DNA from: Candidatus Bathyarchaeota archaeon
GTDB taxonomy: Archaea > Thermoproteota > Bathyarchaeia > Bathyarchaeales > Bathycorpusculaceae
DNA: 64,000 bases
Direction: 5' to 3'
Assembly (NCBI GenBank): GCA_963806535.1
Contig: CAWDYC010000011.1
Location: forward strand, 64,001-128,000
Part shown: positions 1 to 64,000 of the stretch, one piece after another
Numbering within the stretch: the first letter of the stretch is position 1
Layout of the letters: every line of letters starts with the position of its first letter
The notes under the pieces: generated by a model
Database searches by the model: none
Told to the model about the DNA's origin: nothing
Seen by the model: only the letters and a program-made list of their open reading frames with translations
Position numbers and translations under genes: made by a program

Positions 1-158
1 CATAAAACATACTCCAACAAATCTCTCCATTCTTACACTCAAATCATTTCAGATTCGTCTGAAAATCATCATATATTTTCAATGATCCCTGCTTCATACA
101 TATTATATATTCATACTTCGCCAAAGGAAGTTTATCAAGAGTCTAGAGTTGGGACTGC

Positions 159-1604
159 ATGGAAAAAACAAGGATTTCTAAATCATTCTTTGAATCAACC
201 AAAGCAGCGGCATTGGCAATCTGCGCTGTAATATTATTTTCAATAACGATAACTCCACTTTCTGCTCAGCTTAGCCCTGCTAGAGATTTAACTGGAACAT
301 GGCAAAGCTCAGTTCCTGGCACTTACTACGATATGGATCCCTCTGACTCGAGCACAAGAATGAATGACATAACCGCCACCTTTAAGATGGAAATAACTCA
401 GCAAGGCAGCCAAATAGACATAATATTAAGTTCAAACCCAATAAGTTGGAAAACAGACAGCGCATACTGGGACACATATCAACTCAATGGCGTTCCCCCA
501 GCAGGCGGAATGTCAATTGAGCTTACAGGAACAGTTTCAAGTTCAAGCTTTTCGGCTGATGAGCAAGGAAGCCAACTGACCCAAGAACACTTGTCTGGCA
601 CATTCACTACTGACATTATAACCGCAACCTTGACGGGAACGTCTGAAACAACTGACCAAAATGGAATAGTTGTTATCCGTACAAGCTCACCGACTTCAGC
701 TCCAACTCAAGCCCCGACTTCTAACCCGACAGCTCAACCAACAAGCCGCTTCTTTGGCAACATTGAAACAGTTAAAGGCCAAGCAAATATCATAGATCCG
801 AACGGCGGTGAATCGCCCGCAGCATCTGGTCAAAATAGCAAGCGGCAGCTCAAATTCTGACAGGCGACAATTCAATCGTCAGTTTTACTCCTCCCAATCA
901 GGGCGGAACAGTGTATTTAGGTTCAAACAGTGAGGCTGGATGGGTAGGTCTCACTTCACAGCCTGCACCAGACAATGGAATAGTCTATTCAGTGTATCCT
1001 CCAAGTGTGGCCAAATCTACAAATTGGCGAGAAGGTTTCTGGGACATGGTAATATCGATGCCATTGGAAGCTACAATTGCAGTTGGAATTTTTAGTGAAA
1101 CAATTGGAACTGCGGCTGCTGTTGCTATAGTCGTTGAGGGAGGCGTGTATTTGCTTCATCATGGAAATGCATACATTACGGAAACTGTTTCGCACATGAT
1201 AGATATACCGCAGGGGACGCTTGTTGGTTTAAAAACTGAATATGCCATAAACGTTCTATCTGATGGAACAACCACTGTTCAAGTCTTTAGTGGTCCAGTA
1301 CTATTCATTGACCCGATCACAAATAATACAATAACTGTCGGCACGGATCAGAGTGCTCACACTTCCTTCAACACAACCAAACGGATTTACCACACAGAAT
1401 TTGCAGAATGACATTTCAACGTTCACACCAGGTTCAGTAAATCAATGGTGGACGCAGACATCACAATCATCTTCTGATAGCCTCTTAGATCAACCACTAA
1501 TTGTTGTGGCTTTTATTATTGCAATAGCTTTAGGGATATCTACTGCCGCTGTCACCCTTTCAAAGCGAAGGAAAACTTCACATTCAGTTACAGTCCCAAA
1601 GTAA
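159..1604 (+). CDS. Secreted/surface protein with FecR-like domain and C-terminal membrane anchor (split by 2 frameshifts)
   Basis: Signal peptide and Pro/Thr linker in 159..860. The FecR-like segment runs across the first frameshift (GNIETVKGQA...GDNSIVSF...VYLGSNSE...KTEYAINVLSDGTTTVQVFSGPV). TM helix plus KRRK tail in 1353..1604. Confidence 0.6.
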
Positions 1605-1977
1605 TGCCAAGCCATCATTGCCATCGATGTCAGATGGACCAAAGAATCCGATGTATGAAATGGCAGGCCGGAAAAAAAATTCAAGCAACTTTACAGCAAC
1701 ATTTAACCAACACCCTACAACTATTTTATTGCCTTGCCAAAATTGAGCACCCATAACGACGGACTCAACAGAGGTACGCAAGAAACACAAAGCTTGCACC
1801 CATGACGAGCGAGTTCTACCCAATTATGGAACAGGTGAGGCGCGGGCGAAAAAAGTCCCAAGCCGAGAGAACTTAGCCAAGCAAAAAGCAACGCTCAGCA
1901 ATGAGGTTAAGTGTTAGGTTACTTGGGCGACAAACAGCCCGTAAAAGTGGCAAACTATTTTTGGCACTTGAGACTTT

Positions 1978-2033
1978 AGTCAACAAACTTTGACTTAATT
2001 TCAGTCAAGAGACCTTTACGAGAAGCCTTATAA
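1978..2033 (+). promoter_or_regulatory. Motif-A array copy 1 plus BRE/TATA
   Basis: AGTCAA-caaact-TTGACT-taatttc-AGTCAA-gagacc-TTTACG-agaagcc-TTATAA; ATG follows at 2058. Confidence 0.8.
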
Positions 2034-2057
2034 CAAAAACCAGTCCCAAATGTAATC

Positions 2058-2834
2058 ATGGGAAGTATAGGCAAGAGTTTCGCATTAATTCTAATTCTAA
2101 TCCTAATAATACCTATCTTAAGTCTGAGTCTATCGTTTGTTAAACCGGCGTTTGCCCAGACAGCGGCTACACCGTCTACTCCAGAATTCACCATTAAGCT
2201 AGGTGTTGCTTCCAACGATGTACCTTCCACTTACTCATTAAATTCGAGTTCAGGACAGACAATAGCGCAACCTGGTTACCATGAAGAGTACACCACTATA
2301 GAATTGGTTATCAAGAATCAACCTCTCGTATTCACCAATTATCCGGGTTGGAACGGTGTAGGGTTCTTCTACAACGTTCGCACAACGACCACACCGGATA
2401 CTGGCAGCTGGAATGAACTCTATAATGCTCAGGATGGATATTTAATCCCAGCAAACAGTTCGTACACAACCGTGTCTATTCCTTTCAAAGGTAATGACAT
2501 GATTGATATTCAAGTTGAAGCGATGATAGGACAAATTGTTAAACTACAAGTATCTGACCCTAACACTCCAAGCCACTGGCGTGATGCAGGTACCAGTCTT
2601 TTTGAAGGTCAATTTAGCGGATGGAGCGCTAATCAAACAGCAACCATTAGCGACACAATTACCTACTTAGAATCTTCTCCAACAGCAACCCCAGCTTTAC
2701 CGTCAGCTAATACTGCTACTTCCTCATCGACTCTCTTTTTGATAATCGCCATAACAATCATAGTAATCGCATTCCTGTTAGGCATTATAATTTCATTAGT
2801 TATCTATTTTAGAAAACGAATAGTCACTAAGTGA
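2058..2834 (+). CDS. Surface protein with signal peptide and C-terminal TM anchor
   Basis: Signal peptide ending KPAFAQ, PSTPEFTIK, IDIQVEAMIG, SGWSANQT, S/T/P linker, TM and RKR tail. Confidence 0.85.
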   Translation: MGSIGKSFALILILILIIPILSLSLSFVKPAFAQTAATPSTPEFTIKLGVASNDVPSTYSLNSSSGQTIAQPGYHEEYTTIELVIKNQPLVFTNYPGWNGVGFFYNVRTTTTPDTGSWNELYNAQDGYLIPANSSYTTVSIPFKGNDMIDIQVEAMIGQIVKLQVSDPNTPSHWRDAGTSLFEGQFSGWSANQTATISDTITYLESSPTATPALPSANTATSSSTLFLIIAITIIVIAFLLGIIISLVIYFRKRIVTK

Positions 2835-2864
2835 CCTTTTCCCACGGTAGCAACAAACTTAATA

Positions 2865-2950
2865 AAATTGTGTCACTCAAAAAATAGTCAATAAACTTAC
2901 TAATTTCGGTAAACCGCTTAGTCAAGAAAGCTTGACGAAAACTCTTTTAT
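2865..2950 (+). promoter_or_regulatory. Motif-A array copy 2 (long form) plus BRE/TATA
   Basis: aaattgtgtcactcaaaaaat-AGTCAA-taaac-TTACT-aatttc-GGTAAA-ccgctt-AGTCAA-gaaagc-TTGACG-aaaactc-TTTTAT. Confidence 0.75.
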
Positions 2951-2983
2951 CGCTAATTACAAAAAAAGACTATTAGAGTTAGA

Positions 2984-3538
2984 ATGAATAAAAAAATAAT
3001 ATCCGCAGTAGCTTTGGTAACTATTTTGTTTGCAACTGTATTCACTGGCACGTTTGTTTATTATAACTCTCAAATTGCAAATCTAAAAATGAAAATCTCA
3101 AGCCTTCAAGCTCAAATAGCAGAAAAGTCGTCCATAAATCTTGTCACAGCATTAGGGGTAACTGAAATAGCTGCTGAATACGGTCTGGGCGGTATTCCAC
3201 CTTATAATCACCTTTGGATTGATGGCACAGTAACAAATCAGGGAGGAGGATTTGTATATTACACAGGATTGCATGTCCTTGCTTATGCTGCCAATGGAAC
3301 TTTGGAAATAAACATGACTGTCCCCATAAATCCGTTGAATGAGAACTCTCAGACGAACACTGGGTGGTACGGCACTGATGAAAGAATTTACGCTTATCTT
3401 TCGAGCTATGGGGATTATTCTTCGTACCAACGTGGAAATTTACGCAGTGGGGAAACATCGGATGTTAATATCCACATTTTTCATGAAGGCATAGTTTCTA
3501 ATTGGACTATAACGCCAGTTTGGACAAATTCACCGTAG
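2984..3538 (+). CDS. N-terminally anchored exported protein with short coiled coil and Ig-like (FxLYD-like) domain
   Basis: N-terminal TM, QIANLKMKISSLQAQI coiled coil, LWIDGTVTNQG...GLHVLAYAANGTL beta-rich domain. Confidence 0.75.
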   Translation: MNKKIISAVALVTILFATVFTGTFVYYNSQIANLKMKISSLQAQIAEKSSINLVTALGVTEIAAEYGLGGIPPYNHLWIDGTVTNQGGGFVYYTGLHVLAYAANGTLEINMTVPINPLNENSQTNTGWYGTDERIYAYLSSYGDYSSYQRGNLRSGETSDVNIHIFHEGIVSNWTITPVWTNSP

Positions 3539-3607
3539 TCAAGACCCCAAAACAATTTCGGATTTGGTTCAAGTATCTCAAAAACTTTGGTAAAAAGTGT
3601 GCCACTC

Positions 3608-3705
3608 AAAAAGAATTCTGAGTGGTTTGCGAAAGACCAAGCTTAATTGAAAAAGGAGGTTTAGTAGAAGTTGCGTGTTTCTTTGCGTTTCTCTGCTTCT
3701 TCATA
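3608..3705 (+). repeat. Shared ~80-100 bp segment, copy X
   Basis: Close match to the reverse complement of 26202..26281, apart from an 18-bp length difference. Confidence 0.85.
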
Positions 3706-3895
3706 GAAACGCAACCTTAGAATTGGGGGCGGTCCCAAATTGTTTGCTTCACCAAGTTCAGAGAGCGTCATAAATTTCTCATAAATAGCAATCAACAAAT
3801 AAGAAAATAGGGGTAAGCAATAAGTGAAGAAGCCAGCAGTAAAAAATTACTAAGGCTAAAGGCAGATGACATCCAGCACACCAGCGTTCCAAGCA
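3661..3895 (-). pseudogene. 3' remnant of a membrane-protein gene
   Basis: Manual translation ...FTAGFFTYCLPLFSYLLIAIYEKFMTLSELGEANNLGPPPILRLRFYEEAEKRKETRNFY*; the 5' part is disrupted and abuts vapC. Confidence 0.4.
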
Positions 3896-3900
3896 TAGGA

Positions 3901-4272
3901 TTAGACGATTTTTATGTTGCTACCAACACTGGCAAGTTTTCGATCCCTTGTTAGCAATACCTCATCGTGCGCCAATGATATGCCGGCAATAAGCAAATCG
4001 TTCTCATTAATCATTCTGCCGGAATCCTTAAGCTCTTTAAAAAGAATCGCGGCTTTTCTTGCAGCGTCACTATCGAATGGATAGATAGTTAATTCCGAGA
4101 GGAAATCTTCTGCCAGCTGTCTCTTCAGCTTTGTCTTATGCTTAAGCAATTCATACTCAGTTATGCTGGTTGTCTTTATTTCTTCCTCGTTGGCGATTTC
4201 TTGTATTAAGGAAACAAGCTTTTCGTCGCCGGCTATGAAATCAATGATAACGCTTGTATCGATTAACATCAT
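3901..4272 (-). CDS. vapC: VapC PIN-domain toxin
   Basis: LIDTSVIID, ITEYELL, INENDLLIAG and LLTRD PIN motifs. Confidence 0.93.
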   Translation of the reverse strand: MMLIDTSVIIDFIAGDEKLVSLIQEIANEEEIKTTSITEYELLKHKTKLKRQLAEDFLSELTIYPFDSDAARKAAILFKELKDSGRMINENDLLIAGISLAHDEVLLTRDRKLASVGSNIKIV

Positions 4273-4505
4273 TATTCCTCTTCGAATGATCTGCCGTAAT
4301 TTGCTTCCCTTTCAGCAGCAATTTGTATTTTTAGCTGCTCAAGTTTTTCCTTTTCGTTTTTCATAACTCCTGCAAATTTCATTATGTCGGTTTTCTTTTT
4401 TGTTGAGCAGAGGCTTTCTTTTATTACTTCGGAGAAGCTTTTTTTGCCTTTTCGCTTTGATAGAAGTTCGTAGACTTCATTTGAGACTGAAATCTGTCGT
4501 GCCAT
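4272..4505 (-). CDS. vapB: VapB-family antitoxin (probable start 4505)
   Basis: MARQISVSNEVYELL...KKSFSEVI DUF217-type N-terminus; translationally coupled to vapC. Confidence 0.88.
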   Translation of the reverse strand: MARQISVSNEVYELLSKRKGKKSFSEVIKESLCSTKKKTDIMKFAGVMKNEKEKLEQLKIQIAAEREANYGRSFEEE

Positions 4506-4724
4506 CTTAGTTCCTTCAATACATAGTGTATACATACTTACTGATAAATCTTCTCAGATGAGGCATCTACCTGAACGATCAGTAGCCCGATTAGCCGAAA
4601 TATGCATTTTAGTACATGTTTAGGTCTGGTATTTTTTACAAGCTATGGAGAAACCGATACTTGGGATAAGAGATCAACAGGGTAACTTCCCAAACTTAGT
4701 TTTAAGGCATCTCTCAAAAACAGC

Positions 4725-4780
4725 AGTCAAAAAACCTTGACTACATTTCAGTCAAAAAACCTTTACGAGAAGCCTTATAA
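4725..4780 (+). promoter_or_regulatory. Motif-A array copy 3 plus BRE/TATA
   Basis: AGTCAA-aaaacc-TTGACT-acatttc-AGTCAA-aaaacc-TTTACG-agaagcc-TTATAA; similarity to copy 1 continues to the ATG at 4805. Confidence 0.85.
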
Positions 4781-4804
4781 CAAAAACCAGTTCCAGATGT
4801 AAAC

Positions 4805-5688
4805 ATGGGTAGCTGCGGCAAAGTTTTCGCAATATTCTTTATTCTAATTATGGTCATCTCAGCTCTAAATCTATTGATGATAAAACCCGCATGTGCGCAG
4901 TCAATACCCACACCCTCTATTCCCCAGTTCACCATTAAGTTCGTAAATGCTTCCTAAGTTTAACTACAACAAATTCTTATACTGGAGTAAATGAAACTCA
5001 GCTAATTATTAATAACTCAATTGAAATTACAATAAATAACCAGTTCTTTGACAATTCAAACAACAAAATATATTACAATATTCGAACTAAACCTCACTTT
5101 TCAGAAAATTGGACTGAAGTTTACCCAATACAAAACAGAACTAGTTCCTACAATGGAGATGGCACTTTCTCTTTTGCATGGTATATTGACGATTCTTCTC
5201 CGAAATCAAATTCAAGTTACACCACTATTGCTTTCCCTGTTGTAGCAACTGAATATTATTCAGAATCAGGCTTTGATATTCAGAGGTACTATTCTGGAGA
5301 TATAAGTCAAGAAGGTAGATACTTTGCGTTTTTACATGGTATTCCAGCCAATGCTCAAATTGATTTCCAAGTAGAGGCATTAGTTGGGCATAATTCTACA
5401 TACTGGTATATTCAACATCCTCTTTACCCTACGATTGGTGGATATTCAGCCCCTGCCATTGCATACGACTTAACAAGTGGTTGGAGTAATGCACAAACAG
5501 TAACTATAAGTTCAACTTCTGGTCACCAACTTCAACTCCTACCGTTCCAGAGTTTCCGCTTGTTAGCAATTTTGCCCTTGTCACTCTTAGTGCTCTTTAT
5601 TGCGTTTAAGCAAAAGCTAAAGAAACCAAATCTCCTAGGTTGGACAATGAGTGACCAGCGAATAATGGATGTGTTAGCTCATGGCTGA
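4805..5688 (+). pseudogene. Frameshifted paralog of 2058..2834 with PEF-CTERM-like tail (missed by ORF track; 3' end approximate)
   Basis: MGSCGKVFAIFFILIMVISALNLLMIKPACAQSIPTPSIPQFTIKFVNAS, then after frameshifts IYYNIRTKPHFSENWTEVYP...QIDFQVEALVG...SGWSNAQTVTI...PTSTPTVPEFP, a hydrophobic stretch and a basic tail. Confidence 0.75.
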
Positions 5689-5932
5689 ATCCGTAAATTT
5701 TGAACCCAAAAGTTTAGGCGATTTAAGCCAGTTTCTGGAAGAAAATAAAGACACTTACCATGAAATCTGGGTAATTATAACAAATAAAAAGGCTGCTTTT
5801 CCTCAGGTAGTATCATTCAACGATGTCGTGAGTGAAGCAAAAAAACAAGGGCTAATTGATAGCCGCATAAAAAATGTTGATGAAAAACGTTACATGATTC
5901 GTTTGACAAAAAGATTAAAGCCTGAAGTTTGA
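5681..5932 (+). CDS. YdeI/OmdA-like N-terminal domain protein
   Basis: EIWVII...VSFNDVVSEA...GLIDSRIKNVDEKRYMIRLTKR resembles the YdeI N-terminus. Confidence 0.55.
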   Translation: MAESVNFEPKSLGDLSQFLEENKDTYHEIWVIITNKKAAFPQVVSFNDVVSEAKKQGLIDSRIKNVDEKRYMIRLTKRLKPEV

Positions 5933-6059
5933 AAATTTGAAAATAATGTGCTAAATTTGTCAATGCCGTAAAATCAGTACCTAACGAATAATTGTGCTAA
6001 TTGTAAGGCTAAGATTCTGTAATTTATGGTTTGAATCCAGAAGGAATAGAATACCTCTC

Positions 6060-6384
6060 ACTTCCGAATAGATGAACCAATACCAGAAAAACCAAAAGGA
6101 ATTCCATACACCTTTAAACCTAACACTAATGTTTGGAATTGCCCTCAATGTGGAAGTTAGAATCCAAACGATTATGAATTCTGTTATGTATGCCGTATAG
6201 TTCCTAAACCAAAAGAAGCCTTAACGATAAAACAGTAATTCTTCTTTTAACTGAAATTTGAAGGGGTAATATTTGGATGGTTAATATTGATAAAGAAATA
6301 GACGTTCCTTGTTAGTACTGTGGACATAAAACTAAGATCAGGATTTCTGGAAGTCTACCTATTGTACCTAAAAATATAGTATAA
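6060..6384 (+). pseudogene. Decayed small zinc-finger ORFs
   Basis: VWNCPQCGS*NPNDYEFCYVC (RanBP2-like, TAG at 6158) and MVNIDKEIDVPC*YCGHK (TAG at 6313). Confidence 0.5.
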
Positions 6385-6450
6385 GAAAAAATCAAAAATT
6401 CTTCAAGTTTCTTTAGTTTACTTTACCGAATATTTTTGTTCTTCGTAACA

Positions 6451-8226
6451 TCAGATTTCTTGTTCTGATAATAATTTAAATTCAAACCTATCGGCATTAA
6501 GGAAGTTTCTCAACCTTGCTTTCTCAATCTCTAAAGTCCACTTTTTAAATTCTCCCTGGGGAATGACGTTTTGGCGTATAGCATTTTGAATATTATCAAT
6601 TAATTGCCTTATATCACCCGTATCGTTCTCAAAAACCTTGTATTCCCATGGGTTTACCCCATTTCTTAAGTTGATAAAATATTGTGATAAGGCTTCAAGT
6701 TTTTTAATGCTTTTAATTATTGGATTCAGCCTATCTTTGAACTTTGGTGTTAACAATTCAAGTTTTCTATTATTTTCATCAAGTAAAGGGTTAATCCATT
6801 CACTAACCACTTTTCTTAGATCGTTTCTTTCATCTGAAAGTCCAAACAAAAAGCAATCCTGATGTGAGTTTGTTATTTTGAGATTATCTACACTTAGAAG
6901 TGTTAACGAGTCATTTACTCGCTGTAACCAAATATCCTCAAATCCATCTTTGGAGATTATAGAATGCAGCAAGCTTCTAAAGCTCATTTGAAGTCTTGTT
7001 TGTGAAGGATTAAACTCAAGCTCGTTCCAGCTTTTTCTTATTTTCTTTTCTAAAATGCTTTGAGCTTTTGCCGTAAACTCTTCTTGTAAACACGTTCTTA
7101 ATAGAGATTGCCAATCAGGTGTATCTCCAGATTTCTCCTGTTCTAAAAACCCCTTTTCAGTTCTAATAATATTTTGAAGAGCTCTTAAGTAATTGTTTTT
7201 CAGCAGATGAATAATAGTTGAAAAAGGATAAGGTAAGCAGAAAACCTTTCCTGATAATCTTGAGAGAGCTTTTGTGTTTTTGTCAACGTATCTAAGTTTT
7301 GTTTCATAAAGTTCTTGAGCGTTAGGGTCAACTATAATCACGTTTAGGTCTTCATTTGCTCTTGCAGCATCCCATAACATATGTATGATATATTCATCTC
7401 TAAACGAGTATCCAACAACTACTAAGAATTTTGCTCTTTGAAAAAGCGTTTTTTTAAACATTAACTGTAAATCTGTTAGTGGTTCAACGTACTCTGATTT
7501 TTGTGCTGGATAAATTAGCAAAGGCTTTACATCTTCGCCATAGATAAGTCTCAAATCTATAGGGTCTTCAAACATTTCCACGAAAGCAGAAACAGGAATT
7601 TTAATACATTCTTTTGTCTTCTCATTTTGATACCATATTACTGAACCATGAAGCTTATAGTGAAAAACATCATAATTTTTGAAGTTATTTTCATTCCAAG
7701 TAATATCAAACCCATCAGTATAGCTACGATGATTTAGATAGCAAGATTGTTCAATACATGTATCATAGTTTGTTGAAAAAATTTCAACAGGTGAATCAAA
7801 GCTAAACAACTCTTGCAAATATTCAAGATTTTTTTGGTTTTCAATCACCACTTTTCTTCTAATAAAATTTTGGAGGAACCTTTCAATGAATAAAAGCTCT
7901 GATTGCTTCAGTTTATATTTTAACTCAAGGTTATTGTAAAAATAAAGAAGCGGTTCTTTATCCCTTCCAATAAGACGGCGAAGCGTGTCTAAGAGTTGTT
8001 CAACATCTACGCTTTTTTTGTCTTCACCCAAGAGCTTAACATTATACTTCTCTCTTATTTTCAAAATTCTAGATAAAAGTTCACCAAATTCAGGACGTTC
8101 ATTATTGACATAACTTTCAAATTCTTTGACAAAACTGTAAGTATCTGGAACGCCAGCATCTACAGATGCTCCAGCACCAAAAAGAAAAACCAGTGCTTCT
8201 CTGCGTTCTTTCTCTGTTGTACTCAA
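6451..8226 (-). CDS. SIR2-like (SIR2_2) domain protein, putative NADase defence effector
   Basis: FLFGAGAS, FSTNYD, YKLHGS and VVVGYSFRDEYI motifs; long helical C-terminus; AT-rich. Confidence 0.85.
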   Translation of the reverse strand: MSTTEKERREALVFLFGAGASVDAGVPDTYSFVKEFESYVNNERPEFGELLSRILKIREKYNVKLLGEDKKSVDVEQLLDTLRRLIGRDKEPLLYFYNNLELKYKLKQSELLFIERFLQNFIRRKVVIENQKNLEYLQELFSFDSPVEIFSTNYDTCIEQSCYLNHRSYTDGFDITWNENNFKNYDVFHYKLHGSVIWYQNEKTKECIKIPVSAFVEMFEDPIDLRLIYGEDVKPLLIYPAQKSEYVEPLTDLQLMFKKTLFQRAKFLVVVGYSFRDEYIIHMLWDAARANEDLNVIIVDPNAQELYETKLRYVDKNTKALSRLSGKVFCLPYPFSTIIHLLKNNYLRALQNIIRTEKGFLEQEKSGDTPDWQSLLRTCLQEEFTAKAQSILEKKIRKSWNELEFNPSQTRLQMSFRSLLHSIISKDGFEDIWLQRVNDSLTLLSVDNLKITNSHQDCFLFGLSDERNDLRKVVSEWINPLLDENNRKLELLTPKFKDRLNPIIKSIKKLEALSQYFINLRNGVNPWEYKVFENDTGDIRQLIDNIQNAIRQNVIPQGEFKKWTLEIEKARLRNFLNADRFEFKLLSEQEI

Positions 8227-8361
8227 AGCTTTTCCCAGACTATTCTTAATGACTGTGTAAAGTTATAACATTTACCAAAGTTGTTAGTCTTAAGTTAAGT
8301 TCATCTAATGATAAATCTTAAATCTGCATAGAGTGGAATAGACGAAAAGAGAAAAAGCAAA

Positions 8362-8502
8362 ATGGCTACTTACAAACAGATTCAAGCCTATGTAAAAAAC
8401 AAACACGGTTTCCTGCCTAAAACTTGCTGGATTGCTCACGCAAGAGAGGTTTATGGTCTTCCATCAAGAAAAGCATGGAACAGACTTTTAAAAACTAACT
8501 GA
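8362..8502 (+). CDS. Small conserved-looking hypothetical protein, probably 3'-truncated
   Basis: MATYKQIQAYVKNKHGFLPKTCWIAHAREVYGLPSRKAWNRLLKTN (46 aa, below the ORF cutoff); resembles small ATYK.IQ.YVK..GF.PKTCWIAH proteins. Confidence 0.55.
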   Translation: MATYKQIQAYVKNKHGFLPKTCWIAHAREVYGLPSRKAWNRLLKTN

Positions 8503-8698
8503 GTTCTTAACTCTAAGTTTCCAGAGTACATAAGAACGTAGATCTTAAGCAAGAAAAACTATAAGTTAGGTATCATAGTAAAGAAAGAAGTTAGTTTAAT
8601 GCGAAGGTTGAACTTAAGAAATTTCAATACTAAAAACATTGATACTTTTAAGTTCCACACCCACATTAAATAGGAAACACAAGGAAGATGCGGGCAAT

Positions 8699-9787
8699 TT
8701 GGATATAGAAAAGAAAATTGAGTTAATCTGCAGACCGCCAACAGAAGAAGTAGTTACTCCAGAAGATTTGCGTCAGCTTTTGGAAACAGAAGAGCATCCT
8801 GTAGCCTACAACGGCTGGGAGCCTTCTGGCTTGGCACATCTTGGAACAGGCGTTATCTGCGCTTACAAAATGAAAGACTTCGCCGAAGCAGGCGTCCATT
8901 TCAAAGCTTTTTTGGCGACTTGGCATGCATGGTTAAACAATAAGCTTGGCGGCGACCGAGTACTTATTCGCAAAGCCGCTGAGCTTTTCAGGCATTCATG
9001 GTTGTCGCTTGGTGTGCCCGGAGATAAGGTTGAGTTCATTTATTCTGACGAGCTCTACAAGGATATTGATTATTGGGCTAAAACAGTCATAATTTCAAAG
9101 AATCTCACCTTAGCCCGAACTACAAGAACACTTGAAATCGCTGGCAGAAAAGAAGGAGAAGCACACTACGTCTCAGATTATCTTTATACACCAATGCAAG
9201 TTGCTGATATTTTCGAGATGAAAGTGAAAATCTGCCAGTTAGGCATGGATCAACGAAAAGCAAACATGGTTGCAAGGGAAATCGGCGAAAAAGTAGGCTG
9301 TTGGAAACCAGTCTGCGTTCATCACCACCTGCTTCAGGGCTTAGAAAAACCTTCGATTTGGCCTATTCCTGAGGGTCAAGAGAAAGAAGCTGTTGCCTCA
9401 GCGAAGATGTCTAAGAGCAAACCTCAAACCTGCATTTTCATCTATGATACGCCCGAGGAAATTAAGCAGAAAATGAGCAAAGCGTTCTGTCCTGAAAGAA
9501 CCGTTAAATTCAACCCGATAATGGACATTTGCAAGTACATAGTTTTCCGAGAAAAACCCGTTTTGAAGATTGAACGCCCAGCCAAATTTGGCGGCAATAT
9601 CGAGTTTCAAAGCTTCCAAGAACTCGAATCAGCCTATGCGGAAGGCAAACTGCATCCAATGGACCTCAAAAACGGCGTTGCAGCCGAACTTGCAGATATA
9701 TTAGAGCCTGTTAGGCGTTACTTTGCAAATAATATGGAAGCGAAGGATTGTTTGGAGACTGTACGCCAGGCAAAGATAACAAGGTAA
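8699..9787 (+). CDS. tyrS: Tyrosyl-tRNA synthetase (archaeal; probable TTG start 8699)
   Basis: AYNGWEPSGLAHLG, YTPMQVADI, GMDQRK, KMSKS, LHPMDLK. Confidence 0.95.
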   Translation: MDIEKKIELICRPPTEEVVTPEDLRQLLETEEHPVAYNGWEPSGLAHLGTGVICAYKMKDFAEAGVHFKAFLATWHAWLNNKLGGDRVLIRKAAELFRHSWLSLGVPGDKVEFIYSDELYKDIDYWAKTVIISKNLTLARTTRTLEIAGRKEGEAHYVSDYLYTPMQVADIFEMKVKICQLGMDQRKANMVAREIGEKVGCWKPVCVHHHLLQGLEKPSIWPIPEGQEKEAVASAKMSKSKPQTCIFIYDTPEEIKQKMSKAFCPERTVKFNPIMDICKYIVFREKPVLKIERPAKFGGNIEFQSFQELESAYAEGKLHPMDLKNGVAAELADILEPVRRYFANNMEAKDCLETVRQAKITR

Positions 9788-9792
9788 AGCGT

Positions 9793-10206
9793 TTGTCTAC
9801 AAGATTGAAAGACAAAGAGGAAAAAATCCAGCAAATAATAGAACAATTAACTAGACGAATCAGCTAAGGGAACACTGGTTGTTGTTGAAGGCAAAAAAGA
9901 TGAGTTAGCGCTTCAGAGAGTTAGGCGTTAGCGGCAAAATTTTTACTGTGAAGACAGGCGGCAAATCCTTTTTGCAAGCAACTGAGGAAATAGAAAGATT
10001 AGGTATCACCGAGGTTATTCTTCTGTTGGATTTTGATCGAAGAGGAAAAGAAGGCACTTTGCGTCTTAAAATACAACTTGGAAAGGGCAAAAATCAAGCC
10101 AGACATGAGGTTTTGGCTTGAGTTGAAAGCGTTGGTTGGAAGAGATATCCGATGCATTGAAAGCTTGCAATCCTTCTTGAGTACTCTTCAAGAAAAAGTT
10201 AGCTAA
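9793..10206 (+). CDS. Small TOPRIM-domain protein (UPF0292-like), about 3 frameshifts, absent from ORF track
   Basis: Manual translation gives VVVEGKKD...LRELGV...VILLLDFDRRG...DIRCIESL directly after tyrS. Confidence 0.75.
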
Positions 10207-10461
10207 GCTCATATCGAACTATTAAATTCTTAAAATTTTTGTATTTTTTAAGAATAGGTTGTTTTTTCTTTTTTCAAAATACATATAGTTCTTAATGCTG
10301 CAACCTGACCAAATGGTCCGATAATTCAAAATCCAAAAAATAAAAAAAAGGTGATTACTCCCTGTTACAGCCATTAATTTGGAAGATTACTAGTAGTCTA
10401 TATTCTCGCTTCAAATTTGTTAAATATGATTTCTTCTAGACTCTTTGATCGATAAAACACG

Positions 10462-10722
10462 GTGACAAAATTCAAGACAATTAAACCGGGAACTGCTAGT
10501 CTTCCCCTAATGATCTTTGGTTTCTTAGGCAGCTGCGTCGGTATAGTTGCTGATGGTGTATGGATTACTTTTCTAGTTCTTGGTTTCAGTTGGACCGTTT
10601 CTGGCTTAGCATATTTTTTCGCTGACCGAGAAATTACTGATGGAGGTTTGTCGATGGCTTTCTTTTTAGGAATAGTTGGTACACTTCTCTGGCTTTTGGT
10701 TGACTTAAGTCGAACCCAATAA
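10462..10722 (+). CDS. Small membrane protein
   Basis: Three hydrophobic segments. Confidence 0.55.
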   Translation: MTKFKTIKPGTASLPLMIFGFLGSCVGIVADGVWITFLVLGFSWTVSGLAYFFADREITDGGLSMAFFLGIVGTLLWLLVDLSRTQ

Positions 10723-10763
10723 TTTAGCTCTAAATAATCTCCTCATGTCAATTGTGACTACTG

Positions 10764-11000
10764 TTATTTGTTTTGAATGTTTGGTTCCTCAGGTGGATTA
10801 GATGGAGGGGGCGGGGGAAGCAAAGTTTCAGGTGGCGGAGGTGGATAAACTGATGCACTCGCGAGAGCCAAGAACAAAATGAAACAAACACCCGAAATTA
10901 ACGTCAAGAGAAAATTCCCTACGCCTATTCCAACAGCCCAGCAAAGGAAACTAAAAATAGATATTATTGAACATACTACTCTTCGATCAATTTGCCTCAT
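10764..11000 (-). CDS. Small membrane protein with proline-rich tail
   Basis: Two TM helices followed by PPPPPETLLPPPPPSNPP. Confidence 0.6.
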   Translation of the reverse strand: MRQIDRRVVCSIISIFSFLCWAVGIGVGNFLLTLISGVCFILFLALASASVYPPPPPETLLPPPPPSNPPEEPNIQNK

Positions 11001-11184
11001 ATTTTAAGTTTCCTCGAATTTTCTTCATGATTTTTTACTTTTAACTTCAGCCGTTCCACTATTTTTACTCAATGGTTGGTTGGACAAAAATTTAATCCAC
11101 AGCATTACAGTTTTATTGGTCTGTTTTTTATCCATAGAACCCTTTTTATAAATCTCAAACGTTCCCTAGTAATGGCGAAATTTT

Positions 11185-11763
11185 ATGGATATTAACTCTG
11201 TTATTGAAGTGTTAAAATCAAGGCGAGCAGTACGCAGCTATGAAGATAAACTAGTTCCTGATTCAGCAATCAAAATGATGCTTGAGGCAGCGACTTACGC
11301 GCCGTCCGCAATCAACGTTCAACCTTGGAAATTCACGATTGTTACGAATAAAGCGGAGATGAAGCGGCTCTCGGACATGGCAAAACCTATGTTGATTCGG
11401 ATGTTGCCTGATGTGGGTGACGAGGGATTAGTTGGCTTGAAGAAACGTCTTTCCGATCCACAATACAACATTTTCTACAACGCGCCTCTATTAATCTTCA
11501 TATCTAGTGTTCAATCGCCTTACGCAGTTTATGATTGCTCAGCTGCAGCGCAAAACATGATGCTTGCCGGCTACACGCTTGGTCTCGGAAGTTGCTGGAT
11601 AGGCACAGCACGTCTTGTTGCGAATGATCCAAAAGTTAAACCTACCCTTGGTGTGCCAGACGATCATGAAGTTCACGTTGGAGTGATCTTTGGCTATCCA
11701 AAGGGCGGCTTTCCCAAGGCACCTCTGAAACATCCAGCGCAAGTCCTCAAGCGGATTGATTAA
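11185..11763 (+). CDS. Nitroreductase family protein
   Basis: SRRAVRSY, APSAINVQPW, AAAQNMMLA..LGLGSCWIG. Confidence 0.93.
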   Translation: MDINSVIEVLKSRRAVRSYEDKLVPDSAIKMMLEAATYAPSAINVQPWKFTIVTNKAEMKRLSDMAKPMLIRMLPDVGDEGLVGLKKRLSDPQYNIFYNAPLLIFISSVQSPYAVYDCSAAAQNMMLAGYTLGLGSCWIGTARLVANDPKVKPTLGVPDDHEVHVGVIFGYPKGGFPKAPLKHPAQVLKRID

Positions 11764-11772
11764 AGGGATTTT

Positions 11773-12526
11773 GATGGACGTTAAAGGGAAAGTTGCAATT
11801 GTAACAGGGGCATCTGGCGGCATCGGGTTAGCCACAGCCAAACTTCTTTCGAGCAAAGGCGCCAAACTGGCTTTAGTTGCTCGATCAAAAGAAAAGCTGA
11901 AGCAACTAGCCAAGGAATTGCCTGATTCAATTGCGATTCCTGCAGATCTTTCAAAAGTTGAAGACATAAAACGCGTTACAAAGCAGGCATACGAGCACTT
12001 TGGAAGAATCGACATCTTAGTTAACAATGCTGGACAAGGTTATGACGCTCCGATCGAAAAAATCGATCTTGATACGTTCCGTTGCATCATCGACCTTAAC
12101 TTTCTGGGTCCAGTTGTTGCAATGCAGCAAGTTATCCCAATAATGCGTAAGCAAGGGGGCGGCTCCATCATGAATGTGAGTTCTGGTCTAGCGTTAATGT
12201 ATCTGCCCGGCATGAGCGTCTATGCATCGTTGAAACGGGCGCTATCCCACATTAGTTTAACGGCGAGAGAGGAACTAAAAGAAGACAAAATCTCCGTATC
12301 CGTCGTCTACCCATATATCACAAATACAGACTTTGAAGAAAACACCATTAAAGCTGCACCGAGAAACTGGGAAAACACTGATGAGGCCGAAGGAGAGGGC
12401 GGTGGTCCACCGTTTAAGGCTGACTCAGCTGAGTTTGTGGCTCAGAAGATTGTTGAGGGTATCGAGAGCGGTGAAGCGGAAGTTTTTGTGCATGACTGGA
12501 TGAAGCGAGCTCCCGCAGTTAGCTGA
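11773..12526 (+). CDS. Short-chain dehydrogenase/reductase
   Basis: TGASGGIG, VNNAG, YASLK motifs; probable start at MDVKGK. Confidence 0.92.
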
Positions 12527-12938
12527 TTCCAAACTTTTTTCTTACATTTTTTGTGCTCAAGTAAATAATAACCATTATGCTCCAGGTTATTTCTGTTGGT
12601 GGCGCAAAACTTGGGATTCCAGGAATGCTGGGCAAATTTAGAATCCTTAACGTGTCTACAACAATGACAAATACTAAGACCGCAACTGTGCCTATCCAAC
12701 CTGCTTTTTTGCCCTTCCAGATAAACCATGCAAAAACTGAAACGAGCAAGCCAAAAACTACCGTGTAAATGTCATAGGTTAATGAGGCTGGCAGAATGGC
12801 TGAGCTTGACACCAAAAGCAGTAATCCGACAAGGAAATGTATGACTCCGATGAATAGTTGTTCGGCAGTTAAAATGGCGATGCCTATGCTTCTGCCGTTG
12901 ACAGTGATTGGTTCACGCTTGACACCCATGCAGTTCAC
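12519..12938 (-). CDS. Membrane protein (about 4 TM)
   Basis: Hydrophobic helices, basic C-terminus. Confidence 0.7.
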   Translation of the reverse strand: MNCMGVKREPITVNGRSIGIAILTAEQLFIGVIHFLVGLLLLVSSSAILPASLTYDIYTVVFGLLVSVFAWFIWKGKKAGWIGTVAVLVFVIVVDTLRILNLPSIPGIPSFAPPTEITWSIMVIIYLSTKNVRKKFGIS

Positions 12939-13083
12939 CTTAAATCAAATTAATTAATGGAACATGAAGAAGAGATATAACTTTCTACACCAAAAAGGCA
13001 GTTCATTCCAAAGCTATGAAACTTCGAAGCAAGTTAAAGCCTTATATCCGAAAAACACTCACTTAAACCATTGACGGAAGTGC

Positions 13084-14038
13084 TTGCCCATGGACTACGT
13101 CATTGAAACCACCGATTTAACCAAGAATTTCGGTTCATTAACAGCCGTAAACAAGCTAAACCTAAAAGTTCAAAAAAACACAATCCATGGCTTTTTAGGT
13201 CCAAACGGTGCAGGAAAAACAACTACCATAAAAATCCTTGTCGGATTGCTAAAGCCTACTTCTGGTTCAGTTAAAGTGTTAGGGCAAGAAGTGCATGTTG
13301 ATGATGCCGATTCACGTTTAGGCATCGGTTACATGTCTGAGTTGCCCAAGTTTCCTAAACATCTCAAAGGCGCTGAAATGCTTGATATTTACGGGCGAAT
13401 GTACGGCATGACAGAGCAGCAGAGAGCTGAACAAATCCCTAAGCTAATTGACTTGGTCGGCTTAAAAGGTAGAGAAAACGACCTTATCGGAAAATATAGC
13501 AAGGGCATGCAACAGCGCATCGGTATCGCCCAAGCATTGTTAAACAACCCAGAACTGGTTATTTTGGATGAGCCAAGCATCGGTTTAGACCCAGTTGGAA
13601 TGGTTGAAGTTCGAGAACTAGTTAAAACCATTTCAAAAGAAGGCATAACTGTTTTTCTCTCTTCTCACTTGCTTTTTGAGGTTGAGCAAATCTGCGATCA
13701 CGTTACAATAATTAATAAGGGCTTAATGTTAGCCTCTGATACTTTGCAGAATGTTTCCGGCATGATTTCAGAATCGCCAATGATACATATTGAATTAACT
13801 GACTTGTCGGACGCGGTTATTGCAGCAGTTAAGAAGTTGCCTTTTGTTTCAGGCACTTGGAAAACCGGCTAACACCTTGATTATTCAGGTGAACACACGT
13901 GATGATGTTCGGGCGCAGGTTTCTAAAGAAGTTACAGGTTCAGGCGGAGTTATCGTTGGCATGAGCCAAAAAAGCTCGAATTTGGAAGACGTATTTATTC
14001 AATTAGTTACTAAAGACCAAGGAGGAAAACCCCAATGA
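13084..14038 (+). CDS. ABC-2 type transporter ATP-binding protein (frameshift near 13860)
   Basis: GPNGAGKTT, YSKGMQQR, ILDEP, SSH; C-terminal SNLEDVFIQL lies in 13820..14038. Confidence 0.9.
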
Positions 14039-15006
14039 CAACAATAGCCCCAACTGCTAAGAGAGCTCATCCAAGCTGGTTTACACGCTTCTGGGCAGTT
14101 GTAAGATATGAAATGCTTTGGAACATACGCAAGAAAAAGTTCATAGCTGCACTTGTAATAGCTTTTGTCTTAGCTACTGTAGATTTAGCGTTACCTGCAG
14201 TTCTGAAAGTAGGGCAAAACCCCTACTTTGCAGCTACTTTCAGTGGCGGAAGTTTCACTTTTTTCCTGTTTGGAATTGTAACTGCTATGAACAGCATTTC
14301 AGGAGAGTATGAAAGCGGCACAATTGTTTCCTTGTTAACTAAGCCCGTATCTCGAACTATGGTTTTCTTTGGAAAACTATTCGCTACGTTCATAGTTATT
14401 TTGGCATCGTATGTTGTGATTTTCAGCTACTCAACAATCGGGGGACTTCTTGTTTATGGACCACAAAACAGCCTCTACCTTGTGCCCCTTGCTCTATTGG
14501 GCGATATAATTAGCACATTTATCTGGGTAGCCATAGTTTTAGCTGCCGCATCCATCTCAAAAAGTTCACTACTTGCACTTTTGACTGCTTTAGGCTTGTT
14601 TATTGCATTGTCTTTAGGAGCAAGTGTCGTTGCAGCGTTCTCTGCTGATCCTGGAGTTATTGGAGGGCTAAACTATCTGCCAGGCGGTGGAGCCTCAGGA
14701 ATCATGAATATTACAGCTGGCCAAAACACTACCATAGCAAATGTTACAATTAATACCGTAACATCCGTTTCAAGCGGAACAGATAGCATCGGCTCCAACA
14801 TGGTGAAATCTATTCTTTTCCCAAATGCCAACGTGCTATTTACACATACAAACGTTCTGAGCAACCCACCAGCGCCGCCAACATTGCTTTACACTGAGTC
14901 TATCTCGCTGATTGCATCGCGAGCAATTGGTATAGCGTTTTTGTACATTGTTGTCTTTCTACTAATTGCTTGGTATGCCTTTAAACGGTCACAAATACTA
15001 GAATAG
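14035..15006 (+). CDS. ABC-2 type transporter permease
   Basis: ISGEYESGTIVSLLTKPVSR...GK motif; multiple TM; overlaps the ATPase stop. Confidence 0.9.
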   Translation: MTTIAPTAKRAHPSWFTRFWAVVRYEMLWNIRKKKFIAALVIAFVLATVDLALPAVLKVGQNPYFAATFSGGSFTFFLFGIVTAMNSISGEYESGTIVSLLTKPVSRTMVFFGKLFATFIVILASYVVIFSYSTIGGLLVYGPQNSLYLVPLALLGDIISTFIWVAIVLAAASISKSSLLALLTALGLFIALSLGASVVAAFSADPGVIGGLNYLPGGGASGIMNITAGQNTTIANVTINTVTSVSSGTDSIGSNMVKSILFPNANVLFTHTNVLSNPPAPPTLLYTESISLIASRAIGIAFLYIVVFLLIAWYAFKRSQILE

Positions 15007-15015
15007 AAAACGGTT

Positions 15016-15353
15016 TCAGCTGCTCATCAGTTTGGCAAGTGTAGTTACGAATTGACCGATGCGTTCGCTGTTTCTGCCATAATCTGCTATAGAAGTTATG
15101 GTGGTGACAGGGGTTTCAACCAATAGAGACATTTGCGTAGTTTTCTCATCTATCAACTGTTAAGTCAATTTTAAGTGTTGAGGGGTAAGATATGAAGCCA
15201 CCTTTAGTTTTAACTTTAAGATGGTGAGTAGCTTCGTCTGTTTCTTGGATTTTCCAATCAAGCTTTTCAATTGCCTTAGGAATAGCTTCCCAAACTGCAT
15301 TAAGCGGGTATGAAATTTCAATTTTTTCTTTTTGCTCTTTTAAGATAAGCCAT
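15016..15353 (-). CDS. Hypothetical protein (~110 aa), frameshifted, absent from ORF track
   Basis: MAYL...KEKIEISYPLNAVWEAIPKAIEKLDWKIQETDEATHHLKVKTKGGFISYPSTLKIDL...IDEKTTQMSLLVETPVTTITSIADYGRNSERI...; directly follows apgM. Confidence 0.6.
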
Positions 15354-15364
15354 GTTTTTTCACC

Positions 15365-16646
15365 TTATTTTTTTAATAGTTCCATAAGTTTTGGCATTAA
15401 TTCGCAACCGCGATCTATTGTGCCTAAGCTTCCTTTAGCACATTCTTTCTCGCAGAACTTTACAGCTTTTCCGCTGCCTTCTATTTTGTCCCCTGAAATC
15501 AGCACGGGCACTGGCGTGTCGCTATGCACTTTTAAGGAACATGGGGTTGCATGATCTGTCGTTATGCAGATAAGGTTGTCTTTGAGAGAAATTTGCTTTA
15601 GCAATGGTCCAAAGAAGTATTTGTCGATGGCTGAGATAATTTGAGTTTTCAGAATGCAGTTGCCGTCATGTCCAGGTTCATCTGGACCTTTAAGGTGAAT
15701 GTAGAAACAGTCATGTTTGGGCAGTATGTCTAGTAAGGCTTTGACTCTTACTTCGCAGTCTTTTTGGAGGTTGCCTGAAGGCGGCGGCAAAAGCATTGAG
15801 TCCATTCCTGCCAGTTGTGCTATGCCTCGTTCAGCATGCATGTCGGCTAAACATGCAAAGTTCAACATGGTACCGCTCGTTTATGTTGAAGAATTTTGGA
15901 AGTAGATGTCCTGCATCTCTGGTTAAAACAACATTAGCTTTAAGCTTGCCCTCAGCCGCACGCTTCAAGTTCACTGGATGGTTGTCCCACAGCTTATGCG
16001 TTTTATCGATAAACTCGTTGACTAATGCTGCGGAAACTTTTGATGCCTCTGTTTTGTCGGTGGGTTCGCAGGTTTTCAAGACCATGTCAACTTCAGCTTT
16101 TGCCACTCCAAGTCCGTTAACTATTGTGTAGGCTGGGTCGCTGTTTGTTATGTTGCTTGAAAGAGGTTTCTTTTTGCTTTTTATTAGTAGAACTGCCCTG
16201 TGCCCCAGTGTGTTTCGGAATTCAAATGTGGCGGGGTACGATTCAAGTTTAACTTGCTTGTTAGCGGCTTGGCTTAGCTCGGTGGCTTCTTCAGTGGTTA
16301 GACTTCTTGCAACTCGACGGTCAATTATGGTTTTTCCTTCACCTAAAGTTGCAAAGTTACATCTTAAGGCTAAATCGCCATCTTTCATTTTCAAGCCTGC
16401 GCCAGCGGCTTCGATAACGCCTCTGCCAGTGCTGTATTTGAAAGGGTCATATCCTAAAAGAGAAATAACTGCAACATCACTCTCAGGCGCTACACCCTTC
16501 TTCACCGAATACATCAAGCCAATTTTGCCATTTTTGGCAAGAGCATCCATGTTAGGAGTTTCTGCGGCTTCCAAGGGTGTTTTGTTGCCTAAACTTTTAA
16601 TTGGTAAATCTCCCATGCCGTCTATTGCAACGTAAATTAATTTCAA
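15365..16646 (-). CDS. apgM: 2,3-bisphosphoglycerate-independent phosphoglycerate mutase, archaeal type (frameshift near 15865)
   Basis: IDGMGDLP..KTPLEAA.TPNMD, PESDVA, GRGVIEAAG, HLKGPDEPGHDG, TTDHATP. Confidence 0.9.
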
Positions 16647-16717
16647 ACCTGCTTTTCCTCCTGCAAACTGGAGCTAACTCGACTGCTAAGCTTTATTATT
16701 CTTTTCATAAAAACAAC

Positions 16718-17677
16718 CTATTTTTTCAAAGAAAGAACATTTCTAATCTTCTCTTGTGTAGCTTGCGGAGTTTCGGTTGTATTCACAAGGTAGACTTCTG
16801 TTTGTTCAAAGAGTTTTCGGAAGAAGTTTTTTCTAAGCTCGATTTTTCTTTCATCTCTGACTAATTGGTGTGGATTACAAAAGTTGTGATCTAACATGTA
16901 CTTCAAGGCTTCTTCAGAATTTAAATGGCTTACAATGTTTTTGTCTTGAGGGTCTCGTTTTAGCAGAATTATTTTGTGCAAAGTCGCCATTGGAATTACG
17001 CCTCCTCCTCCTACAATCCACCGAACATTCACAATTGCCCTGCCTCTTTGGTCAAACTGCGCTTTATCCACCAAACTTTCGTACTTATTCCAAATCTTGC
17101 CTAAATCTGCATCAATGTAACAGTTTTTTTCGGAACCGAATGCTAAAGGCAAATGGCTTGAGAGCCTAACGAAGTACCAATCGTCAGAAATTAACCTCGC
17201 ATTTTTAAGAAGCAACAATCCCCAAGAATGGGTCGTTTTGCCTGTGCCTGAAGGCGCAATTATCGAAACACCTAAGCAACCGATGTCGATTGCAGCGCCG
17301 TGAACAGAGTAAATTCTATGTTCATCTTCTAAAATGTCACCTGCAACAGCAAGTGCTATGCTTTTTATCCATCCATAATAGTCAACGTTGACTAAAAAAG
17401 CGGTTTTCGTGTATGGATCATATTTTACGCTTAAGGGTTGACCGGGCTCATTGACAACTACAAGTCGTCCGTGGGACCTGTTGTTTTCGTTTGCTGTGAA
17501 AAAATTGTCTTCCCATTTATTTCTAGTAGCTTCAGTCTCGGTTAATAGTTTGATGCAGCAACCGTAGACTTCAGCTTTGCTTGTATAAAGTAATCTATGC
17601 TCGTATGTTTCGAATAGCCTGTCTTTTTCTTCTGGGTCAATTAATTGGACAACATAGCTCACTGGATGCATCCTCAA
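16718..17677 (-). CDS. HPr kinase/PEPCK-like P-loop protein
   Basis: HGAAID...IIAPSGTGKTT...LISDDW. Confidence 0.75.
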   Translation of the reverse strand: MRMHPVSYVVQLIDPEEKDRLFETYEHRLLYTSKAEVYGCCIKLLTETEATRNKWEDNFFTANENNRSHGRLVVVNEPGQPLSVKYDPYTKTAFLVNVDYYGWIKSIALAVAGDILEDEHRIYSVHGAAIDIGCLGVSIIAPSGTGKTTHSWGLLLLKNARLISDDWYFVRLSSHLPLAFGSEKNCYIDADLGKIWNKYESLVDKAQFDQRGRAIVNVRWIVGGGGVIPMATLHKIILLKRDPQDKNIVSHLNSEEALKYMLDHNFCNPHQLVRDERKIELRKNFFRKLFEQTEVYLVNTTETPQATQEKIRNVLSLKK

Positions 17678-18034
17678 AACAGTTTAAACTAGAACTTAGT
17701 GACGGATAAGTATTTCGAGATGAGATAAAACTGCAAAGATGAGTTTTGCAGGTAGAAAAAATTATGTACGGATTTTCTCGCAAATTTTTTTTCTGCGTTT
17801 TGAGTTGCTTTCTGCTATAGGTTTGACAAGGTATTCGTTATGGTTTTGGCTTAAATTGTTGGTTATTAAACAAGCTCTGTTATTTGCTTAGTATCAGAGA
17901 AACAAAAGAATAGTTCCCAAGATACAAAATTATATAATTCTTGTTCAATATATAAAATCAAATAACAGTTGAAAATTGCTAAAAATAATTCTTATATTTT
18001 AGTTTGCAGATCCCAAGTATTCTGGCACAGTTAT

Positions 18035-20237
18035 TCAATCTTTGTTATATTCAGCTGCCTTTTTAGTTTCAATGGGGAGAGTAACTTTGAATGTTGTTCC
18101 TTTGCCTTTCTCTGTTTCAACCCCTATAGATCCATTATGTGCCTCAATTACGCGTTTGCATATTGCTAAGCCAAAGCCCATACCTTGCGCTTTCGTAGTG
18201 ACCAATGGTGTGAAAATTTTCTGCAAGATTGCTTCTGGAATGCCACTGCCCGTATCAGCGAAAGTAATTTCAACGTTCTCATTTGTTTGCTTGCAACATA
18301 TTGTAATTGTTCCTCCGTTTGGCATGGCTTCTATCGCGTTTTTGACAAAGTTGATGAAAACGCGTTCTATCTTGTTTTTGTCAACTCTAAAAGTTGGATC
18401 TTCTGAAACGTTGTTTATGATCTTTATGTTTTCTGGAATTCTTACCATCGACAACGCGTTTACCAGAACGTTCTGCACGGGGTTTAATTCAAGTTCCAAT
18501 TGTATGTTTCTAGCATAGTCTAATAGGTCATTGATGATTTTGTCTGAATGGTCAATTCCTTTCCCGATTATCTCAAGCAGTTCTTTAGCCTGCTCTTCTT
18601 TAATTGAAGTACCTTTCTTTTTCAAGAGGTAGACTGCGTTTTTTATTGCTGCTAAAGGATTTCGCAAATCATGACCAACCATTCCTGCCTAGCTCCCCAA
18701 TGGCAACTAATCTTTCTGCATTAAACAGCTTCTTCTCCAATTCTTTCTTTTCAGTTAAATCTCTAAGTATCGTAACAAAACCGTACGGCATATGCTTAGA
18801 ATCCTGCAAGGAACTAATAGCCAGCTCAACCGGATATGTGGATCCATCTTTCTTTTTGATGTTGCACTCAAAAATTACCTTTGAACCATTTTCAACGAGA
18901 CCTTCCAAAAGTTTAGACACTCTTTTAGAATCTTCGATGGACATAAAGGAGAAGGCTGGTTTTCCAATCAGGTCACCACGGGTGTAACCAGTGAATTCAT
19001 TCATTTGCCGATTGTATTCAATTATGTTTGTTTGGAGGTCGGTTGCTATAATAGTATCTGGAGAGGCGAGGAATATGCTCCTTAACTTTTCTTGACTATT
19101 TTTTAGTTCTGAAGTTCTTTCTTCAACTTTTGTTTCAAGTCTTTCAGCATATTTCTTAAGCGTCTCACGGGAATCATGTATCGTAGCAAGCAAATCATTA
19201 ATTCGGTTGCCCAAATTCGACAACTCGTCATTTCCTTGAACAGTAACCTTATTTGGATTGTCACTGTCGGGTTTTATTTTGGCTACATCATTAGTGAGTC
19301 GACTTACTCTCGAAAGTATAACTTTATCTAGCAAAAAAGAAGTTACAACAAAAATGACAATGCCCAAAACAGCAAATGAAACAATAAGATAGTTCAAACT
19401 ATTTTCTGCCTGCAAGTATTCAGACCTGTAACTATCGACTTTTGCGATTAAAATGGGTGAGCCGCTCACATCTTGGAGCAAAACGTAGCCTGCTATATTA
19501 GTTCTGTTTGTGACTTGTGCAAAGACTGGTTTTTGAAGTGAAAGACTCTTGCTTGCTAATTGAAAATCCGTTGGCATTTGAGTACCTATCGTACGTATTT
19601 GGATAGATAATCCGACAGCTTGGGAAAGAGCGTTACACTCTGATTGGTCGAGAAAAATGCCTATGATTACTGCTCCACCAACAGGCCCCTCAGCTGCACT
19701 GGTTAGAATAGGCTGTGAGATTATGAGCATTGGAGACCCTTCTAAGCGAATAAGTCCCCCTTCGCTTTGTTGTTTGTCATCAGTATAAAGTAAATTATTT
19801 TTAAGCATTTGGCTAATTTCGGAGTATGAAATGTTGATGTTTGTTTGATTTTCAAGGTTTAATGCTTTTCCAAATACTAATTGTCGGGATTGATTGACAA
19901 AAAGCATCATGTTTAGTCCTAGATTGATTAAGGTCTGGTCGGGCAGGTTCGCAATTATGTAGTCTGTATTGTTGTCTTGAATGAATTTGTAAGTGTCGTC
20001 CCATTGGGACCAGTCAATGTCGGTTTGATTTAGGTTTTGAAGCTTTATGTTCAGGTTTGTGACAAATCTTTGGGCATTAGATTCGGCTTCTTTGTTCTCG
20101 GTTACAGTGATACTGTCTAACATTATTTTTTGAGCAACAGTATAAACAACAGACATTAACATAATTGTTGTTAAGAGAAGTATGAGGAGTGTTTTTGAAC
20201 GTATTTTCACGAATAGGAAACCGCCGTACGCGTACAA
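18035..20237 (-). CDS. Sensor histidine kinase CHASE4-HAMP-PAS-HisKA-HATPase (frameshift near 18685)
   Basis: DWSQWDDTY (CHASE4), GNDELS (HAMP), PAS, HDLRNPL, N-box, DTGSGI, GMGFGL. Confidence 0.9.
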
Positions 20238-20671
20238 CTAAATTTCAAAGACGATGTAGTAAAGAATTATGAATTAGTGGTAGTTAGTCTGAATACGGTC
20301 CGAATTGAATACTTGTTGAAACTTTGAATCTTACTCGAATAAAGCCTGAGATGACATTTCCAACAGAGACTCAGAATTTTCCAGTGCGGTGTTCCTTCTT
20401 TTTATATAAAAGAAGATGGCTAATCAATAATTTTTTCCAAAAAATGACATGATTTAGAAATTTTTCTTTGAAATAGCCTTATTTCAATCTTTTTTCTTGC
20501 TCTTTTTGAAATATGCCTAGGGGACAGCGTTTATTAGTCTCGAAAAACATCTTTAAATTAATCCCAAAAAAATGGGAAAAGTCTTGTTGCCTCAAACCAA
20601 GCATGCGTTTGCTTTGTGGTTGCAGTGACTTAAATCGCTTATCGCTCAACATTAAAGTTGAAGAAAGCATC

Positions 20672-21097
20672 ATGTCTAAACAAAGAAGGATGATTAAGGT
20701 GGAAACGCCTAAAAAAACAATACTTGTCGTTGACGATGATAAATCAATTCTTAGAACGTTCACGCGTATTCTTCAAAAAAGCGGTTATGAAATTGATGTT
20801 GCCGAAACCGGAAAAGAAGCAATTGAAAAAGCAGAAAATCGACATTTCGATTTGGCACTAGTTGACATCAGACTTCCAGATATGGATGGCACTGATTTAC
20901 TTGCAAAACTCAAAAAGCAGCTTCAGACCACAGTAAAAATAATGATTACTGGTTTTCCATCACTCGAAACTGGTGTTAAAGCTCTTGACGAAGGTGCGGA
21001 TGCTTATTTGGTTAAGCCTGTAAAACCTCAGGAACTGCTAATGCTTCTGGAAGAGAAATTGAAAAACAGGGAAGACCCTCAAGAAGCAAAAAGCTAA
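20672..21097 (+). CDS. Single-domain response regulator (start uncertain)
   Basis: ILVVDDD, LVDIRLPDMDG, MITG, YLVKP. Confidence 0.9.
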   Translation: MSKQRRMIKVETPKKTILVVDDDKSILRTFTRILQKSGYEIDVAETGKEAIEKAENRHFDLALVDIRLPDMDGTDLLAKLKKQLQTTVKIMITGFPSLETGVKALDEGADAYLVKPVKPQELLMLLEEKLKNREDPQEAKS

Positions 21098-21144
21098 AAA
21101 TTTAAGGGCAATCTGGCCCAATGAAGAATAATTTTAATATAAAG

Positions 21145-22128
21145 TTAAGCCAGTCTAAGCTTAACACTCAATTTTTCGGATAATTTCTCAAGATCTTGCA
21201 CTGTATAGAAAAAAGCCATCCAAGACCACTTACCCCATCTTCGGATGCCTTCACTCTTTACTTCTTCGACAGCTTGCCTGTTATTCACAGGCTCTTTTCC
21301 AAAGAATAGCTTACCGAAGACTTCAACAGACCAAACATCTATAGGGAAACCGCCATTGGGATTTATTATGTCCGCAGAATAATCGCCAATGCCTGGGAGT
21401 TCCATCAATTTATTTTTTGCTTCCTCAGGACTTAGCTTTTCCAGCTCCTCTAGTGTGGGAAAGCCTTCTTTCACAAGCTTGTCGGATAGCTTGACGATAC
21501 GTTTTGCCCTATAGCCAATCTTGCAATCTTTTGCAAAAACTTCTGGATTTAGTTTAGCAAGCCTCTGTGGAGAAGGCCATGTATAGATAGTTTTGTCGTC
21601 AAATTCCGCTTTCTCACCGAACTTCCTAATCACACAGTCCATCATTTCATTACTCCTTTTGAGCGGAGCCATTTGGAGAAGTATGGCTAAAATTGCATCA
21701 GGAAATACAGTATCCCCCGATGATGTGCTATGCATGCCGAACAAATCAGCGACTACATACTTTAGAATTGGATCCTTCTTTGCGAGGATATAGAATTCGC
21801 GCAGATCGTCGTCGGCGCCAATGCTGTGTACTATTGTCTTTTTTATTTTGTCGAGTGCTTCTTTAGAGGGATTTCTTTCGAGGAAAATTTTTGCCTCTAT
21901 GCGAGGATTTTCTATAGTTCCTTTGGAAGTGAGCTTTAATCCGACAAGGGCGTCACTGAGAAGCACGGCTGTCCAGAGAGTACTCTTCTCATAGACCTCC
22001 AGAGGCGTAAACAACGGCCAGCCAGCTGGCTTCCTGATTGTAATGTTAAAGTTGTAGGGAGGAATCGGTTTTATTTCGTAAGTTAACGAGTGACTAAGTT
22101 TGACCATTAAAGTCACTTTCCGCTGCAT
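21145..22128 (-). CDS. HhH-GPD DNA glycosylase (AlkA/Ogg-like)
   Basis: GYRAKRI, LMELPGIGDYSAD, FPIDVW. Confidence 0.85.
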   Translation of the reverse strand: MQRKVTLMVKLSHSLTYEIKPIPPYNFNITIRKPAGWPLFTPLEVYEKSTLWTAVLLSDALVGLKLTSKGTIENPRIEAKIFLERNPSKEALDKIKKTIVHSIGADDDLREFYILAKKDPILKYVVADLFGMHSTSSGDTVFPDAILAILLQMAPLKRSNEMMDCVIRKFGEKAEFDDKTIYTWPSPQRLAKLNPEVFAKDCKIGYRAKRIVKLSDKLVKEGFPTLEELEKLSPEEAKNKLMELPGIGDYSADIINPNGGFPIDVWSVEVFGKLFFGKEPVNNRQAVEEVKSEGIRRWGKWSWMAFFYTVQDLEKLSEKLSVKLRLA

Positions 22129-22237
22129 AGCTAAATTGGTTTGTTATCCTTTTTGAATACAGTTTGCGTGCGCTAAATTGTTTTTCATGCATGCCTATTG
22201 AATTCAAACCTAAAAATAAAGGAAAAGTAAATTTCGG

Positions 22238-25120
22238 TTACTCAATATATATGGCTGGTTGATAGGGCATAGACATTGCTGATCGTTGCTTAGGATCATA
22301 TTGGTTTATATCATCTTCGCTGTATACCGATACTTCAGCATTGAAGCGTTCCTTCAAAAAGCTAATCGCGCTTACCAAAAGTTCTTTTTCGTCAATAGCT
22401 TTGATTTTTAGTATGTTGTTTTTTCTGTTGCTTGGCAGTTTAGTTAAAGCCTTAATTATTTTTGGGACCATGCCTGCAACATCCTTCATATGTGGCTTCA
22501 AATCTTTGTCTGCAGCAAATTCTTTCATTAAATCGCCAATTTTTGCCTCGCCAGAAACGGTTTTCTCTAAAACTTTAAAGTATATTTGTGACTTCCATGA
22601 TGCAGCGGTGTAGTAGCAAACTCGTTTTGGCGTAATCTTCATTGCTTTTAGAATATTAGAGGTGTCCGACATCACATCAGTTATCAGGTTTTCCTGTTCT
22701 TCAGCGGCAATGTCCACTTTCGTTTCATCATAAACCGGCCATTGCGCTACGCTAATAAAACACGGTTCGCCTGTTTGGCTCCAAAGTTCCTCAGTTAGGA
22801 AAGGTGCGAACGGTGCAAGCATTTTAAGCCAAAGCATAACTGCTTCCCGCAGCGCTTTTGCATCGCTGTTGCCTTTTCGTTGAATGTACCAGCGCAGGTC
22901 GTTCCAAGTTTCAAATAATGCTGTTTGGAGGGCGGTTCTGGTTTTTAGTTCATCTAAGCTGGCGGTGACTTCTTTTATTCGATGTTGAAGTCTGCTTATT
23001 AGCCAGCTTTCAAGTGCTGTGTTTTCTTCTTTTTTGGCGTTAATGATTATTCCACTAGCAAAACTTATCAGCCCTTCAAACTTTCCTTGCAAATCGCTTA
23101 CGTTTTCAGCTCGCCAGTCAGGGTCGTCCATACCTTCAGCACCCAGTAATAGAGCACACCGGGTGGCGTCGGCTCCATATTTTTCAATTGCACCCTTCAT
23201 TGTTATGAAGTTACCCTTGCTCTTGTGCATCCCCTGCCCTTCAACCATAAGCATGCCATTCACCCCAATTGCTTTGGGCCAATGCTCTGGCGGAAACAGG
23301 GCAGCATGATGAAAGATGCAGAATGTTAAGTGGTTTGGCACGAGCTCTTTTGCGGAGTTTCTCAGATCAAATGGATACCAGTACAAGAATTCACTTCGCA
23401 TAGAGTCTAGTAAATTAGCTTTTATTCCAGCAGATTTTTCAAGTTGCTCCGAGATGCCTTTCCCGTAGAAAACGTAATCGAAAACCTCAGGCGTTAACGC
23501 TTCCGGCTTTATCTTGTTTTGTCTTATATGTTTGTTTATTGTGTAGAACGCCATGTAAACTGTGGAGTCACTCAAGGTCTCAATTATCCAACCTTTTCCC
23601 CAGGGCAACGGTGTTCCGAAACCCGTTGTTCTTGCGCAAGCCCATTCCCTTAGCCAATCTATAACAGTATAGAAGGATTGCTTGGCTGATTCAGGGTAAA
23701 TTGTCATTTGAGCTACAGCTTCTTTTGTTTTCGCTTTCCATTGCGGATCGGAGTAGTTTAGAAACCATTGGTCCGAGAGAATTTTTACTATGCACTGAGT
23801 CATGCATCTGCAAACCACCTGCTCAGGCAAATCATACATGCAGTCAGCTACACCCTGCTTGAGAAAGTCGGCGATAATTGTTTCTTTTACTTCTCGAACG
23901 GTCTTTCCAGCGTAAGGACCACAATTCGCTTTCAGAATGCCGCCGTGGAATTCTTTTTTGTAGAGTGCTTTTGTGGCTTCGTCGGCTTTTGGGTCGTGCT
24001 GGTCTTTGATGCACATTTGCTGGACAATTTCTACTGCCGGGTAGTCGCCGTAACCGTCAACTTTGATAATTGAGATTGGCTTGATTTGCTTTACCATCTC
24101 TGGATCTACACCAAACTCAGCTAGAATCTCTGGTTTTTGCTGCAAATCCTTCAGAGCCAACCAATCGTATGGTGCGTGAGCCGGCACACTGTAAACTACT
24201 CCTGTAGCGGTTTTTGGATCTACAAACCAACCTGGCAAAATGGGAAACTTTTCTTTTGTTACTGGGTTTTCGAAGATTTTGCCGATTAACTCTTTTCCCT
24301 TAAAGAATCTTTTTACAATTATTTTCTTTTCTTGTTCTTTGAGTTTTTCAGCGGCTTCTTGGCTAATAATCCAGTTTTCGCCATTAACGTTTGCTTCAAC
24401 ATATGTGGCGTCTGGGTTTATCCATATGTTAGTAATGCCATAGATGGTTTCTGGACGAAAAGTTGCTGCAGGCAAAAACGTGTTTTCATCAAGTTTGTAT
24501 TTTATGAGCGTATATTGCTCCGGAGTAACGCCTTCACCTATTTGGCGGTCATGGTCTCCCGTTGGACTTTGATCTTTTGGACACCAAACAACTGGGTGCG
24601 TTCCACGAGTGACATAGCCTTTTTCTCTCAGGTTCCTGTATTGCCACTCAATGAATTTTTGGAAAGTAGGCATAACGGTTGTAAACTCTCGTCTCCAATC
24701 TACAGAGAAACCCACGCCTTTAACGGCCAAGCGTCCTTCATCGGTATAATACTGAGCCATATAAATGGGATCAACAAATTTCTTGAGTTCAGCTTCTGGC
24801 ACCCCGTCAACTTCTCTGAGAACTCGAATGTAAGCTTCATCGCCTCGAGCTACACGTTGACTCGCTCCCAGCAGTGGTTGCCCCGTCCAATGCCAACCCC
24901 AAGGCCAAAGCACATTGTAACCTTGCATACGCTTGAACCTGGCATAAGCATCAACCCGCGAGGCTGTAAAAGTGTGTCCTACATGAAGAGGACCGTTCAT
25001 GTATGGAAACGGAAAAGTCACCATTATTTTCTTTCTTTTTGGGTCAGGGTCAGCCTCAAAAATATGAGCGTTTTCCCATTTCGCTTGCCATTTCTGTTCA
25101 ATTTGCTTGGTTTGGCTCAT
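22238..25120 (-). CDS. leuS: Leucyl-tRNA synthetase (archaeal)
   Basis: FPYMNGPLHVGH, ATFRPET, SVPAHAPYD, ETLSDSTVY, GMHKSKGN. Confidence 0.96.
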   Translation of the reverse strand: MSQTKQIEQKWQAKWENAHIFEADPDPKRKKIMVTFPFPYMNGPLHVGHTFTASRVDAYARFKRMQGYNVLWPWGWHWTGQPLLGASQRVARGDEAYIRVLREVDGVPEAELKKFVDPIYMAQYYTDEGRLAVKGVGFSVDWRREFTTVMPTFQKFIEWQYRNLREKGYVTRGTHPVVWCPKDQSPTGDHDRQIGEGVTPEQYTLIKYKLDENTFLPAATFRPETIYGITNIWINPDATYVEANVNGENWIISQEAAEKLKEQEKKIIVKRFFKGKELIGKIFENPVTKEKFPILPGWFVDPKTATGVVYSVPAHAPYDWLALKDLQQKPEILAEFGVDPEMVKQIKPISIIKVDGYGDYPAVEIVQQMCIKDQHDPKADEATKALYKKEFHGGILKANCGPYAGKTVREVKETIIADFLKQGVADCMYDLPEQVVCRCMTQCIVKILSDQWFLNYSDPQWKAKTKEAVAQMTIYPESAKQSFYTVIDWLREWACARTTGFGTPLPWGKGWIIETLSDSTVYMAFYTINKHIRQNKIKPEALTPEVFDYVFYGKGISEQLEKSAGIKANLLDSMRSEFLYWYPFDLRNSAKELVPNHLTFCIFHHAALFPPEHWPKAIGVNGMLMVEGQGMHKSKGNFITMKGAIEKYGADATRCALLLGAEGMDDPDWRAENVSDLQGKFEGLISFASGIIINAKKEENTALESWLISRLQHRIKEVTASLDELKTRTALQTALFETWNDLRWYIQRKGNSDAKALREAVMLWLKMLAPFAPFLTEELWSQTGEPCFISVAQWPVYDETKVDIAAEEQENLITDVMSDTSNILKAMKITPKRVCYYTAASWKSQIYFKVLEKTVSGEAKIGDLMKEFAADKDLKPHMKDVAGMVPKIIKALTKLPSNRKNNILKIKAIDEKELLVSAISFLKERFNAEVSVYSEDDINQYDPKQRSAMSMPYQPAIYIE

Positions 25121-25547
25121 GAAACTTGTTGATTAAGCCATTAGCTATTAAGAGTTTTGCTTCGGCTTTTTCTACGGATTGTTTGTTTAGAGATTTTTGG
25201 CTTTGTTTGAATTTTTTTGGTTGCAGTTTGGTTTGGTTGTTTTTTTAATCAGAACTTGAAACGGTTGTGCGTTGTGAAGACGCCAAAAGAAATAGAAAAA
25301 TCTTTCAGCGACTACCTATAGGTCAAAATATATACGTTTTGTCAGTACAATTGTATATACAGACGTTATTTAATGATTTTGTCACGATTAAGAACAGCAA
25401 CATTTGCGTTGCCATTTTTGAACAAAGAAATTCAGACTGTTTTTCAAAAGCAGAATCTAAATCCTTTACAGACTGCCTAAACAGAAATCTCAAGACTGTG
25501 TGGCCGCAGTAATGGTTTTAGGATTAAAGCAAAGCGTAAACCAAATA

Positions 25548-25862
25548 TTATTTTTTGAGTCCACCAAGTTTCTTGGTGAGCTCATCAAATATGAGATATT
25601 TCTTTTCTTTGCCTAAATGAAAGACAACTTTAGAAACCATTTCTTCTGAGATGGTAAAGATATAGTTTAATTTTATGACGCTGTCTTTTATTGCGCCTTC
25701 ACTCTTAGTTAGCGGTATTCCTTTCATCTTGAGATTGCTCGTTATGCCGGCTATCACAACGTTTCCTAATTCTTCGAACAGAACTACTGCTGGCCTAGTC
25801 TTCACTTCAGCGGTTTCTGTAAACTGTACACTTGCAACGATAATATCTCCAGGTTTAAGCAT
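25548..25862 (-). CDS. mazF: PemK/MazF-family toxin
   Basis: PGDII...F...VKTRPAVVL...IAGITSN...DSVIKLNYIFTI. Confidence 0.85.
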   Translation of the reverse strand: MLKPGDIIVASVQFTETAEVKTRPAVVLFEELGNVVIAGITSNLKMKGIPLTKSEGAIKDSVIKLNYIFTISEEMVSKVVFHLGKEKKYLIFDELTKKLGGLKK

Positions 25863-26082
25863 CTTTCCAAGCCTCATCTTCCTCGTTGTCCCATAATTCT
25901 TTCATTTTTGCTTGCTGAATCTTGTGAATAAACTCGTCATATTGGCTTTTTTTCTTGGAATCTTTTGCTATCTTTATTAAATCGGAAATAGTTTCATTGT
26001 ATGTTTCTCTTGGATACTTTCTAATGCTTTTTAGCTCCTTAACGACTGATTTCTTAAGCTGTATTGTAGTGGCTTCTTTCAT
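25855..26082 (-). CDS. Putative antitoxin
   Basis: TTIQLKKSVVKELK..K.YPRETYNETI N-terminus, acidic LWDNEEDEAW tail; overlaps the toxin start. Confidence 0.8.
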   Translation of the reverse strand: MKEATTIQLKKSVVKELKSIRKYPRETYNETISDLIKIAKDSKKKSQYDEFIHKIQQAKMKELWDNEEDEAWKDA

Positions 26083-26201
26083 TATACATCGCCTATAACT
26101 CACTATAACAAATTATATATAACTTTCGCATCATGGCTCAACGCAACTTTCAATAAAGGACTCACCTTAAGCCTATATACAAAGATTAAGTTCTACGCTT
26201 T

Positions 26202-26281
26202 TATGAAGAAGCAGAGAAACGCAAAGAACCACATAACTTCTACTGCGCTTGGTCTTTCGCAAACCCTCAGAATTTTTTTTG
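26202..26281 (-). repeat. Shared segment, copy Y
   Basis: Reverse complement matches 3608..3705. Confidence 0.85.
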
Positions 26282-26295
26282 AAATACTGCAAATT

Positions 26296-26964
26296 TTACG
26301 CTACCTTCGTTTTTCGATGCCTTCTATAAAGCAATAGAGATGCAATGACAGCCACTATAACTATTGTAATAACAACTAAAATTGTCGAAGTTGGAAAAGG
26401 TTCTGGTTTAGTTAGTTTTTGTGAGTACATCTCATTCAAGAAGATTAAAGTGGCAAAACTATGGGAACCGTCATGTGTATTAACGTAGACCGTCAATGTA
26501 TGGTTTCCATAAGGAATTTCGCTGAAATTTACAGTTATTGAGGCATTAATTGAGTCTGCACCACCAGTTGGCTGGATGCCGAATATTTGGTGAATACCGT
26601 TAATCCAATCTGCTTGGTAATAAACACTGTTAATTACCCAAAAATACGAAGCTACGTTTACGCTTAATGTAAAGTTGTTCGTTTGCAATACAGTTTGATT
26701 TTGAGGAAATACTATTTCACAGATTGGAGGTATATGTTCAAGTTCATCTGCGGGCGGCTGAATAACAGATGAATTTGTGTGCCAAAGTGTAAAAGAAACA
26801 GTTGGTTCTGGAGGTGTCAAAGTTGCAATAGGTGTAGGTTCAAGAGTAGGTGACAAAGCAGTGGCTGTATAAAGGAGCCCTTTTTGTTGATTAGAAAAGT
26901 TAACTGCGACAAAAGCTAAAGCAATTATTGTGATAAGCGTTAATGCAACTTTTTTTTTCTTCAG
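26296..26964 (-). CDS. Surface protein with Ig-like domain and C-terminal anchor (5' frameshifts; start approximate)
   Basis: KKKVALTLITIIALAFVAV signal upstream of ORF 26296..26856; PYGNHTLTVYV Ig strand; PEPFPTST, TM and RRHRK tail. Confidence 0.75.
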   Translation of the reverse strand: MKKKKVALTLITIIALAFVAVNFSNQQKGLLYTATALSPTLEPTPIATLTPPEPTVSFTLWHTNSSVIQPPADELEHIPPICEIVFPQNQTVLQTNNFTLSVNVASYFWVINSVYYQADWINGIHQIFGIQPTGGADSINASITVNFSEIPYGNHTLTVYVNTHDGSHSFATLIFLNEMYSQKLTKPEPFPTSTILVVITIVIVAVIASLLLYRRHRKTKVA

Positions 26965-27000
26965 GAGAACCCCCTGATTTAAAAGAATATGAAGGCGTGA

Positions 27001-27043
27001 CTTTTAGCTCTCCCTAAAGAACAGGCTGTTCCACCAGAAGAAC
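27001..27043 (-). promoter_or_regulatory. Motif-B promoter module copy 1
   Basis: Minus strand GTTC-N8-GAACA-N3-TGTTC-tttaGGGAGAGC-TAAAAG; 36/43 identical to 30575..30617. Confidence 0.7.
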
Positions 27044-27055
27044 AAGTGGTTTGAA

Positions 27056-27131
27056 TTAAAAGGCTTCTCGTAAAGGTCTCTTGACTAAAATCAGTCAAGG
27101 TTTATTGACTATTTTTTGAGTGACGCAATTT
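27056..27131 (-). promoter_or_regulatory. Motif-A array copy 4 plus BRE/TATA
   Basis: Minus strand aaattgcgtcactcaaaaaat-AGTCAA-taaacc-TTGACT-gatttt-AGTCAA-gagacc-TTTACG-agaagcc-TTTTAA. Confidence 0.85.
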
Positions 27132-27259
27132 AATATGACAAATCAGATGATTCTATATGAGTCTCTAAATTTTAGAGCCAATACACAACATGTAAGAAGG
27201 TCCAAGCCAAAAAAGTCTTATATGTACTTGATTTTAACATACAGAAGAGCGCGATCAAT

Positions 27260-27640
27260 ATGGTGGATAATACAGAGACAAAAATTAAACAAGATCTGTT
27301 TGCTGAAATCCAAAATTTAGAACAAAATTATAAAGTTATCAAAAGTTTTCTTTCCGGAACAGACTATGACGCCATAACTCTCGGCGGAACAATTCAATCC
27401 TTCAAAGACGGCTTAAGTCGAGCCAGCGCATTTGTTCTTGCCCTATACAACCTCAAAGGAAAACGAGTTAACATTCCATGGGAACCACTTTTTACCAGCT
27501 TAGATTACGCTTTAGCCACAGTCACCGTTTCTTCATCGCCAAAACAGAAAACAGCAGTCAAAACTATTCTGTCAATGTCTGAAGAACAGATTGGGCAAGT
27601 ACTGTCTTACTTTGCCGCTCTGAAAGAATCGCTAAAATAA
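27260..27640 (+). CDS. Hypothetical helical protein
   Basis: 126-aa ORF with upstream TTATAT box and protein-like composition. Confidence 0.7.
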   Translation: MVDNTETKIKQDLFAEIQNLEQNYKVIKSFLSGTDYDAITLGGTIQSFKDGLSRASAFVLALYNLKGKRVNIPWEPLFTSLDYALATVTVSSSPKQKTAVKTILSMSEEQIGQVLSYFAALKESLK

Positions 27641-27933
27641 AAACGGTTCTTTTATTCAATATAGCTCTTCTTTTGATTGAAAAAAGTCTCTATTAATAAC
27701 TTGACCTTTTTTTGAAAAATTGTGTAAAAAAAATTCAATGCGTCATAGTTATTAATTTTCAAAGTAAATCGAGTGCCCATTTATTGTTGGGAACTAAAAT
27801 TTAGTGCACACACACAAAATTTTTTAGATTAGAGTTTTCTGCTCGGCACATTCTACTGGTGTATAGGCGCGTCAGAGTTTAAGGCAAAAGTTATTATCTG
27901 TTGCTCAAAGACAACAGCAGCGGAAGTACTTGA

Positions 27934-28482
27934 GTGAAAACAGGTAAAATCCTGAAGAGCTTCAACGCCAAAGACAGAAGAAATGTAATTCTAAGGACGC
28001 CAAGAATGGAAGACTTAGACGATTTATTAGATCTGATCAACTCGCTTGTTGATGAGAATGCGGAGATTTTGATTACTCGGAAATTTACGCGAGAGGAAGA
28101 GGCGGAATGGCTTACTAATGCGTTGTTACGACTGGAAAAGAATGAGGTTTTCTTTCTTGTTGCAGCAGTGAATGGGGCGGTTGTTGCTTCGTCCGACCTT
28201 CAGCTTCAAGATGAAAGTCAAGAATGCACTGGATTGATAGGAATAATTGTGAAAAACGGTTACAGGGATTTGGGAATTGGGACTGAGATTATGAAAACTC
28301 ATTTTGAGAAGGCAGTGTTTTTTGGGTTAAAGGTTTTGACTGTGAATGTTTTTGCCACGAATCAGCGGGCAATTCACGTTTACGAAAAAGCTGGGTTTTT
28401 TCAAACGGAGAGAATTTCGCAGAAGCATTTTAGACAAGGTAGATTCATTGATGAAGTCATAATGAAAAAATCAATTTGTTGA
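27934..28482 (+). CDS. GNAT N-acetyltransferase
   Basis: YRDLGIGT, VFATNQRAIHVYEKAGF. Confidence 0.9.
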   Translation: MKTGKILKSFNAKDRRNVILRTPRMEDLDDLLDLINSLVDENAEILITRKFTREEEAEWLTNALLRLEKNEVFFLVAAVNGAVVASSDLQLQDESQECTGLIGIIVKNGYRDLGIGTEIMKTHFEKAVFFGLKVLTVNVFATNQRAIHVYEKAGFFQTERISQKHFRQGRFIDEVIMKKSIC

Positions 28483-28619
28483 ATGTTGCTGGATTAAATT
28501 TTAATGGACATACTCAAGCCTTTAATTCATTTGCAGATAGGCTTTCCAGCTGAGTCACTATCGTGTAGGGAAAGACGACCCTAAGCGAAATAATTGCATA
28601 AAAGAAAAAGTTTTAGCTT

Positions 28620-29045
28620 CTATGCGAAGCTAACAAATTTTTTCGGTTGATTATTCGTTGCAAAAGTCCAGAAGTGAGCTGTGCATTTGATGATTTTAAA
28701 GAGTATCAGCCCTGGGTTTTCCGGTGTTAGTCCTGCCTGTTTTAGGAAGGGTCTGGCGTCAAGAAGTTTCTTTTTCATTTCTACGTCATTAATGAATTCA
28801 ACTGTGCCTGTTACTCTCATTTGCTGCATTTCTTTGCTTTTAGGGTTAAAGAAGCATACTTCAACTTGAGGTTTAGCTTTCAACTGTTTATAGATGTCTT
28901 TTCCAGCGGCAGAGCTGTAATATAGACCTGACTTGTCGGCGTACCAAAGTTGAAATCCTCTGACTCGAGGTTGTCCACTATCTATAGTTGCTAAGAAGCC
29001 TATTGGATTTTCATTTGCAAACTTGATATATTCGTCAAAATCCAT
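28620..29045 (-). CDS. Pyridoxamine 5'-phosphate oxidase-family flavin-binding protein
   Basis: FLATID.GQPRVR, KDIYKQLKAKPQVEVCF, QMRVTG. Confidence 0.88.
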   Translation of the reverse strand: MDFDEYIKFANENPIGFLATIDSGQPRVRGFQLWYADKSGLYYSSAAGKDIYKQLKAKPQVEVCFFNPKSKEMQQMRVTGTVEFINDVEMKKKLLDARPFLKQAGLTPENPGLILFKIIKCTAHFWTFATNNQPKKFVSFA

Positions 29046-29197
29046 CTAAATCACCAAATTACTATTTCATCACCCTGAAAGTAATAACTTTTGGTTTACT
29101 ATATGACGGATTCGCTTCGTTTTTTAAATTCTGGTGCTTAGACTATGGTGTGCATTAAATTTTAATCCCACCGACATATGTTAAGGATAGGTGTTTT

Positions 29198-29320
29198 TCA
29201 AAACCAGTTTTTTGACAATATTTCTCTGCAAACTTTGCAAACACTAAATATTGTTTCGCTTTCATAGACAATTTCGGTCTCAGTTGAACTGCACGAAGGA
29301 CATTCATCATTAGTTTTCAT
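29198..29320 (-). CDS. Zinc-ribbon microprotein (40 aa)
   Basis: MKTNDECPSCSSTETEIVYESETIFSVCKVCREILSKNWF with CxxC...CxxC. Confidence 0.55.
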   Translation of the reverse strand: MKTNDECPSCSSTETEIVYESETIFSVCKVCREILSKNWF

Positions 29321-29779
29321 TTTTAAGCACTTTCTAAAATTTGTTTGCGCCTGAGCTTTTGGCGTTTCTTTTGGTTTTTCATTTAGTATTCTCTTGATGG
29401 AAGCTTGTAAACATGCTTTTGTGTTCCAGTTTCTGCGTGTCTTGGTTAATTCTTTGAGGTTTAACGAAAATAAGTCTTATGAATCAATAATATGAATCAC
29501 GCACTTTCCTTAGGAAATGTATGTTTATTGAAATATGTGTCTTAACTTCTAATTAATACATACATTATCTTACCTACCTGCCACAGAAAGAAATTTTTTT
29601 AACTCTTCCAGTAGGTTCAATTTAATATCTAAAACCGTCAGAAACGTAAATGTGTGTGGGATTAAATTTTAATCCCAAACCCAAACGTCCGCATCCACGC
29701 GCCCGTGTATGTGTCTGTGTCTCTAACTATCTGTCGCTTGCTCTGTCAATCTGTCCCTGTAAGCCCATGTCTGTCACTC

Positions 29780-30541
29780 TCACCGTTTGTGTTTCTTGAA
29801 GTAAACCAACAAACCAGCAACTACAACGGATGTTAATGCGCCTGAACTCATGGCAACTGTTGAAGTTGGAAAAGGCGCGGGTTGTGATATGGTGAAGTTT
29901 ATTGTTTCAGAGGGTCCAATGTTTCCGGCAAGGTCTTGAGCGTAGACTGTAACGTTATGCTCTTGAAAAGACAAATTGGCTAATGTTGTGTTTCCAGCAA
30001 CGGTTACATTGTCCTGTCCATCTAAAGAATAACCAATCCATGAGGTAGGTTCATCTATTGTGAAATTTAATGACAAGTTGTTTTGGCTGTAAGTTTTGTT
30101 TTCAGGTGATAGATTTGTTATGATTGGAGGTTTTCCGTCATCTATCGTAAAGTAGGCTGTAGCATTATCCAAAAAAGTGTGCGGTGGAGTAGTGTCCCAT
30201 TGAATTTCTTCATAAACAGTAACGTTGTGTGAGCCCTCCGGCAATTTTGGTATAATTCCTGACCCTGTAACTGTTATTTGAAATGACATGTTGTGAGTTT
30301 GAGTTATAAGAGGAATTGAAAAATTGTCTTTTCCGTCTACGCTGTAAGTCATCGAATAATAGATATTATTTGCCCCTAAGCCACCAGAACGTACACTTAG
30401 ACCTAACGGCGAGCCAGAATTATAGGTACTGTTAGTAGGATATAAAATGTCAACAGCTTTGACCACCTTGACAACCTGAACCCCAAAAATAAGTACGAAA
30501 AGCATCAAGAATAGAATTAATGCCAATGCAGTTTTCTTCAT
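29780..30541 (-). CDS. Surface protein with two Ig-like domains and C-terminal anchor
   Basis: Signal peptide; YSVDG...GSHNVTVY and GYSLDG...HNVTVYAQD repeats; PAPFPTST, TM and KKHKR tail. Confidence 0.85.
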   Translation of the reverse strand: MKKTALALILFLMLFVLIFGVQVVKVVKAVDILYPTNSTYNSGSPLGLSVRSGGLGANNIYYSMTYSVDGKDNFSIPLITQTHNMSFQITVTGSGIIPKLPEGSHNVTVYEEIQWDTTPPHTFLDNATAYFTIDDGKPPIITNLSPENKTYSQNNLSLNFTIDEPTSWIGYSLDGQDNVTVAGNTTLANLSFQEHNVTVYAQDLAGNIGPSETINFTISQPAPFPTSTVAMSSGALTSVVVAGLLVYFKKHKR

Positions 30542-30574
30542 GCACCCTCACACCAAACTATTTGTGGTAAGCGG

Positions 30575-30617
30575 CTTTTAGCTCTCCCTAGAGAACACTT
30601 TGTTCCGCAAAAAGAAC
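30575..30617 (-). promoter_or_regulatory. Motif-B promoter module copy 2
   Basis: 36/43 identical to 27001..27043; TAAAAG lies ~34 bp before the ATG at 30541. Confidence 0.7.
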
Positions 30618-30676
30618 GAAGAATAATAGCAGAAGAGATTGAAACGCATCTAACATTTCCCCCCAAGAATTTTGAT

Positions 30677-30722
30677 TTCTCGCAAAAATCTTTTGACCGC
30701 GATAAGTTAAAGTTTGTTTACA
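30677..30722 (-). promoter_or_regulatory. Degenerate motif-A array copy 5 overlapping the upstream stop codon
   Basis: Minus strand TGTAAA-caaact-TTAACT-tatcgc-GGTCAA-aagatt-TTTGCG-agaa; no TATA box retained. Confidence 0.55.
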
Positions 30723-32275
30723 ATTGACGTTTGTGTTTTTTTTTGAAGTAAACCAACAAACCAGCAAATACAGCCATTAAACTAAGTAACATGGAAATTG
30801 TAAATGAAGGAAACTCTGGGATTGCGATTTCTGGAATTAGTAAGGGGTTCATGAGCGGAAAACGGTCTGTATTGTTATTGTAAATTACGTAGGGTGTGTC
30901 GCCTATTCCTGAGGCGTCAATTTCTGTGGCGTTCGGATACTTTGTTAGATAGTCGCTCCAGTAGTTCCCTGCTGTGCCATTGTCCCACGTGCTCACCGAT
31001 ATTGGGAGGACATTTGGAAAAGGCTCAAGAACGATGTCGAACCACTCTTTGGTGTTGTTTATGAAATTGTTGTTGTAAAGAATGTTGATTCCGCTATATT
31101 CAGTGTAGATGCCCGTGGCGCTGTTAGTTATGTTGTTTCTAGTTACGATGTTTGAAGCTGCTGCACCAAAGTAGATGCCGTTGCCGTTTCCTGTTATCAC
31201 ATTTGAGTCAATGACGTTGTTTGCGGAAAATGTGCCTAATCCCGCGCCCAAACCGATGCCATTTTCGTTATTTGCAATTATGTTTTTGCTTATTGTGTTG
31301 TTATTAGATGCATCTAAACTGACGCCAAACAGATTGTTTGAGAACGCGTTGTTAATTATTGTTGAGTTCTCGGTGGAACCCTAAGTATACGCCTTCAGCG
31401 TTGCCAGACAGGTTTAGGTTTGAGAGAGTTATGTTTGTACAACCTATGAGGGCAACGTATCCAGCGTCGATAGGAATGGACCTATCATGCTGGTTGACCC
31501 AATAATAGATTGGCTTACCATTCACCTTGTTTGAAGTGTCTACATCGACGCCTTTGAGGGCAGTAATTCCTTGAACATTAAAGACGTGGAAGCCGTAGGT
31601 GTTGCCGTTCAGAGTGTTATTTCTTAAAACACTGCCTGCGCCACCACCAACGAAAAAGCCGTACTTGTTATCCGTTAACGTGTTTCCAAAAACATTGGTG
31701 TTGGTGAAATATGTTAGTGTGATTCCTACATTATTGTTTGTAACGTCATTACCTGAAATGATGTTGTTCGAACCGGCGACTGCGCTCTCCAGTTCAATTC
31801 CCGATGTGTTGTTTAGCAAGTTGTTTTCAACGATTCTGTTGTTGGAAGACAATCCAGATATTTCGACGCCAATGAGGTTTCCTTTAAGATTATTTTTAGA
31901 GATTATACAGTTGTTAGAACCAGTAACGAGAATGCCGGCTCTTCCCAGAAATCCTTGAATTACTACGTTTCTCACTGTCACGTTACTTCTCCCTTCAATG
32001 TTTATTCCAACCAAGGTATCGCCGTTTGCTTGAAGAGTATGCCCTGCACCGTCGATTACAATATTGTTGGTTTGAACTAAAATGGTGCCGAAAATGTCAC
32101 CGTTAAAGGTGTATGTGTTTCCGTTTCTTTCAAGCAAGTTTGTGTTTGGTTCAACACTTCCATCAGGCTTAATTGTGAGGTTAAGCGGTTCTTGTGCCTT
32201 CACTTGTTGACTGACAGTTATGCATGATGATGTTAGGAAGAGAATAACAAACAGTAGAACGAAACCTTTACCCAT
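30718..32275 (-). CDS. NosD/CASH parallel beta-helix surface protein with PEF-CTERM-like tail (frameshift near 31375)
   Basis: IKPDGSV..IVIDGAGHTL, Asn-rich helix repeats, GKPIYYWVN, GNYWSDY..GIGDTPY..DRFPL, IPEFPS, TM and KKKHKR. Confidence 0.88.
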
Positions 32276-32308
32276 GTCACATCGAGTTCTACTTTGGAGT
32301 TTTTCGTA

Positions 32309-32378
32309 ATAAAAGGGTTCTCGTCAAGCTTTCTTGACTAAAAGGTTTACTGAGGTTAGTCAAGGATTATTGACTAAC
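32309..32378 (-). promoter_or_regulatory. Motif-A array copy 6 (long form) plus BRE/TATA
   Basis: Minus strand gttAGTCAA-taatcc-TTGACT-aacctc-AGTAAA-cctttt-AGTCAA-gaaagc-TTGACG-agaaccc-TTTTAT. Confidence 0.85.
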
Positions 32379-32419
32379 AATTTGTCAAATTATGCTAAAT
32401 TGCCTATTCTTGGAAATTT

Positions 32420-32599
32420 TTAAACTACATATTGGATTGGGAATACCTTAGCCCGTTTGGTTTCCTTAGGCTCTATTTGAGCATGGGCAAAAAGCCATTC
32501 AGAAAGCTTTTGGCATTCGTCGGGGTTACAGGAGAATCTTCTTGCTTTTTGATCCCATTTTTGGCAGAAGGAGCAGGGAATTTCCGAATTATTGTCCAT
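32420..32599 (-). CDS. Small four-Cys hypothetical protein
   Basis: MDNNSEIPCSFCQKWD...FSCNPDECQKLSEWL. Confidence 0.55.
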   Translation of the reverse strand: MDNNSEIPCSFCQKWDQKARRFSCNPDECQKLSEWLFAHAQIEPKETKRAKVFPIQYVV

Positions 32600-32961
32600 T
32601 GTAAACATAAATATGTTATTTGAAATTGATTTATCATTTATGAAGCAGAAATTAAGAGCATTATTCAAGATAAGTCTTAAATCCTCATAGCGGAAATAGA
32701 TTATAGGCAGAGTCAATGATTAATGAAGAAATTAGGAATGAAATCCATGAAGCTGTTATTGAAATCCTTGAAGCTGTAGTAAGGTTTGCGGAAAAAACAA
32801 AAATTGCTTTTAGAAAAATCACGACAAAGATTTAGTTAGGTTTTAGTTGAAAATTTACAGTTTTAGCGGTTTAGGGTTTTGCAGAACTTTTGCATAAGTA
32901 TGGTTAAAATAGGTTAAAAACCCTCTAAACAATAATTAAATGGGTTCCAACGAGGGCTACT

Positions 32962-33375
32962 ATGTATCAGCGGTTACTACTTTATTCTGATGGTGGGGCA
33001 AGAGGAAATCCTGGACCTGCCGCTACCGCTTATTTAGCCTTAACAGAAAAAGGTGAAACAGTGAAAGCGGATTCACATTTTATAGGCGAACACACAAACA
33101 ACCAAGCAGAATATAATGCGTTAATAGCGGCATTGGAGTTTGCAGCAACCAACAAAGTTGAAGAAGTCATATGCCACCTTGACAGCGAACTAGTTGCAAA
33201 ACAACTCAAAGGTGAATACAGAGTAAAAAATCTTGAACTGCAAAAACTGTGGCGGCGGGCACAAGAATTGAAAAGGTGCTTTAAAAAAATAAGTTTTGTA
33301 AATGTTCCAAGAACCAATGTTTACATCCAAAAGGCAGATGCTCTTGTGAATAAAACCCTTGATGAATTATCTTAA
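32962..33375 (+). CDS. rnhA: Ribonuclease HI
   Basis: DGGARGNPGP, TNNQAEY, DSELV, ADALVN. Confidence 0.92.
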   Translation: MYQRLLLYSDGGARGNPGPAATAYLALTEKGETVKADSHFIGEHTNNQAEYNALIAALEFAATNKVEEVICHLDSELVAKQLKGEYRVKNLELQKLWRRAQELKRCFKKISFVNVPRTNVYIQKADALVNKTLDELS

Positions 33376-33434
33376 AACAATTCTTACTAAAGTATTATAA
33401 CAAGGCTTGCTAACGTAAGCAATGGAAAAGTTGG

Positions 33435-33830
33435 GTGATGACTTTGTTTGTTCATACAAGTATTCGCACAAGCAACCTCGAGAGATCGATTGATTTTTAT
33501 TCAAGATTTTTTGGACTAAAAGTTCAGCGTAGAATGGAGATTAAGAAGAACAACGCTGAACTCGCTTTCCTTCAAGACCCAAAAGGCGAAGGTTGCACGC
33601 TTGAATTAACTTACCTGCGTGACCAAAAAAAGTTTACTCAGCCCGAATATGAAGAACGTTTGTTTGACCATTTAGCCTTCGAAGTTGCAGACATAAACAA
33701 AACCATTGCTGCCTTGCGAAAGGAAAACATCACACTTACAGATGAACCCTTTAACCTGAATTCTAAAACAACAATTGCTTTTATCGAGGACCCAGACGGA
33801 ACCCTGATTGAATTAATTGAGCGAAAATAA
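33435..33830 (+). CDS. VOC family protein / lactoylglutathione lyase
   Basis: HTSIR...SIDFY, LELTY, HLAFEV, FIEDPDG.LIELIE. Confidence 0.88.
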   Translation: MMTLFVHTSIRTSNLERSIDFYSRFFGLKVQRRMEIKKNNAELAFLQDPKGEGCTLELTYLRDQKKFTQPEYEERLFDHLAFEVADINKTIAALRKENITLTDEPFNLNSKTTIAFIEDPDGTLIELIERK

Positions 33831-33860
33831 GCTCATCATTCGTTTTCTGAGTTGAACAGC

Positions 33861-34526
33861 TTAGAACAACAATAGAAAGAAACATTTCCAAGACGCAAAA
33901 GATATTCTCAAATTAGCCTTAATATTTCCGCCAATCCTAGGGTTGTTGCGTCTAGGCGGCGGCTCATAAGAAACCTCGCCGATTCTAAAATCATTCTTTT
34001 TGGCAATAACCAGCAGCTCTCCACCAAAGGTTTCTCCACCTTTCAAATCAAATTTTGTGACTAATTCTTTTTTGAAAGCCCTAAAATTCGAGTAGAAATC
34101 AGAGACGCCAACCATTTTACCCAACGTTTTGGCCGCCCACTGTTCTGAAAACCTGGGAACAATCGTTCGTGACGCGTTTACAACGTCGAATTCTTCAAGT
34201 TTCTTAACAAGTGCAGGAATTAATTGGGGGCTATTCTCCAAGTCGGAATCAATTGTTACTATGATTGGGAACTTGGCGTATTTCATTCCATAAAGTAAGC
34301 CTTTGGTTTGTCCTTCCCTGACTTTGCCAACCGCGATATCGGCGTATTGTTTTGCAATATTTAGAGTTCCATCGGTTGAGCTGTCATCAACAACGATTAT
34401 TTCATTAGGCAAATCCTTGAGTGTTGATCGGACTCTGAGAATTAGCTCTTTAATGTTTTCTTTTTCATTCCAAGTAGTTGTAACAACGGATATGCCTTGA
34501 ACCATTTCACCGCAGACTCTTATCAA
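33861..34526 (-). CDS. GT2 glycosyltransferase (DPM1-like)
   Basis: WNEKENI, IVVDDSSTDGT, IDSDL. Confidence 0.88.
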   Translation of the reverse strand: MIRVCGEMVQGISVVTTTWNEKENIKELILRVRSTLKDLPNEIIVVDDSSTDGTLNIAKQYADIAVGKVREGQTKGLLYGMKYAKFPIIVTIDSDLENSPQLIPALVKKLEEFDVVNASRTIVPRFSEQWAAKTLGKMVGVSDFYSNFRAFKKELVTKFDLKGGETFGGELLVIAKKNDFRIGEVSYEPPPRRNNPRIGGNIKANLRISFASWKCFFLLLF

Positions 34527-34722
34527 TAGCCATACTAATCAAAGTTATAAGTTGCCTGCAGAAATTACCTGAAAAATGATTTAGAATTTTGGTTTTTCGG
34601 AGTTTCTTGAATTTTTACGTCGTATTTCCATCTATAAAAGACACGGAAACTTAAAATAATTGGAAGGACTGATGTGTTAACCGAATTCATAAAATTAGGT
34701 AAGATTAATAGAGGATGAAAAA

Positions 34723-36027
34723 ATGAGTAAATCAGACAAACCCCACTTAAACATTATAATCATGGGGCACGTTGACGCGGGAAAATCCACAACAACTGGC
34801 CACTTACTTTACTTAGCAGGCGCAATCGACGAGCGGACAATCAAAGCCTTTGAAGAAGAAGCCGAAAAAATGGGCAAAGGAACATTCAAATTCGCTTGGG
34901 TTCTCGACAACCTTAAGGAAGAACGGGAAAGAGGAGTTACCATTGACCTTCGATTCCTACAGTTCCAAACCAAAAAATACAATTTCACAGTCATCGATGC
35001 ACCAGGACACAGAGACTTCGTCAAAAACATGATCACAGGCGCAAGCCAAGCTGATGCAGCCGTACTCTTCGTCTCAGCCAAAAAAGGCGAGTTTGAAGCA
35101 GGCATCGGTGCAGGTGGTCAAACACGAGAGCACGCATTTTTAGCATTCACTTTAGGCATTCGCCAACTTATCGTTGCAGTAAACAAACAGGATGATATCT
35201 CTGTTAATTACAGCAAAGAAAGGTATGAAGAAATAAAGAATGAAGTTTCAAGAATGCTTCGAATGGTAGGTTTCAAAGTCGATAAAATCAACTTTATACC
35301 AGTTTCAGGATGGACAGGTGAAAACCTGCTCAAGAAAGCTGAAAAGTTACCATGGTACACCGGTCCAACCTTAATGGAAGGATTAGACCTACTAGAACTA
35401 CCACCTAAACCAACTAACAAGCCTCTTCGCGTACCAATCCAAGACGTTTACAGCATCACAGGAATCGGCACAGTTCCAGTCGGCAGAGTAGAAACAGGTC
35501 TACTTAAAGCAGGCCAAAACTTAATTTTCATGCCAAGCAACAAAACAGGCGAAGTTAAATCATTAGAAATGCACCATACAATGATTCCAGTAGCTGAACC
35601 AGGCGACAACATAGGCATGAACGTAAGAGGCATAGCAAAAACCGACGTTCACCGTGGAGACGTAGCAGGAACAGTCGACAACCCACCAACAGTAGCAAAA
35701 GAATTCATTGGCCAAATCATTGTAATTTACCACCCAACAGCAATCGCAGCCGGATACACACCAGTACTCCACTATCACACAGGACAAATCGCAGTCAGAT
35801 TCACAGAACTAATAAAGAAAATTGACCCACGCACAGGACAAGTAACCGAAGAACACCCAAGCTTCCTCAAAACTGGAGACGCTGCATGGGTACGAATGGA
35901 ACCATTACACCCAATCGCAGTTGAAGCTTACACAGACTTTCCAGAGCTAGGACGATTCGCGGTAAGAGACATGGGCACAACAGTGGCAGCAGGCGTTATC
36001 AAAGAAGTAACCAAAAAGGGACCATAA
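34723..36027 (+). CDS. tuf: Translation elongation factor EF-1alpha
   Basis: [49 protein letters not shown]. Confidence 0.98.
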
Positions 36028-36505
36028 ACCCTTTCCATTTTATTTTTGTTCAATTATTTTTTCGTATTAATTCTATAAAATGAATCGTTTCTGAAATACC
36101 TAATTAAATTCTTAGTCCATTAATTTAATAATGAATGACATTTGTTGTTGTGCCGTTACAATCACAACTACGTATATTCTATGTTTCCGAGTGAGCTACA
36201 TGAGGCGAGGGTTTATGGGTAATCAACATAAGAAATCCAGATTGCATAAGAACCTTTACGAAGCTGAAACAGAAAGTTTTCGCATAGAACCCGCGAATAT
36301 ATCATTAAAAGACATGCCTTTAGAAACGAGACGCAAAGAAGCAAACAAACCATTGTTCCTAGTAAGATATGAATAATTCAACGTAGAAGAACTTCATATA
36401 TCAACGTTTTTTATTTGAAACCCTGAAATAATAAAATAGCAAAAACGAGATTATTCCTCGGTAACTTTTGGCCATGGATAAACTAAAATACTTGATTGAT
36501 TCAAA

Positions 36506-37240
36506 ATGACCTTTGAGTTTCATATGTTTAGAAACACCAAATCTAAAGAAATCAGCGATTTCTATGCTTTACCGCTGAAAAAAAACGAAGTCGCAGTATT
36601 TTATTTAGGGGTTTCCGGCATTATCGCCAGAACAAATAATCAGGCGGTGCTAATTGACCCTGCGGGGCTCCTCAAAAAAGATGAGATATTAGCCCTTAAA
36701 AAAATCAATTTACTGTTATTTACACATGACCATTTCGACCATTTCAATGGCGGTGCAACTCAGGCTATTTTTAAAGCAACTGCAGCCTCTATATTGGCTG
36801 AATCCAAAGTAGCAAAAAAACTAAACGGAAAAATACCTCCTGAGAAACTCATAATTGCAGAAAACAAAAAAAACTACAACTTCGGCGACCTATCTGTAAC
36901 AGCTATTGAAGGAGTCCACCGTGGTCCAATAATGCTCTACCAAATAAGAATGGACAGAATCACCTTGTTTCATGGGGGCGACTCAGGATATGTGCCTCTC
37001 AAAGACTACCGTTCTGACATTGCGTTTGTTCCAACAGGAAGAATGTCGCCGACGGCCTCACCAGAAAACGCCTACAAGATGGTTGCTGACCTCAAATCAA
37101 CCACATCCGTAACTATGCATGGGTCAGAAAAACAGAAAAAGCAACTCCAGCAAAAAGTTAAAGAAAGCATGCCCCAAACTAAGGTTGTAATAATGCAGGC
37201 ATATACAATGGAAACTTTAAGCGTCAAAACTGAAGATTAG
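36506..37240 (+). CDS. Metallo-beta-lactamase fold hydrolase
   Basis: THDHFDH, FHGGDSG, MHG. Confidence 0.85.
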   Translation: MTFEFHMFRNTKSKEISDFYALPLKKNEVAVFYLGVSGIIARTNNQAVLIDPAGLLKKDEILALKKINLLLFTHDHFDHFNGGATQAIFKATAASILAESKVAKKLNGKIPPEKLIIAENKKNYNFGDLSVTAIEGVHRGPIMLYQIRMDRITLFHGGDSGYVPLKDYRSDIAFVPTGRMSPTASPENAYKMVADLKSTTSVTMHGSEKQKKQLQQKVKESMPQTKVVIMQAYTMETLSVKTED

Positions 37241-37403
37241 AAATCTGAGCTAGCGCGATAGATGTTCTGATAAATATGTAGACGCGGAAATTCTTGATCA
37301 TTTTAGATAATGCCTGTTTTTAACCCATGGTCCTGCAAAATGATTTAAGAATCGAAAATAACATTAATTGCTTTTATATAACGGCAACTTGAGAGTTGAC
37401 TAC

Positions 37404-38129
37404 ATGTCTGGTACTGAAACGCTGGTTCCCTTCATGAATGATAAAAAGAAGAATGGTGAAGAACCAACCATAATAGTGGATAGTCGGGAAGCAAGCAGTG
37501 CAGAAAAAATTGTTAAGGGCCTAGTTGAACGGGGCGTCAAAATTAAGAGTATGCTACTTGAAAGAGGCGACTACATTCTTTCTGATGAATGTGCTGTTGA
37601 ACGCAAAACCGTTAGCGATTTTGTTTATACATTAACAAGGCGTTACCTTTTTGAACAGATTTTCGCTCTTAAAGATGCTTACCCCAAATCACTTGTCGTG
37701 CTTGAGGGCTACCTGCCAATCATTTACAAGTACAGTAACATTCAACCCAGCGCAGTTTGGGGAGCAATGTTTAACCTCGCTAAAAACGGCGTTTCCCTAG
37801 TTAACACTTCCTCCTACAAAGAAACAATAGATTTTCTTTACACAGCTGCTCGACAAGAGCAAATTGTTGAGAAAAGAAGTCCTATGGTTCATGCTTTTAA
37901 AAAATGCGAGACATTATCCGATTCTCAGATCTACTTTGTTGCGAGTTTGCCAAATATTGGAAGAGAAAAAGCCGTGGCCATTTTGGATGCTTATCAAACG
38001 CCGATGAATGCTTTAATTAATGTGGATGATTGGTCGAAGGCTGTGCATGGTCTTGGTCCCGTGATTACTAACAAAGTGAAAGAGGTTATTGCAACACCTT
38101 ACAAAGAGAAGCCTTGCGAAGACTCTTGA
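37404..38129 (+). CDS. xpf: ERCC4/XPF-family structure-specific nuclease (short form; start uncertain)
   Basis: IIVDSRE, GDYI...AVERKT..DF, HhH SLPNIG. Confidence 0.88.
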   Translation: MSGTETLVPFMNDKKKNGEEPTIIVDSREASSAEKIVKGLVERGVKIKSMLLERGDYILSDECAVERKTVSDFVYTLTRRYLFEQIFALKDAYPKSLVVLEGYLPIIYKYSNIQPSAVWGAMFNLAKNGVSLVNTSSYKETIDFLYTAARQEQIVEKRSPMVHAFKKCETLSDSQIYFVASLPNIGREKAVAILDAYQTPMNALINVDDWSKAVHGLGPVITNKVKEVIATPYKEKPCEDS

Positions 38130-38183
38130 GTCTAACTAAACAAGATTTAAATGCTAAATGACACAATATAGTACGCGGTTGAT

Positions 38184-38783
38184 ATGAATAAATTAAAGAT
38201 CGCGTTAACCCTGCTTACAGTTGCAATTATTGTTGGTCCTTTTGCATATGTACTGATTGCTTATCATGACAATTTGACTGGTCTAGTTGTGCCTCCTCAA
38301 TTTTCTAGTTTAACCCAAAGTATAGGTCAAAATTCTGGACAAAATCCATCATCTTCCTCATCTAACCCGATTAATATAACCGGATCTAATTTTCAAATCC
38401 CACAAGTGGTAGGCACACCGCAATACAATCCATCTACAGGAGACTTTAACGTAGCAATAAACGCAACAAACCCCTTGCCCAACGAAATTTCCGTGGACAA
38501 CTTATCTGTGGAAATCCAGTCAAAAGACGGCAGCGGCTTAATGGGCAACATTTCAATCCCTCAAGCAATCAATATTCAACCTGGAGAAAGTTCAATAATC
38601 AATGTTGAGGGCGTAATACCTCAACAATTGTATAATCAAATTAACGGTCAAAACACAGGCAACATAGACTTTAACAATATTTTGCTCAAAAACCTCGACG
38701 TTACGGTGGGTGGAGTTAAAGTCCATATTGATCAAGTTGATCCAGCAACTATTCAATCAGCATTAGGTGGATTACAGCCATGA
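38184..38783 (+). CDS. Membrane-anchored exported hypothetical protein
   Basis: N-terminal TM followed by an Asn/Gln-rich beta domain. Confidence 0.7.
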   Translation: MNKLKIALTLLTVAIIVGPFAYVLIAYHDNLTGLVVPPQFSSLTQSIGQNSGQNPSSSSSNPINITGSNFQIPQVVGTPQYNPSTGDFNVAINATNPLPNEISVDNLSVEIQSKDGSGLMGNISIPQAINIQPGESSIINVEGVIPQQLYNQINGQNTGNIDFNNILLKNLDVTVGGVKVHIDQVDPATIQSALGGLQP

Positions 38784-39382
38784 AAAAACGCATTAACTGG
38801 TTCGGACTTGCCGCAGGAATAATCACAATAATAGTTCTTGCCGTTTCCCTATTCGTTCCATGGTGGCAGTTGACGATTGGAGACAAGTTGATGCAGGTTA
38901 ATGCTTCACCTATGAACACAAATTTCGGTCTACTTGATCTTCATTTCACAGTACCCTTACTTTGGGCTTGGAACCTTGTTACCGTACTTATTTTCGTCTC
39001 CGCAGGCGTGGCAATGTTGTTTTACTCGATTTTCCCAACGAAATCTTATGCGAAAGAGATTCTTGGATTCGCGTACAAAAAACCACTATACATTCTGTTA
39101 TCATTCTTCCTTGGATTAATAGTAATGGTTTTCATAGCTGGCGCACTCGGTTTTAGCGTTCCAGTCGTTGGCACATCAAACATTGCAATACCATCAACTT
39201 TCATACCTACTGGTTTGAGCATAAGCGCTTTGGTTTCAGCTGGCTTTCAATTGCCATTCTATCTTGGCATAGCAGCCGCCGCTCTGAGTATCGCTGCCAG
39301 ATTATACCATGGAAGAATTGCGCAACCATCAACAGCTACTGCGAATGCTACCGTGCCGACAATAGCAACGATAAACAAATAA
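38780..39382 (+). CDS. Four-TM membrane protein
   Basis: SLFVPWW and hydrophobic helices; ATGA overlap with the previous gene. Confidence 0.75.
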   Translation: MKKRINWFGLAAGIITIIVLAVSLFVPWWQLTIGDKLMQVNASPMNTNFGLLDLHFTVPLLWAWNLVTVLIFVSAGVAMLFYSIFPTKSYAKEILGFAYKKPLYILLSFFLGLIVMVFIAGALGFSVPVVGTSNIAIPSTFIPTGLSISALVSAGFQLPFYLGIAAAALSIAARLYHGRIAQPSTATANATVPTIATINK

Positions 39383-39490
39383 CGTCCCGAACAAACTTTA
39401 ATTTTTTTAAAGCTACATTTTAACCGTTAAAGTTTAAAGGTTAGCCAACATTATTTTATGAAGCCGCAAAAAGAGAAAAACAAATTTGAA

Positions 39491-39568
39491 GGGGCTGTCG
39501 GCTAGCTTGGTCCAGGCTTGTAGCCTCGGGCGTTATAGACGAGAGTTCAAATCTCTCCAGCCCCACCA
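39491..39568 (+). tRNA. tRNA-Pro(CGG)
   Basis: Acceptor stem GGGGCTG/CAGCCCC, anticodon loop CT-CGG-GC (39527-39529), T-arm GAGAG-TTCAAAT-CTCTC, encoded CCA, no intron. Confidence 0.92.
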
Positions 39569-39605
39569 ATCCACTATCGTGACAAATAAACTAAACAAAG
39601 ATTCT

Positions 39606-41399
39606 TCATTTTGTGGAAACAAGAGAAAATGTATGGTTTAAATCAACGCAGAAATCTATGGGAGAGTCAAACTCGTTTTTCGATCGTTTAATTGGCAATA
39701 TAACGGTAAATGTCGTTCCCTTTCCCATTGTAGTTTCAACTGTAATTTTGCCTCCATGAGCCTCCACAATTCGCTTACATATTGCTAAGCTCATCCCCAT
39801 TCCCTTAGCCTTGGTAGTTACAAGAGGCGAAAAAATTTTAGACATAATGTTCGGAGGGATGCCTGTTCCAGAATCGGTAAATGATGTTTCTACGTTGGGT
39901 CCTTTCAGAACAGTTTCTATTTGGATGACTCCTTTTTCTAAAGTGGCATCTATAGCATTTTTTATTATGTGGGTAAATGTGTTTTCTATTCTGGGTACGT
40001 CAAGGAACATTGCGAAGTCTTCTGATGCATTATTTACTAAATTGATTCTTTCTGGAATCTTAATTTTGGACAACGCATGAATTACAAGAGATTTAGGCGT
40101 GCACTGTTCTGGCTCTAAATTAAGTTCGCTTGAATAATCTATTATGCTAGTTATAATTCTGTCCGCATCTTCAACAGCATTATCAATTGTCGCTAAAACC
40201 TGGTCTCTTTCCTTTTCTGTCATCCGGTCGCTTTTCTTTTTCATAATATACGCGCAGTTTTTGATGCCAGCTAATGGATTCCGAAGGTCATGTCCAATTT
40301 GCCCAGCCAGTTCACCAATTGAAGCAAGCCTTTCTGCTTTGACAAGCCTTTCTTCCATGGTTATGCGTTCTGTAATATCACGAATAACACATGCTAGTCC
40401 AATAGTTCTTCCTGTTCTGCTTTTTACAGTGGAACCTGAAAATAAAACATGTTTATTTTCTCCAGATTTTGTTACAAGCATTAATTCACGATTTCTTATT
40501 ATCCCCTTTTCTGCTAATTCAGTTAAGACATTTTCACAATTTATTTCTTCATTTTCGGCGCATAATGTCATGATTGATTGGCCAGTCAATTCCTCTGGTG
40601 AACAACCAATAAAATTGACTAGCCGTTCATTTACCCTGAGCATTTTAGTATTTATGTCAGCGAGAATAAGCGGATCTGGGATAGCTGAAAGAATATTTTC
40701 AGCTGCTAATGCAGCATCAAAAGTAAATAATTCAAATTTCAAAATAGCATATCCAACTAAACCGCTGAAAAACAATGTAGCGATAATTCCAAAATTAGGA
40801 ACTCCAATGTTAAACGATCGAGCCAACATGTTTGTTGTAATGAAAGTGGCTATAGGAATGGCAAAGCCAACCGTGACATATTTTCTCTGCTGTCTTTGCT
40901 CCGCGTCTTTTGCCTTAGCATAATACCTGAAACAGAAGAAAAAGGCTAAAATTGGCAATATTGCTGACCAAGCTGTCGAGACAATATAGACCCATGTTCC
41001 TGAAGCTGGGTCATTGTATCCCCAATACTGCAAAACGGGAGGACCATTTATTAGGTTGGTGAATAGGTCGATTATACAAAATGCCGCCGCAGGCAAATAC
41101 AAAACTAAATAATTTAACTTGTTTTTTAGCCATTTGCTCTCGGTAAAAACCAACGCAAAATTAAATGTTGCTGCGACAAAAAAAGGCCATACCATTCCTG
41201 CTTTATTCCATAAAGAAGCGGTTTCAAAGTTGCCAGCTGCCCACATCATAACCGTTGAGAATGAATACCAAAAAGTTGCGAGAACCGCCAAAAGAAACAT
41301 TCTGTTAAGAATAGATTTCCTATTGAAAGAATACACTATAATGCCTAAGCAAAGACACACTATACTTGAACAAAGAGAAAGCCAAATGAAAAGATTCAT
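39606..41399 (-). CDS. Histidine kinase, 7TM-PAS-HisKA-HATPase
   Basis: Multi-TM N-terminus, PAS, GHDLRNPL, DSGTGI, GMGMSL. Confidence 0.9.
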   Translation of the reverse strand: MNLFIWLSLCSSIVCLCLGIIVYSFNRKSILNRMFLLAVLATFWYSFSTVMMWAAGNFETASLWNKAGMVWPFFVAATFNFALVFTESKWLKNKLNYLVLYLPAAAFCIIDLFTNLINGPPVLQYWGYNDPASGTWVYIVSTAWSAILPILAFFFCFRYYAKAKDAEQRQQRKYVTVGFAIPIATFITTNMLARSFNIGVPNFGIIATLFFSGLVGYAILKFELFTFDAALAAENILSAIPDPLILADINTKMLRVNERLVNFIGCSPEELTGQSIMTLCAENEEINCENVLTELAEKGIIRNRELMLVTKSGENKHVLFSGSTVKSRTGRTIGLACVIRDITERITMEERLVKAERLASIGELAGQIGHDLRNPLAGIKNCAYIMKKKSDRMTEKERDQVLATIDNAVEDADRIITSIIDYSSELNLEPEQCTPKSLVIHALSKIKIPERINLVNNASEDFAMFLDVPRIENTFTHIIKNAIDATLEKGVIQIETVLKGPNVETSFTDSGTGIPPNIMSKIFSPLVTTKAKGMGMSLAICKRIVEAHGGKITVETTMGKGTTFTVILPIKRSKNEFDSPIDFCVDLNHTFSLVSTK

Positions 41400-41828
41400 A
41401 ATTGTTTATCCAATCGCCCATTTAGCTCCAAATATTTGGGCAAAATCCACATTGAACTTGATTTTGCCTTTCTTTGTTTTCATTTGACTTGTATACGTCT
41501 GATTGCTTATAAAAAAAATATGATTTTCTAATCTGTATTTCAGGTAACCTTTCAAAAAGTTTTGGGTATAACGATGTGTTATATGAACAGGTGATTTTGA
41601 ATGTTTTTCAGTTTATAATGTGCATGTGAATTTCAGCCATTGCTTAAAGCTTTAATGACTGATAGAGGAAAACGCTATGAACGTTTCAAGGCGTTCCTTT
41701 ATGCTTAATAAGATAAATCAGAAAAGGCAATAAAACTCAACTAGTGGTTGCTTAGGCTTAGCAACTTCTTACGGCAAAAAGTAATTAAGTCTGTGCCGAG
41801 TAACAGAAAAAGTTGGAGATAGTTTTGC

Positions 41829-42122
41829 GTGCTTAACCTGAATTCTGTTATTAAATCGTCCCCAAATGCATCGTCTTACATGCCTAAAAAACGAAGGGCA
41901 TCACTATATTTTTGGCTAGGCTTGACATGTGCTTTCGTCAGCTTTTTTGTAGTTCCAGAAATTTTCGGTTCAGTTGCTATAGTTCTTGGAGCTTATACGT
42001 GGAGGCTTGAAAGTGGCGAAAATAAAAACCGTGGACTTCTGCTTGTAATATTTGGGATTTTAACTATGCTTGTGGGAATTTATTATACATCCTTATTCGG
42101 CATATATAACATCCTTCCATGA
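41829..42122 (+). CDS. Small membrane protein
   Basis: Hydrophobic helices with PEIFGSVAIVLG. Confidence 0.6.
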   Translation: MLNLNSVIKSSPNASSYMPKKRRASLYFWLGLTCAFVSFFVVPEIFGSVAIVLGAYTWRLESGENKNRGLLLVIFGILTMLVGIYYTSLFGIYNILP

Positions 42123-42147
42123 AAAAGCTTGCAAAGAAGTTTGATGG

Positions 42148-43221
42148 CTAAGGGCTTTTAGCTTTCTCGTACGCGCTAGCTACTGCTCCAATAGTTAGGA
42201 CACCAACAACTTTTTTTGGAGTTTCCCTATCCACAACAGGTAAAAGGTCAATTTTAGCTTTAGTCATAAGCTTGTATGCTTCAAAAACTCCTTCATCCGG
42301 ATACGTAAAAATGTTCGTTAGTGGCATCTGTTCAACCTTTATCTTGTCACGTTGTTCTTGTTGAACCTTAATTATTTCGTTCCAAGAGACTAAACCCTGA
42401 AAAACCCCGTCTTTTTCCACAAGAGCATCATGATATTTGGATTTAAACATGATTTCCAACGCCTCAGCAATAGTTTGCTCAGGACGAACTGAAGATATCT
42501 CAGATTGCATAACATCTTTTACGGAAACACTAGCCAAAGTGGTTGAAACAATTGTTTGCTCTGCTTCTTCACTTGCGCCGATATAAATAAAAACACCGAT
42601 TAATATCAAAACTGGATTAAAGAAGAAAAATCCAACTGCTACCATCAAGATGCCAAATATTCTACCTATATAAGCTGCATATTTTGTCGCTTTGGCAAAA
42701 TTCATCCGTTCAGCTAATAAAGCCCTGAAAACTCTGCCGCCATCCATTGGGAAGGCTGGAATTAAATTGAATGCACCCAGCAGGAGGTTCAGATAACCTA
42801 AGTCAAGAAGTATGTTTCCTGTGGAAATGATTACGGAGGATGGAGGAAAGCTCGGGATTTTCGTTGGTAACGCATAGTTGATGCCCACAAGAGCGGCTCC
42901 AAGAACTATGCTTGTTAGCGGTCCAGAAATCGCCATTCGCCACTCTATTGAGGGGTTTTCCGGTATTTCTTCTATTTCTGAAACTCCGCCGATTGGATAT
43001 AGAACAATTTTTCGAACTTTAATGTCATAGCGCCTTGCAACAACCGAGTGAGCAAGCTCGTGAAAGAAAACGAATACAAACAAGAAAACAACTAAAATAA
43101 ATGAGTAAATGTCTTTGAAATAAATGGCTAAACCTAAAGCTGCCAGAATTAACAGGATAAACGTAAGATGCAGCTCAATTGGGATTCCCCAAGCTGAGCC
43201 TATTTTAAAAGATAACTTCAT
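42148..43221 (-). CDS. Site-2 (M50) metalloprotease with CBS domains
   Basis: HELAH, PIGGV, FNLIPAFPMDGGR, C-terminal CBS pair. Confidence 0.93.
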   Translation of the reverse strand: MKLSFKIGSAWGIPIELHLTFILLILAALGLAIYFKDIYSFILVVFLFVFVFFHELAHSVVARRYDIKVRKIVLYPIGGVSEIEEIPENPSIEWRMAISGPLTSIVLGAALVGINYALPTKIPSFPPSSVIISTGNILLDLGYLNLLLGAFNLIPAFPMDGGRVFRALLAERMNFAKATKYAAYIGRIFGILMVAVGFFFFNPVLILIGVFIYIGASEEAEQTIVSTTLASVSVKDVMQSEISSVRPEQTIAEALEIMFKSKYHDALVEKDGVFQGLVSWNEIIKVQQEQRDKIKVEQMPLTNIFTYPDEGVFEAYKLMTKAKIDLLPVVDRETPKKVVGVLTIGAVASAYEKAKSP

Positions 43222-43566
43222 AGCTTAAGTGAAGAAACGTTTGCTTTTTAAATTTTCTATTCATAAGCAGCTGACCCTTTATTTTAATTGTGTTGAGCAA
43301 GAAATCTATGGGTTCAAAAGATGGTTCTAATAGGCTCTAAATATCGTTCAAGATACGGAGCAATGAATGAAGGCGTGTACTTTTCAACACGAAATATGTA
43401 TTTTTGTATGCCGAAAATTGAGAAAACAACTGAACGCTTAATCGAAAAACAAAAACTGGTCGACATGCCCAAAAATTATTAAAGTAATCAAAGATATGAA
43501 CGCTTGATAGTTAAAACTTGCTTTGTTAGGGCAAGAAACATTCAACTTAAGATTGGAGGAAAAAAT

Positions 43567-44064
43567 ATGTTAAACGGGAAATTGGTAAGCTTAATTGTTG
43601 GTCTTATTGTTATTTGTGCTTTGATGGGGAGCATTTTTTTGGAGGTTTCTTTAGCTCCGTCTGAACAAGTGACAAAGGCTATGGATTTTACGGTGAGCGG
43701 ATCAAATAATTGCCTCAGGTTTCTGAACGAAACAGTCTCCGTTGTTTACATACCATTTACTGTTGCTGCAAACGGCCAGGGTCAATTAACAATAAACTGC
43801 ACTAAAATGCCCGGCGGCGTCAACGGTTACACAGACATCTACCTCTATAAAGGCTATTGGGACAATGGAACCAACCACCAATGCCTATCAGCCGACCTTT
43901 ACCCCATCCTAAACAACATCCACAGTGCAAATTATGAATTAAAAGGCACAACTTCTTACAACGCAACCTACGGAGGCTCAACTCAACAGAGCTACACAGT
44001 ATTCTTTGTCATGCCACCCGGCGGACAACAAGCCACATTTAACATAGCATACAAGCCAGCTTGA
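43567..44064 (+). CDS. Exported hypothetical protein
   Basis: GGAGG RBS before the ATG at 43567; N-terminal TM. Confidence 0.7.
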   Translation: MLNGKLVSLIVGLIVICALMGSIFLEVSLAPSEQVTKAMDFTVSGSNNCLRFLNETVSVVYIPFTVAANGQGQLTINCTKMPGGVNGYTDIYLYKGYWDNGTNHQCLSADLYPILNNIHSANYELKGTTSYNATYGGSTQQSYTVFFVMPPGGQQATFNIAYKPA

Positions 44065-44124
44065 AACGACAAACCTAATTTTGGTTTCTTTTCTTTTTTT
44101 GCTTACTGCAATATAGTTATATAA

Positions 44125-44526
44125 TTGCGTCCGCTAGCTATTTCTGAGGTTTGTCTTTTGTCTGAACTTATTTGGAATAAACCTGTCTTATGCATTTTTA
44201 AAGAGCGAGAACCTTTCGAGATAGATCCATTCGTTGTTGTAAAAGCCAAAAAACTCGCGATTACTCCTGAAGCTGGTTCTAAATGTTCTGGAAAAGTGGA
44301 GGACTTTTTCACTCTTATGGGCGACGCCGATTATCTTTCGACCCCTGAAGGCGCAGCTGACCATTACGTCATATGTTGGTTTGACGACACAGAGCCAGAT
44401 ATGACTAAGGATTTAAGGCGGCTGCATGGAGTTACCTTTACAGCAAAAGTAACTTTTTTCCTCAATGAAGGAGGAAAGCGTACTTATAACGCAGCTTTCA
44501 AGGCTGGGCATGCCAAACTGAAATAA
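44125..44526 (+). CDS. Hypothetical protein
   Basis: 133-aa ORF with protein-like composition; start uncertain. Confidence 0.6.
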   Translation: MRPLAISEVCLLSELIWNKPVLCIFKEREPFEIDPFVVVKAKKLAITPEAGSKCSGKVEDFFTLMGDADYLSTPEGAADHYVICWFDDTEPDMTKDLRRLHGVTFTAKVTFFLNEGGKRTYNAAFKAGHAKLK

Positions 44527-44691
44527 ACAGTCATTTTTTCGGCTATTTTTTTCGAGCAATGGTCAATTAGCGGTAACTTTGACGGTTAAAGGTCTTCTTT
44601 AATGTGTGATGTTAAAGGTGAATTTTACATGTTTGTTAAAATCACTCTTAAATATAACTCCATAAATTTAGATTGGATAAGGTCGTAGACC

Positions 44692-45093
44692 ATGGTAGAG
44701 CAAAAGCTACGCGCAACTCTAATTACTGGTAGAACAATTGATCAAGGAGTTGGAAAGGAGATGGGGAAAGGCTCCAAAGAATATTTTGACAGCTCCTCAA
44801 TCTGTTTTATTGACAAGTCCGAAATGGTGAAACTCGGCATAAGAAATGGAACAAACGTTCAGGTAACATCCAAGTATGGATCAGTAATAGTTACGGCGTT
44901 GAAAAACCCAATCGGAACCATGCCCGGCATTGTTTTCATCCCTTGTGGTTTATGGGCAAATGCAATTTGCGGTGACGAAACTTTCGGGATGGGCATGCCC
45001 TTGTTTAAAGGTTTTCCAGTTGAAGTTGAACCTGCTCCAAACCAGTCTGTTTTAACTTTGGATGAGCTTCTAATGAAAGAATATGGAAGGTAA
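44692..45093 (+). CDS. fwdD: Formylmethanofuran dehydrogenase subunit D
   Basis: LITGRTIDQG...GIVFIPCGLWAN...GMPLFKG. Confidence 0.92.
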   Translation: MVEQKLRATLITGRTIDQGVGKEMGKGSKEYFDSSSICFIDKSEMVKLGIRNGTNVQVTSKYGSVIVTALKNPIGTMPGIVFIPCGLWANAICGDETFGMGMPLFKGFPVEVEPAPNQSVLTLDELLMKEYGR

Positions 45094-45098
45094 ATGTA

Positions 45099-46649
45099 AT
45101 GACCGAAACAAAATCAGTTGTTTGCCCAATTTGCGGTTGCTTATGTGATGACATAGAAGTAACAGTGGAAAATAACGAGATTGTAAAAATGAAAAATGGC
45201 TGTGCCCAATGTGAAGCGAAAATGGTTCACGGGTACAAGAGTGAAGAGCGAATTTTAAAGCCGATGATACGAAAGGACGGCAAGTTAGTTCCTGTATCAA
45301 TGGATGAAGCGGTTCACAAGGCAGCTCAAATTCTAACGGACGCTAAGTATCCATTATTGTTCGGCTGGAGTAGTTCAACTAGCGAAGCACAACGTATTGG
45401 TGTTCAATTAGCTGAAGAATTAGGTTCCGCGTTAGATAACTGCTGCAGCGTTTGCCATGGGCCATCAGTTATGGCAACGCAAGAAATCGGTATCCCTGCG
45501 TGTACCCTTGGTCAAATCAGACATCGCGCAGACTTAATTGTTTACTGGGCATGCAACCCCTGGACTTCACACCCAAGACATCTTGAAAGATACACAAGCT
45601 TCACTGACGGACGATTCGAAGGTAGTGAATGGAAAAGTTATATGGAAAAAGTAAAAGGTGCTTCAAGCCAGAAAAAAGTTGCGGCAGCTTCAAAGCGAAT
45701 ATTGGGGAGTTATAATCCTCCTATTCATCCCCAAACATGCAATGTAAATGCGCCTCCTCAGGCAATGCAGAAAAATGGACGTAAACTGGTAGTTGTTGAT
45801 GTTAGAAAAACAATGACTGCTGAAGCAGCTGATTACTTTATCCAGGTTCAACCAAACAAAGATTATGAAATCCTTGACGCAATGAGATGTTTGGTTGCTG
45901 ATCAAGAATTGGACGTTGACAAAGTTGGCGGTGTTCCAGTTGAATACCTCAAAGATGTAACTGACGCAATGGTGAACTGTGATTTCGGTGTCATCTTCTT
46001 CGGACTGGGCTTAACTCAAAGCGCAGGCAGATTCCGAAACATCGAAATAGCCATCGCATTGACACGAGACCTTAACAGAAGAACCAAATTCGTAATCTCG
46101 CCAATGCGAGGACACTTCAATGTTACGGGCGCAAACGTGGTTTTCGCTTGGACAACAGGCTATCCGTATGCAATTGATTTCTCACAAGGATATCCACAAT
46201 ACAATCCTGGAGAATTTACAACCATTGACCTGCTCAGACGGGGCGACAACGACGCTACCTTAGTTATTTCATCCGACCCAGGTGCGCACTTTCCAAAGGT
46301 AGCCATGCAAAATATGATGAAGCATCCGTTGATCACTATTAACCCAGATATGAACGCTATTTCAAGACTTGGCGATGTTGTGTTTCCAACCCAATGGTGC
46401 GGCATAGAATACGAAGGCACTGCTTACCGCATGGACCATGTGCCAATTATGTTGCGCAAAGTTGTTGAGCCACCAAAAGGTATCTTAAACGACGAAGAAC
46501 TCTTAAAGAAAATACTAGAAGAAGTCCGGGCAATCAAAGCCAAAAATCCAGAGATCGAAACTAACGCCGAACTTAAAGCACGCAATAAACTGGCACCTAG
46601 GATCGAAATTAAACAAAGAAAGAAAGCGAAAAAAGTAGAGGTTGCTTAA
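45099..46649 (+). CDS. fwdB: Formylmethanofuran dehydrogenase subunit B (Cys ligand)
   Basis: CPICGCLCDD, VCHGPS, CTLGQI, PMRGHFNVTG, GTAYRMD. Confidence 0.95.
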   Translation: MTETKSVVCPICGCLCDDIEVTVENNEIVKMKNGCAQCEAKMVHGYKSEERILKPMIRKDGKLVPVSMDEAVHKAAQILTDAKYPLLFGWSSSTSEAQRIGVQLAEELGSALDNCCSVCHGPSVMATQEIGIPACTLGQIRHRADLIVYWACNPWTSHPRHLERYTSFTDGRFEGSEWKSYMEKVKGASSQKKVAAASKRILGSYNPPIHPQTCNVNAPPQAMQKNGRKLVVVDVRKTMTAEAADYFIQVQPNKDYEILDAMRCLVADQELDVDKVGGVPVEYLKDVTDAMVNCDFGVIFFGLGLTQSAGRFRNIEIAIALTRDLNRRTKFVISPMRGHFNVTGANVVFAWTTGYPYAIDFSQGYPQYNPGEFTTIDLLRRGDNDATLVISSDPGAHFPKVAMQNMMKHPLITINPDMNAISRLGDVVFPTQWCGIEYEGTAYRMDHVPIMLRKVVEPPKGILNDEELLKKILEEVRAIKAKNPEIETNAELKARNKLAPRIEIKQRKKAKKVEVA

Positions 46650-48347
46650 ATGACTGAGTTACTAATAAAAAACGGCTTCGTCTTTGACCCTATCAACCAA
46701 ATTAACGGGGAAAAAATGGACATAGCCATCAAAGACGGCAAAATCGTCCGCAAAGTGAGCAGCAAAGCCCAAGTAATTGATGCCTCAGGCTTAACTGTAA
46801 TGCCGGGCGGTGTCGACATTCATACACACATTGCAGGTGGGGAAGTTAACACAGGCAGAATTATTCGCCCTGATGATCACATTAAAGATGTGGAACGAAA
46901 AACCGCCATGACCCGTAGCGGTACTGGTTATTCCATTCCTTCCACTTTCACTACTGGTTACCGTTATTCTCGTATGGGTTATACAACAGTCATGAATCCA
47001 TCAATGGCCCCATTGGAAGCTAAACATACTCATGAAGAATTAAACGACATACCCTTGCTTGACAAAGCCACTTATCCGCTTTTAGGCGACTGGTGGTTTG
47101 TACTCGAAAACCTCTCTAAAGGCAACATCGAAGAATGCGCTAAACACGTAGCATGGATGTTGGATATAACCAAGGGATATGCAATAAAAATCGTTAACCC
47201 AGGAGGTTTAGAATCTTGGGGTTTCGGTCACAACGTTCACAGCATAGATGATCAAGTAGCTAACTTTTGCATTACCCCACGTGAAATAATATGTGGTTTA
47301 GCTAAAGTTAACGCACTGCTTAACTTGCCTCACTCTATTCATCTTCACACTAACAATCTTGGATTACCCGGCAACTTCACCACAACAATGGATACGATGA
47401 AGGCGTTAGAAAGCGTGCCTTACAACGGCAAACCGGTTGGACACATTACTCACTTGCAGTTCGCGAGCTTCGCAGGTGACTCTTGGGCGCATTTTAATTC
47501 AGCTTCAGAAGAAATTTCAAGTTACATTAATGCACACAACCACATGACTTTTGACATGGGGCAGGTCATATTTACAGACACTACAACCATGACTGCTGAT
47601 GGACCCTTCGAGTTTTCCCTCTATGAGTTAGGTGGTCACAATAAATGGGTCAATAGTGACGTTGAAACAGAAACCAGCGGAGGAATAATACCGTTCCACT
47701 ACAAGAAAAACAGCCCAGTAAACGCATTACAATGGTCCATTGGATTGGAATTGGCTTTGCTCATTAAGGACCCTTGGAAAATGTTCATGACAACCGATCA
47801 CCCCAACGGAGGACCCTTCTTTGCTTACCCACGTGTTCTCGCTTGGCTATACAGCAAGAAAGCACGCGAAGCAACACTCAAACATTGTAACAAGAAAGCG
47901 CAGAAAAAGAGCTTGCTCCCAACAATCGACCGTGAAATGACCCTCTATGAAATAGCGATTATGACTCGTGCAGGACAAGCAAAAGCTTTAGGGCTTCCGA
48001 ACAAAGGCCAACTTGGAGTTGGCGCAGATGCAGATATCGCAATATACAACATTAACCCTGAAAAACTTGATATAGCTCAAAAATTCAAAACTGCACGCAA
48101 AGCCTTCAAACACGCATCCTACACCATCAAAGACGGCAAAATTGTAGTAAAAGACGGCGAAGTAGTAAACAACACCACACCTGGCAGAACTATGTGGCTT
48201 GACGTCCAAACCAAAGACCCCTGCGTGATTGACGAGGAAATGAGACGCAAATTCAAACAATACTGGACAATCGAATACGATAATTACCCAGTATTCGACC
48301 ATTACCTGAGGGTTCCAGAAAAATTAACTGTAAAGGCAAGTGTCTAA
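46650..48347 (+). CDS. fwdA: Formylmethanofuran dehydrogenase subunit A
   Basis: GGVDIHTHIAG, TTDHPNGGPF, EIAIMTRAG. Confidence 0.95.
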   Translation: MTELLIKNGFVFDPINQINGEKMDIAIKDGKIVRKVSSKAQVIDASGLTVMPGGVDIHTHIAGGEVNTGRIIRPDDHIKDVERKTAMTRSGTGYSIPSTFTTGYRYSRMGYTTVMNPSMAPLEAKHTHEELNDIPLLDKATYPLLGDWWFVLENLSKGNIEECAKHVAWMLDITKGYAIKIVNPGGLESWGFGHNVHSIDDQVANFCITPREIICGLAKVNALLNLPHSIHLHTNNLGLPGNFTTTMDTMKALESVPYNGKPVGHITHLQFASFAGDSWAHFNSASEEISSYINAHNHMTFDMGQVIFTDTTTMTADGPFEFSLYELGGHNKWVNSDVETETSGGIIPFHYKKNSPVNALQWSIGLELALLIKDPWKMFMTTDHPNGGPFFAYPRVLAWLYSKKAREATLKHCNKKAQKKSLLPTIDREMTLYEIAIMTRAGQAKALGLPNKGQLGVGADADIAIYNINPEKLDIAQKFKTARKAFKHASYTIKDGKIVVKDGEVVNNTTPGRTMWLDVQTKDPCVIDEEMRRKFKQYWTIEYDNYPVFDHYLRVPEKLTVKASV

Positions 48348-49161
48348 GATGATTATCTTAATTCCGAAAAAAAAATTTGAGGTACCCGTTCAAGCAGCTT
48401 GTATAAGCCCAGACGTTTTCAAAGGCAAAGACACAGCTGAAATAGCAAACATGCCCGTTACCGAAGGAAACCGCAACGTAAAACTCGGCGACCTATTCGA
48501 AATCCACGAAGACAATCTTGAAACACCTTACATCACCATAAACGGAGATGCAGGCAAAGTCAAACGAATCGGTCAAGGCATGAAAACAGGTGAAATCCTC
48601 ATCAATGGCGACGCAGGCATGCATACGGGCGAAAAAATGGCCGGCGGCAAAATCACAATAAACGGTTCCATAGGCGGATGGTCAGGTAACGATATGAAAG
48701 GCGGCTTAATTGAAGTTCATGGAGACGCTGGCGACTATTTAGCTTCACCATACCGCGGGACAAGCACAGGCATGAAAGGTGGTCTAATAACCGTTGACGG
48801 CAAAGTCGGAAGTGACTCGGGATGCTACTTGCACGGTGGAGTACTAAAAATCAAAGGCGGTGCTGGAAGGTTCCTTGGTTACCACATGAGCGACGGTGCA
48901 ATCCTTGTGGACAAAGAAGTTGACACGCGAGCGGGCGCATGCATGACAGGTGGCAAAATAGTTATAACAGGTACAATCCCAGAAGTAATGCCAACATTCA
49001 CCATAGACGGCGTTAAACCCAAAGTCAAAATCGACGATACACAAAGTGTCGCAGGGCCTTTCTACGTTTTCTTAGGTGATTTGGCAGAGCATGGCACAGG
49101 CAAAATCTTCGTAAACAAAGCCAACAATCCGCAGCTTAAAACATACGAAAAATACCTATAA
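48340..49161 (+). CDS. fwdC: Formylmethanofuran dehydrogenase subunit C
   Basis: GXGXG/GM.GG beta-helix repeats, GDLAE.G.G. Confidence 0.93.
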   Translation: MSKMIILIPKKKFEVPVQAACISPDVFKGKDTAEIANMPVTEGNRNVKLGDLFEIHEDNLETPYITINGDAGKVKRIGQGMKTGEILINGDAGMHTGEKMAGGKITINGSIGGWSGNDMKGGLIEVHGDAGDYLASPYRGTSTGMKGGLITVDGKVGSDSGCYLHGGVLKIKGGAGRFLGYHMSDGAILVDKEVDTRAGACMTGGKIVITGTIPEVMPTFTIDGVKPKVKIDDTQSVAGPFYVFLGDLAEHGTGKIFVNKANNPQLKTYEKYL

Positions 49162-49448
49162 TTCTCACTTCTCAGCTCTTTTCGATTTTTGCTCTCTCTG
49201 TTAGCCTACGAGTAAGTCAAAGCATGCACAGTTTGCGTATATACTTTGTAGATACAACTTGTTTATGGAAGGTAGTGATAAGACTGTTAACCCTCTGTTT
49301 TCCCTATTGGTTTTGCAAAATTTTACGGCTTGATAGCAATAAACTATAAGGAGAAGTAAATTGGATGGTATATAAGAAAAGAAAAAGCACGGTTAATTGA
49401 CCTCTTCGTTATTGGCTGGCTAAAAAAAACTAAAACAAAATTCCAGGG

Positions 49449-50831
49449 TCAAAAAAGTGAATATGTATCGGTAATCCTATATGCATAGTAAATTTTGATA
49501 GCTCTTTCAATCTCCGATTCCTTTAGCCCTATTTCTTTTAGAATAATTGATATGATCATAAAACGTAAGGTGTCTGTTAGAAATGGAATTTTTGATTGTT
49601 CAGTGGGCGGTTCTGTGATTTCTGGGTCATAGTGAGTTAAATAATTTCTTGTATCTACAAACTGTCTAATGAATTGTTTTTCGTCTTTGACAAAAATTTT
49701 AAAAACTTGATTTTGCTCAAACAATTCTTTGATTTGCATGCTCAAGGACTTTCTATTAACGTACTTCATTTTATGCTTGAAAGGCTCTCTTAAGGGCTCA
49801 GCTATTACCTCACACATTTTTTTAGAGAATTGCGTGGAGCCATCTATTTCTTTTCTGATGTCATCTGAAAAAAGTTTATTGTCGTATTTTCTACTATGAT
49901 AAGCCTCAATCGCTTGTGAAAGTACAAGAAATGGGGTTCTTACATAGCCTCTTTCATTTGCAAGAGAGAAAAACAAGTCGTAAACAGGTTCATATTTTTG
50001 CGCAAATGAAAACCAATTTTGAAAGATAGTTTGAAGATTTTGGCTTATTGATTCAAACTCTACCGGATGTGGCACTGTTTTGTGGGTATTATATCTAGAT
50101 TTTTCAAAAAACGGACAAATAGCTGAAATTTTTTTGAAATCTTCTCCTTCATAGTAAAATATATGCCTTATGAGAACATTTTGACCAATTAATACCTCAA
50201 AGAAATTCCTAAGGGAGTTTATTATCTCAATCACTTTTTGTAGGCTCATTTTTTGAGCATGAATAGAGATTAATACGTCTCTTGGAAAGGTATCTAAAAA
50301 AAAGCTGTGCGAACTCTCAATTACCCCTGTTATTTTAATAGTGAACTGGTCAAGCTGAATTTGTTTTTCTAGAGGTTTATTAATTTGCCAAATTGTTTCA
50401 GAATCATTTTCTTCGAGATGGGAAACTGAAAATAAGCTGTGAGTGAGCCATTCTTTAATATTAGAAAACTTGACATTTACATATTTAAATTCAATTTCAC
50501 TTTTTTTAGGAAAATATTTTCCTATCAATAACAAGGTCACATTGTATTTAGATCGAAAATAATTGATTGCCCCTGCATTAACATCGCTGAAATTCAGCCT
50601 GACGCAATCTATAAGTGTGATTTTCTTGCTATCAACAAGTCCTAATATGGTCTCATAAAATTCGCCTTCCTCTTTCTTTTCAATGAAAGCGCCTTCCAGC
50701 GAAAGAATAGGTAAATGTCCAACATGATGTATTAGATTTCCATGAATTTTTTTCTCTGGATTTTCGGATAACCACCACATTCCGCTATATTGTTTGACCT
50801 GCAAAGCAACCACCCACCATCTTTTCATCAA
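49449..50831 (-). CDS. ApeA-like protein (ApeA N-terminal domain plus HEPN)
   Basis: GMWWL..NPEKKIHGNL N-terminus, FLVLSQAIEAYH, RNYLTHY (Rx4H); AT-rich and opposite in strand to its neighbours. Confidence 0.8.
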   Translation of the reverse strand: MMKRWWVVALQVKQYSGMWWLSENPEKKIHGNLIHHVGHLPILSLEGAFIEKKEEGEFYETILGLVDSKKITLIDCVRLNFSDVNAGAINYFRSKYNVTLLLIGKYFPKKSEIEFKYVNVKFSNIKEWLTHSLFSVSHLEENDSETIWQINKPLEKQIQLDQFTIKITGVIESSHSFFLDTFPRDVLISIHAQKMSLQKVIEIINSLRNFFEVLIGQNVLIRHIFYYEGEDFKKISAICPFFEKSRYNTHKTVPHPVEFESISQNLQTIFQNWFSFAQKYEPVYDLFFSLANERGYVRTPFLVLSQAIEAYHSRKYDNKLFSDDIRKEIDGSTQFSKKMCEVIAEPLREPFKHKMKYVNRKSLSMQIKELFEQNQVFKIFVKDEKQFIRQFVDTRNYLTHYDPEITEPPTEQSKIPFLTDTLRFMIISIILKEIGLKESEIERAIKIYYAYRITDTYSLF

Positions 50832-51410
50832 AGATAGTACTAATAAGTTTTTGACATTCGTTAAACTTAATTTCTACCTGGAAAAACCTATCGATGCAAA
50901 AACTTGAAGTCTAATTACAAGATTATACACTTGGTTATTTTCTAGGAGCATTCAGATTATAGAGAAATTGTCAATCCAAATCTTTCTGAGATTGATGCTC
51001 ACCTTTTACGTCTTCCATTCCAACTTGCTGGATTCCTTTTACTTCTCTTTGTTTAGTTAGTCCAATTCCATGAAAAACGGATTGTTATTATAACGAGCTT
51101 CGACATTTTAATATCGCTATTATCTATCGATTTTGCTGTCTCAAAAAGACACTTATTCTTGTCTTGTTCAACATTTTATGACTGGAAAATAAGTAGAGGA
51201 AAATTAAATCATCGGAATCTGAGTCCTCACTCAATCTAATTTATGAATACTCAATTTATTGATTAACGAGTGCTCGCTCACTATAGAGGTAACAAGACTT
51301 GAAGAATTACATTTACTCAGCGTACGAGTTGTTGTTGACATTGTCGGAATAGCCGAATACCTTATCAACACGCTCTCAGTTCAAAAACAAACACACAAAG
51401 AGGACAATGT

Positions 51411-52196
51411 ATGCGTCAGGTTGACATAGTAAGGCTTGACTTATCTACGGGAAAAGCGGAAAAAACTAAGGATTGTGTTGCTGAAGAGGTTCCTCTTCAA
51501 ATTTCGCTTAATGATGTTTATACATTTGTGATTTGGTGTTCGCCTTCACAGTTTAAGGAGCTTGCTGTTGGCTATTTGCTTGGAGAGGAAATTTTGAGGT
51601 CAGTTGACGAAATTAAATCCCTGAGCTCAAACGAAAAAGAACACAAATGCCAACTTAAGCTGAAGCCAAGCGTAGATTTGGATGAGCGCATGAAAAATTC
51701 GCGCCGAAGCACCCGCATAATCCCCCTTATCAAAGCAAGCACTTCACCGTACCAACATGACGAGCGTATACCCGTCGTAAAATCCTGCCTTAAAATTAAA
51801 GCCCAAATTATCTTAGACGCGGTAAACCAAATTAACAGCCTCGCTAAGGGCTTTAAGGACACGGGAGGGCTGCACGACTCTGCCATTGTCAAAGCTGACG
51901 GAACGATTATGGCTTTTTCTGAAGACGTAGGAAGGCATAACACGGTCGACAAAGTTATCGGCGAGGCGTCGCTGAAAAATGTGAATTTTAGTGAGTGTTT
52001 TTTGATTATTACGGGACGGGTGCCGGGCGACATGATTTATAAAGCGGCCAAGGTAGGTTTGCCTATTGTTGCTTCGGTAGCGGCAGTTTTGAACTCGGGG
52101 ATTTCTTCAGCTGAAAAAGCCGACATTGCCTTAGTGGGGTTTGTCCGCGGAAAACGCATGAATGTCTATACGGGGTTTGATAGAATCATTCTGTAG
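51411..52196 (+). CDS. fdhD: Formate dehydrogenase accessory sulfurtransferase
   Basis: AEEVPL, ELAVGYL, TGGLH, EDVGRHN.VDK, LVGFVRG. Confidence 0.92.
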   Translation: MRQVDIVRLDLSTGKAEKTKDCVAEEVPLQISLNDVYTFVIWCSPSQFKELAVGYLLGEEILRSVDEIKSLSSNEKEHKCQLKLKPSVDLDERMKNSRRSTRIIPLIKASTSPYQHDERIPVVKSCLKIKAQIILDAVNQINSLAKGFKDTGGLHDSAIVKADGTIMAFSEDVGRHNTVDKVIGEASLKNVNFSECFLIITGRVPGDMIYKAAKVGLPIVASVAAVLNSGISSAEKADIALVGFVRGKRMNVYTGFDRIIL

Positions 52197-52201
52197 GTGC
52201 C

Positions 52202-53479
52202 TTGATGAATCGACCTGATATTAGACGGCTGCCGAAACGTTCGGATCCCCAAGAAGCACAAGCTAGGCTGCTGGATGCAGTTAAATCAAAAAAATTATCA
52301 ACCGAAAAAATCAACTTGGCCAAAGCTTTGGGCAGAACCTTAGCCAAAGATGTCACTTCAGACATTAACATCCCCGCCTACGATAAAACATTCATCGACG
52401 GCTACGCAATCAACCCAAAAGAAACCTTTGGCGCCTCACCCGCAAAACCTGCCGCTTTCAAAGTTGTTGGCAAACTATTCCCATCCGACTACCCAACTAC
52501 GGCTGAAGCAAGAAGCGGGGAAGCAATCTACGTTGCATGTGGAGCTCCCACCCCAAAAGGTGCAAAATCAACCGTTAAAGTGGAAGAAACCCGTTTAAAG
52601 GGCGACAAAATCGAAATTGTCCGAGAAATCAAGTCGGGTGAGGGTATTATACCGCTTGGAGATGACGTAAAACAGGGAGCACTGTTGCTAAAGCAGGGAC
52701 AGGTTCTGCGACCGCAAGATATCGGGCTACTCGCATCAATTGGACTGATGGATGCTGAAGTTTACAAAAAGCCAACTCTTGTAGTTCTGAGTGGCGGAGA
52801 CGAACTGATCAAACAATGCGAAAAAGATCCATCCAAAATCGCAAATAACTACGCGTTGGTAGTTGTGGGATTGGCGTCTGAATTAGGAGCAACAGCCAAG
52901 GTGCAGGGGATTATGCCTGATAAACTGGAGCAGGTGCAAGCCAAAATCGGCGAAGCCCTAGCAGACGCAGACATTGTTGTAACTATCGGCGGCACATCGG
53001 TGGGAATGAAAGATTTTGTTCCAGACGCCATTAACTCGCTTGGTGAACCTGGGGTTGTTGTTCAGGGGATTTCGTTGAGACCCGGGGCGGTCTCAGGTTT
53101 CGGCATGTTGGGTGGCAAGCCTGTTGTGATGTTGCCAGGTCATATCGGCTCGTGTATTGCAGGTTTTTACCTTTTTGCAGCCCCGTTAATCCGTGTTTAC
53201 AGCGGCTTAGAAAGAAATGGTTTGCAACCATTGTTAAAAGCTGAGCTTTCAGAAGCGGTTGATTCGGGTCCACAATTCAGGTTTCTACTACTTCATTTAA
53301 AGCAGATTGGAAACATACTTCTGGCTGAGCAGGTTGAAGGCGGGTCAAGTGCCCTCACAACGATAGTCAAATCAAATGGGTACTCAATCATTCCGCCTCA
53401 TACGAATTTACCAAAAGGCTCTTGCGTAGATGTTTACTTGTTTGGAAAACTGGAACTTTCACAAATTTCTCAGGCTTGA
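52202..53479 (+). CDS. moeA: Molybdopterin molybdotransferase
   Basis: ALGRTLA...DGYA, GDEL, GGTSVG.KDF, LRPG, MLPG. Confidence 0.92.
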   Translation: MMNRPDIRRLPKRSDPQEAQARLLDAVKSKKLSTEKINLAKALGRTLAKDVTSDINIPAYDKTFIDGYAINPKETFGASPAKPAAFKVVGKLFPSDYPTTAEARSGEAIYVACGAPTPKGAKSTVKVEETRLKGDKIEIVREIKSGEGIIPLGDDVKQGALLLKQGQVLRPQDIGLLASIGLMDAEVYKKPTLVVLSGGDELIKQCEKDPSKIANNYALVVVGLASELGATAKVQGIMPDKLEQVQAKIGEALADADIVVTIGGTSVGMKDFVPDAINSLGEPGVVVQGISLRPGAVSGFGMLGGKPVVMLPGHIGSCIAGFYLFAAPLIRVYSGLERNGLQPLLKAELSEAVDSGPQFRFLLLHLKQIGNILLAEQVEGGSSALTTIVKSNGYSIIPPHTNLPKGSCVDVYLFGKLELSQISQA

Positions 53480-54567
53480 CGCACTTTAGATGGGTACCTG
53501 TGAGCGTGACTGTGTTTTCCCATTACCCATGATTCGCACCATGCTTTGTCAGCCTGTGCTCGCTCTGCCAACAACCAGCAACGGTTTTCCTCGAAAATTC
53601 CAGTCTCAATGCGATAGTTGTTTGCGGCTCTCAGGAAAGCTTCTTTGCCTTCAAAATCCCGCTCAACAGCCGCCTTTGGCTCAAGCTCTCGCTGCGAGAG
53701 TTTCAATAAGGCTTCACCTTGATTTTCCCCGCTCAATGCTCCCCAAAAGAATGCGTTCGAAAACTCAAAGTTGGACGCAAGAGCAGCAAAAGTACTCTGA
53801 GCTTCCGAAAACCTGTTTTCCTGGATCATTTTAGTGCCCACTCGAAGTCGCTGCAAATCAGAAACAGAGAAAACCCCCAAGTTTACCCTGAGGTTTTCTG
53901 TAACTGCTCCTTGTGCTCGGCGTGTTTGTAGTCGACTGAGGTCTTCTCTAAAATTTATGTTGATGAAGCTTTTGAGTTCTGGGTCCAGTGTTTTTATGTC
54001 GTTAATTGGAGAAACAAAAAGGATTTTTGATGCGCCTCTTGGAATGTCGTCGGAGCGTGGTCGCTTCAACTTGCAAAGTGTTTCCGCAATTTCTAAGTTG
54101 CTTTTCCTTTTTAGCACCATTAGAAGGGTTTCAAGCCTGCCATTTGGCCACATTGGAACAGCCACTTCAACATCCGCCGCCTCCTTGAACAGATATTCAG
54201 CGACAGATGACTTTAGAAAAGGCATATCACAAGGTAAAGTAAGGCAAAAATCAGCTTTTAGCGCACTCAATCCTGACATAATTGCCACATTAGGACCATT
54301 GATGCCGCCGATTTCTTCGTCCACTACTATCTGAAAGTTTGTTTTGGAATGTTTGTTTAGAATCTGCTCGTATTTTTCTTTTCGTTCCTCATCATTTACT
54401 GATACAGCAATTTCATCAACTATATCTTCAACATTTTCGATCGCGAGAATCAAAAGGGGCTTTCCTGAAAGCTCTGCGAGGGCTTTATCCTGCCAGACTT
54501 TATCGATAGATTGAAATCTTCGGGCTTTTCCACCTGCCAAAATCAATGCAGCCCGTTTAGCCATCAA
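53470..54567 (-). CDS. mobA: Molybdenum cofactor guanylyltransferase with C-terminal extension
   Basis: ILAGGKARRF...DKAL, PCDMPF, SFININ..EDL, plus ~150 extra helical residues. Confidence 0.88.
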   Translation of the reverse strand: MMAKRAALILAGGKARRFQSIDKVWQDKALAELSGKPLLILAIENVEDIVDEIAVSVNDEERKEKYEQILNKHSKTNFQIVVDEEIGGINGPNVAIMSGLSALKADFCLTLPCDMPFLKSSVAEYLFKEAADVEVAVPMWPNGRLETLLMVLKRKSNLEIAETLCKLKRPRSDDIPRGASKILFVSPINDIKTLDPELKSFININFREDLSRLQTRRAQGAVTENLRVNLGVFSVSDLQRLRVGTKMIQENRFSEAQSTFAALASNFEFSNAFFWGALSGENQGEALLKLSQRELEPKAAVERDFEGKEAFLRAANNYRIETGIFEENRCWLLAERAQADKAWCESWVMGKHSHAHRYPSKVRQA

Positions 54568-54577
54568 AACTCCTCAT

Positions 54578-55141
54578 TTAAGCCGTTTTGTTTTGTGTTA
54601 AATGTTTTTTGACTAGTTCCACAAGTTTTTGCCCATCTTCTGGCACCTTGATTATTGGTATGTTGCCATAGGCTGGGTTAATTGAGTTTTGGGCAACAAT
54701 GCCGGCAATCGCTAATATGGGTTCAACCGTGCCTTCCAAAGTCCGTTTAAGACCATTTTCGTCTACTGCGGTAATAATTTTCGGAACATCTGTTCTTTTA
54801 GCGATTAAACGATGAAAACCTTCAAAGAAAACAATATCCAAATCCTCATCCTCAATCAGCGCAGTCATTTGGTCCAAACTTTCCAGAGACATTTCAGTTT
54901 TCTTTATTATAGCGACTTCTTCAGGAGAAATGGCTACGATTACTTTGGCACCAGCCTTCGCGTATCTCCAAGTGTTCGTACCCTCCTTATCCATCGTAAA
55001 GCCTTTGTGGTGGACATGTTTTATTGAACCGATTTTGTAACCTTGAGCTGAAAGCTGAGAAACTAAGTATTCTAAGGTAACTGTCTTTCCTGAACCGCTA
55101 ATGCCGACAGCGGCAACAACTAAAACCATATTGGGTCTCAC
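54578..55141 (-). CDS. mobB: Molybdopterin-guanine dinucleotide biosynthesis protein B
   Basis: GISGSGKT, IKHVHH, D.EGTNTWR..AGA, EGF. Confidence 0.9.
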   Translation of the reverse strand: MRPNMVLVVAAVGISGSGKTVTLEYLVSQLSAQGYKIGSIKHVHHKGFTMDKEGTNTWRYAKAGAKVIVAISPEEVAIIKKTEMSLESLDQMTALIEDEDLDIVFFEGFHRLIAKRTDVPKIITAVDENGLKRTLEGTVEPILAIAGIVAQNSINPAYGNIPIIKVPEDGQKLVELVKKHLTQNKTA

Positions 55142-55372
55142 TCTTGCTTGAAGATTAATTGCTTCGTTTTTATAAATTTCGCCTTGATTTTTCTAATATA
55201 TCTTGAAAACATCTATTTTTAAGGGGTTATCGAGAGGTTCGGCTATTAATTTTATTTCCGCTAAGAACATGAAGTTGATCTTAGTCTCTTAGTCCTCAGA
55301 TGGGTAGAAATCTCAATTTTGGTATAGTTTTAAATCAAACTCTGCTTATCCATAGCTATCAAAATAATATCA

Positions 55373-56686
55373 GTGGCTCAGATGGCTCAAAAATTATCAA
55401 AACTCCGTTTTAACCGAAGAATAAAAGCGTTAGTAGCTTTTTCAATTATCGCTGTTTTGTTGTTTTCATTTTTTGCTTTTCTGCCAGGTCAAATGTCAAG
55501 CTTATCGCAATGGTTTGGCAGCATCGGTAAAGGATCAGATTCTAATAGAAATTCTGGACTAATTAAATCTGGTCAACCTGTTAATTCAACTGTGTGGTTT
55601 GGAGTTGCTGGGAATGCTTGGGCGTATTTTCAACCTAATGTAGGTGTTGATGCTAAAACAGGTCTTCCTTACGCTGGAGCCACATATTTTAAAGCTCTTA
55701 CCGATTGGGACTTAGGCGTTTATATCCAAGCCGTAATTGACGCTCAGAAAATAGGCTTGATAACGACCGATGGCACTTGGGGTTCTTACGCAAGATTGAA
55801 CAAGGCTTTAAATTATTTAGAAAATCGACCGCTTAATGATACTACCCATTATCCTTTCTGGTTCTACGACGCAACAAATGGAAAAAACTACAATTCATTG
55901 TCCGACAAGGCAACAGAGAAAGTTGACGTGGTTGATACTGGACGATTATTTGTTGCCCTTAACAATCTTAAAACATACAACCCAAGCTGGGCTCAAAGGA
56001 TAAACAACTTCGTTTACAATATAAATGGTAACAGATCAGATTACGCCGCCATAATTCCTGGCCTTGAAAGTGACGCGAACTCAAATAGTATTTATGGCTA
56101 CTATTTTGATAGCGGTTACGCAAATTTTTGGCCTCAACAACTCGGTAACGTTCCAGCTAGCATAATAAACAATATATCTAACTCATCTACAATCACAACT
56201 TATGGCAACGTTTCACTGCCTCAGGCTCCTCTTGCATGTGAGCCACTGCTGTGCTCAATTTTCGAGGTAAACAATACTAATTCCGAATTGATGACGCTGG
56301 CGAACCAGGTTTATCTTGCCCATGAAGCCTACTATAACACGAAAGGTCAATACGTAGCTTTTAGCGAAGGAAACGGCTTTTCAAGCCAGTATCTGTGGGA
56401 ATGGGTAGTTGGGCCTAATGGCACTCCATGGGAAATAACTACGTCTGGAGGCGCACAATATTCGGGCAATGCCATTATTTACAGTAAAATAGCTTTCAGT
56501 TTCTTAGCCCTTTACAATGCAACATACGCTCAAAACACAATAGTCTACCTTGAAAAATATCTTCCCGCTCCTTCAAACGGCTACTCCGACGGCGTTGATA
56601 CTGCTGGCCAAGTAGTTCCAGGGTCTGGCAGCAACACAAACGGTATGATTTTGGACGCAGCTTTGTACGCATTACAGAATAAATAG
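55373..56686 (+). CDS. Exported DUF3131-like (alpha/alpha-barrel) putative glycoside hydrolase
   Basis: N-terminal TM, AWAYFQ...TGLP...TDWDLG.YI.A, DTGRL..AL, terminal SNTNGMILDA. Confidence 0.65.
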   Translation: MAQMAQKLSKLRFNRRIKALVAFSIIAVLLFSFFAFLPGQMSSLSQWFGSIGKGSDSNRNSGLIKSGQPVNSTVWFGVAGNAWAYFQPNVGVDAKTGLPYAGATYFKALTDWDLGVYIQAVIDAQKIGLITTDGTWGSYARLNKALNYLENRPLNDTTHYPFWFYDATNGKNYNSLSDKATEKVDVVDTGRLFVALNNLKTYNPSWAQRINNFVYNINGNRSDYAAIIPGLESDANSNSIYGYYFDSGYANFWPQQLGNVPASIINNISNSSTITTYGNVSLPQAPLACEPLLCSIFEVNNTNSELMTLANQVYLAHEAYYNTKGQYVAFSEGNGFSSQYLWEWVVGPNGTPWEITTSGGAQYSGNAIIYSKIAFSFLALYNATYAQNTIVYLEKYLPAPSNGYSDGVDTAGQVVPGSGSNTNGMILDAALYALQNK

Positions 56687-56786
56687 CGCTAATATACCAA
56701 TAATTACGGTAAATGCGGAAATAGAATTGGCAACATTGACAAAGAAGCAACCAAAAAACCCAACCGAATCTCTTAAAAGATATTCA

Positions 56787-57269
56787 TTAGCAAAATCTGC
56801 CATCGTCTTTAGTGCTTTTAAGTTTGCTTATTTTGTCGTTGAACCAGCCTATTTTTGTGGTCCTTCGGTAGTCAAATTGCGGAACATAGGGCTTAATGTC
56901 TAAAAGTGGTGTTCCATCTAAAATATCTAAGTCCTGGACATGCAGGATGTTGTTTTCGACCTTTGTAAGGCATACTGTAGAGATGCCGATTTTATTGGGT
57001 CTAGCAGGTGAGTGTGTGGCGAAAACCCCATGGAGTTTTTCATCGAGGAATGGTTTCACCAGTAAGTAACCGTCTTTTACTAGGTGAAAATGGTAAAGCA
57101 AAATAATGTGGGAAAAACCTTCTATGTCTCGCAAGCCCTCTGCGTATTCAGGGTAAATTTCCAAGGTACCTTTGATACCTTTTGATGCTGCTGCTTGGAT
57201 TGGAACATTTTGTGGTTCCTTAAACGGCGAATGTATTACGCCAATGGATTTGTAAGTTATTACGCTCAA
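56787..57269 (-). CDS. tsaA: tRNA m6t6A37 methyltransferase TrmO/TsaA family
   Basis: IGVIHSPF, GVFATHSPARPN.IG, DILDGTPLLDIKPY. Confidence 0.9.
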   Translation of the reverse strand: MSVITYKSIGVIHSPFKEPQNVPIQAAASKGIKGTLEIYPEYAEGLRDIEGFSHIILLYHFHLVKDGYLLVKPFLDEKLHGVFATHSPARPNKIGISTVCLTKVENNILHVQDLDILDGTPLLDIKPYVPQFDYRRTTKIGWFNDKISKLKSTKDDGRFC

Positions 57270-57578
57270 CTATACATTGCTCCCTCGAAATGGTTATTGA
57301 ATTATTCAAGGTCATTTAAAACAAAATAAGGAATTGTAATTTAAGATTCTGATGTCGGTTCAAAAAAATATGGGTTTCCGTTTCTCAACCCTATATGTAT
57401 GATACTTTTTCATTGTGAATAGGATCTTTATTTTTTTTGCAAATCGTAATTGAAATAAAATGCTCAGTTTCGTTTTTCACCGGACTTCGATAAGTGAAAT
57501 GCCTTTGACCCAATCGTGAGGCGCAATTTGGTCGCCCATGACTAGTCGAACTGGCCCTTCGCCTCCCGACGATAGACC

Positions 57579-57651
57579 AGCACCTCACCATACCAACATG
57601 ATGAGCGCATACCCGCCGTAAAATCCTCTCTGAAAATTAAAGCCCAAATTA
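57579..57651 (+). repeat. 73-bp fdhD fragment
   Basis: 65/73 identical to 51738..51810. Confidence 0.85.
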
Positions 57652-57928
57652 GGCGTCATTAGAGCTATGTCCATGGTTGTCCTTTTTGAGAAGTTTTTCT
57701 GCAATAATATTTCTGGTCTCATCGAAACCAAGATGTTAAAATTGTGTATTATAAAGAAATAAATGTTAAGGTAAAGTTCGTTCTAATTCAACAAGAAATA
57801 AACCCTTCATCGTCCGAAATGAGTAAAAACTATTTAACTTTTCAATTCTACGGTGAATATTATTAGAAAAGTTGAGTATATCGTAATTCAAACGCCTCTA
57901 TTCTTAAATTTAATGAGATAAAAAACCA

Positions 57929-59032
57929 TTAATTGCCGTCGTCAGCAAAAATGTTTAGTGAATCCGCGTTGAAACAAACATGCACATGGTCTCCCACCAT
58001 GAGGCCTAAGTTTTTAATAACGCTTAAAGAAATCCTAGTTTTTAATATAAACCCCACGTCTACCGTAACCTGCGCATTTGACCTCATCTGAACCATTTCT
58101 ATAACGACACCTTCGATGAAGTTGACTCCGTTTTCTTGGATATCGATATCGTCGGATTTTGTAAGTTTCACGTTTTCGGGCTTGATGGTTGCAATAACAT
58201 TTTTTCCCAATAGATTGGGCGTTGATTGTGATAATAGTATCGAGCCGTTTGCTTCAATTTCCAACAACCCCCCGCGGGTTTTGGTAGCCTTGCCCTTAAA
58301 TGAGTTAACTCCAAGAAAATTCGCAACGTACCCTGAATTTGGTTTATCAAAAAGGTCTGCTCCGCTACCTATTTGTTGAATGCTTCCATTTCCCATAACA
58401 GCTATTCTATCCGACATTATGAAAGCTTCGGACAAATTATGCGTAACATAAACAACAGTAATTTTAAGCGACTGCAAATAATTTTTAAGTTCCAACCGAA
58501 AAGATTCACGAAGCTGGGGATCAACTGCCGAAACAGGTTCATCTAAAAGCAAGATTTGCGGTTCAGTAGCTAAAGATCTTGCCAACGCAATACGTTGCTT
58601 TTGTCCGCCGCTAAGCTGGCTTGGATAAAACCTTGCGTATTCCCGAAGACCTACAAAATCAAGCAGGTCACTGGTTCTTTTTTTAACTTCTTGTCTAGGT
58701 AAATGCAGTGCTTTTAGTCCGTATGCTACGTTGTCTTTAACTCGCATATGAGGAAAAAGAGATACCGTTTGGAAGACATAGCCAACTTTGCGGTCTGAAG
58801 GTTTAAGATAAACTTTTTTTGTGCCCGCCCTTCCGCTGACTAAGACATCATTAATGTAAATATTGCCCTCGTCTTGTCTTGTTAGACCTGAGAGTATGTT
58901 TAACAGCGTTGTTTTTCCACAGCCATTTGGACCTAGCAGAGACAAGATTTCCTCCTCTTTGACTTCAAGACTGAGTTTTCCCAAAACTTTTTTTTCGCCA
59001 AAGGATTTTGAAATTGAATCAATCTTGATCAT
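57929..59032 (-). CDS. modC: Molybdate/tungstate ABC transporter ATP-binding protein
   Basis: GPNGCGKTT, LSGGQKQR, LLDEP, C-terminal TOBE domain. Confidence 0.88.
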   Translation of the reverse strand: MIKIDSISKSFGEKKVLGKLSLEVKEEEILSLLGPNGCGKTTLLNILSGLTRQDEGNIYINDVLVSGRAGTKKVYLKPSDRKVGYVFQTVSLFPHMRVKDNVAYGLKALHLPRQEVKKRTSDLLDFVGLREYARFYPSQLSGGQKQRIALARSLATEPQILLLDEPVSAVDPQLRESFRLELKNYLQSLKITVVYVTHNLSEAFIMSDRIAVMGNGSIQQIGSGADLFDKPNSGYVANFLGVNSFKGKATKTRGGLLEIEANGSILLSQSTPNLLGKNVIATIKPENVKLTKSDDIDIQENGVNFIEGVVIEMVQMRSNAQVTVDVGFILKTRISLSVIKNLGLMVGDHVHVCFNADSLNIFADDGN

Positions 59033-59847
59033 TTTTTAGCTCCGAACCTTTTCTGTTCAAGAAGTTTGATGGTGATAAGGACTGCGAATGCAATGGCTAT
59101 TAAGATAATGGATAACATGACCCCCGCCAATGGATCAGAATATAGGAACACATAGATTGCAAGTGGCATTGTCTGAGTTATGCCTGGTAAGTTTCCTGCA
59201 AACATTAAGGTTGCCCCAAACTCACCCAAAGCTCTTGCCCACGTCATCATTGACCCAGTAACAATAGCCCGTATCGATAGTGGGAAGGTGATGGTGAAAA
59301 ATACTCTGACGCGGCTATCCGTTAACATTTTGGCGCTGTTTATGATGTCCTTATCCATACTTTCAAAACCAGTTTTTGCTGACCGTAAAAGAAATGGAGA
59401 CGCCACAAAGGTTTCAGCAATAATAACGGCGATGGTGTAGCCTGGAATAGTTAAGCCCAAACTGTTCAAAATCGGACCTAATAGTCCTTTTGGAGCAAAG
59501 GCGTAGAGCAAGGCTACACCGGCAACTGCAGGCGGCAGAACGATAGGTAAATCTATTATCGTATCAATAACTGATTTGCCGGGAAATTTTCTTGTTGCCA
59601 TAAAATAAGCGGTTGGAACTGCTAGGACGAATGCAATGAAAGTAGCAACAGCGGATGTGTATAAACTAAGTTTTATGGTGTTTATGATTTGGGTATTATG
59701 TAGTTGAGTGTTAACTTGACTTGGGTTGATTCTTAAGAAAATTGCTGCTATAGGCAGCGCTACAAAAAGAAAGTATGTTAATACTATAAGACCCAGAATA
59801 ACGATTATTATTTTATTTGAAAGCGTGTTAGTAATGTTGTGTTTCAT
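59029..59847 (-). CDS. modB: Molybdate/tungstate ABC transporter permease
   Basis: DLPIVLPPAVAG, WARALGEFGAT..FAGN..G.TQTMPLAIY. Confidence 0.92.
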   Translation of the reverse strand: MKHNITNTLSNKIIIVILGLIVLTYFLFVALPIAAIFLRINPSQVNTQLHNTQIINTIKLSLYTSAVATFIAFVLAVPTAYFMATRKFPGKSVIDTIIDLPIVLPPAVAGVALLYAFAPKGLLGPILNSLGLTIPGYTIAVIIAETFVASPFLLRSAKTGFESMDKDIINSAKMLTDSRVRVFFTITFPLSIRAIVTGSMMTWARALGEFGATLMFAGNLPGITQTMPLAIYVFLYSDPLAGVMLSIILIAIAFAVLITIKLLEQKRFGAKK

Positions 59848-59904
59848 TGCTGCACCGATTGGTTAATTTAAAAAGGGGTGAGGAAGTGCTTAATATATGC
59901 ACTT

Positions 59905-60918
59905 TTAGGAATTAAAACCATAATAGGTCAGTAACGCTTGTCCATCAGTTGAGCTCCAGAAATCCATGAATTTTTGCGCTAATGCAGATTGGCTGGTTGT
60001 TCCTATGACGGCTATGCCGTAAGTGCCTTTTGTGTTTACTGCGGCAGGTATAGGAATGAATTGGACTTGGGACCCTGACAGTTGACCGTAAACTGCGTCT
60101 GAAACAAACACTATGCCTGCGTCTGCCGTTCCGACGTTGAGTGAAACTTTTCCTACTACGTTTTCGACAGTCAATTCATACGAGACGACATTTTGATGAA
60201 CGGTGTAGTTATAGTTGACGTAAGCTCCAGAAGCGACGTATAGCGGGCTACTTGCGTTGCCCCAGGTTGAATCAATTTTCCAGAGGTTGTGTTTGCATAT
60301 GAGCCTGAAGGTATCGATGGGTCTGGTAATACCAATTTTACCCCAGGTTTTGCTAAGTCTGCAAGGGATGTTATGCCTTTCGGATTGCCTTGTGCTATTA
60401 TCATTTCTAAGCTGTTTGTGGTGAAATTGACATAATTATTGTTGTATAGGAGTGCTGAGTTGTTTAGTTGCTTTGTCCATTTGGTGTCGGCGGACATGAA
60501 GACGTCGCATGGTGAACCAGATGTGATTTGTGTATATAGTGTACTTGAGGAGCTAGGAGTTTACTATGATGTTGCAGTTGTTTGCTTGATTAAATGCTTG
60601 GGTCATGTTAGCGACGACGTTAGTTAAACTTGATGCTATGAAAACTCGTAGGTCTACAGGTTGAGGGGTGGCGGATGGGGTTGGTGAGGCAGTGGGCGTC
60701 GCCGTCGGTGAATGGGTTGGTGTGGGTGAGGCTGTTGACGTTGGAGTTGGAGATGATGTCGGCGATACAGTTACTGTTGGGGTTGGAGTTGGCGTTGGCG
60801 AGGGATTGCTGTTGGAAGAGAATGCGCCGCTATATGCTAAATAGCCTAATGCTGAAGCTACTACTATTATGACTACCAATACTATGGCTATGAGTTTGTT
60901 GTTCATATTACTCATCAC
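59905..60918 (-). CDS. modA: Molybdate ABC transporter substrate-binding protein (2 frameshifts)
   Basis: TM and PT linker, [32 protein letters not shown]; spread over three frames. Confidence 0.88.
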
Positions 60919-60941
60919 GATGTTATCATTTAGTCATATCG
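60918..60941. promoter_or_regulatory. Putative ModE box at the modA start
   Basis: Minus strand CGATATGACTAAATGATAACATCG (24 bp), between TATA (60955-60960) and the start codon. Confidence 0.55.
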
Positions 60942-61044
60942 ATAAAATGTTGCCATATAAACATTTCTCAACAAAAGAATTGACAACAAAAAATTAAAAG
61001 CACAAAAAAGATCAGATGTCAACTAGCCCAAAATAATGATTAAA

Positions 61045-61377
61045 CTTAAGGCATTTTTCCCAATACAGCTTCTAGCTCTGCTTGAGCATTCCGATAACGC
61101 TGTAACCAAATTTTTTCCAAAATCAGTAACTTCAGAAGACCCACCGCCTTTTGCACCTCCCCGAACACGTGTAACCAAGCGATTGACCTAACCGCTCTTC
61201 TGCCAATGTAAGTCTATGCAGAGCATATCGATAGGACATGTCTAATTGTTTGGCGGCTTCCAAGATGGAATGCTGTTTGCATATTTCTTCGAGGAGTTCT
61301 GCTAAGCCATTGCCGAAAACTGCTTCACCTTTTTCGTTGACCATCCAAAGTTTGGTTTCAAAGCATAGGGGGGACAT
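61045..61377 (-). CDS. modE: ModE-family winged-helix regulator (C-terminal frameshift; 3' end approximate)
   Basis: FG.G.AELLEEI...SILEAAKQLDMSYRYA...AEERLG; GGAKGGGSSEVTDFG follows in a shifted frame. Confidence 0.85.
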
Positions 61378-61480
61378 AGTTTTTCACTTAATGTAAGTTG
61401 GCGCAATGAGAATTAAGCTTAATGCTTGCTTGAGACTCTGGTTTTTCTTGTGTGCCGTTTCTAATGCGTACGCATGAAGT

Positions 61481-61504
61481 CGTTATGTTTGGATAATCAT
61501 AACG
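61481..61504. promoter_or_regulatory. Putative ModE box
   Basis: Perfect CGTTATG-N10-CATAACG, matching the length and ends of the bacterial ModE consensus. Confidence 0.6.
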
Positions 61505-61598
61505 CTTTTATAGTATATATTGTATATACTGACTATACTGGTATTTATTGTATATTGCAATGGGAGAACGTGAAAATGCCTCAAACCCCGAATAAACA

Positions 61599-62457
61599 AT
61601 GAACAGACAACAACACAATCCTCGAAAAACAACAACTAAACCCACAAGTAAAACTCCTAAAAATCCACGCGCCATCCATAGCCCAAAAAGCCCAAGCAGG
61701 ACAATTCGTAATCCTAAAAGCCCACGCAGACAGCGAACGAATCCCCCTAACCCTCTCATCCTGGGACAAAGAAGAAGGCACAATCACACACATATTCCAA
61801 GAAATAGGCTATTCAACAACCGAACTGGGCACCCTGGAAGTGGGCGAAAAAATTATAAACCTAGCAGGTCCCTTAGGAAACCCCAGTGAAATCAAAAACT
61901 TTGGGGTAGCCGCCATTGTATGTGGAGGACTCGGCACAGCAGTAGCTTACCCAGTAGCTAAAGCGCTTAAAGAAGCTGGAAACAAAGTCATATCCATAAT
62001 GGGTGCACGAACCAAAGATCTATTCATTTTAGAGAATGAAATGAGCGCAGTCTCTGACGAAATATTTTTTACATCAGATGACGGCACAAAAGGTCAAAAA
62101 GGCTTTGTAAGCGACGTTTTGAAGTCTTTGATAGCTAAAAATTATAACTTTAACATAGTTTTCGCTATCGGACCTCCAATAATGATGAGTGTAATAGCAG
62201 ATATCACCCGTCCATTTGGCATAAAAACCATCGCCAGCCTAAACCCAATAATGGTTGACGGTATGGGCATGTGCGGCGCATGCCGAGTATCCATTGGAGA
62301 CAAAACCCAGTTTGCATGCGTTGACGGTCCTGAGTTTGACGCTCACCAAGTTAACTTTAAAGAGTTAATGCAACGGCTTAAAAGTTACTGCACTGAGGAG
62401 AAACATGTTTTGACAGTTCAAACTCCTGGAGGTACATGCCAATGTCACGGTCAGTAA
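61599..62457 (+). CDS. sudB: SudB/NfnA-type FAD/NAD-binding 2Fe-2S subunit (5' single-base frameshift)
   Basis: In frame upstream of 61840: AQAGQFVIL...ERIPLT; then GPLG, GGLG, MVDGMGMCGACRV...FACVDGPEFD. Confidence 0.9.
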
Positions 62458-63909
62458 AAGAAGAAACTAAAGTTCAGAATCGCTTTCAAGCAATTGAAGT
62501 AGCCAAACAGGAACCTTCCGTGCGGTCGAAGAATTTTGAGGAAGTCGTTTTAGGCTACACAGAAGAGCAAGCATTAGCTGAAGCCTCCAGATGCCTAAAC
62601 TGCCCAAACCCCAAATGCGTTACCGGTTGCCCAGTAGGCGTTGACATTCCAGCGTTTATTTCCTGCATCAAAAAAAGAAAGTACCACGAAGCCATCTCAA
62701 AAATTAAAGAAAAAAACAGTCTCCCCGCCATTTGCGGACGAGTTTGCCCTCAAGAAGAGCAATGCCAAAAAAACTGTATAATGGGCAGAAAAGGCGAATC
62801 GGTTTCCATTGGGCGACTTGAACGGTTTGTCGCTGACTTTGAACATGAAAAAGGCATAACGCCTAAGCCGGCAGAGGCATGGAATGGCAGAAAAGTAGCC
62901 GTGGTCGGCGCGGGTCCAGCAGGGTTAACTGTAGCAGCGGATTTAGCTAAGTTGGGGTACCGTGTGGTTATTTTTGAGGCGCTTCATCTTGCCGGAGGCG
63001 TATTGGTTTATGGTATTCCAGAGTTCCGATTACCCAAACGCATTGTTCAAGCTGAAGTTGACTACATCGAGAGGTTAGGCGTTGAATTGCAGACTGATTC
63101 CTTGATTGGCAGACTTTACACTATTCCGGAGTTGTTGGCGCAAGGTTTCGACGCAATCTTCATTGGCACCGGCGCAGGCTTACCAAAGTTTATGGGTATA
63201 CCTGGCGAGAACCTCTGTGGAATCTACTCAGCCAACGAATTTTTAATACGCGTCAACCTCATGAAGTCCTATCAGTTTCCAAAATCCAAAACACCCATAC
63301 ACATGGGCAAAAAAGTGGTAGTCATCGGCGGCGGCAACGTAGCGTTGGATTCTGCACGGTGCGCTCTACGGTTGGGTGCCGAAAGCGTTTCGATTGTTTA
63401 TCGCCGCTCAAGAGAGGAAATGCCAGCTAGAGAAGAAGAAATTAGCAACGCTGAGGAAGAAGGAATCACAATTCAAGTTCCTTGCTGCCCCAACACAGTT
63501 CATAGCTGATGACCATGGGCAAGTTAAAGCTATGGAATATGTAACAATGAAACTTACTGAACCAGACGCGACGGGCAGAAGCAAACCAGTTCCAATCAAA
63601 GGTTCAGAAACTACCATAGATGTTGACACAGTCATAGTTGCCATAGGACGTACGCCTAACCCAATCATTCAAAGCACCACTGAAGGGCTAAAAACGTTAG
63701 TCGGTGGCATCATAGCGGTTGATAAAGACACGGGCCTCACCAGTTTAGAAGCGGTTTACGCTGGCGGCGACATAGCTACAGGTGAATCTACTGTTATTAG
63801 CGCCATGGGTTCAGGCAAAATAGCTGCCAAAAGCATACACAACTACCTCAACAGCAAAAAAGAAAAAGTGCTATTGGTGCACTCCGCCAAGGCAACTAAA
63901 CAGCCTTAA
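62436..63909 (+). CDS. sudA: SudA/NfnB-type (glutamate synthase small subunit-like) oxidoreductase (frameshift near 63470)
   Basis: EASRCLNC..P.CV.GCP, CGRVCPQEEQC, VGAGPAGL, YGIPEFRLP, GGGNVALD, AGGDIATG. Confidence 0.92.
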
Positions 63910-64000
63910 ATCTTCTTTTATTCTCCGCTTAAGCCGCTTGAATCTGGATTTGATGCTTTAAAGGCACGGTTAACCGTTATTTCAGCCATGCTAAATGCGC

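What the first reader, a model, noticed from the sequence alone, without database searches (positions are those of the whole stretch)
1978..32378. Phased AGTCAA/TTGACT array precedes six surface-protein genes: candidate surface-proteome regulon or cassette site
Seen: six copies (1978-2033+, 2886-2950+, 4725-4780+, 27056-27110-, 30677-30722- degenerate, 32309-32378-) of hexamer half-sites at ~12-bp pitch, AGTCAA-N6-TTGACT-N6/7-AGTCAA-N6-TT(T/G)ACG. A long form adds one more half-site. In five copies the last half-site is followed after exactly 7 bp by a TATA-like box (TTATAA/TTTTAT/TTTTAA). Arms are conserved while spacers vary, and one copy is a perfect 9-6-9 inverted repeat (gttagtcaa-ggatta-ttgactaac). 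Every copy points at an exported or membrane-anchored protein gene from several unrelated families, and I saw none before a housekeeping gene. Knowledge: archaeal activators such as Ptr2 bind immediately upstream of BRE/TATA; tyrosine-recombinase core sites are inverted arms around 6-8 bp spacers. Inference: either a cooperative activator platform controlling the variable cell surface, or a dual promoter/recombination site. I do not recognise the motif.
Basis: partly seen in the sequence, partly recalled or inferred. Interest (0 to 1): 0.85.

Follow-up and report, generated by a model that had tools for sequence, protein, structure and literature searches.

The report
Operator array upstream of surface-protein genes
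A conserved pair of palindromic DNA sites sits at a fixed distance in front of the promoters of several dozen secreted or surface-anchored protein genes in a group of uncultured Bathyarchaeia, and also in front of one transcription-factor gene that is the best candidate for the protein that reads it.

Summary
Five of the six copies are full arrays; copy 5 is degenerate. The unit is an 18-bp palindrome (AGTCAAG-N4-CTTGACT). Usually a distal palindrome lies 24-25 or 32-36 bp from a proximal, half-degenerate one (..TTTACG). The proximal site ends exactly 7 nt before a TATA-like box.

Genome-wide there are about 85 sites in 55 clusters, 30 of them two-site. Of the downstream proteins, 29 of 31 start with a signal-peptide-like segment, against 20% of all genes.

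The same module occurs in other Bathyarchaeia MAGs, in 9 genera of the family sampled. There, 104 of 115 downstream ORFs are also secretory-like.

The "surface regulon" reading is supported; the recombination or cassette reading is not.

New here is a candidate regulator: a 326-aa protein with four invariant cysteines and three winged-helix domains (G000:C5:43368-44345). Its gene carries the array in 12 species of the genus. In three motif-poor genomes the only exact palindrome lies about 200 nt upstream of this gene.

Activation by contact with TFB/TBP is the likeliest mechanism, but this is inferred; repression is not excluded.

Some motif-rich genomes lack a detectable homologue of the candidate. 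No RNA data were available.

The parts
1978..1995 (+). Array 1, distal operator AGTCAACAAACTTTGACT (palindrome)
   Evidence: matrix score 25
2003..2020 (+). Array 1, proximal operator AGTCAAGAGACCTTTACG
   Evidence: score 27
2021..2033 (+). BRE-like AGAAGCC plus TATA-like TTATAA, starting 7 nt after the operator
2058..2834 (+). Target gene 1: 258 aa, signal-like N-terminus MGSIGKSFALILIL.., C-terminal membrane anchor, no Pfam family. ATG lies 30 nt after the TATA start.
2886..2937 (+). Array 2 (long form): degenerate distal operator 2886-2903, extra half-site GGTAAA 2908-2913, proximal operator 2920-2937
   Evidence: only the proximal site passed the matrix
2945..2950 (+). TATA-like TTTTAT, 7 nt after the operator
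2984..3538 (+). Target gene 2: 184 aa, N-terminal membrane/signal segment, no family over cut-off
4725..4767 (+). Array 3: distal operator 4725-4742, proximal operator 4750-4767
4775..4780 (+). TATA-like TTATAA
4805..5680 (+). Target gene 3: signal-like start MGSCGKVFAIFF... The open frame stops after 50 aa, but similarity to the paralogue at G000:C6:103110-103976 runs to about 5571, and a PEF..membrane..KK tail is encoded near 5550-5620. Probably a broken gene.
27069..27110 (-). Array 4: distal operator 27093-27110, proximal operator 27069-27086
27056..27061 (-). TATA-like TTTTAA, 7 nt after the operator
26296..26965 (-). Target gene 4: hydrophobic N-terminus (..KKKKVALTLITIIALAF..). Start codon unclear (A9 run). 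About 100-nt leader with an element shared with the gene after copy 5.
30677..30722 (-). Copy 5: degenerate array (CGTCAA..TTTAAC..GGTCAA..TTTGCG), no T-rich box at +7, below matrix threshold. It starts at the stop codon of the preceding ORF.
29780..30541 (-). Gene after copy 5: 253 aa, MKKTALALILFLML.., no Pfam family
32322..32378 (-). Array 6 (long form): perfect 9-6-9 inverted repeat 32355-32378 (operator 32358-32375), half-site AGTAAA in the spacer, proximal operator 32322-32339
   Evidence: scores 30 and 29
32309..32314 (-). TATA-like TTTTAT, 7 nt after the operator
31352..32275 (-). Target gene 6: 307 aa, signal-like start, NosD / right-handed beta-helix. The next ORF, 30718-31251 (-), carries the rest of a NosD/beta-helix domain and a membrane anchor.

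Best explanation
The arrays are the binding platform of a lineage-specific, dimer-type DNA-binding regulator. They form part of a promoter module.

Layout of the module: [distal 18-bp palindrome] - 24/25 or 32-36 bp centre to centre - [proximal operator AGTCAAGnnnnnTT(T/G)ACG] - 7 nt that read like a BRE (GAGAAnC) - [TATA-like CTTTTAT] - about 30 nt (apparently leaderless) or about 40 nt - ATG.

Shown by calls:
- The module is strongly over-represented.
- Its distance to the TATA-like box is fixed.
- It precedes about 30 genes in this genome.
- About nine in ten of those genes encode proteins with a signal-peptide-like start. They include NosD/beta-helix, PQQ- and Kelch-type beta-propellers and Ig/fn3-like proteins, many with a C-terminal membrane anchor, plus two glycosyltransferases.
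- The module and its target class recur in other Bathyarchaeia.
- The target genes in the window lie in strain-specific insertions.

Inferred:
- A dimer sits on each palindrome.
- The proximal dimer touches TFB/TBP bound next to it.
- Because the sites lie entirely upstream of BRE/TATA at one fixed register, the regulator most likely activates by recruiting TFB/TBP (my estimate 0.55-0.6). It is less likely to repress.

Best candidate regulator (my estimate 0.5-0.6): the 326-aa protein at G000:C5:43368-44345, 'TF-A', possibly acting together with its paralogue 'TF-B' at C3:295949-296863.
- It has four invariant cysteines (C28, C31, C39, C43), an ArsR/SmtB-like winged helix and two further winged helices.
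- Its own operon carries a top-scoring array, so it would autoregulate.
- In some species this seems to be almost the only site. In others the module has spread to dozens of surface-protein promoters.
For: Enrichment
- AGTCAA-N6-TT[TG]ACG occurs 25 times in 2.95 Mb. The 6-mer occurs 2187 times, so only about 1-3 such matches are expected.
- Operator matrix at threshold 14: 142 hits against 16 in the reversed genome. At threshold 16: 130 against 9.
- This gives 85 distinct sites in 55 clusters, 30 of them two-site. Spacings are 24 (15), 25 (4), 32-33 (9) and 36 (2).

Geometry
- Of 55 clusters, 35 had a TATA-like hexamer within 10 nt in one orientation. In 33 of these 35 the offset was exactly 7.
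- Information content is high from the operator through CTTTTAT and low in the central spacer and the flanks.
- TATA-to-ATG distance is 29-32 nt in 13 of 33 and 39-45 nt in 10 of 33.

Targets
- 29 of 31 downstream proteins have an N-terminal hydrophobic segment, against 652 of 3195 called genes (Fisher 1.8e-18).
- They belong to unrelated Pfam families.

Conservation
- The operator+TATA pattern is found in 13 of 24 other species of the genus and in 0 of 16 genomes of other families of the order. The backwards control was 0 in all 41.
In the 80 rows printed, nearly all are Bathyarchaeota/Bathyarchaeia MAGs.
- In those loci, 104 of 115 downstream ORFs are secretory-like, with a TATA-to-ATG mode of 30-31 nt.
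- The palindrome is enriched (5 or more copies, control 0) in 16 of 121 family genomes, in 9 genera.

Candidate regulator
- Array, then a 78-aa ORF, then TF-A in G000. The same arrangement occurs in G013 and L085, and in L108 where the gene is cut by the locus end.
- A two-operator array with GAGAACGCTTTT(T)AC lies 100-230 nt upstream of the TF-A-type gene in 10 of 18 further regions fetched. That makes 12 species.
- None of the 22 TF-B loci has an array.
- In G006, G017 and G018 the only exact palindrome of the whole genome lies about 200 nt upstream of this gene.
- In G120 the only match with up to 1 mismatch lies about 200 nt upstream of it.
- Domains: HTH_45 at 2.6e-6. ArsR/SmtB-like at 4.5e-10, below the curated cut-off. 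The model has pLDDT 80.5 and three winged helices. Residues 60-149 match CzrA at Z 10.1, rmsd 1.9 over 84 residues.

Precedent
- SurR activates when bound upstream of the TATA box, represses when bound downstream, and activates its own gene (passages of PMC12162507).
Against: - No expression data: no RNA run holds the stretch. Transcription starts, co-regulation and the sign of control are therefore untested.
- BRE and TATA of these promoters look like those of tRNA promoters in the same genome. There is no sign of a weak core promoter that would need an activator.
- ArsR/SmtB-type proteins are mostly repressors (recalled).
- A TF gene among about 35 target units is not surprising by itself.
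- Within the genus, TF-B is present in 23 of 24 species whatever the motif count.
- No TF-A-type copy was found in G003, G005, G007, G014, G015 or G021. Yet G005 has 20 relaxed palindromes (control 5) and G007 has 17 (control 1).
- No homologue at E <= 1e-5 was found in the motif-rich genomes G085 (16 palindromes) and G137 (6). The same holds for G040, of another family, with 12 palindromes against 2 in the control.
- In other genera the single homologue has no array within its locus, apart from unrelated sites at the edges of L172 and L178.
- The association between TF similarity and motif presence is confounded by relatedness: 12 of 17 genomes at 49% identity or more, against 3 of 104 otherwise.
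- Centre-to-centre spacings of 24-25 bp put the two dimers on different faces of the helix. The geometry of any cooperative binding is unclear.
Confidence: 0.72

Rival explanations
1. Same sites and same kind of protein, but negative control. The dimers on the proximal operator cover the BRE and keep TFB off. A signal sensed through the cysteine cluster (metal, redox) releases the protein and de-represses the surface genes and its own gene.
For: - The proximal operator abuts the BRE-like GAGAA and shares its last bases with it.
- BRE/TATA look as good as those of tRNA promoters.
- The candidate's best-matching fold is ArsR/SmtB (CzrA, SmtB, CadC, BigR), and four cysteines are invariant. ArsR/SmtB proteins are typically autoregulated repressors (recalled).
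Against: - No operator overlaps the TATA box or the start region in 33 of 35 oriented modules. Occlusion would not need one exact register.
- In the one comparable archaeal system I read about, sites upstream of TATA activate and sites downstream repress (PMC12162507 passages).
Confidence: 0.3
2. The arrays are (also) site-specific recombination sites at which surface-protein gene cassettes are inserted, excised or swapped.
For: - Inverted arms around a 4-6 bp centre.
- The window's array genes lie in insertions absent from most relatives. For example, window 1950-5661 is missing in G013, G163, G173, G162, G009, G003, G160 and G012.
- The left junction (1946-1977) ends within 30 nt of array 1.
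- Paralogue similarity begins exactly at the first half-site (1978 and 4725).
Against: - Arrays occur only at the 5' end of genes and at one fixed distance from TATA and ATG. None was seen at 3' cassette ends.
- The junctions near arrays 4 and 6 lie about 90 and about 570 nt away.
- No integrase or recombinase family appeared among proteins recurring within 4 kb of 150 array loci.
- Similarity that starts at the array is what selection on a binding site gives in old paralogues.
Confidence: 0.04
3. The conserved block marks a promoter class read by one of the alternative general factors, and the palindromes are secondary.
For: The genome has four TFB and two TBP genes. The stretch CGAGAAnnCTTTTAT is itself highly conserved.
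Against: - Similar BRE/TATA words occur at tRNA promoters.
- The highest information lies in the palindromic arms.
- The distal palindrome lies 24-36 bp further upstream, out of reach of TFB/TBP.
Confidence: 0.08
4. No dedicated function: the similarity is inherited from duplication of one promoter together with paralogous genes.
For: Some targets are paralogues that share promoter, leader and signal peptide: copies 1 and 3, C3:309529 and C6:103944.
Against: - Targets belong to unrelated families.
- Arms are conserved while the central 4-6 bp, inter-operator spacers and leaders vary.
- The module is kept across genera and in front of a cytoplasmic regulator gene.
Confidence: 0.03

Closest known systems
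SurR of Thermococcales (ArsR-type winged-helix regulator with a CxxC redox switch)
   Same: - A homodimer with more than one ArsR-like winged helix per chain.
- A cysteine motif that controls DNA binding.
- A short palindromic motif found in many promoters.
- It activates from sites upstream of TATA and activates its own gene (passages of PMC12162507).

Here the candidate has an ArsR/SmtB-like domain, invariant cysteines including a CxxC, an array in its own promoter, and all sites upstream of TATA.
   Different: - The motif differs: GTTn3AAC against AGTCAAG-N4-CTTGACT.
- The regulon differs: hydrogen/sulfur metabolism against surface proteins.
- The candidate has three winged helices, with four cysteines N-terminal to them rather than inside the first.
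- No sequence match: SurR did not appear in the PDB sequence search at E <= 1, nor in the rows printed by the fold searches.
Ptr2 (Lrp family) upstream activating sites in Methanocaldococcus jannaschii
   Same: Two palindromic sites just upstream of BRE/TATA, with activation by recruiting TBP.
   Different: The candidate protein shows no Lrp/AsnC ligand domain in Pfam. The motif is different, and here it serves dozens of promoters.
TFB-RF1 (Pyrococcus furiosus), EarA (Methanococcus maripaludis), GvpE UAS (haloarchaea)
   Same: Activators whose sites lie directly upstream of the BRE. Abstracts were seen in the search listing: PMC5937170, PMC5512572, PMC2241852. EarA controls a surface structure, the archaellum.
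   Different: Those act on one or a few operons, with weak BREs (TFB-RF1) or non-palindromic repeats. Here a two-palindrome array at one exact register serves about 30 promoters whose BRE looks ordinary.
Tyrosine-recombinase core sites / integron attC
   Same: Inverted arms around a short spacer, next to variable genes.
   Different: Fixed promoter geometry, sites only 5' of genes, junctions not at the repeats, and no recombinase among recurrent neighbours.

Membership tests
Archaeal upstream activating site (Ptr2 / TFB-RF1 / EarA type) | Binding sites immediately upstream of BRE/TATA, not overlapping TATA or the start site | tested here: met
   The operator ends 7 nt before the TATA-like box in 33 of 35 oriented modules. 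Information profile.
Archaeal upstream activating site (Ptr2 / TFB-RF1 / EarA type) | Bound protein raises transcription by recruiting TBP or TFB | not testable with these tools
   This needs in vitro transcription or genetics. No RNA run was available.
Archaeal upstream activating site (Ptr2 / TFB-RF1 / EarA type) | Core promoter weak without the activator | tested here: inconclusive
   By eye, BRE/TATA resemble those upstream of 39 tRNA genes. No strength measure is available.
Ptr2 / Lrp-AsnC regulators | Regulator has an HTH_24 domain plus an AsnC-type ligand domain | tested here: not met
   Pfam scan of the candidate: no AsnC_trans_reg. HTH_24 appears only at 1.3e-4 in the paralogue.
SurR-like redox-switched ArsR-type regulators | ArsR-like winged helix | tested here: met
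   NCBIfam HTH_metalloreg 4.5e-10, 39 bits, below the cut-off of 55. Model residues 60-149 against CzrA: Z 10.1, rmsd 1.9 over 84 residues.
SurR-like redox-switched ArsR-type regulators | CxxC motif that governs DNA binding | tested here: inconclusive
   C28-x2-C31 with C39 and C43 is invariant in 20 of 20 homologues. It lies N-terminal to the winged helix, and its function is untested.
SurR-like redox-switched ArsR-type regulators | Recognition motif GTTn3AAC | tested here: not met
   The motif here is AGTCAAG-N4-CTTGACT.
SurR-like redox-switched ArsR-type regulators | Site in its own promoter (autoregulation) | tested here: met
   An array lies upstream of the TF-A-type gene in 12 species. 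Binding itself is not shown.
Tyrosine-recombinase core site / gene-cassette site | Sites mark both ends of the mobile unit, and junctions fall inside the repeats | tested here: not met
   Arrays occur only 5' of genes. Junctions lie about 30, about 90 and about 570 nt from arrays 1, 4 and 6.
Tyrosine-recombinase core site / gene-cassette site | Cognate recombinase encoded nearby or co-occurring | tested here: inconclusive
   No recombinase-like family was among the clusters recurring within 4 kb of 150 array loci. No family-based search for integrases was run.
PEF-CTERM / archaeosortase substrates (for the targets) | C-terminal domain matches TIGR03024 over its cut-off | tested here: not met
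   0 of 10 targets matched at E <= 0.01. The whole genome gave one match at 19.9 bits (cut-off 23), at the end of the array gene C6:103053-103136. PEFP + membrane segment + KK tails are visible by eye in some targets.
PEF-CTERM / archaeosortase substrates (for the targets) | Archaeosortase/exosortase gene in the genome | tested here: met
   PF09721 at 43.5 bits at G000:C7:288800-289585.

The most novel reading that the evidence does not exclude
A cysteine-cluster, triple-winged-helix regulator forms a self-activating switch that turns a whole set of variable surface proteins on or off in peat and soil Bathyarchaeia. Its two-palindrome promoter module acts as a portable 'plug-in': newly acquired or duplicated surface-protein genes in strain-specific islands join the regulon by carrying or capturing the module. 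This would explain why the regulon ranges from essentially the regulator's own promoter in some species to 30 or more promoters in others of the same genus.
Probability: 0.25. Interest if true: 0.75.

Novelty: new member of a known kind. Interest (0 to 1): 0.6.

Why it matters
Bathyarchaeia are among the most abundant uncultured archaea in sediments, peat and soil, and almost nothing is known about how they regulate genes. This gives a concrete and unusually clean promoter architecture. It also gives a defined set of about 30 co-controlled surface and secreted proteins per genome, and a named candidate regulator that can be expressed and tested on synthetic DNA without a culture.

The finding points to the cell surface as a regulated, strain-variable trait, because the target genes sit in insertions. 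Within one genus the regulon grows from little more than a self-regulated gene to dozens of promoters.

Five full-text searches found no paper on the motif or on a Bathyarchaeia regulon. Only the open-access library was searched.

Tried and rejected
- **Matrix iteration** at a loose threshold diverged into A-rich noise. I restarted with a fixed seed, one refinement and a reversed-genome null.
- **Sequencing runs:** no RNA holder was listed. Five DNA runs held only 5-6% of the words.
- **Neighbourhood clustering** of ORFs within 4 kb of 150 array loci turned up membrane-anchored winged-helix proteins in 10 loci.
  - This genome has eight paralogues of one type and several of the other.
  - That number near arrays is about what chance gives, so I dropped them as candidates.
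- **PEF-CTERM:** not confirmed by NCBIfam.
- **Rfam:** no family in window 1-34000 at gathering score. The conserved 1690-1950 element gave only a chance-level row.
- **Structure of the candidate regulator:**
  - Single-sequence prediction was useless (pLDDT 35). The 20-row alignment gave pLDDT 80.5.
  - Foldseek against PDB gave no match at E <= 0.001. VIA-align gave only single-domain winged-helix matches.
  - PDB sequence search gave nothing below E 0.2.
- **Complex prediction** with two copies of the regulator returned no verdict (score 0.00). This is neither support nor evidence against dimerisation.
- **Phyletic profiling** of the regulator did not separate motif-rich from motif-poor species within the genus.
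- **PMC2396416:** its AGTCAA/TTGACT hits are primers only.
- **Supplementary files** of papers were not consulted. No claim here depends on them.

Full report
**1. The observation**

Five are full arrays. Copy 5 (30677-30722) is degenerate: it lacks a T-rich box at +7 and falls below my matrix threshold.

- **Typical array.** A distal, nearly perfect palindrome and a proximal operator whose promoter-side arm reads TT(T/G)ACG.
- **Long form (copies 2 and 6).** An extra half-site (GGTAAA or AGTAAA) lies in a 36-37 bp interval.
- **Perfect repeat.** The 9-6-9 inverted repeat spans 32355-32378.
- **Chance in the window.** The pattern with up to one mismatch gives 17 matches against 1.96 +/- 1.69 in shuffles; none of 100 shuffles reached 17.

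**2. Genome-wide picture**

The window is G000:C11:64001-128000 of a 2.95-Mb, 40% G+C assembly in 12 contigs.

- A strict regular expression hits 25 times.
- An operator matrix gives 142 hits at threshold 14 against 16 in the reversed genome.
- At threshold 12 there are 85 distinct sites in 55 clusters, 30 of them two-site.
- Centre spacings are 24 (15), 25 (4), 32-33 (9) and 36 (2).
- Forty-two of the 55 clusters are intergenic by my own crude gene calls.

For each cluster and orientation I looked for a TATA-like hexamer within 10 nt after the operator. Thirty-five passed, and in 33 of them the offset is exactly 7.

The seven bases read (G)AGAAnC, followed by CTTTTAT. Information content is high from the first operator base through the TATA-like box. 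It is low in the central spacer, upstream, and in the leader.

The ATG follows the TATA start by 29-32 nt in 13 of 33 cases and by 39-45 nt in 10 of 33. I read these as leaderless and short-leader mRNAs. This is an inference from the usual archaeal TATA-to-start distance (recalled); no start sites were mapped.

**3. What the module precedes**

Of the 31 downstream proteins of 60 aa or more, 29 have a hydrophobic segment in the first 45 residues, against 652 of 3195 called genes (Fisher 1.8e-18). Twenty-eight of the 31 have at most two hydrophobic segments overall, meaning secreted or anchored rather than polytopic.

Pfam finds the following:
- NosD/right-handed beta-helix over its cut-off in three targets (window gene 6, L001, L024), and below it in L005;
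- PQQ/BamB-like beta-propellers (four);
- a Kelch propeller;
- weak Ig/fn3-like hits;
- a PMT_2 glycosyltransferase;
- a GT4 glycosyltransferase 148 nt downstream;
- many proteins without a family.

Many end in a membrane segment with a basic tail, some preceded by PEFP. The PEF-CTERM model is not matched at its cut-off, although an exosortase-family gene exists.

About 7% of the genome's secretory-like proteins (28 of 405 by my heuristic) carry the module.

**4. Other genomes**

- **Within the order.** The operator+TATA pattern occurs in 13 of 24 other species of the genus and in 0 of 16 genomes of other families of the order. The backwards control gave no hits.
- **Across 185,579 species.** Almost all of the 80 rows shown are Candidatus Bathyarchaeota/Bathyarchaeia MAGs from peat, bog, fen and soil, including isolates labelled Bathy6.
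- **Oddly binned contigs.** Two of them (labelled Acidoferrum and Methanocella) share 67-78% nucleotide identity with this genome over about 2 kb, so they are probably misbinned.
- **Target class elsewhere.** In these loci 104 of 115 downstream ORFs are secretory-like, and the TATA-to-ATG mode is 30-31 nt (39 of 115).
- **Across the family.** In 121 genomes of 70 genera, the palindrome is enriched (5 or more copies, control 0) in 16 genomes of 9 genera.
- **Within the genus.** A relaxed palindrome count ranges from 0-3 to 33 per genome, with controls of 0-5.
- **Outside the family.** One genome of another family, G040, has 12 against 2 in the control. It has none of the operator+TATA pattern.

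**5. Recombination or cassette idea**

Comparison with 40 species of the genus shows that the array genes of the window lie in insertions between conserved backbone genes.

- **First insertion.** Window 1950-5661 holds arrays 1-3 with their genes and a VapBC pair. It is missing, with the flanks adjacent, in G013, G163, G173, G162, G009, G003, G160 and G012.
- **Other intervals.** 25162-27204 and 27640-32948 are much shorter in relatives.
- **Junctions.** The left junction of the first insertion is within about 30 nt of array 1. The junctions near arrays 4 and 6 are about 90 and about 570 nt away.
- **Position.** Arrays are never at 3' ends.
- **Neighbours.** No recombinase family recurs near arrays.

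I conclude that the module marks accessory surface genes but is not itself the breakpoint.

**6. A candidate regulator**

While listing the few non-secretory downstream ORFs in related loci, I found a gene for a 328-aa winged-helix protein behind an array in L085 and L108.

- **Two homologues in this genome.** TF-A (C5:43368-44345) lies behind a 78-aa ORF and one of the best arrays of the genome, with scores 29.2 and 28.3. TF-B (C3:295949-296863) has no array.
- **TF-A-type loci in the genus.** Ten of 18 further upstream regions carry a two-operator array followed by GAGAACGCTTTT(T)AC, 100-230 nt before the gene. Four carry a single variant operator (TGTCAAGAAATCTTTACA + AGAACCGTTTTAT) about 550 nt upstream. 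Four carry none, one of them a pseudogene. With G000 and G013 this makes 12 species.
- **TF-B loci.** None of the 22 has a site.
- **Motif-poor genomes.** In G006, G017 and G018 the only exact palindrome of the genome is the one about 200 nt upstream of this gene. The same holds in G120 for the only match with up to one mismatch. A site that stays with a regulator gene when it is rare elsewhere is the usual signature of an autoregulated factor and its own operator. It could still be the most conserved target of another factor.

**7. The protein**

Twenty homologues align over their full length with four invariant cysteines, C28, C31, C39 and C43.

- Pfam gives HTH_45 over its cut-off. In the paralogue it also gives TrmB and HTH_5.
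- NCBIfam gives the ArsR/SmtB metalloregulator model below its cut-off.
- The alignment-based model (pLDDT 80.5) shows three winged helices (about 64-133, 161-214 and 226-280) and a long C-terminal helix.
- Residues 60-149 superpose on CzrA, HlyU and SmtB at Z about 10.
- No full-length structural relative was found.

**8. Evidence against the candidate**

- TF-B is present in 23 of 24 genus species regardless of motif count.
- No TF-A-type copy was found in G003, G005, G007, G014, G015 or G021. Yet G005 and G007 have 20 and 17 relaxed palindromes.
- No homologue was found in the motif-rich genomes G085 and G137, or in G040.
- In other genera the single homologue has no array of its own.
- Family-wide, genomes whose homologue is at least 49% identical are motif-rich in 12 of 17 cases, against 3 of 104 for the rest. 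This is what relatedness alone would also give.

**9. Mechanism**

Shown by calls:
- a two-palindrome array at a fixed register next to BRE/TATA;
- a coherent target class;
- conservation across species and genera;
- a copy at a regulator gene.

Inferred:
- dimers bind each palindrome, because half-site centres are 11 bp apart;
- the proximal dimer contacts TFB/TBP;
- the net effect is activation.

The inference of activation has two grounds. Every site is upstream of TATA and one exact spacing is kept, which recruitment needs and occlusion does not. In SurR, the nearest described analogue, upstream sites activate, downstream sites repress, and the factor activates its own gene (passages of PMC12162507).

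Against activation, BRE/TATA look ordinary, and the fold family is best known for repressors (recalled). The genome also has four TFB and two TBP genes, so a contribution from an alternative general factor cannot be excluded.

**10. Novelty**

Five full-text searches found nothing on this motif or on Bathyarchaeia regulons. The kind of thing, an archaeal regulator platform upstream of BRE/TATA with an autoregulated winged-helix factor, is known. The motif, the target set, the regulator architecture and the species-to-species expansion are new. I file it as a new member of a known kind, of above-average interest.

Noticed in passing
window 1695-1946 (+): A sharply bounded element of about 250 nt, 80-95% identical across the genus while the coding flanks are 70-80% identical. 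It has no ORF of 80 aa or more. A promoter-like AACATTTAACC precedes it. RNAalifold predicts 51 pairs, 6 with compensatory changes, including a long-range stem. There is no Rfam family. It is probably an undescribed structured RNA, and the G000-specific insertion that carries arrays 1-3 starts right after it.
   Followed up: partly
window 3901-4535 (-): A VapBC-type toxin-antitoxin pair (PIN 5.9e-15; VAPB_antitox 9.4e-13) lies inside the G000-specific insertion, between array genes 2 and 3. In G013 the same pair plus array 3 lies 12 kb away (95% identity).
   Followed up: partly
window 6451-8226 (-): A 591-aa protein with a SIR2-like domain (PF13289, 1.7e-9) lies in a second interval (about 5944-8646) that is absent at this place in relatives. 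It is possibly a defence gene.
   Followed up: no
window 27001-27016 and 30575-30590 (-): The leaders after copies 4 and 5 share an element (..GTTCT(T/C)TAGGGAGAGCTAAAAG..). The 16-base core TAGGGAGAGCTAAAAG occurs only at these two places in the genome. These are paralogous long leaders of two signal-peptide genes.
   Followed up: partly
window about 26941-26965 (-): The gene after copy 4 has a signal-like start next to an A9 run and no ATG/GTG/TTG in that frame, where its paralogue has ATG. It may be a broken start, a sequencing error or a slippery tract.
   Followed up: no
window 30718-32275 (-): The NosD/beta-helix gene behind array 6 appears split into two ORFs, 31352-32275 and 30718-31251. 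The second carries the rest of the domain and the membrane anchor.
   Followed up: no
G000:C3:377447, C4:456892, C4:486205 (also C3:307277, C5:172485, C5:219419): Arrays with 32-33 bp spacing have a proximal operator AGTCCAGAAAYCTTGACA. Three of them share the spacer CTAAAAAATCACTGCTT. This is either a sub-family of duplicated promoters or a second site.
   Followed up: no
L089:4348-5631 (-) and L148:3-740 (-): In two other Bathyarchaeia MAGs an array precedes a hemA-like (glutamyl-tRNA reductase-like, by eye) gene. In L089 a short upstream ORF comes first. This target is not a surface protein.
   Followed up: no
G000:C4:378336-384029 (L151): A cluster of membrane-anchored winged-helix proteins (142-244 aa, two to five membrane segments) is interleaved with secreted proteins. 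The genome has eight paralogues of one type.
   Followed up: partly
G000:C3:365466, C5:233203, C11:174720, C8:40233; C8:7472, C4:147565: The genome has four TFB genes, one with only a 185-aa open frame, and two TBP genes.
   Followed up: no
G040 (another family of the same order): There are 12 relaxed palindromes against 2 in the control, several of them perfect AGTCAAGAAACCTTGACT. There are none of the operator+TATA pattern, and no homologue of the candidate regulator was found.
   Followed up: no
L081 and L061: Contigs binned as Acidoferrum and Methanocella carry the module and share 67-78% nucleotide identity with this genome over about 2 kb. They are probably misbinned Bathyarchaeia contigs.
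   Followed up: partly

Follow-up and report, generated by a model that had tools for sequence, protein, structure and literature searches.

Integron cassettes are typically promoterless and carry attC 3' of the ORF, and integron core sites are 7 bp long. A dif-like site of approximately 28 bp (11-6-11) is recognised by XerA and flanks a mobile module on both sides. In the sap S-layer gene family of Campylobacter fetus, surface genes are exchanged via conserved flanks by homologous recombination. Archaeal integrons are described as loci with an IntI gene and/or at least two attCs less than 4 kb apart, and toxin-antitoxin systems make up 10.5% of their annotated cassette proteins (Ghaly et al. 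2022, PMC9668308). At the level of transcription, EarA at the fla promoter of Methanococcus maripaludis has a cell-surface structure as its target (PMC5512572). Bathyarchaeia are abundant; according to one account, laboratory cultivation has rarely been reported and a pure culture never (PMC10477458). In our literature search no paper on transcriptional regulation in Bathyarchaeia was found.

The window analysed here is a stretch of 64,000 nt on the contig CAWDYC010000011.1 (C11) of an uncultured Candidatus Bathyarchaeota archaeon. An earlier note on this DNA described a repeated motif A at gene boundaries in two accessory zones, and proposed that crossover within motif A may shuffle surface-protein genes between loci. 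We suggest, with a probability of about 0.8, that motif A is the common promoter/operator of a surface-protein regulon, and a few of its copies appear to have recombined with one another. Its location at gene boundaries is most likely ordinary promoter placement. The relevant features are as follows.

1978 to 2033, plus strand: motif A copy 1 (distal palindrome 1978-1995, proximal palindrome 2003-2020, AGAAGCC, TATA-like TTATAA 2028-2033)
2058 to 2834, plus strand: gene of a 258-aa surface protein, target of copy 1 (ATG 24 nt past TATA; product begins MGS, with signal-peptide-like N-terminus and C-terminal TM anchor plus basic tail)
2886 to 2950 (2865 to 2950 with flank), plus strand: motif A copy 2 (proximal palindrome 2920-2937, TATA 2945-2950)
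2984 to 3538, plus strand: target gene of copy 2
3537 to 3542, plus strand: lone AGTCAA hexamer overlapping the TAG of 2984-3538
3582 to 3713, plus strand: C-element, recurrent 3' of genes
3901 to 4272 and 4272 to 4535, minus strand: VapC (PIN) and VapB (Pfam E 5.9e-15 and 9.4e-13)
4725 to 4780, plus strand: motif A copy 3, whose target is a pseudogene (beginning with ATG 4806 and interrupted by a stop after 50 codons)
25548 to 25877 and 25855 to 26103, minus strand: PemK/MazF toxin and DUF7557 antitoxin (Pfam E 4.8e-8 and 6.1e-7)
26196 to 26282, minus strand: C-element copy just 3' of gene 26296-26856
26296 to 26970 (gene also given as 26296-26856), minus strand: surface protein
27001 to 27043, minus strand: first motif B copy, between motif A copy 4 and gene 26296
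27056 to 27110 (to 27131 with flank), minus strand: motif A copy 4 (TATA 27056-27061, proximal palindrome 27069-27086, distal palindrome 27093-27110)
29780 to 30541, minus strand: 253-aa surface protein; it has a signal peptide, and its C-terminal anchor is AGLLVYFKKHKR
30575 to 30617, minus strand: second motif B copy, between degenerate motif A and gene 29780
30668 to 30722, minus strand: degenerate motif A (half-sites TGTAAA..TTAACT and GGTCAA..TTTGCG; TATA lost, AAAATT)
30718 to 32275, minus strand: "NosD-like" surface protein of the parallel beta-helix type; a single frameshift divides its gene into ORFs 31352-32275 and 30718-31251
32309 to 32375, minus strand: motif A copy 5 (TATA 32309-32314, proximal palindrome 32322-32339, distal palindrome 32358-32375, offset 36), target ORF 31352-32275

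Motif A is built of a distal palindrome, a proximal palindrome AGTCAA-N6-TTKACG, AGAAnCC and TTTTAT, followed by the start codon. The consensus of the two 18-bp units is AGTCAAGAAACCTTGACT; the palindromes measure 18-20 bp with arms of 6-7 bp and a spacer of 4-6 bp. Their central 6 nt are GAAACC or the complement GGTTTC, an alternation which agrees with a symmetric dimer site. The pattern AGTCAA-N6-TTKACK-N7-TTWTAW matches five times in the window versus 0.03 +/- 0.17 times in shuffled sequences. In the genome, a PWM comprising the proximal unit and the TATA box detected 33 sites with at least 33 bits on 8 contigs, and below this strong set there was a gap down to 27.6 bits. The distal palindrome is present in 26 of the 33 strong copies (at -24/-25 in 18 sites, at -32/-33/-36 in 8) and is not recognisable in the other seven. 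Helical phasing between the two palindromes differs among copies (24/25 or 32-36 nt).

As is characteristic of regulated archaeal promoters, the TATA box lies at a fixed distance and the binding-type sites are in register with it. The orientation of motif A relative to the TATA box and the start codon is fixed at the 33 loci on 8 contigs. When 35 sites with at least 26 bits were surveyed, 33 had a same-strand ORF not more than 150 nt away, and the gap between TATA and start codon was 23-26 nt in 13 of these 33 ORFs and 33-39 nt in 10. Within 150 nt of two strong copies, C5:172494 and copy 4 of the window, no ORF with a canonical start was found. The exact pattern occurs 18 times in this genome; of the other genomes searched, 19 of 24 from the genus and one of 16 from other families contain it, while the reversed pattern, used as a control, gave no match in all 41 genomes. 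As judged from these genomes, motif A appears to be restricted to one genus of Bathyarchaeia. Its approximately 35 dispersed copies in this genome are 80-90% alike across about 55 nt. Among their right flanks 24 homologous pairs, corresponding to paralogous genes, were found, against a single pair of 24 nt among their left flanks, and thus the duplicated unit is the promoter together with its gene.

The genes behind motif A are of one type. A signal-peptide-like hydrophobic start is encoded by 32 of 33 ORFs and a C-terminal TM segment with a basic tail, which represents a membrane anchor, by 17 of 33; Pfam revealed beta-helix, PQQ/BamB-type or Kelch beta-propeller domains, or nothing. Dispersed and coherent targets which are conserved in relatives (8 contigs, 32/33 ORFs, 19/24 genomes of the genus) are what is expected of a regulon. 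The product of 2058-2834 belongs to no Pfam or NCBIfam family. The products of 26296 and 29780-30541 are distant paralogues (25% identity, E 4e-9). The frame of 26296 has no canonical start ahead of the signal-anchor segment, but continues upstream without a stop as far as a CTG, which aligns with the ATG of its paralogue. As had been noticed before, these two genes have a motif B and, farther upstream, a motif A: both motif B copies (GTTCT-N6-GGAACA-N3-TGTTCT-TTAGGGAGAGCTAAAAG at 27001-27043) were found between motif A and the start. The gene at 30718-32275 had been called NosD, a label that does not hold, since its score is only 41-46 bits at an NCBIfam NosD cut-off of 300; its product is a frameshifted parallel beta-helix surface protein. 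The C-element, present in 8 dispersed copies in the genome, consists of a hairpin CACTCA-N10-TGAGTG followed by a copy, on the minus strand, of the last codons of rpoN and downstream bases.

We propose that motif A would act as a composite archaeal promoter of secreted, mostly C-terminally anchored surface proteins in one genus of Ca. Bathyarchaeia. The two 18-bp palindromes, located directly upstream of the BRE-like AGAAnCC and the TATA box TTTTAT, would be the sites for a putative dimeric transcription factor. Since the proximal site abuts the BRE, this factor is most likely an activator helping to recruit TFB/TBP. Transcription is predicted to start about 24 nt past the TATA box, and many of the mRNAs would thus be leaderless. 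The genes are arranged singly, each behind a promoter of its own and followed by a recurrent 3' element, and are packed in indel-prone accessory regions and often beside toxin-antitoxin pairs. In such compact tandem arrays of co-regulated genes promoters at gene boundaries are to be expected, and they can overlap the preceding stop codon. Ordinary homologous recombination or conversion may occasionally occur between the dispersed copies, giving rise to mosaic copies and to different genes behind one upstream flank.

Two overlaps with stop codons had been reported previously. The degenerate array indeed overlaps the TAA (30718-30720) of the upstream beta-helix ORF 30718-31251. The AGTCAA half-site at 3537-3542 also overlaps the TAG as described, but it has no partner TTGACT, and the bare hexamer is not enriched in the window (54 occurrences versus 45.9 +/- 7.0 expected; 54 were reached in 14 of 100 shuffles). 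Therefore, this half-site is at chance level and carries no weight.

Comparison with relatives showed that both zones are accessory and indel-prone, and contain single surface-protein genes and toxin-antitoxin pairs. They comprise the following parts.

1951 to 5660: accessory segment 1a, delimited by comparison with relatives
5945 to 8645: accessory segment 1b, with a SIR2-like gene (6451-8226) and without any motif A
25209 to 27203: variable region 1, bounded by leuS and gene 27260
27675 to 32885: variable region 2

Segment 1a is missing in the closest relative, G013, between a conserved non-coding element (1690-1948) and gene 5681, and according to the sequence-match table also in G003, G012, G009 and G010. 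At the position of segment 1b, G013 harbours about 1.26 kb of other sequence, and in G003, G012 and G016 gene 5681 directly adjoins tyrS. Variable region 1 measures 2.0 kb in this genome and is shorter in G004 (166 bp), G016 (658 bp) and G003 (1065 bp), whereas in G013 it spans 4.4 kb with other content; variable region 2 has 5.2 kb here, 328 bp in G013, approximately 250 bp in G016 and approximately 790 bp in G004. Each zone contains a toxin-antitoxin module, as previously noticed, and according to Pfam both are real type II pairs of adjacent small genes from known families. The accessory nature of the two zones was thus corroborated, but motif A extends beyond both of them, to 33 loci on 8 contigs. 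Comparison with the corresponding loci of relatives showed that the zones vary, although most breakpoints do not coincide with motif A: between the window and G013, 2 of 14 indel breakpoints are within 100 nt of motif A and 12 are farther away, and in 4 of 7 indel regions the nearest motif A is more than 800 nt distant. The right end of segment 1a is 880 nt, and the ends of variable region 2 are 530 and 510 nt, from the closest motif A.

Copy 4 had been regarded as a mosaic of copies 2 and 1. Copies 2 and 4 do share a stretch of 32 nt (aaattgYgtcactcaaaaaatAGTCAAtaaac), including a 21-nt upstream flank (2865-2885 and 27111-27131); the distal palindrome of copy 2 is damaged (AGTCAAtaaacTTACTA). 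Copies 1 and 4 share AGTCAAgagaccTTTACGagaagcc, but this string is identical also at C3:372424 and, in G013, at C8:31304 and C32:11419, so it represents the family consensus and is not diagnostic of mosaicism. In their proximal halves, copy 2 matches copy 5 and copy 4 matches copy 1. The homology between the copy 3 pseudogene and its paralogue at C6:103953 extends to about 5630, and their alignment begins with the first base of the distal palindrome and covers the whole anchor-coding part. A 90-nt tract of 100% identity in this pair, which is 75-80% identical overall, points to gene conversion.

Homology to G013 ends at or inside motif A in 4 of 8 informative loci (at -58, -42, +18 and +29), and 3 of the 8 break 290-370 nt upstream of it. 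The window region 3830-4779 is 95% identical to G013 C32:10500-11448, which belongs to the leuS-adjacent zone there. This block is composed of VapBC, 190 nt and the distal palindrome, and it ends inside motif A; the proximal halves, TATA variants, downstream genes and zones differ between the window and G013. Motif A also precedes a gene which is colinear between the two species (C52 in G013, C5 here). We consider the mosaicism of motif A to be real, and the compared copies fit homologous recombination or gene conversion between dispersed promoters. The recombination part is based on few junctions, which by a rough estimate are not clearly different from random breakpoints in short intergenic regions. 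The idea that crossover in motif A shuffles surface-protein genes is thus retained insofar as some interspecies homology breaks lie inside the motif, but a behaviour as a recombination site was not seen.

Could motif A also, or instead, be the site of a dedicated site-specific system of a cassette-like type, distinct from both integrons and dif? In that case a tyrosine recombinase with its gene elsewhere in the genome would cut the N6 spacer and move single genes between loci. The arms of 6-7 bp and the spacer of 4-6 bp are near the size of integron core sites, and a whole-genome search yielded six PF00589 matches (C6, two in C3, two in C4, C8), with at least four open PF00589-like frames and one broken frame. 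The four G013 loci in which homology stops at the motif, the VapBC block present in the other zone of G013, and the identical junction of a truncated C-element with the distal palindrome in copies 2 and 4 would also be in line with such a system. However, a uniform orientation and distance to TATA and start codon are not required of a recombination site, the breakpoints inside the motif vary, others are located 290-370 nt upstream, 12 of the 14 indel breakpoints are more than 100 nt from a motif, and one duplicated upstream-flank family (L115, L122) reaches 240-600 nt beyond the motif. None of the PF00589 matches is on C11, and RYYYAAC...GTTRRRY pairs 40-130 nt apart are not enriched in window positions 1-34000, where they number 4 versus 7.1 +/- 3.4 in shuffles; the earlier note had likewise recognised neither an integrase gene nor a canonical attC. 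Single-strand folds of the motif A copies, for which an attC would give an imperfect hairpin, are weak, with short local hairpins only (-3 to -11 kcal/mol, z -0.3 to -3.8), and neither core pairs nor folds revealed a cluster of at least two attCs within 4 kb (PMC9668308) around motif A. We consider a dedicated system very improbable. An integron-like or dif-like site is not supported, given the fixed orientation and distance at 33 loci on 8 contigs. Motif A is 5' of each ORF, with TATA 23-39 nt before the start in 23 of 33. As regards a dif-type module, the palindromes have 18-20 bp with 6-7-bp arms, and the variable segments do not have a motif A on both sides.

At the other extreme, a constrained promoter alone could stay alignable beside fast-turnover surface genes, which are gained and lost through ordinary duplications, insertions and deletions whose breakpoints are arbitrary. 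In line with this, only 1 of 10 motif A genes of G013 is syntenic here, the others having their best tblastn identity (25-55%) elsewhere in the genome; for one regulon gene on C5, a counterpart was found in only 3 of the 40 other genus genomes; many indels of the window have no motif A nearby; and, by our own estimate, in short upstream intergenic regions a breakpoint within approximately 90 nt of a promoter is not rare by chance. Nevertheless, we find an absence of recombination improbable. The VapBC block is joined to different proximal halves, different TATA variants and unrelated genes and is located in different zones, a non-consensus flank of 21 nt and its junction are common to copies 2 and 4 although these differ in proximal subtype, and the 90-nt identical tract argues that conversion does occur. 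A pure promoter model needs added recombination, or chance, to account for the 4 of 8 informative G013 loci whose homology stops at the motif. It is also conceivable, although we regard it as rather unlikely, that the surface-protein genes of this genus form a cassette pool without a dedicated recombinase, exchanged by homologous recombination at portable arms. The 5' arm would be the approximately 55-nt motif A, and the 3' arm a conserved anchor-coding stretch plus the C-element as a copy of the rpoN 3' end; recombination at the arms would swap genes between loci and lineages, with toxin-antitoxin pairs interspersed among the units. The fragments derived from rpoN may have been left behind by an integrative element which once targeted this gene.

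The regulon promoter as the preferred reading is important for several reasons. A promoter/operator so sharply defined, and having at least 33 targets, provides a ready-made cell-envelope regulon, and motif A is a precise DNA bait for the regulator. Further, it can be used as an annotation marker for fast-evolving surface-protein genes, most of which have no protein-family match. A repeated palindrome at gene boundaries in accessory islands can be simply a shared promoter. The mosaic junctions, together with the rpoN-derived 3' element beside toxin-antitoxin pairs, are the parts of most value for follow-up.

Compared to the systems mentioned at the outset, motif A resembles the archaeal activator-dependent promoters (EarA, Ptr2, TFB-RF1), in which the sites are also immediately upstream of BRE/TATA, and the surface-structure target of EarA is a likeness to the motif A genes. 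Unlike EarA-type promoters, it has two 18-bp palindromes instead of 6-bp repeats, and its predicted regulon has at least 33 dispersed single-gene targets. With integron arrays, including those of archaea (Ghaly et al. 2022), the motif A loci have in common single-gene units, accessory regions and toxin-antitoxin modules, but they are devoid of IntI, attI and attC clusters, each gene has its own promoter, and the repeat is 5' of the gene in a fixed promoter geometry. As in sap, conserved sequence borders the variable coding regions of surface proteins, and different genes can come to lie behind one upstream flank. In contrast to sap, neither an invertible segment nor a single expression site is evident at the motif A loci, the events are seen between species and are not phase variation, and the conserved 5' arm is only approximately 55 nt long and would be primarily a promoter/operator.

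The five copies of motif A in the window, at 1978-2033(+), 2886-2950(+), 4725-4780(+), 27056-27110(-) and 32309-32375(-) (copies 1 to 5), all share one layout:

Distal palindrome: AGTCAA-N6-TTGACT, followed by a spacer
Proximal palindrome: AGTCAA-N6-TT(T/G)ACG, followed by AGAAnCC
TATA: TTTTAT or TTATAA, followed by about 24-35 nt and then ATG

The proximal unit together with its TATA was found five times in the window vs 0.03 +/- 0.17 times in shuffled sequences; the bare hexamer AGTCAA is not enriched (54 in the window vs 45.9 +/- 7.0 expected) and is at chance level. Scanning the source genome (2.95 Mb, 12 contigs) with a PWM made from the motif A copies revealed 44 sites with scores of 14 bits or more. 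The distribution is bimodal: 33 sites have 33 bits or more, and the one ranking below them has 27.6. These strong sites are spread over eight contigs, and the distal palindrome is present in 26 of them, at offsets of -24/-25 (18 sites) or -32/-33/-36 (8 sites), and absent in seven. The central hexamer of the motif is GAAACC or its complement GGTTTC, and its occurrence in both orientations is as expected of a symmetric dimer site.

Downstream, a same-strand ORF follows in 33 of 35 sites with at least 26 bits, the distance from TATA to the start codon being 23-26 nt in 13 and 33-39 nt in 10 of these 33 ORFs. A hydrophobic signal-like N-terminus was found in 32/33 products, and a C-terminal TM segment with a basic tail in 17/33. 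Pfam recognised parallel beta-helix and PQQ/BamB-type or Kelch propeller domains among them and otherwise nothing; for the protein encoded at 2058..2834, no relatives were confirmed among the genome contigs. One frameshift near 31350 divides the beta-helix ("NosD-like") gene at 30718-32275(-), whose repeats go on in another frame; the gene is either a pseudogene or affected by an assembly error. It scores 41-46 bits, far under the NCBIfam NosD cut-off of 300.

For conservation, the proximal unit was searched as an exact IUPAC pattern of 31 nt in 41 genomes, with the reversed pattern as a control. The pattern matched 18 times in the source genome and was present in 19/24 other genomes of the genus vs 1/16 from other families of the order, while the reversed pattern gave no match in any of the 41 genomes. 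Public relatives were found via the tyrS product; all are entered as MAGs of Candidatus Bathyarchaeota or Bathyarchaeia, and many carry isolate names of peat type (fen, bog, palsa, SPRUCE).

The zones upstream of tyrS and adjacent to leuS are indeed accessory, as the earlier note had held. In the closest relative (G013, whose leuS and tyrS have approximately 86-88% DNA identity), one contig is colinear with window positions 70-35000 apart from seven indel regions, and the leuS side behaves likewise in the relatives G016, G004 and G003. The indel regions are:

1951-5660: segment 1a
5945-8645: segment 1b, with a SIR2-like gene
10196-11135
17738-20518
21106-22142
25209-27203: variable region 1
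27675-32885: variable region 2

The SIR2-like protein (591 aa, 6451-8226(-)) lies in a variable segment without motif A and shows a weak likeness to the NCBIfam anti-phage SIR2 model (E 3.9e-14, far under the cut-off). The region 17738-20518 harbours a sensor histidine kinase (ORFs 18669..20237 and 18035..18682) and adjoins the response regulator 20513..21097; at the syntenic place, G013 has 334 bp without this kinase region. Elsewhere in the source genome, an island at C6:86932-100657 has a gene for a tyrosine-recombinase-like protein (314 aa) at its start and motif-A surface-protein genes at its end; of the small gene pairs within, at least five are toxin-antitoxin-like by sequence reading. 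Comparing the flank of one G013 motif A copy (L118, -220 to -125) with the genome, we also came across a dispersed repeat of approximately 90 nt with 78-85% identity in at least 15 places (e.g. C10:58808-58901, C6:105069-105163 and C4:413304-413391), which may be a MITE-like element.

The proposal that breakpoints coincide with motif A was mostly not borne out. Two of the 14 indel-region ends lie within 100 nt of a copy: 1950/1951 is 27 nt from copy 1, and 27204 is separated by 94 nt from copy 4's distal palindrome and by 73 nt from where its shared flank ends. The distance to a copy is 510-530 nt at both ends of variable region 2 and exceeds 800 nt for four of the seven regions; on contig C3, a variable stretch of 9.5 kb starts 3 kb from the nearest copy. 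In a read search for alternative junctions or circles, at the level of relatives rather than of strains, each of seven public runs contained at most 0.06 of the sampled words. Four runs were analyzed as contigs, whose pieces mostly derive from relatives (85-95% alike); only a few short ones in X3, at a depth of 2-3, are identical. Joints 25161->27265 and 27642->32961 in these contigs match relatives without variable regions 1 and 2, and loose ends at about 27057-27111 and 29785-29819 mark short conserved modules of other loci or organisms.

Next to segment 1a lies a conserved non-coding element of approximately 260 nt (1690-1948). Many columns are more than 90% identical in 56 aligned Bathyarchaeia sequences, and within the genus its identity is 88-95% vs 72-88% for tyrS. 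The element is found upstream of tyrS on the same strand in 58/80 loci, and the interval between the two is an insertion hotspot across the class: 32 of the 58 loci have at most 450 nt here, 12 have 451-1500 nt and 14 exceed 1500 nt, with 6696 nt in the window. The consensus fold has -22 kcal/mol vs -2.2 +/- 1.6 for column shuffles. The element contains no convincing ORF and has no Rfam match even at E<=1. Rfam and tRNA scans of window positions 1-34000 returned nothing; no tRNA-type integration target or known RNA family explains the element. SRP RNA is located elsewhere, at C4:359408, and a weak RNase P match at C9:153724. We consider the element a candidate for an unknown ncRNA.

According to the earlier note, motif A also sits at gene boundaries. 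The overlap of an AGTCAA half-site with the TAG at 3537 is real, but it means nothing alone because the bare hexamer is at chance level. A degenerate motif A at 30722-30668(-), decayed and with its TATA lost, does overlap the TAA of the beta-helix gene. In tandem arrays the promoter of the next gene abuts the preceding stop codon. Genes 29780 and 26296 have, as described, a leader with motif B besides the upstream motif A. Motif B has the sequence GTTCT-N6-8-(G/A)GAACA-N3-TGTTCT, then TAGGGAGAGCTAAAAG, and occurs in six genome copies:

Window 27001-27043(-), before gene 26296
Window 30575-30617(-), before gene 29780
C3:200798
C3:198537
C10:87726
C8:137259

It looks like a second type of operator/promoter, or a leader element. 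The genes 29780..30541 and 26296..26856 are distant paralogues (25% identity, E 4e-9) with this common leader, and the fact that only their two motif B copies lie behind motif A suggests that motif A, motif B and the gene were duplicated together as a unit. No ATG, GTG or TTG start exists for the signal-anchor part of gene 26296 (26857-26970(-)); beside an A9 run, a CTG aligns with the ATG of the paralogue. The gene may start non-canonically, be dead or contain a homopolymer error.

A further recurrent sequence, the C-element, follows the stop codon of motif-A genes and has eight dispersed copies, at least seven of them directly 3' of such a gene:

Window 3582-3713
Window 26196-26282
C3:308373
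C3:310937
C3:374122
C9:81359
C8:11797
C8:188759

It contains the hairpin CACTCA-N10-TGAGTG; the remainder matches the 3' end of rpoN (ORF C2:36184..36414, confirmed by PF01194) with 91% identity over 81 nt, corresponding to the last 20-40 codons or so plus downstream bases. A toxin-antitoxin pair follows five to six of the eight copies, two such pairs being named from sequence reading, without Pfam. Similar pieces match in many genomes of the genus. A terminator or an integration scar are candidates for its origin or role.

The copies of motif A are mosaic, as had been noticed, and several comparisons speak for crossovers within the motif. Copy 2 combines the left part of copy 4 with the right part of copy 5, and the 21-nt flank common to copies 2 and 4 is the first half of the C-element, with the same junction to the distal palindrome. 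Window 3830-4779 comprises VapCB, a 190-nt spacer and the copy 3 distal palindrome. It matches G013:C32:10500-11448 with 95% identity; unlike its window counterpart, the G013 block sits in the leuS-adjacent zone. Including the C-element, this homology extends over approximately 1.17 kb and stops inside motif A, where spacer, proximal half and TATA variant differ; the gene that follows encodes an unrelated surface protein (about 486 aa). C3:369325-370839 of the source genome matches G013:C3 at 86% as far as motif position +18; the source-genome copy is decayed and the downstream sequence unrelated. Copy 3 is followed by a pseudogene (4806-5630), whose frame is interrupted by a stop after codon 50. 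Its 90-nt tract 5112-5200 is 100% identical to the paralogue at C6:~103500, the pair being otherwise 75-80% identical, which shows gene conversion between copies.

Do such breaks reflect a dedicated site-specific cassette system acting at motif A? We compared all ten G013 motif A loci with the source genome and found a unique upstream match for eight. The homology ends at or inside the motif in four of these eight (-58, -42, +18 and +29), which speaks for crossovers there, but the break positions inside the motif vary from case to case, and by rough estimate four of eight is suggestive and not clearly above chance, intergenic regions being short. In three loci the homology ends 290-370 nt upstream of the motif, and in one it runs through motif and gene; this is the only gene with a syntenic counterpart, the best matches of the others lying elsewhere in the source genome at 25-55% protein identity. 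Against a cassette system it also counts that some duplicated units take in 240-600 nt upstream of the motif, and that the source-genome copies have hardly any left-flank sequence in common, while 24 homologous pairs exist among the right flanks (genes). Contig C11, which carries the window at 64001-128000, has no PF00589 match, attC-like cores show no enrichment, and no strong single-strand fold was found. We regard a dedicated site-specific cassette system as very improbable. Motif A is read here as a shared promoter/operator, and the cassette-like look noted earlier arises because units of one gene, each behind a promoter of its own, are packed into indel-prone islands. For the mosaics, the best explanation is that the dispersed promoter copies now and then undergo homologous recombination or conversion with one another.

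A literature search returned no paper on Bathyarchaeia promoters or regulons, and footprinting of orthologous promoters gave no useful alignment, the regulon gene at C5:219443 being present in only 3/40 other genomes of the genus. As a regulator, the Zn-ribbon-like small ORF 32420..32716 upstream of copy 5 was rejected; it is unique in the genome and hence no recurrent partner. We infer that a factor would bind at motif A and activate transcription, which would start downstream of the TATA, and many mRNAs of the regulon would be leaderless. According to PMC5512572, the archaeal activators EarA, Ptr2 and TFB-RF1 bind sites abutting the BRE. The proximal site of motif A is positioned likewise, and since this is where archaeal activators bind, we read motif A, by analogy with these promoters, as a putative core promoter with its operator/UAS, belonging to a surface-protein regulon specific to the genus.
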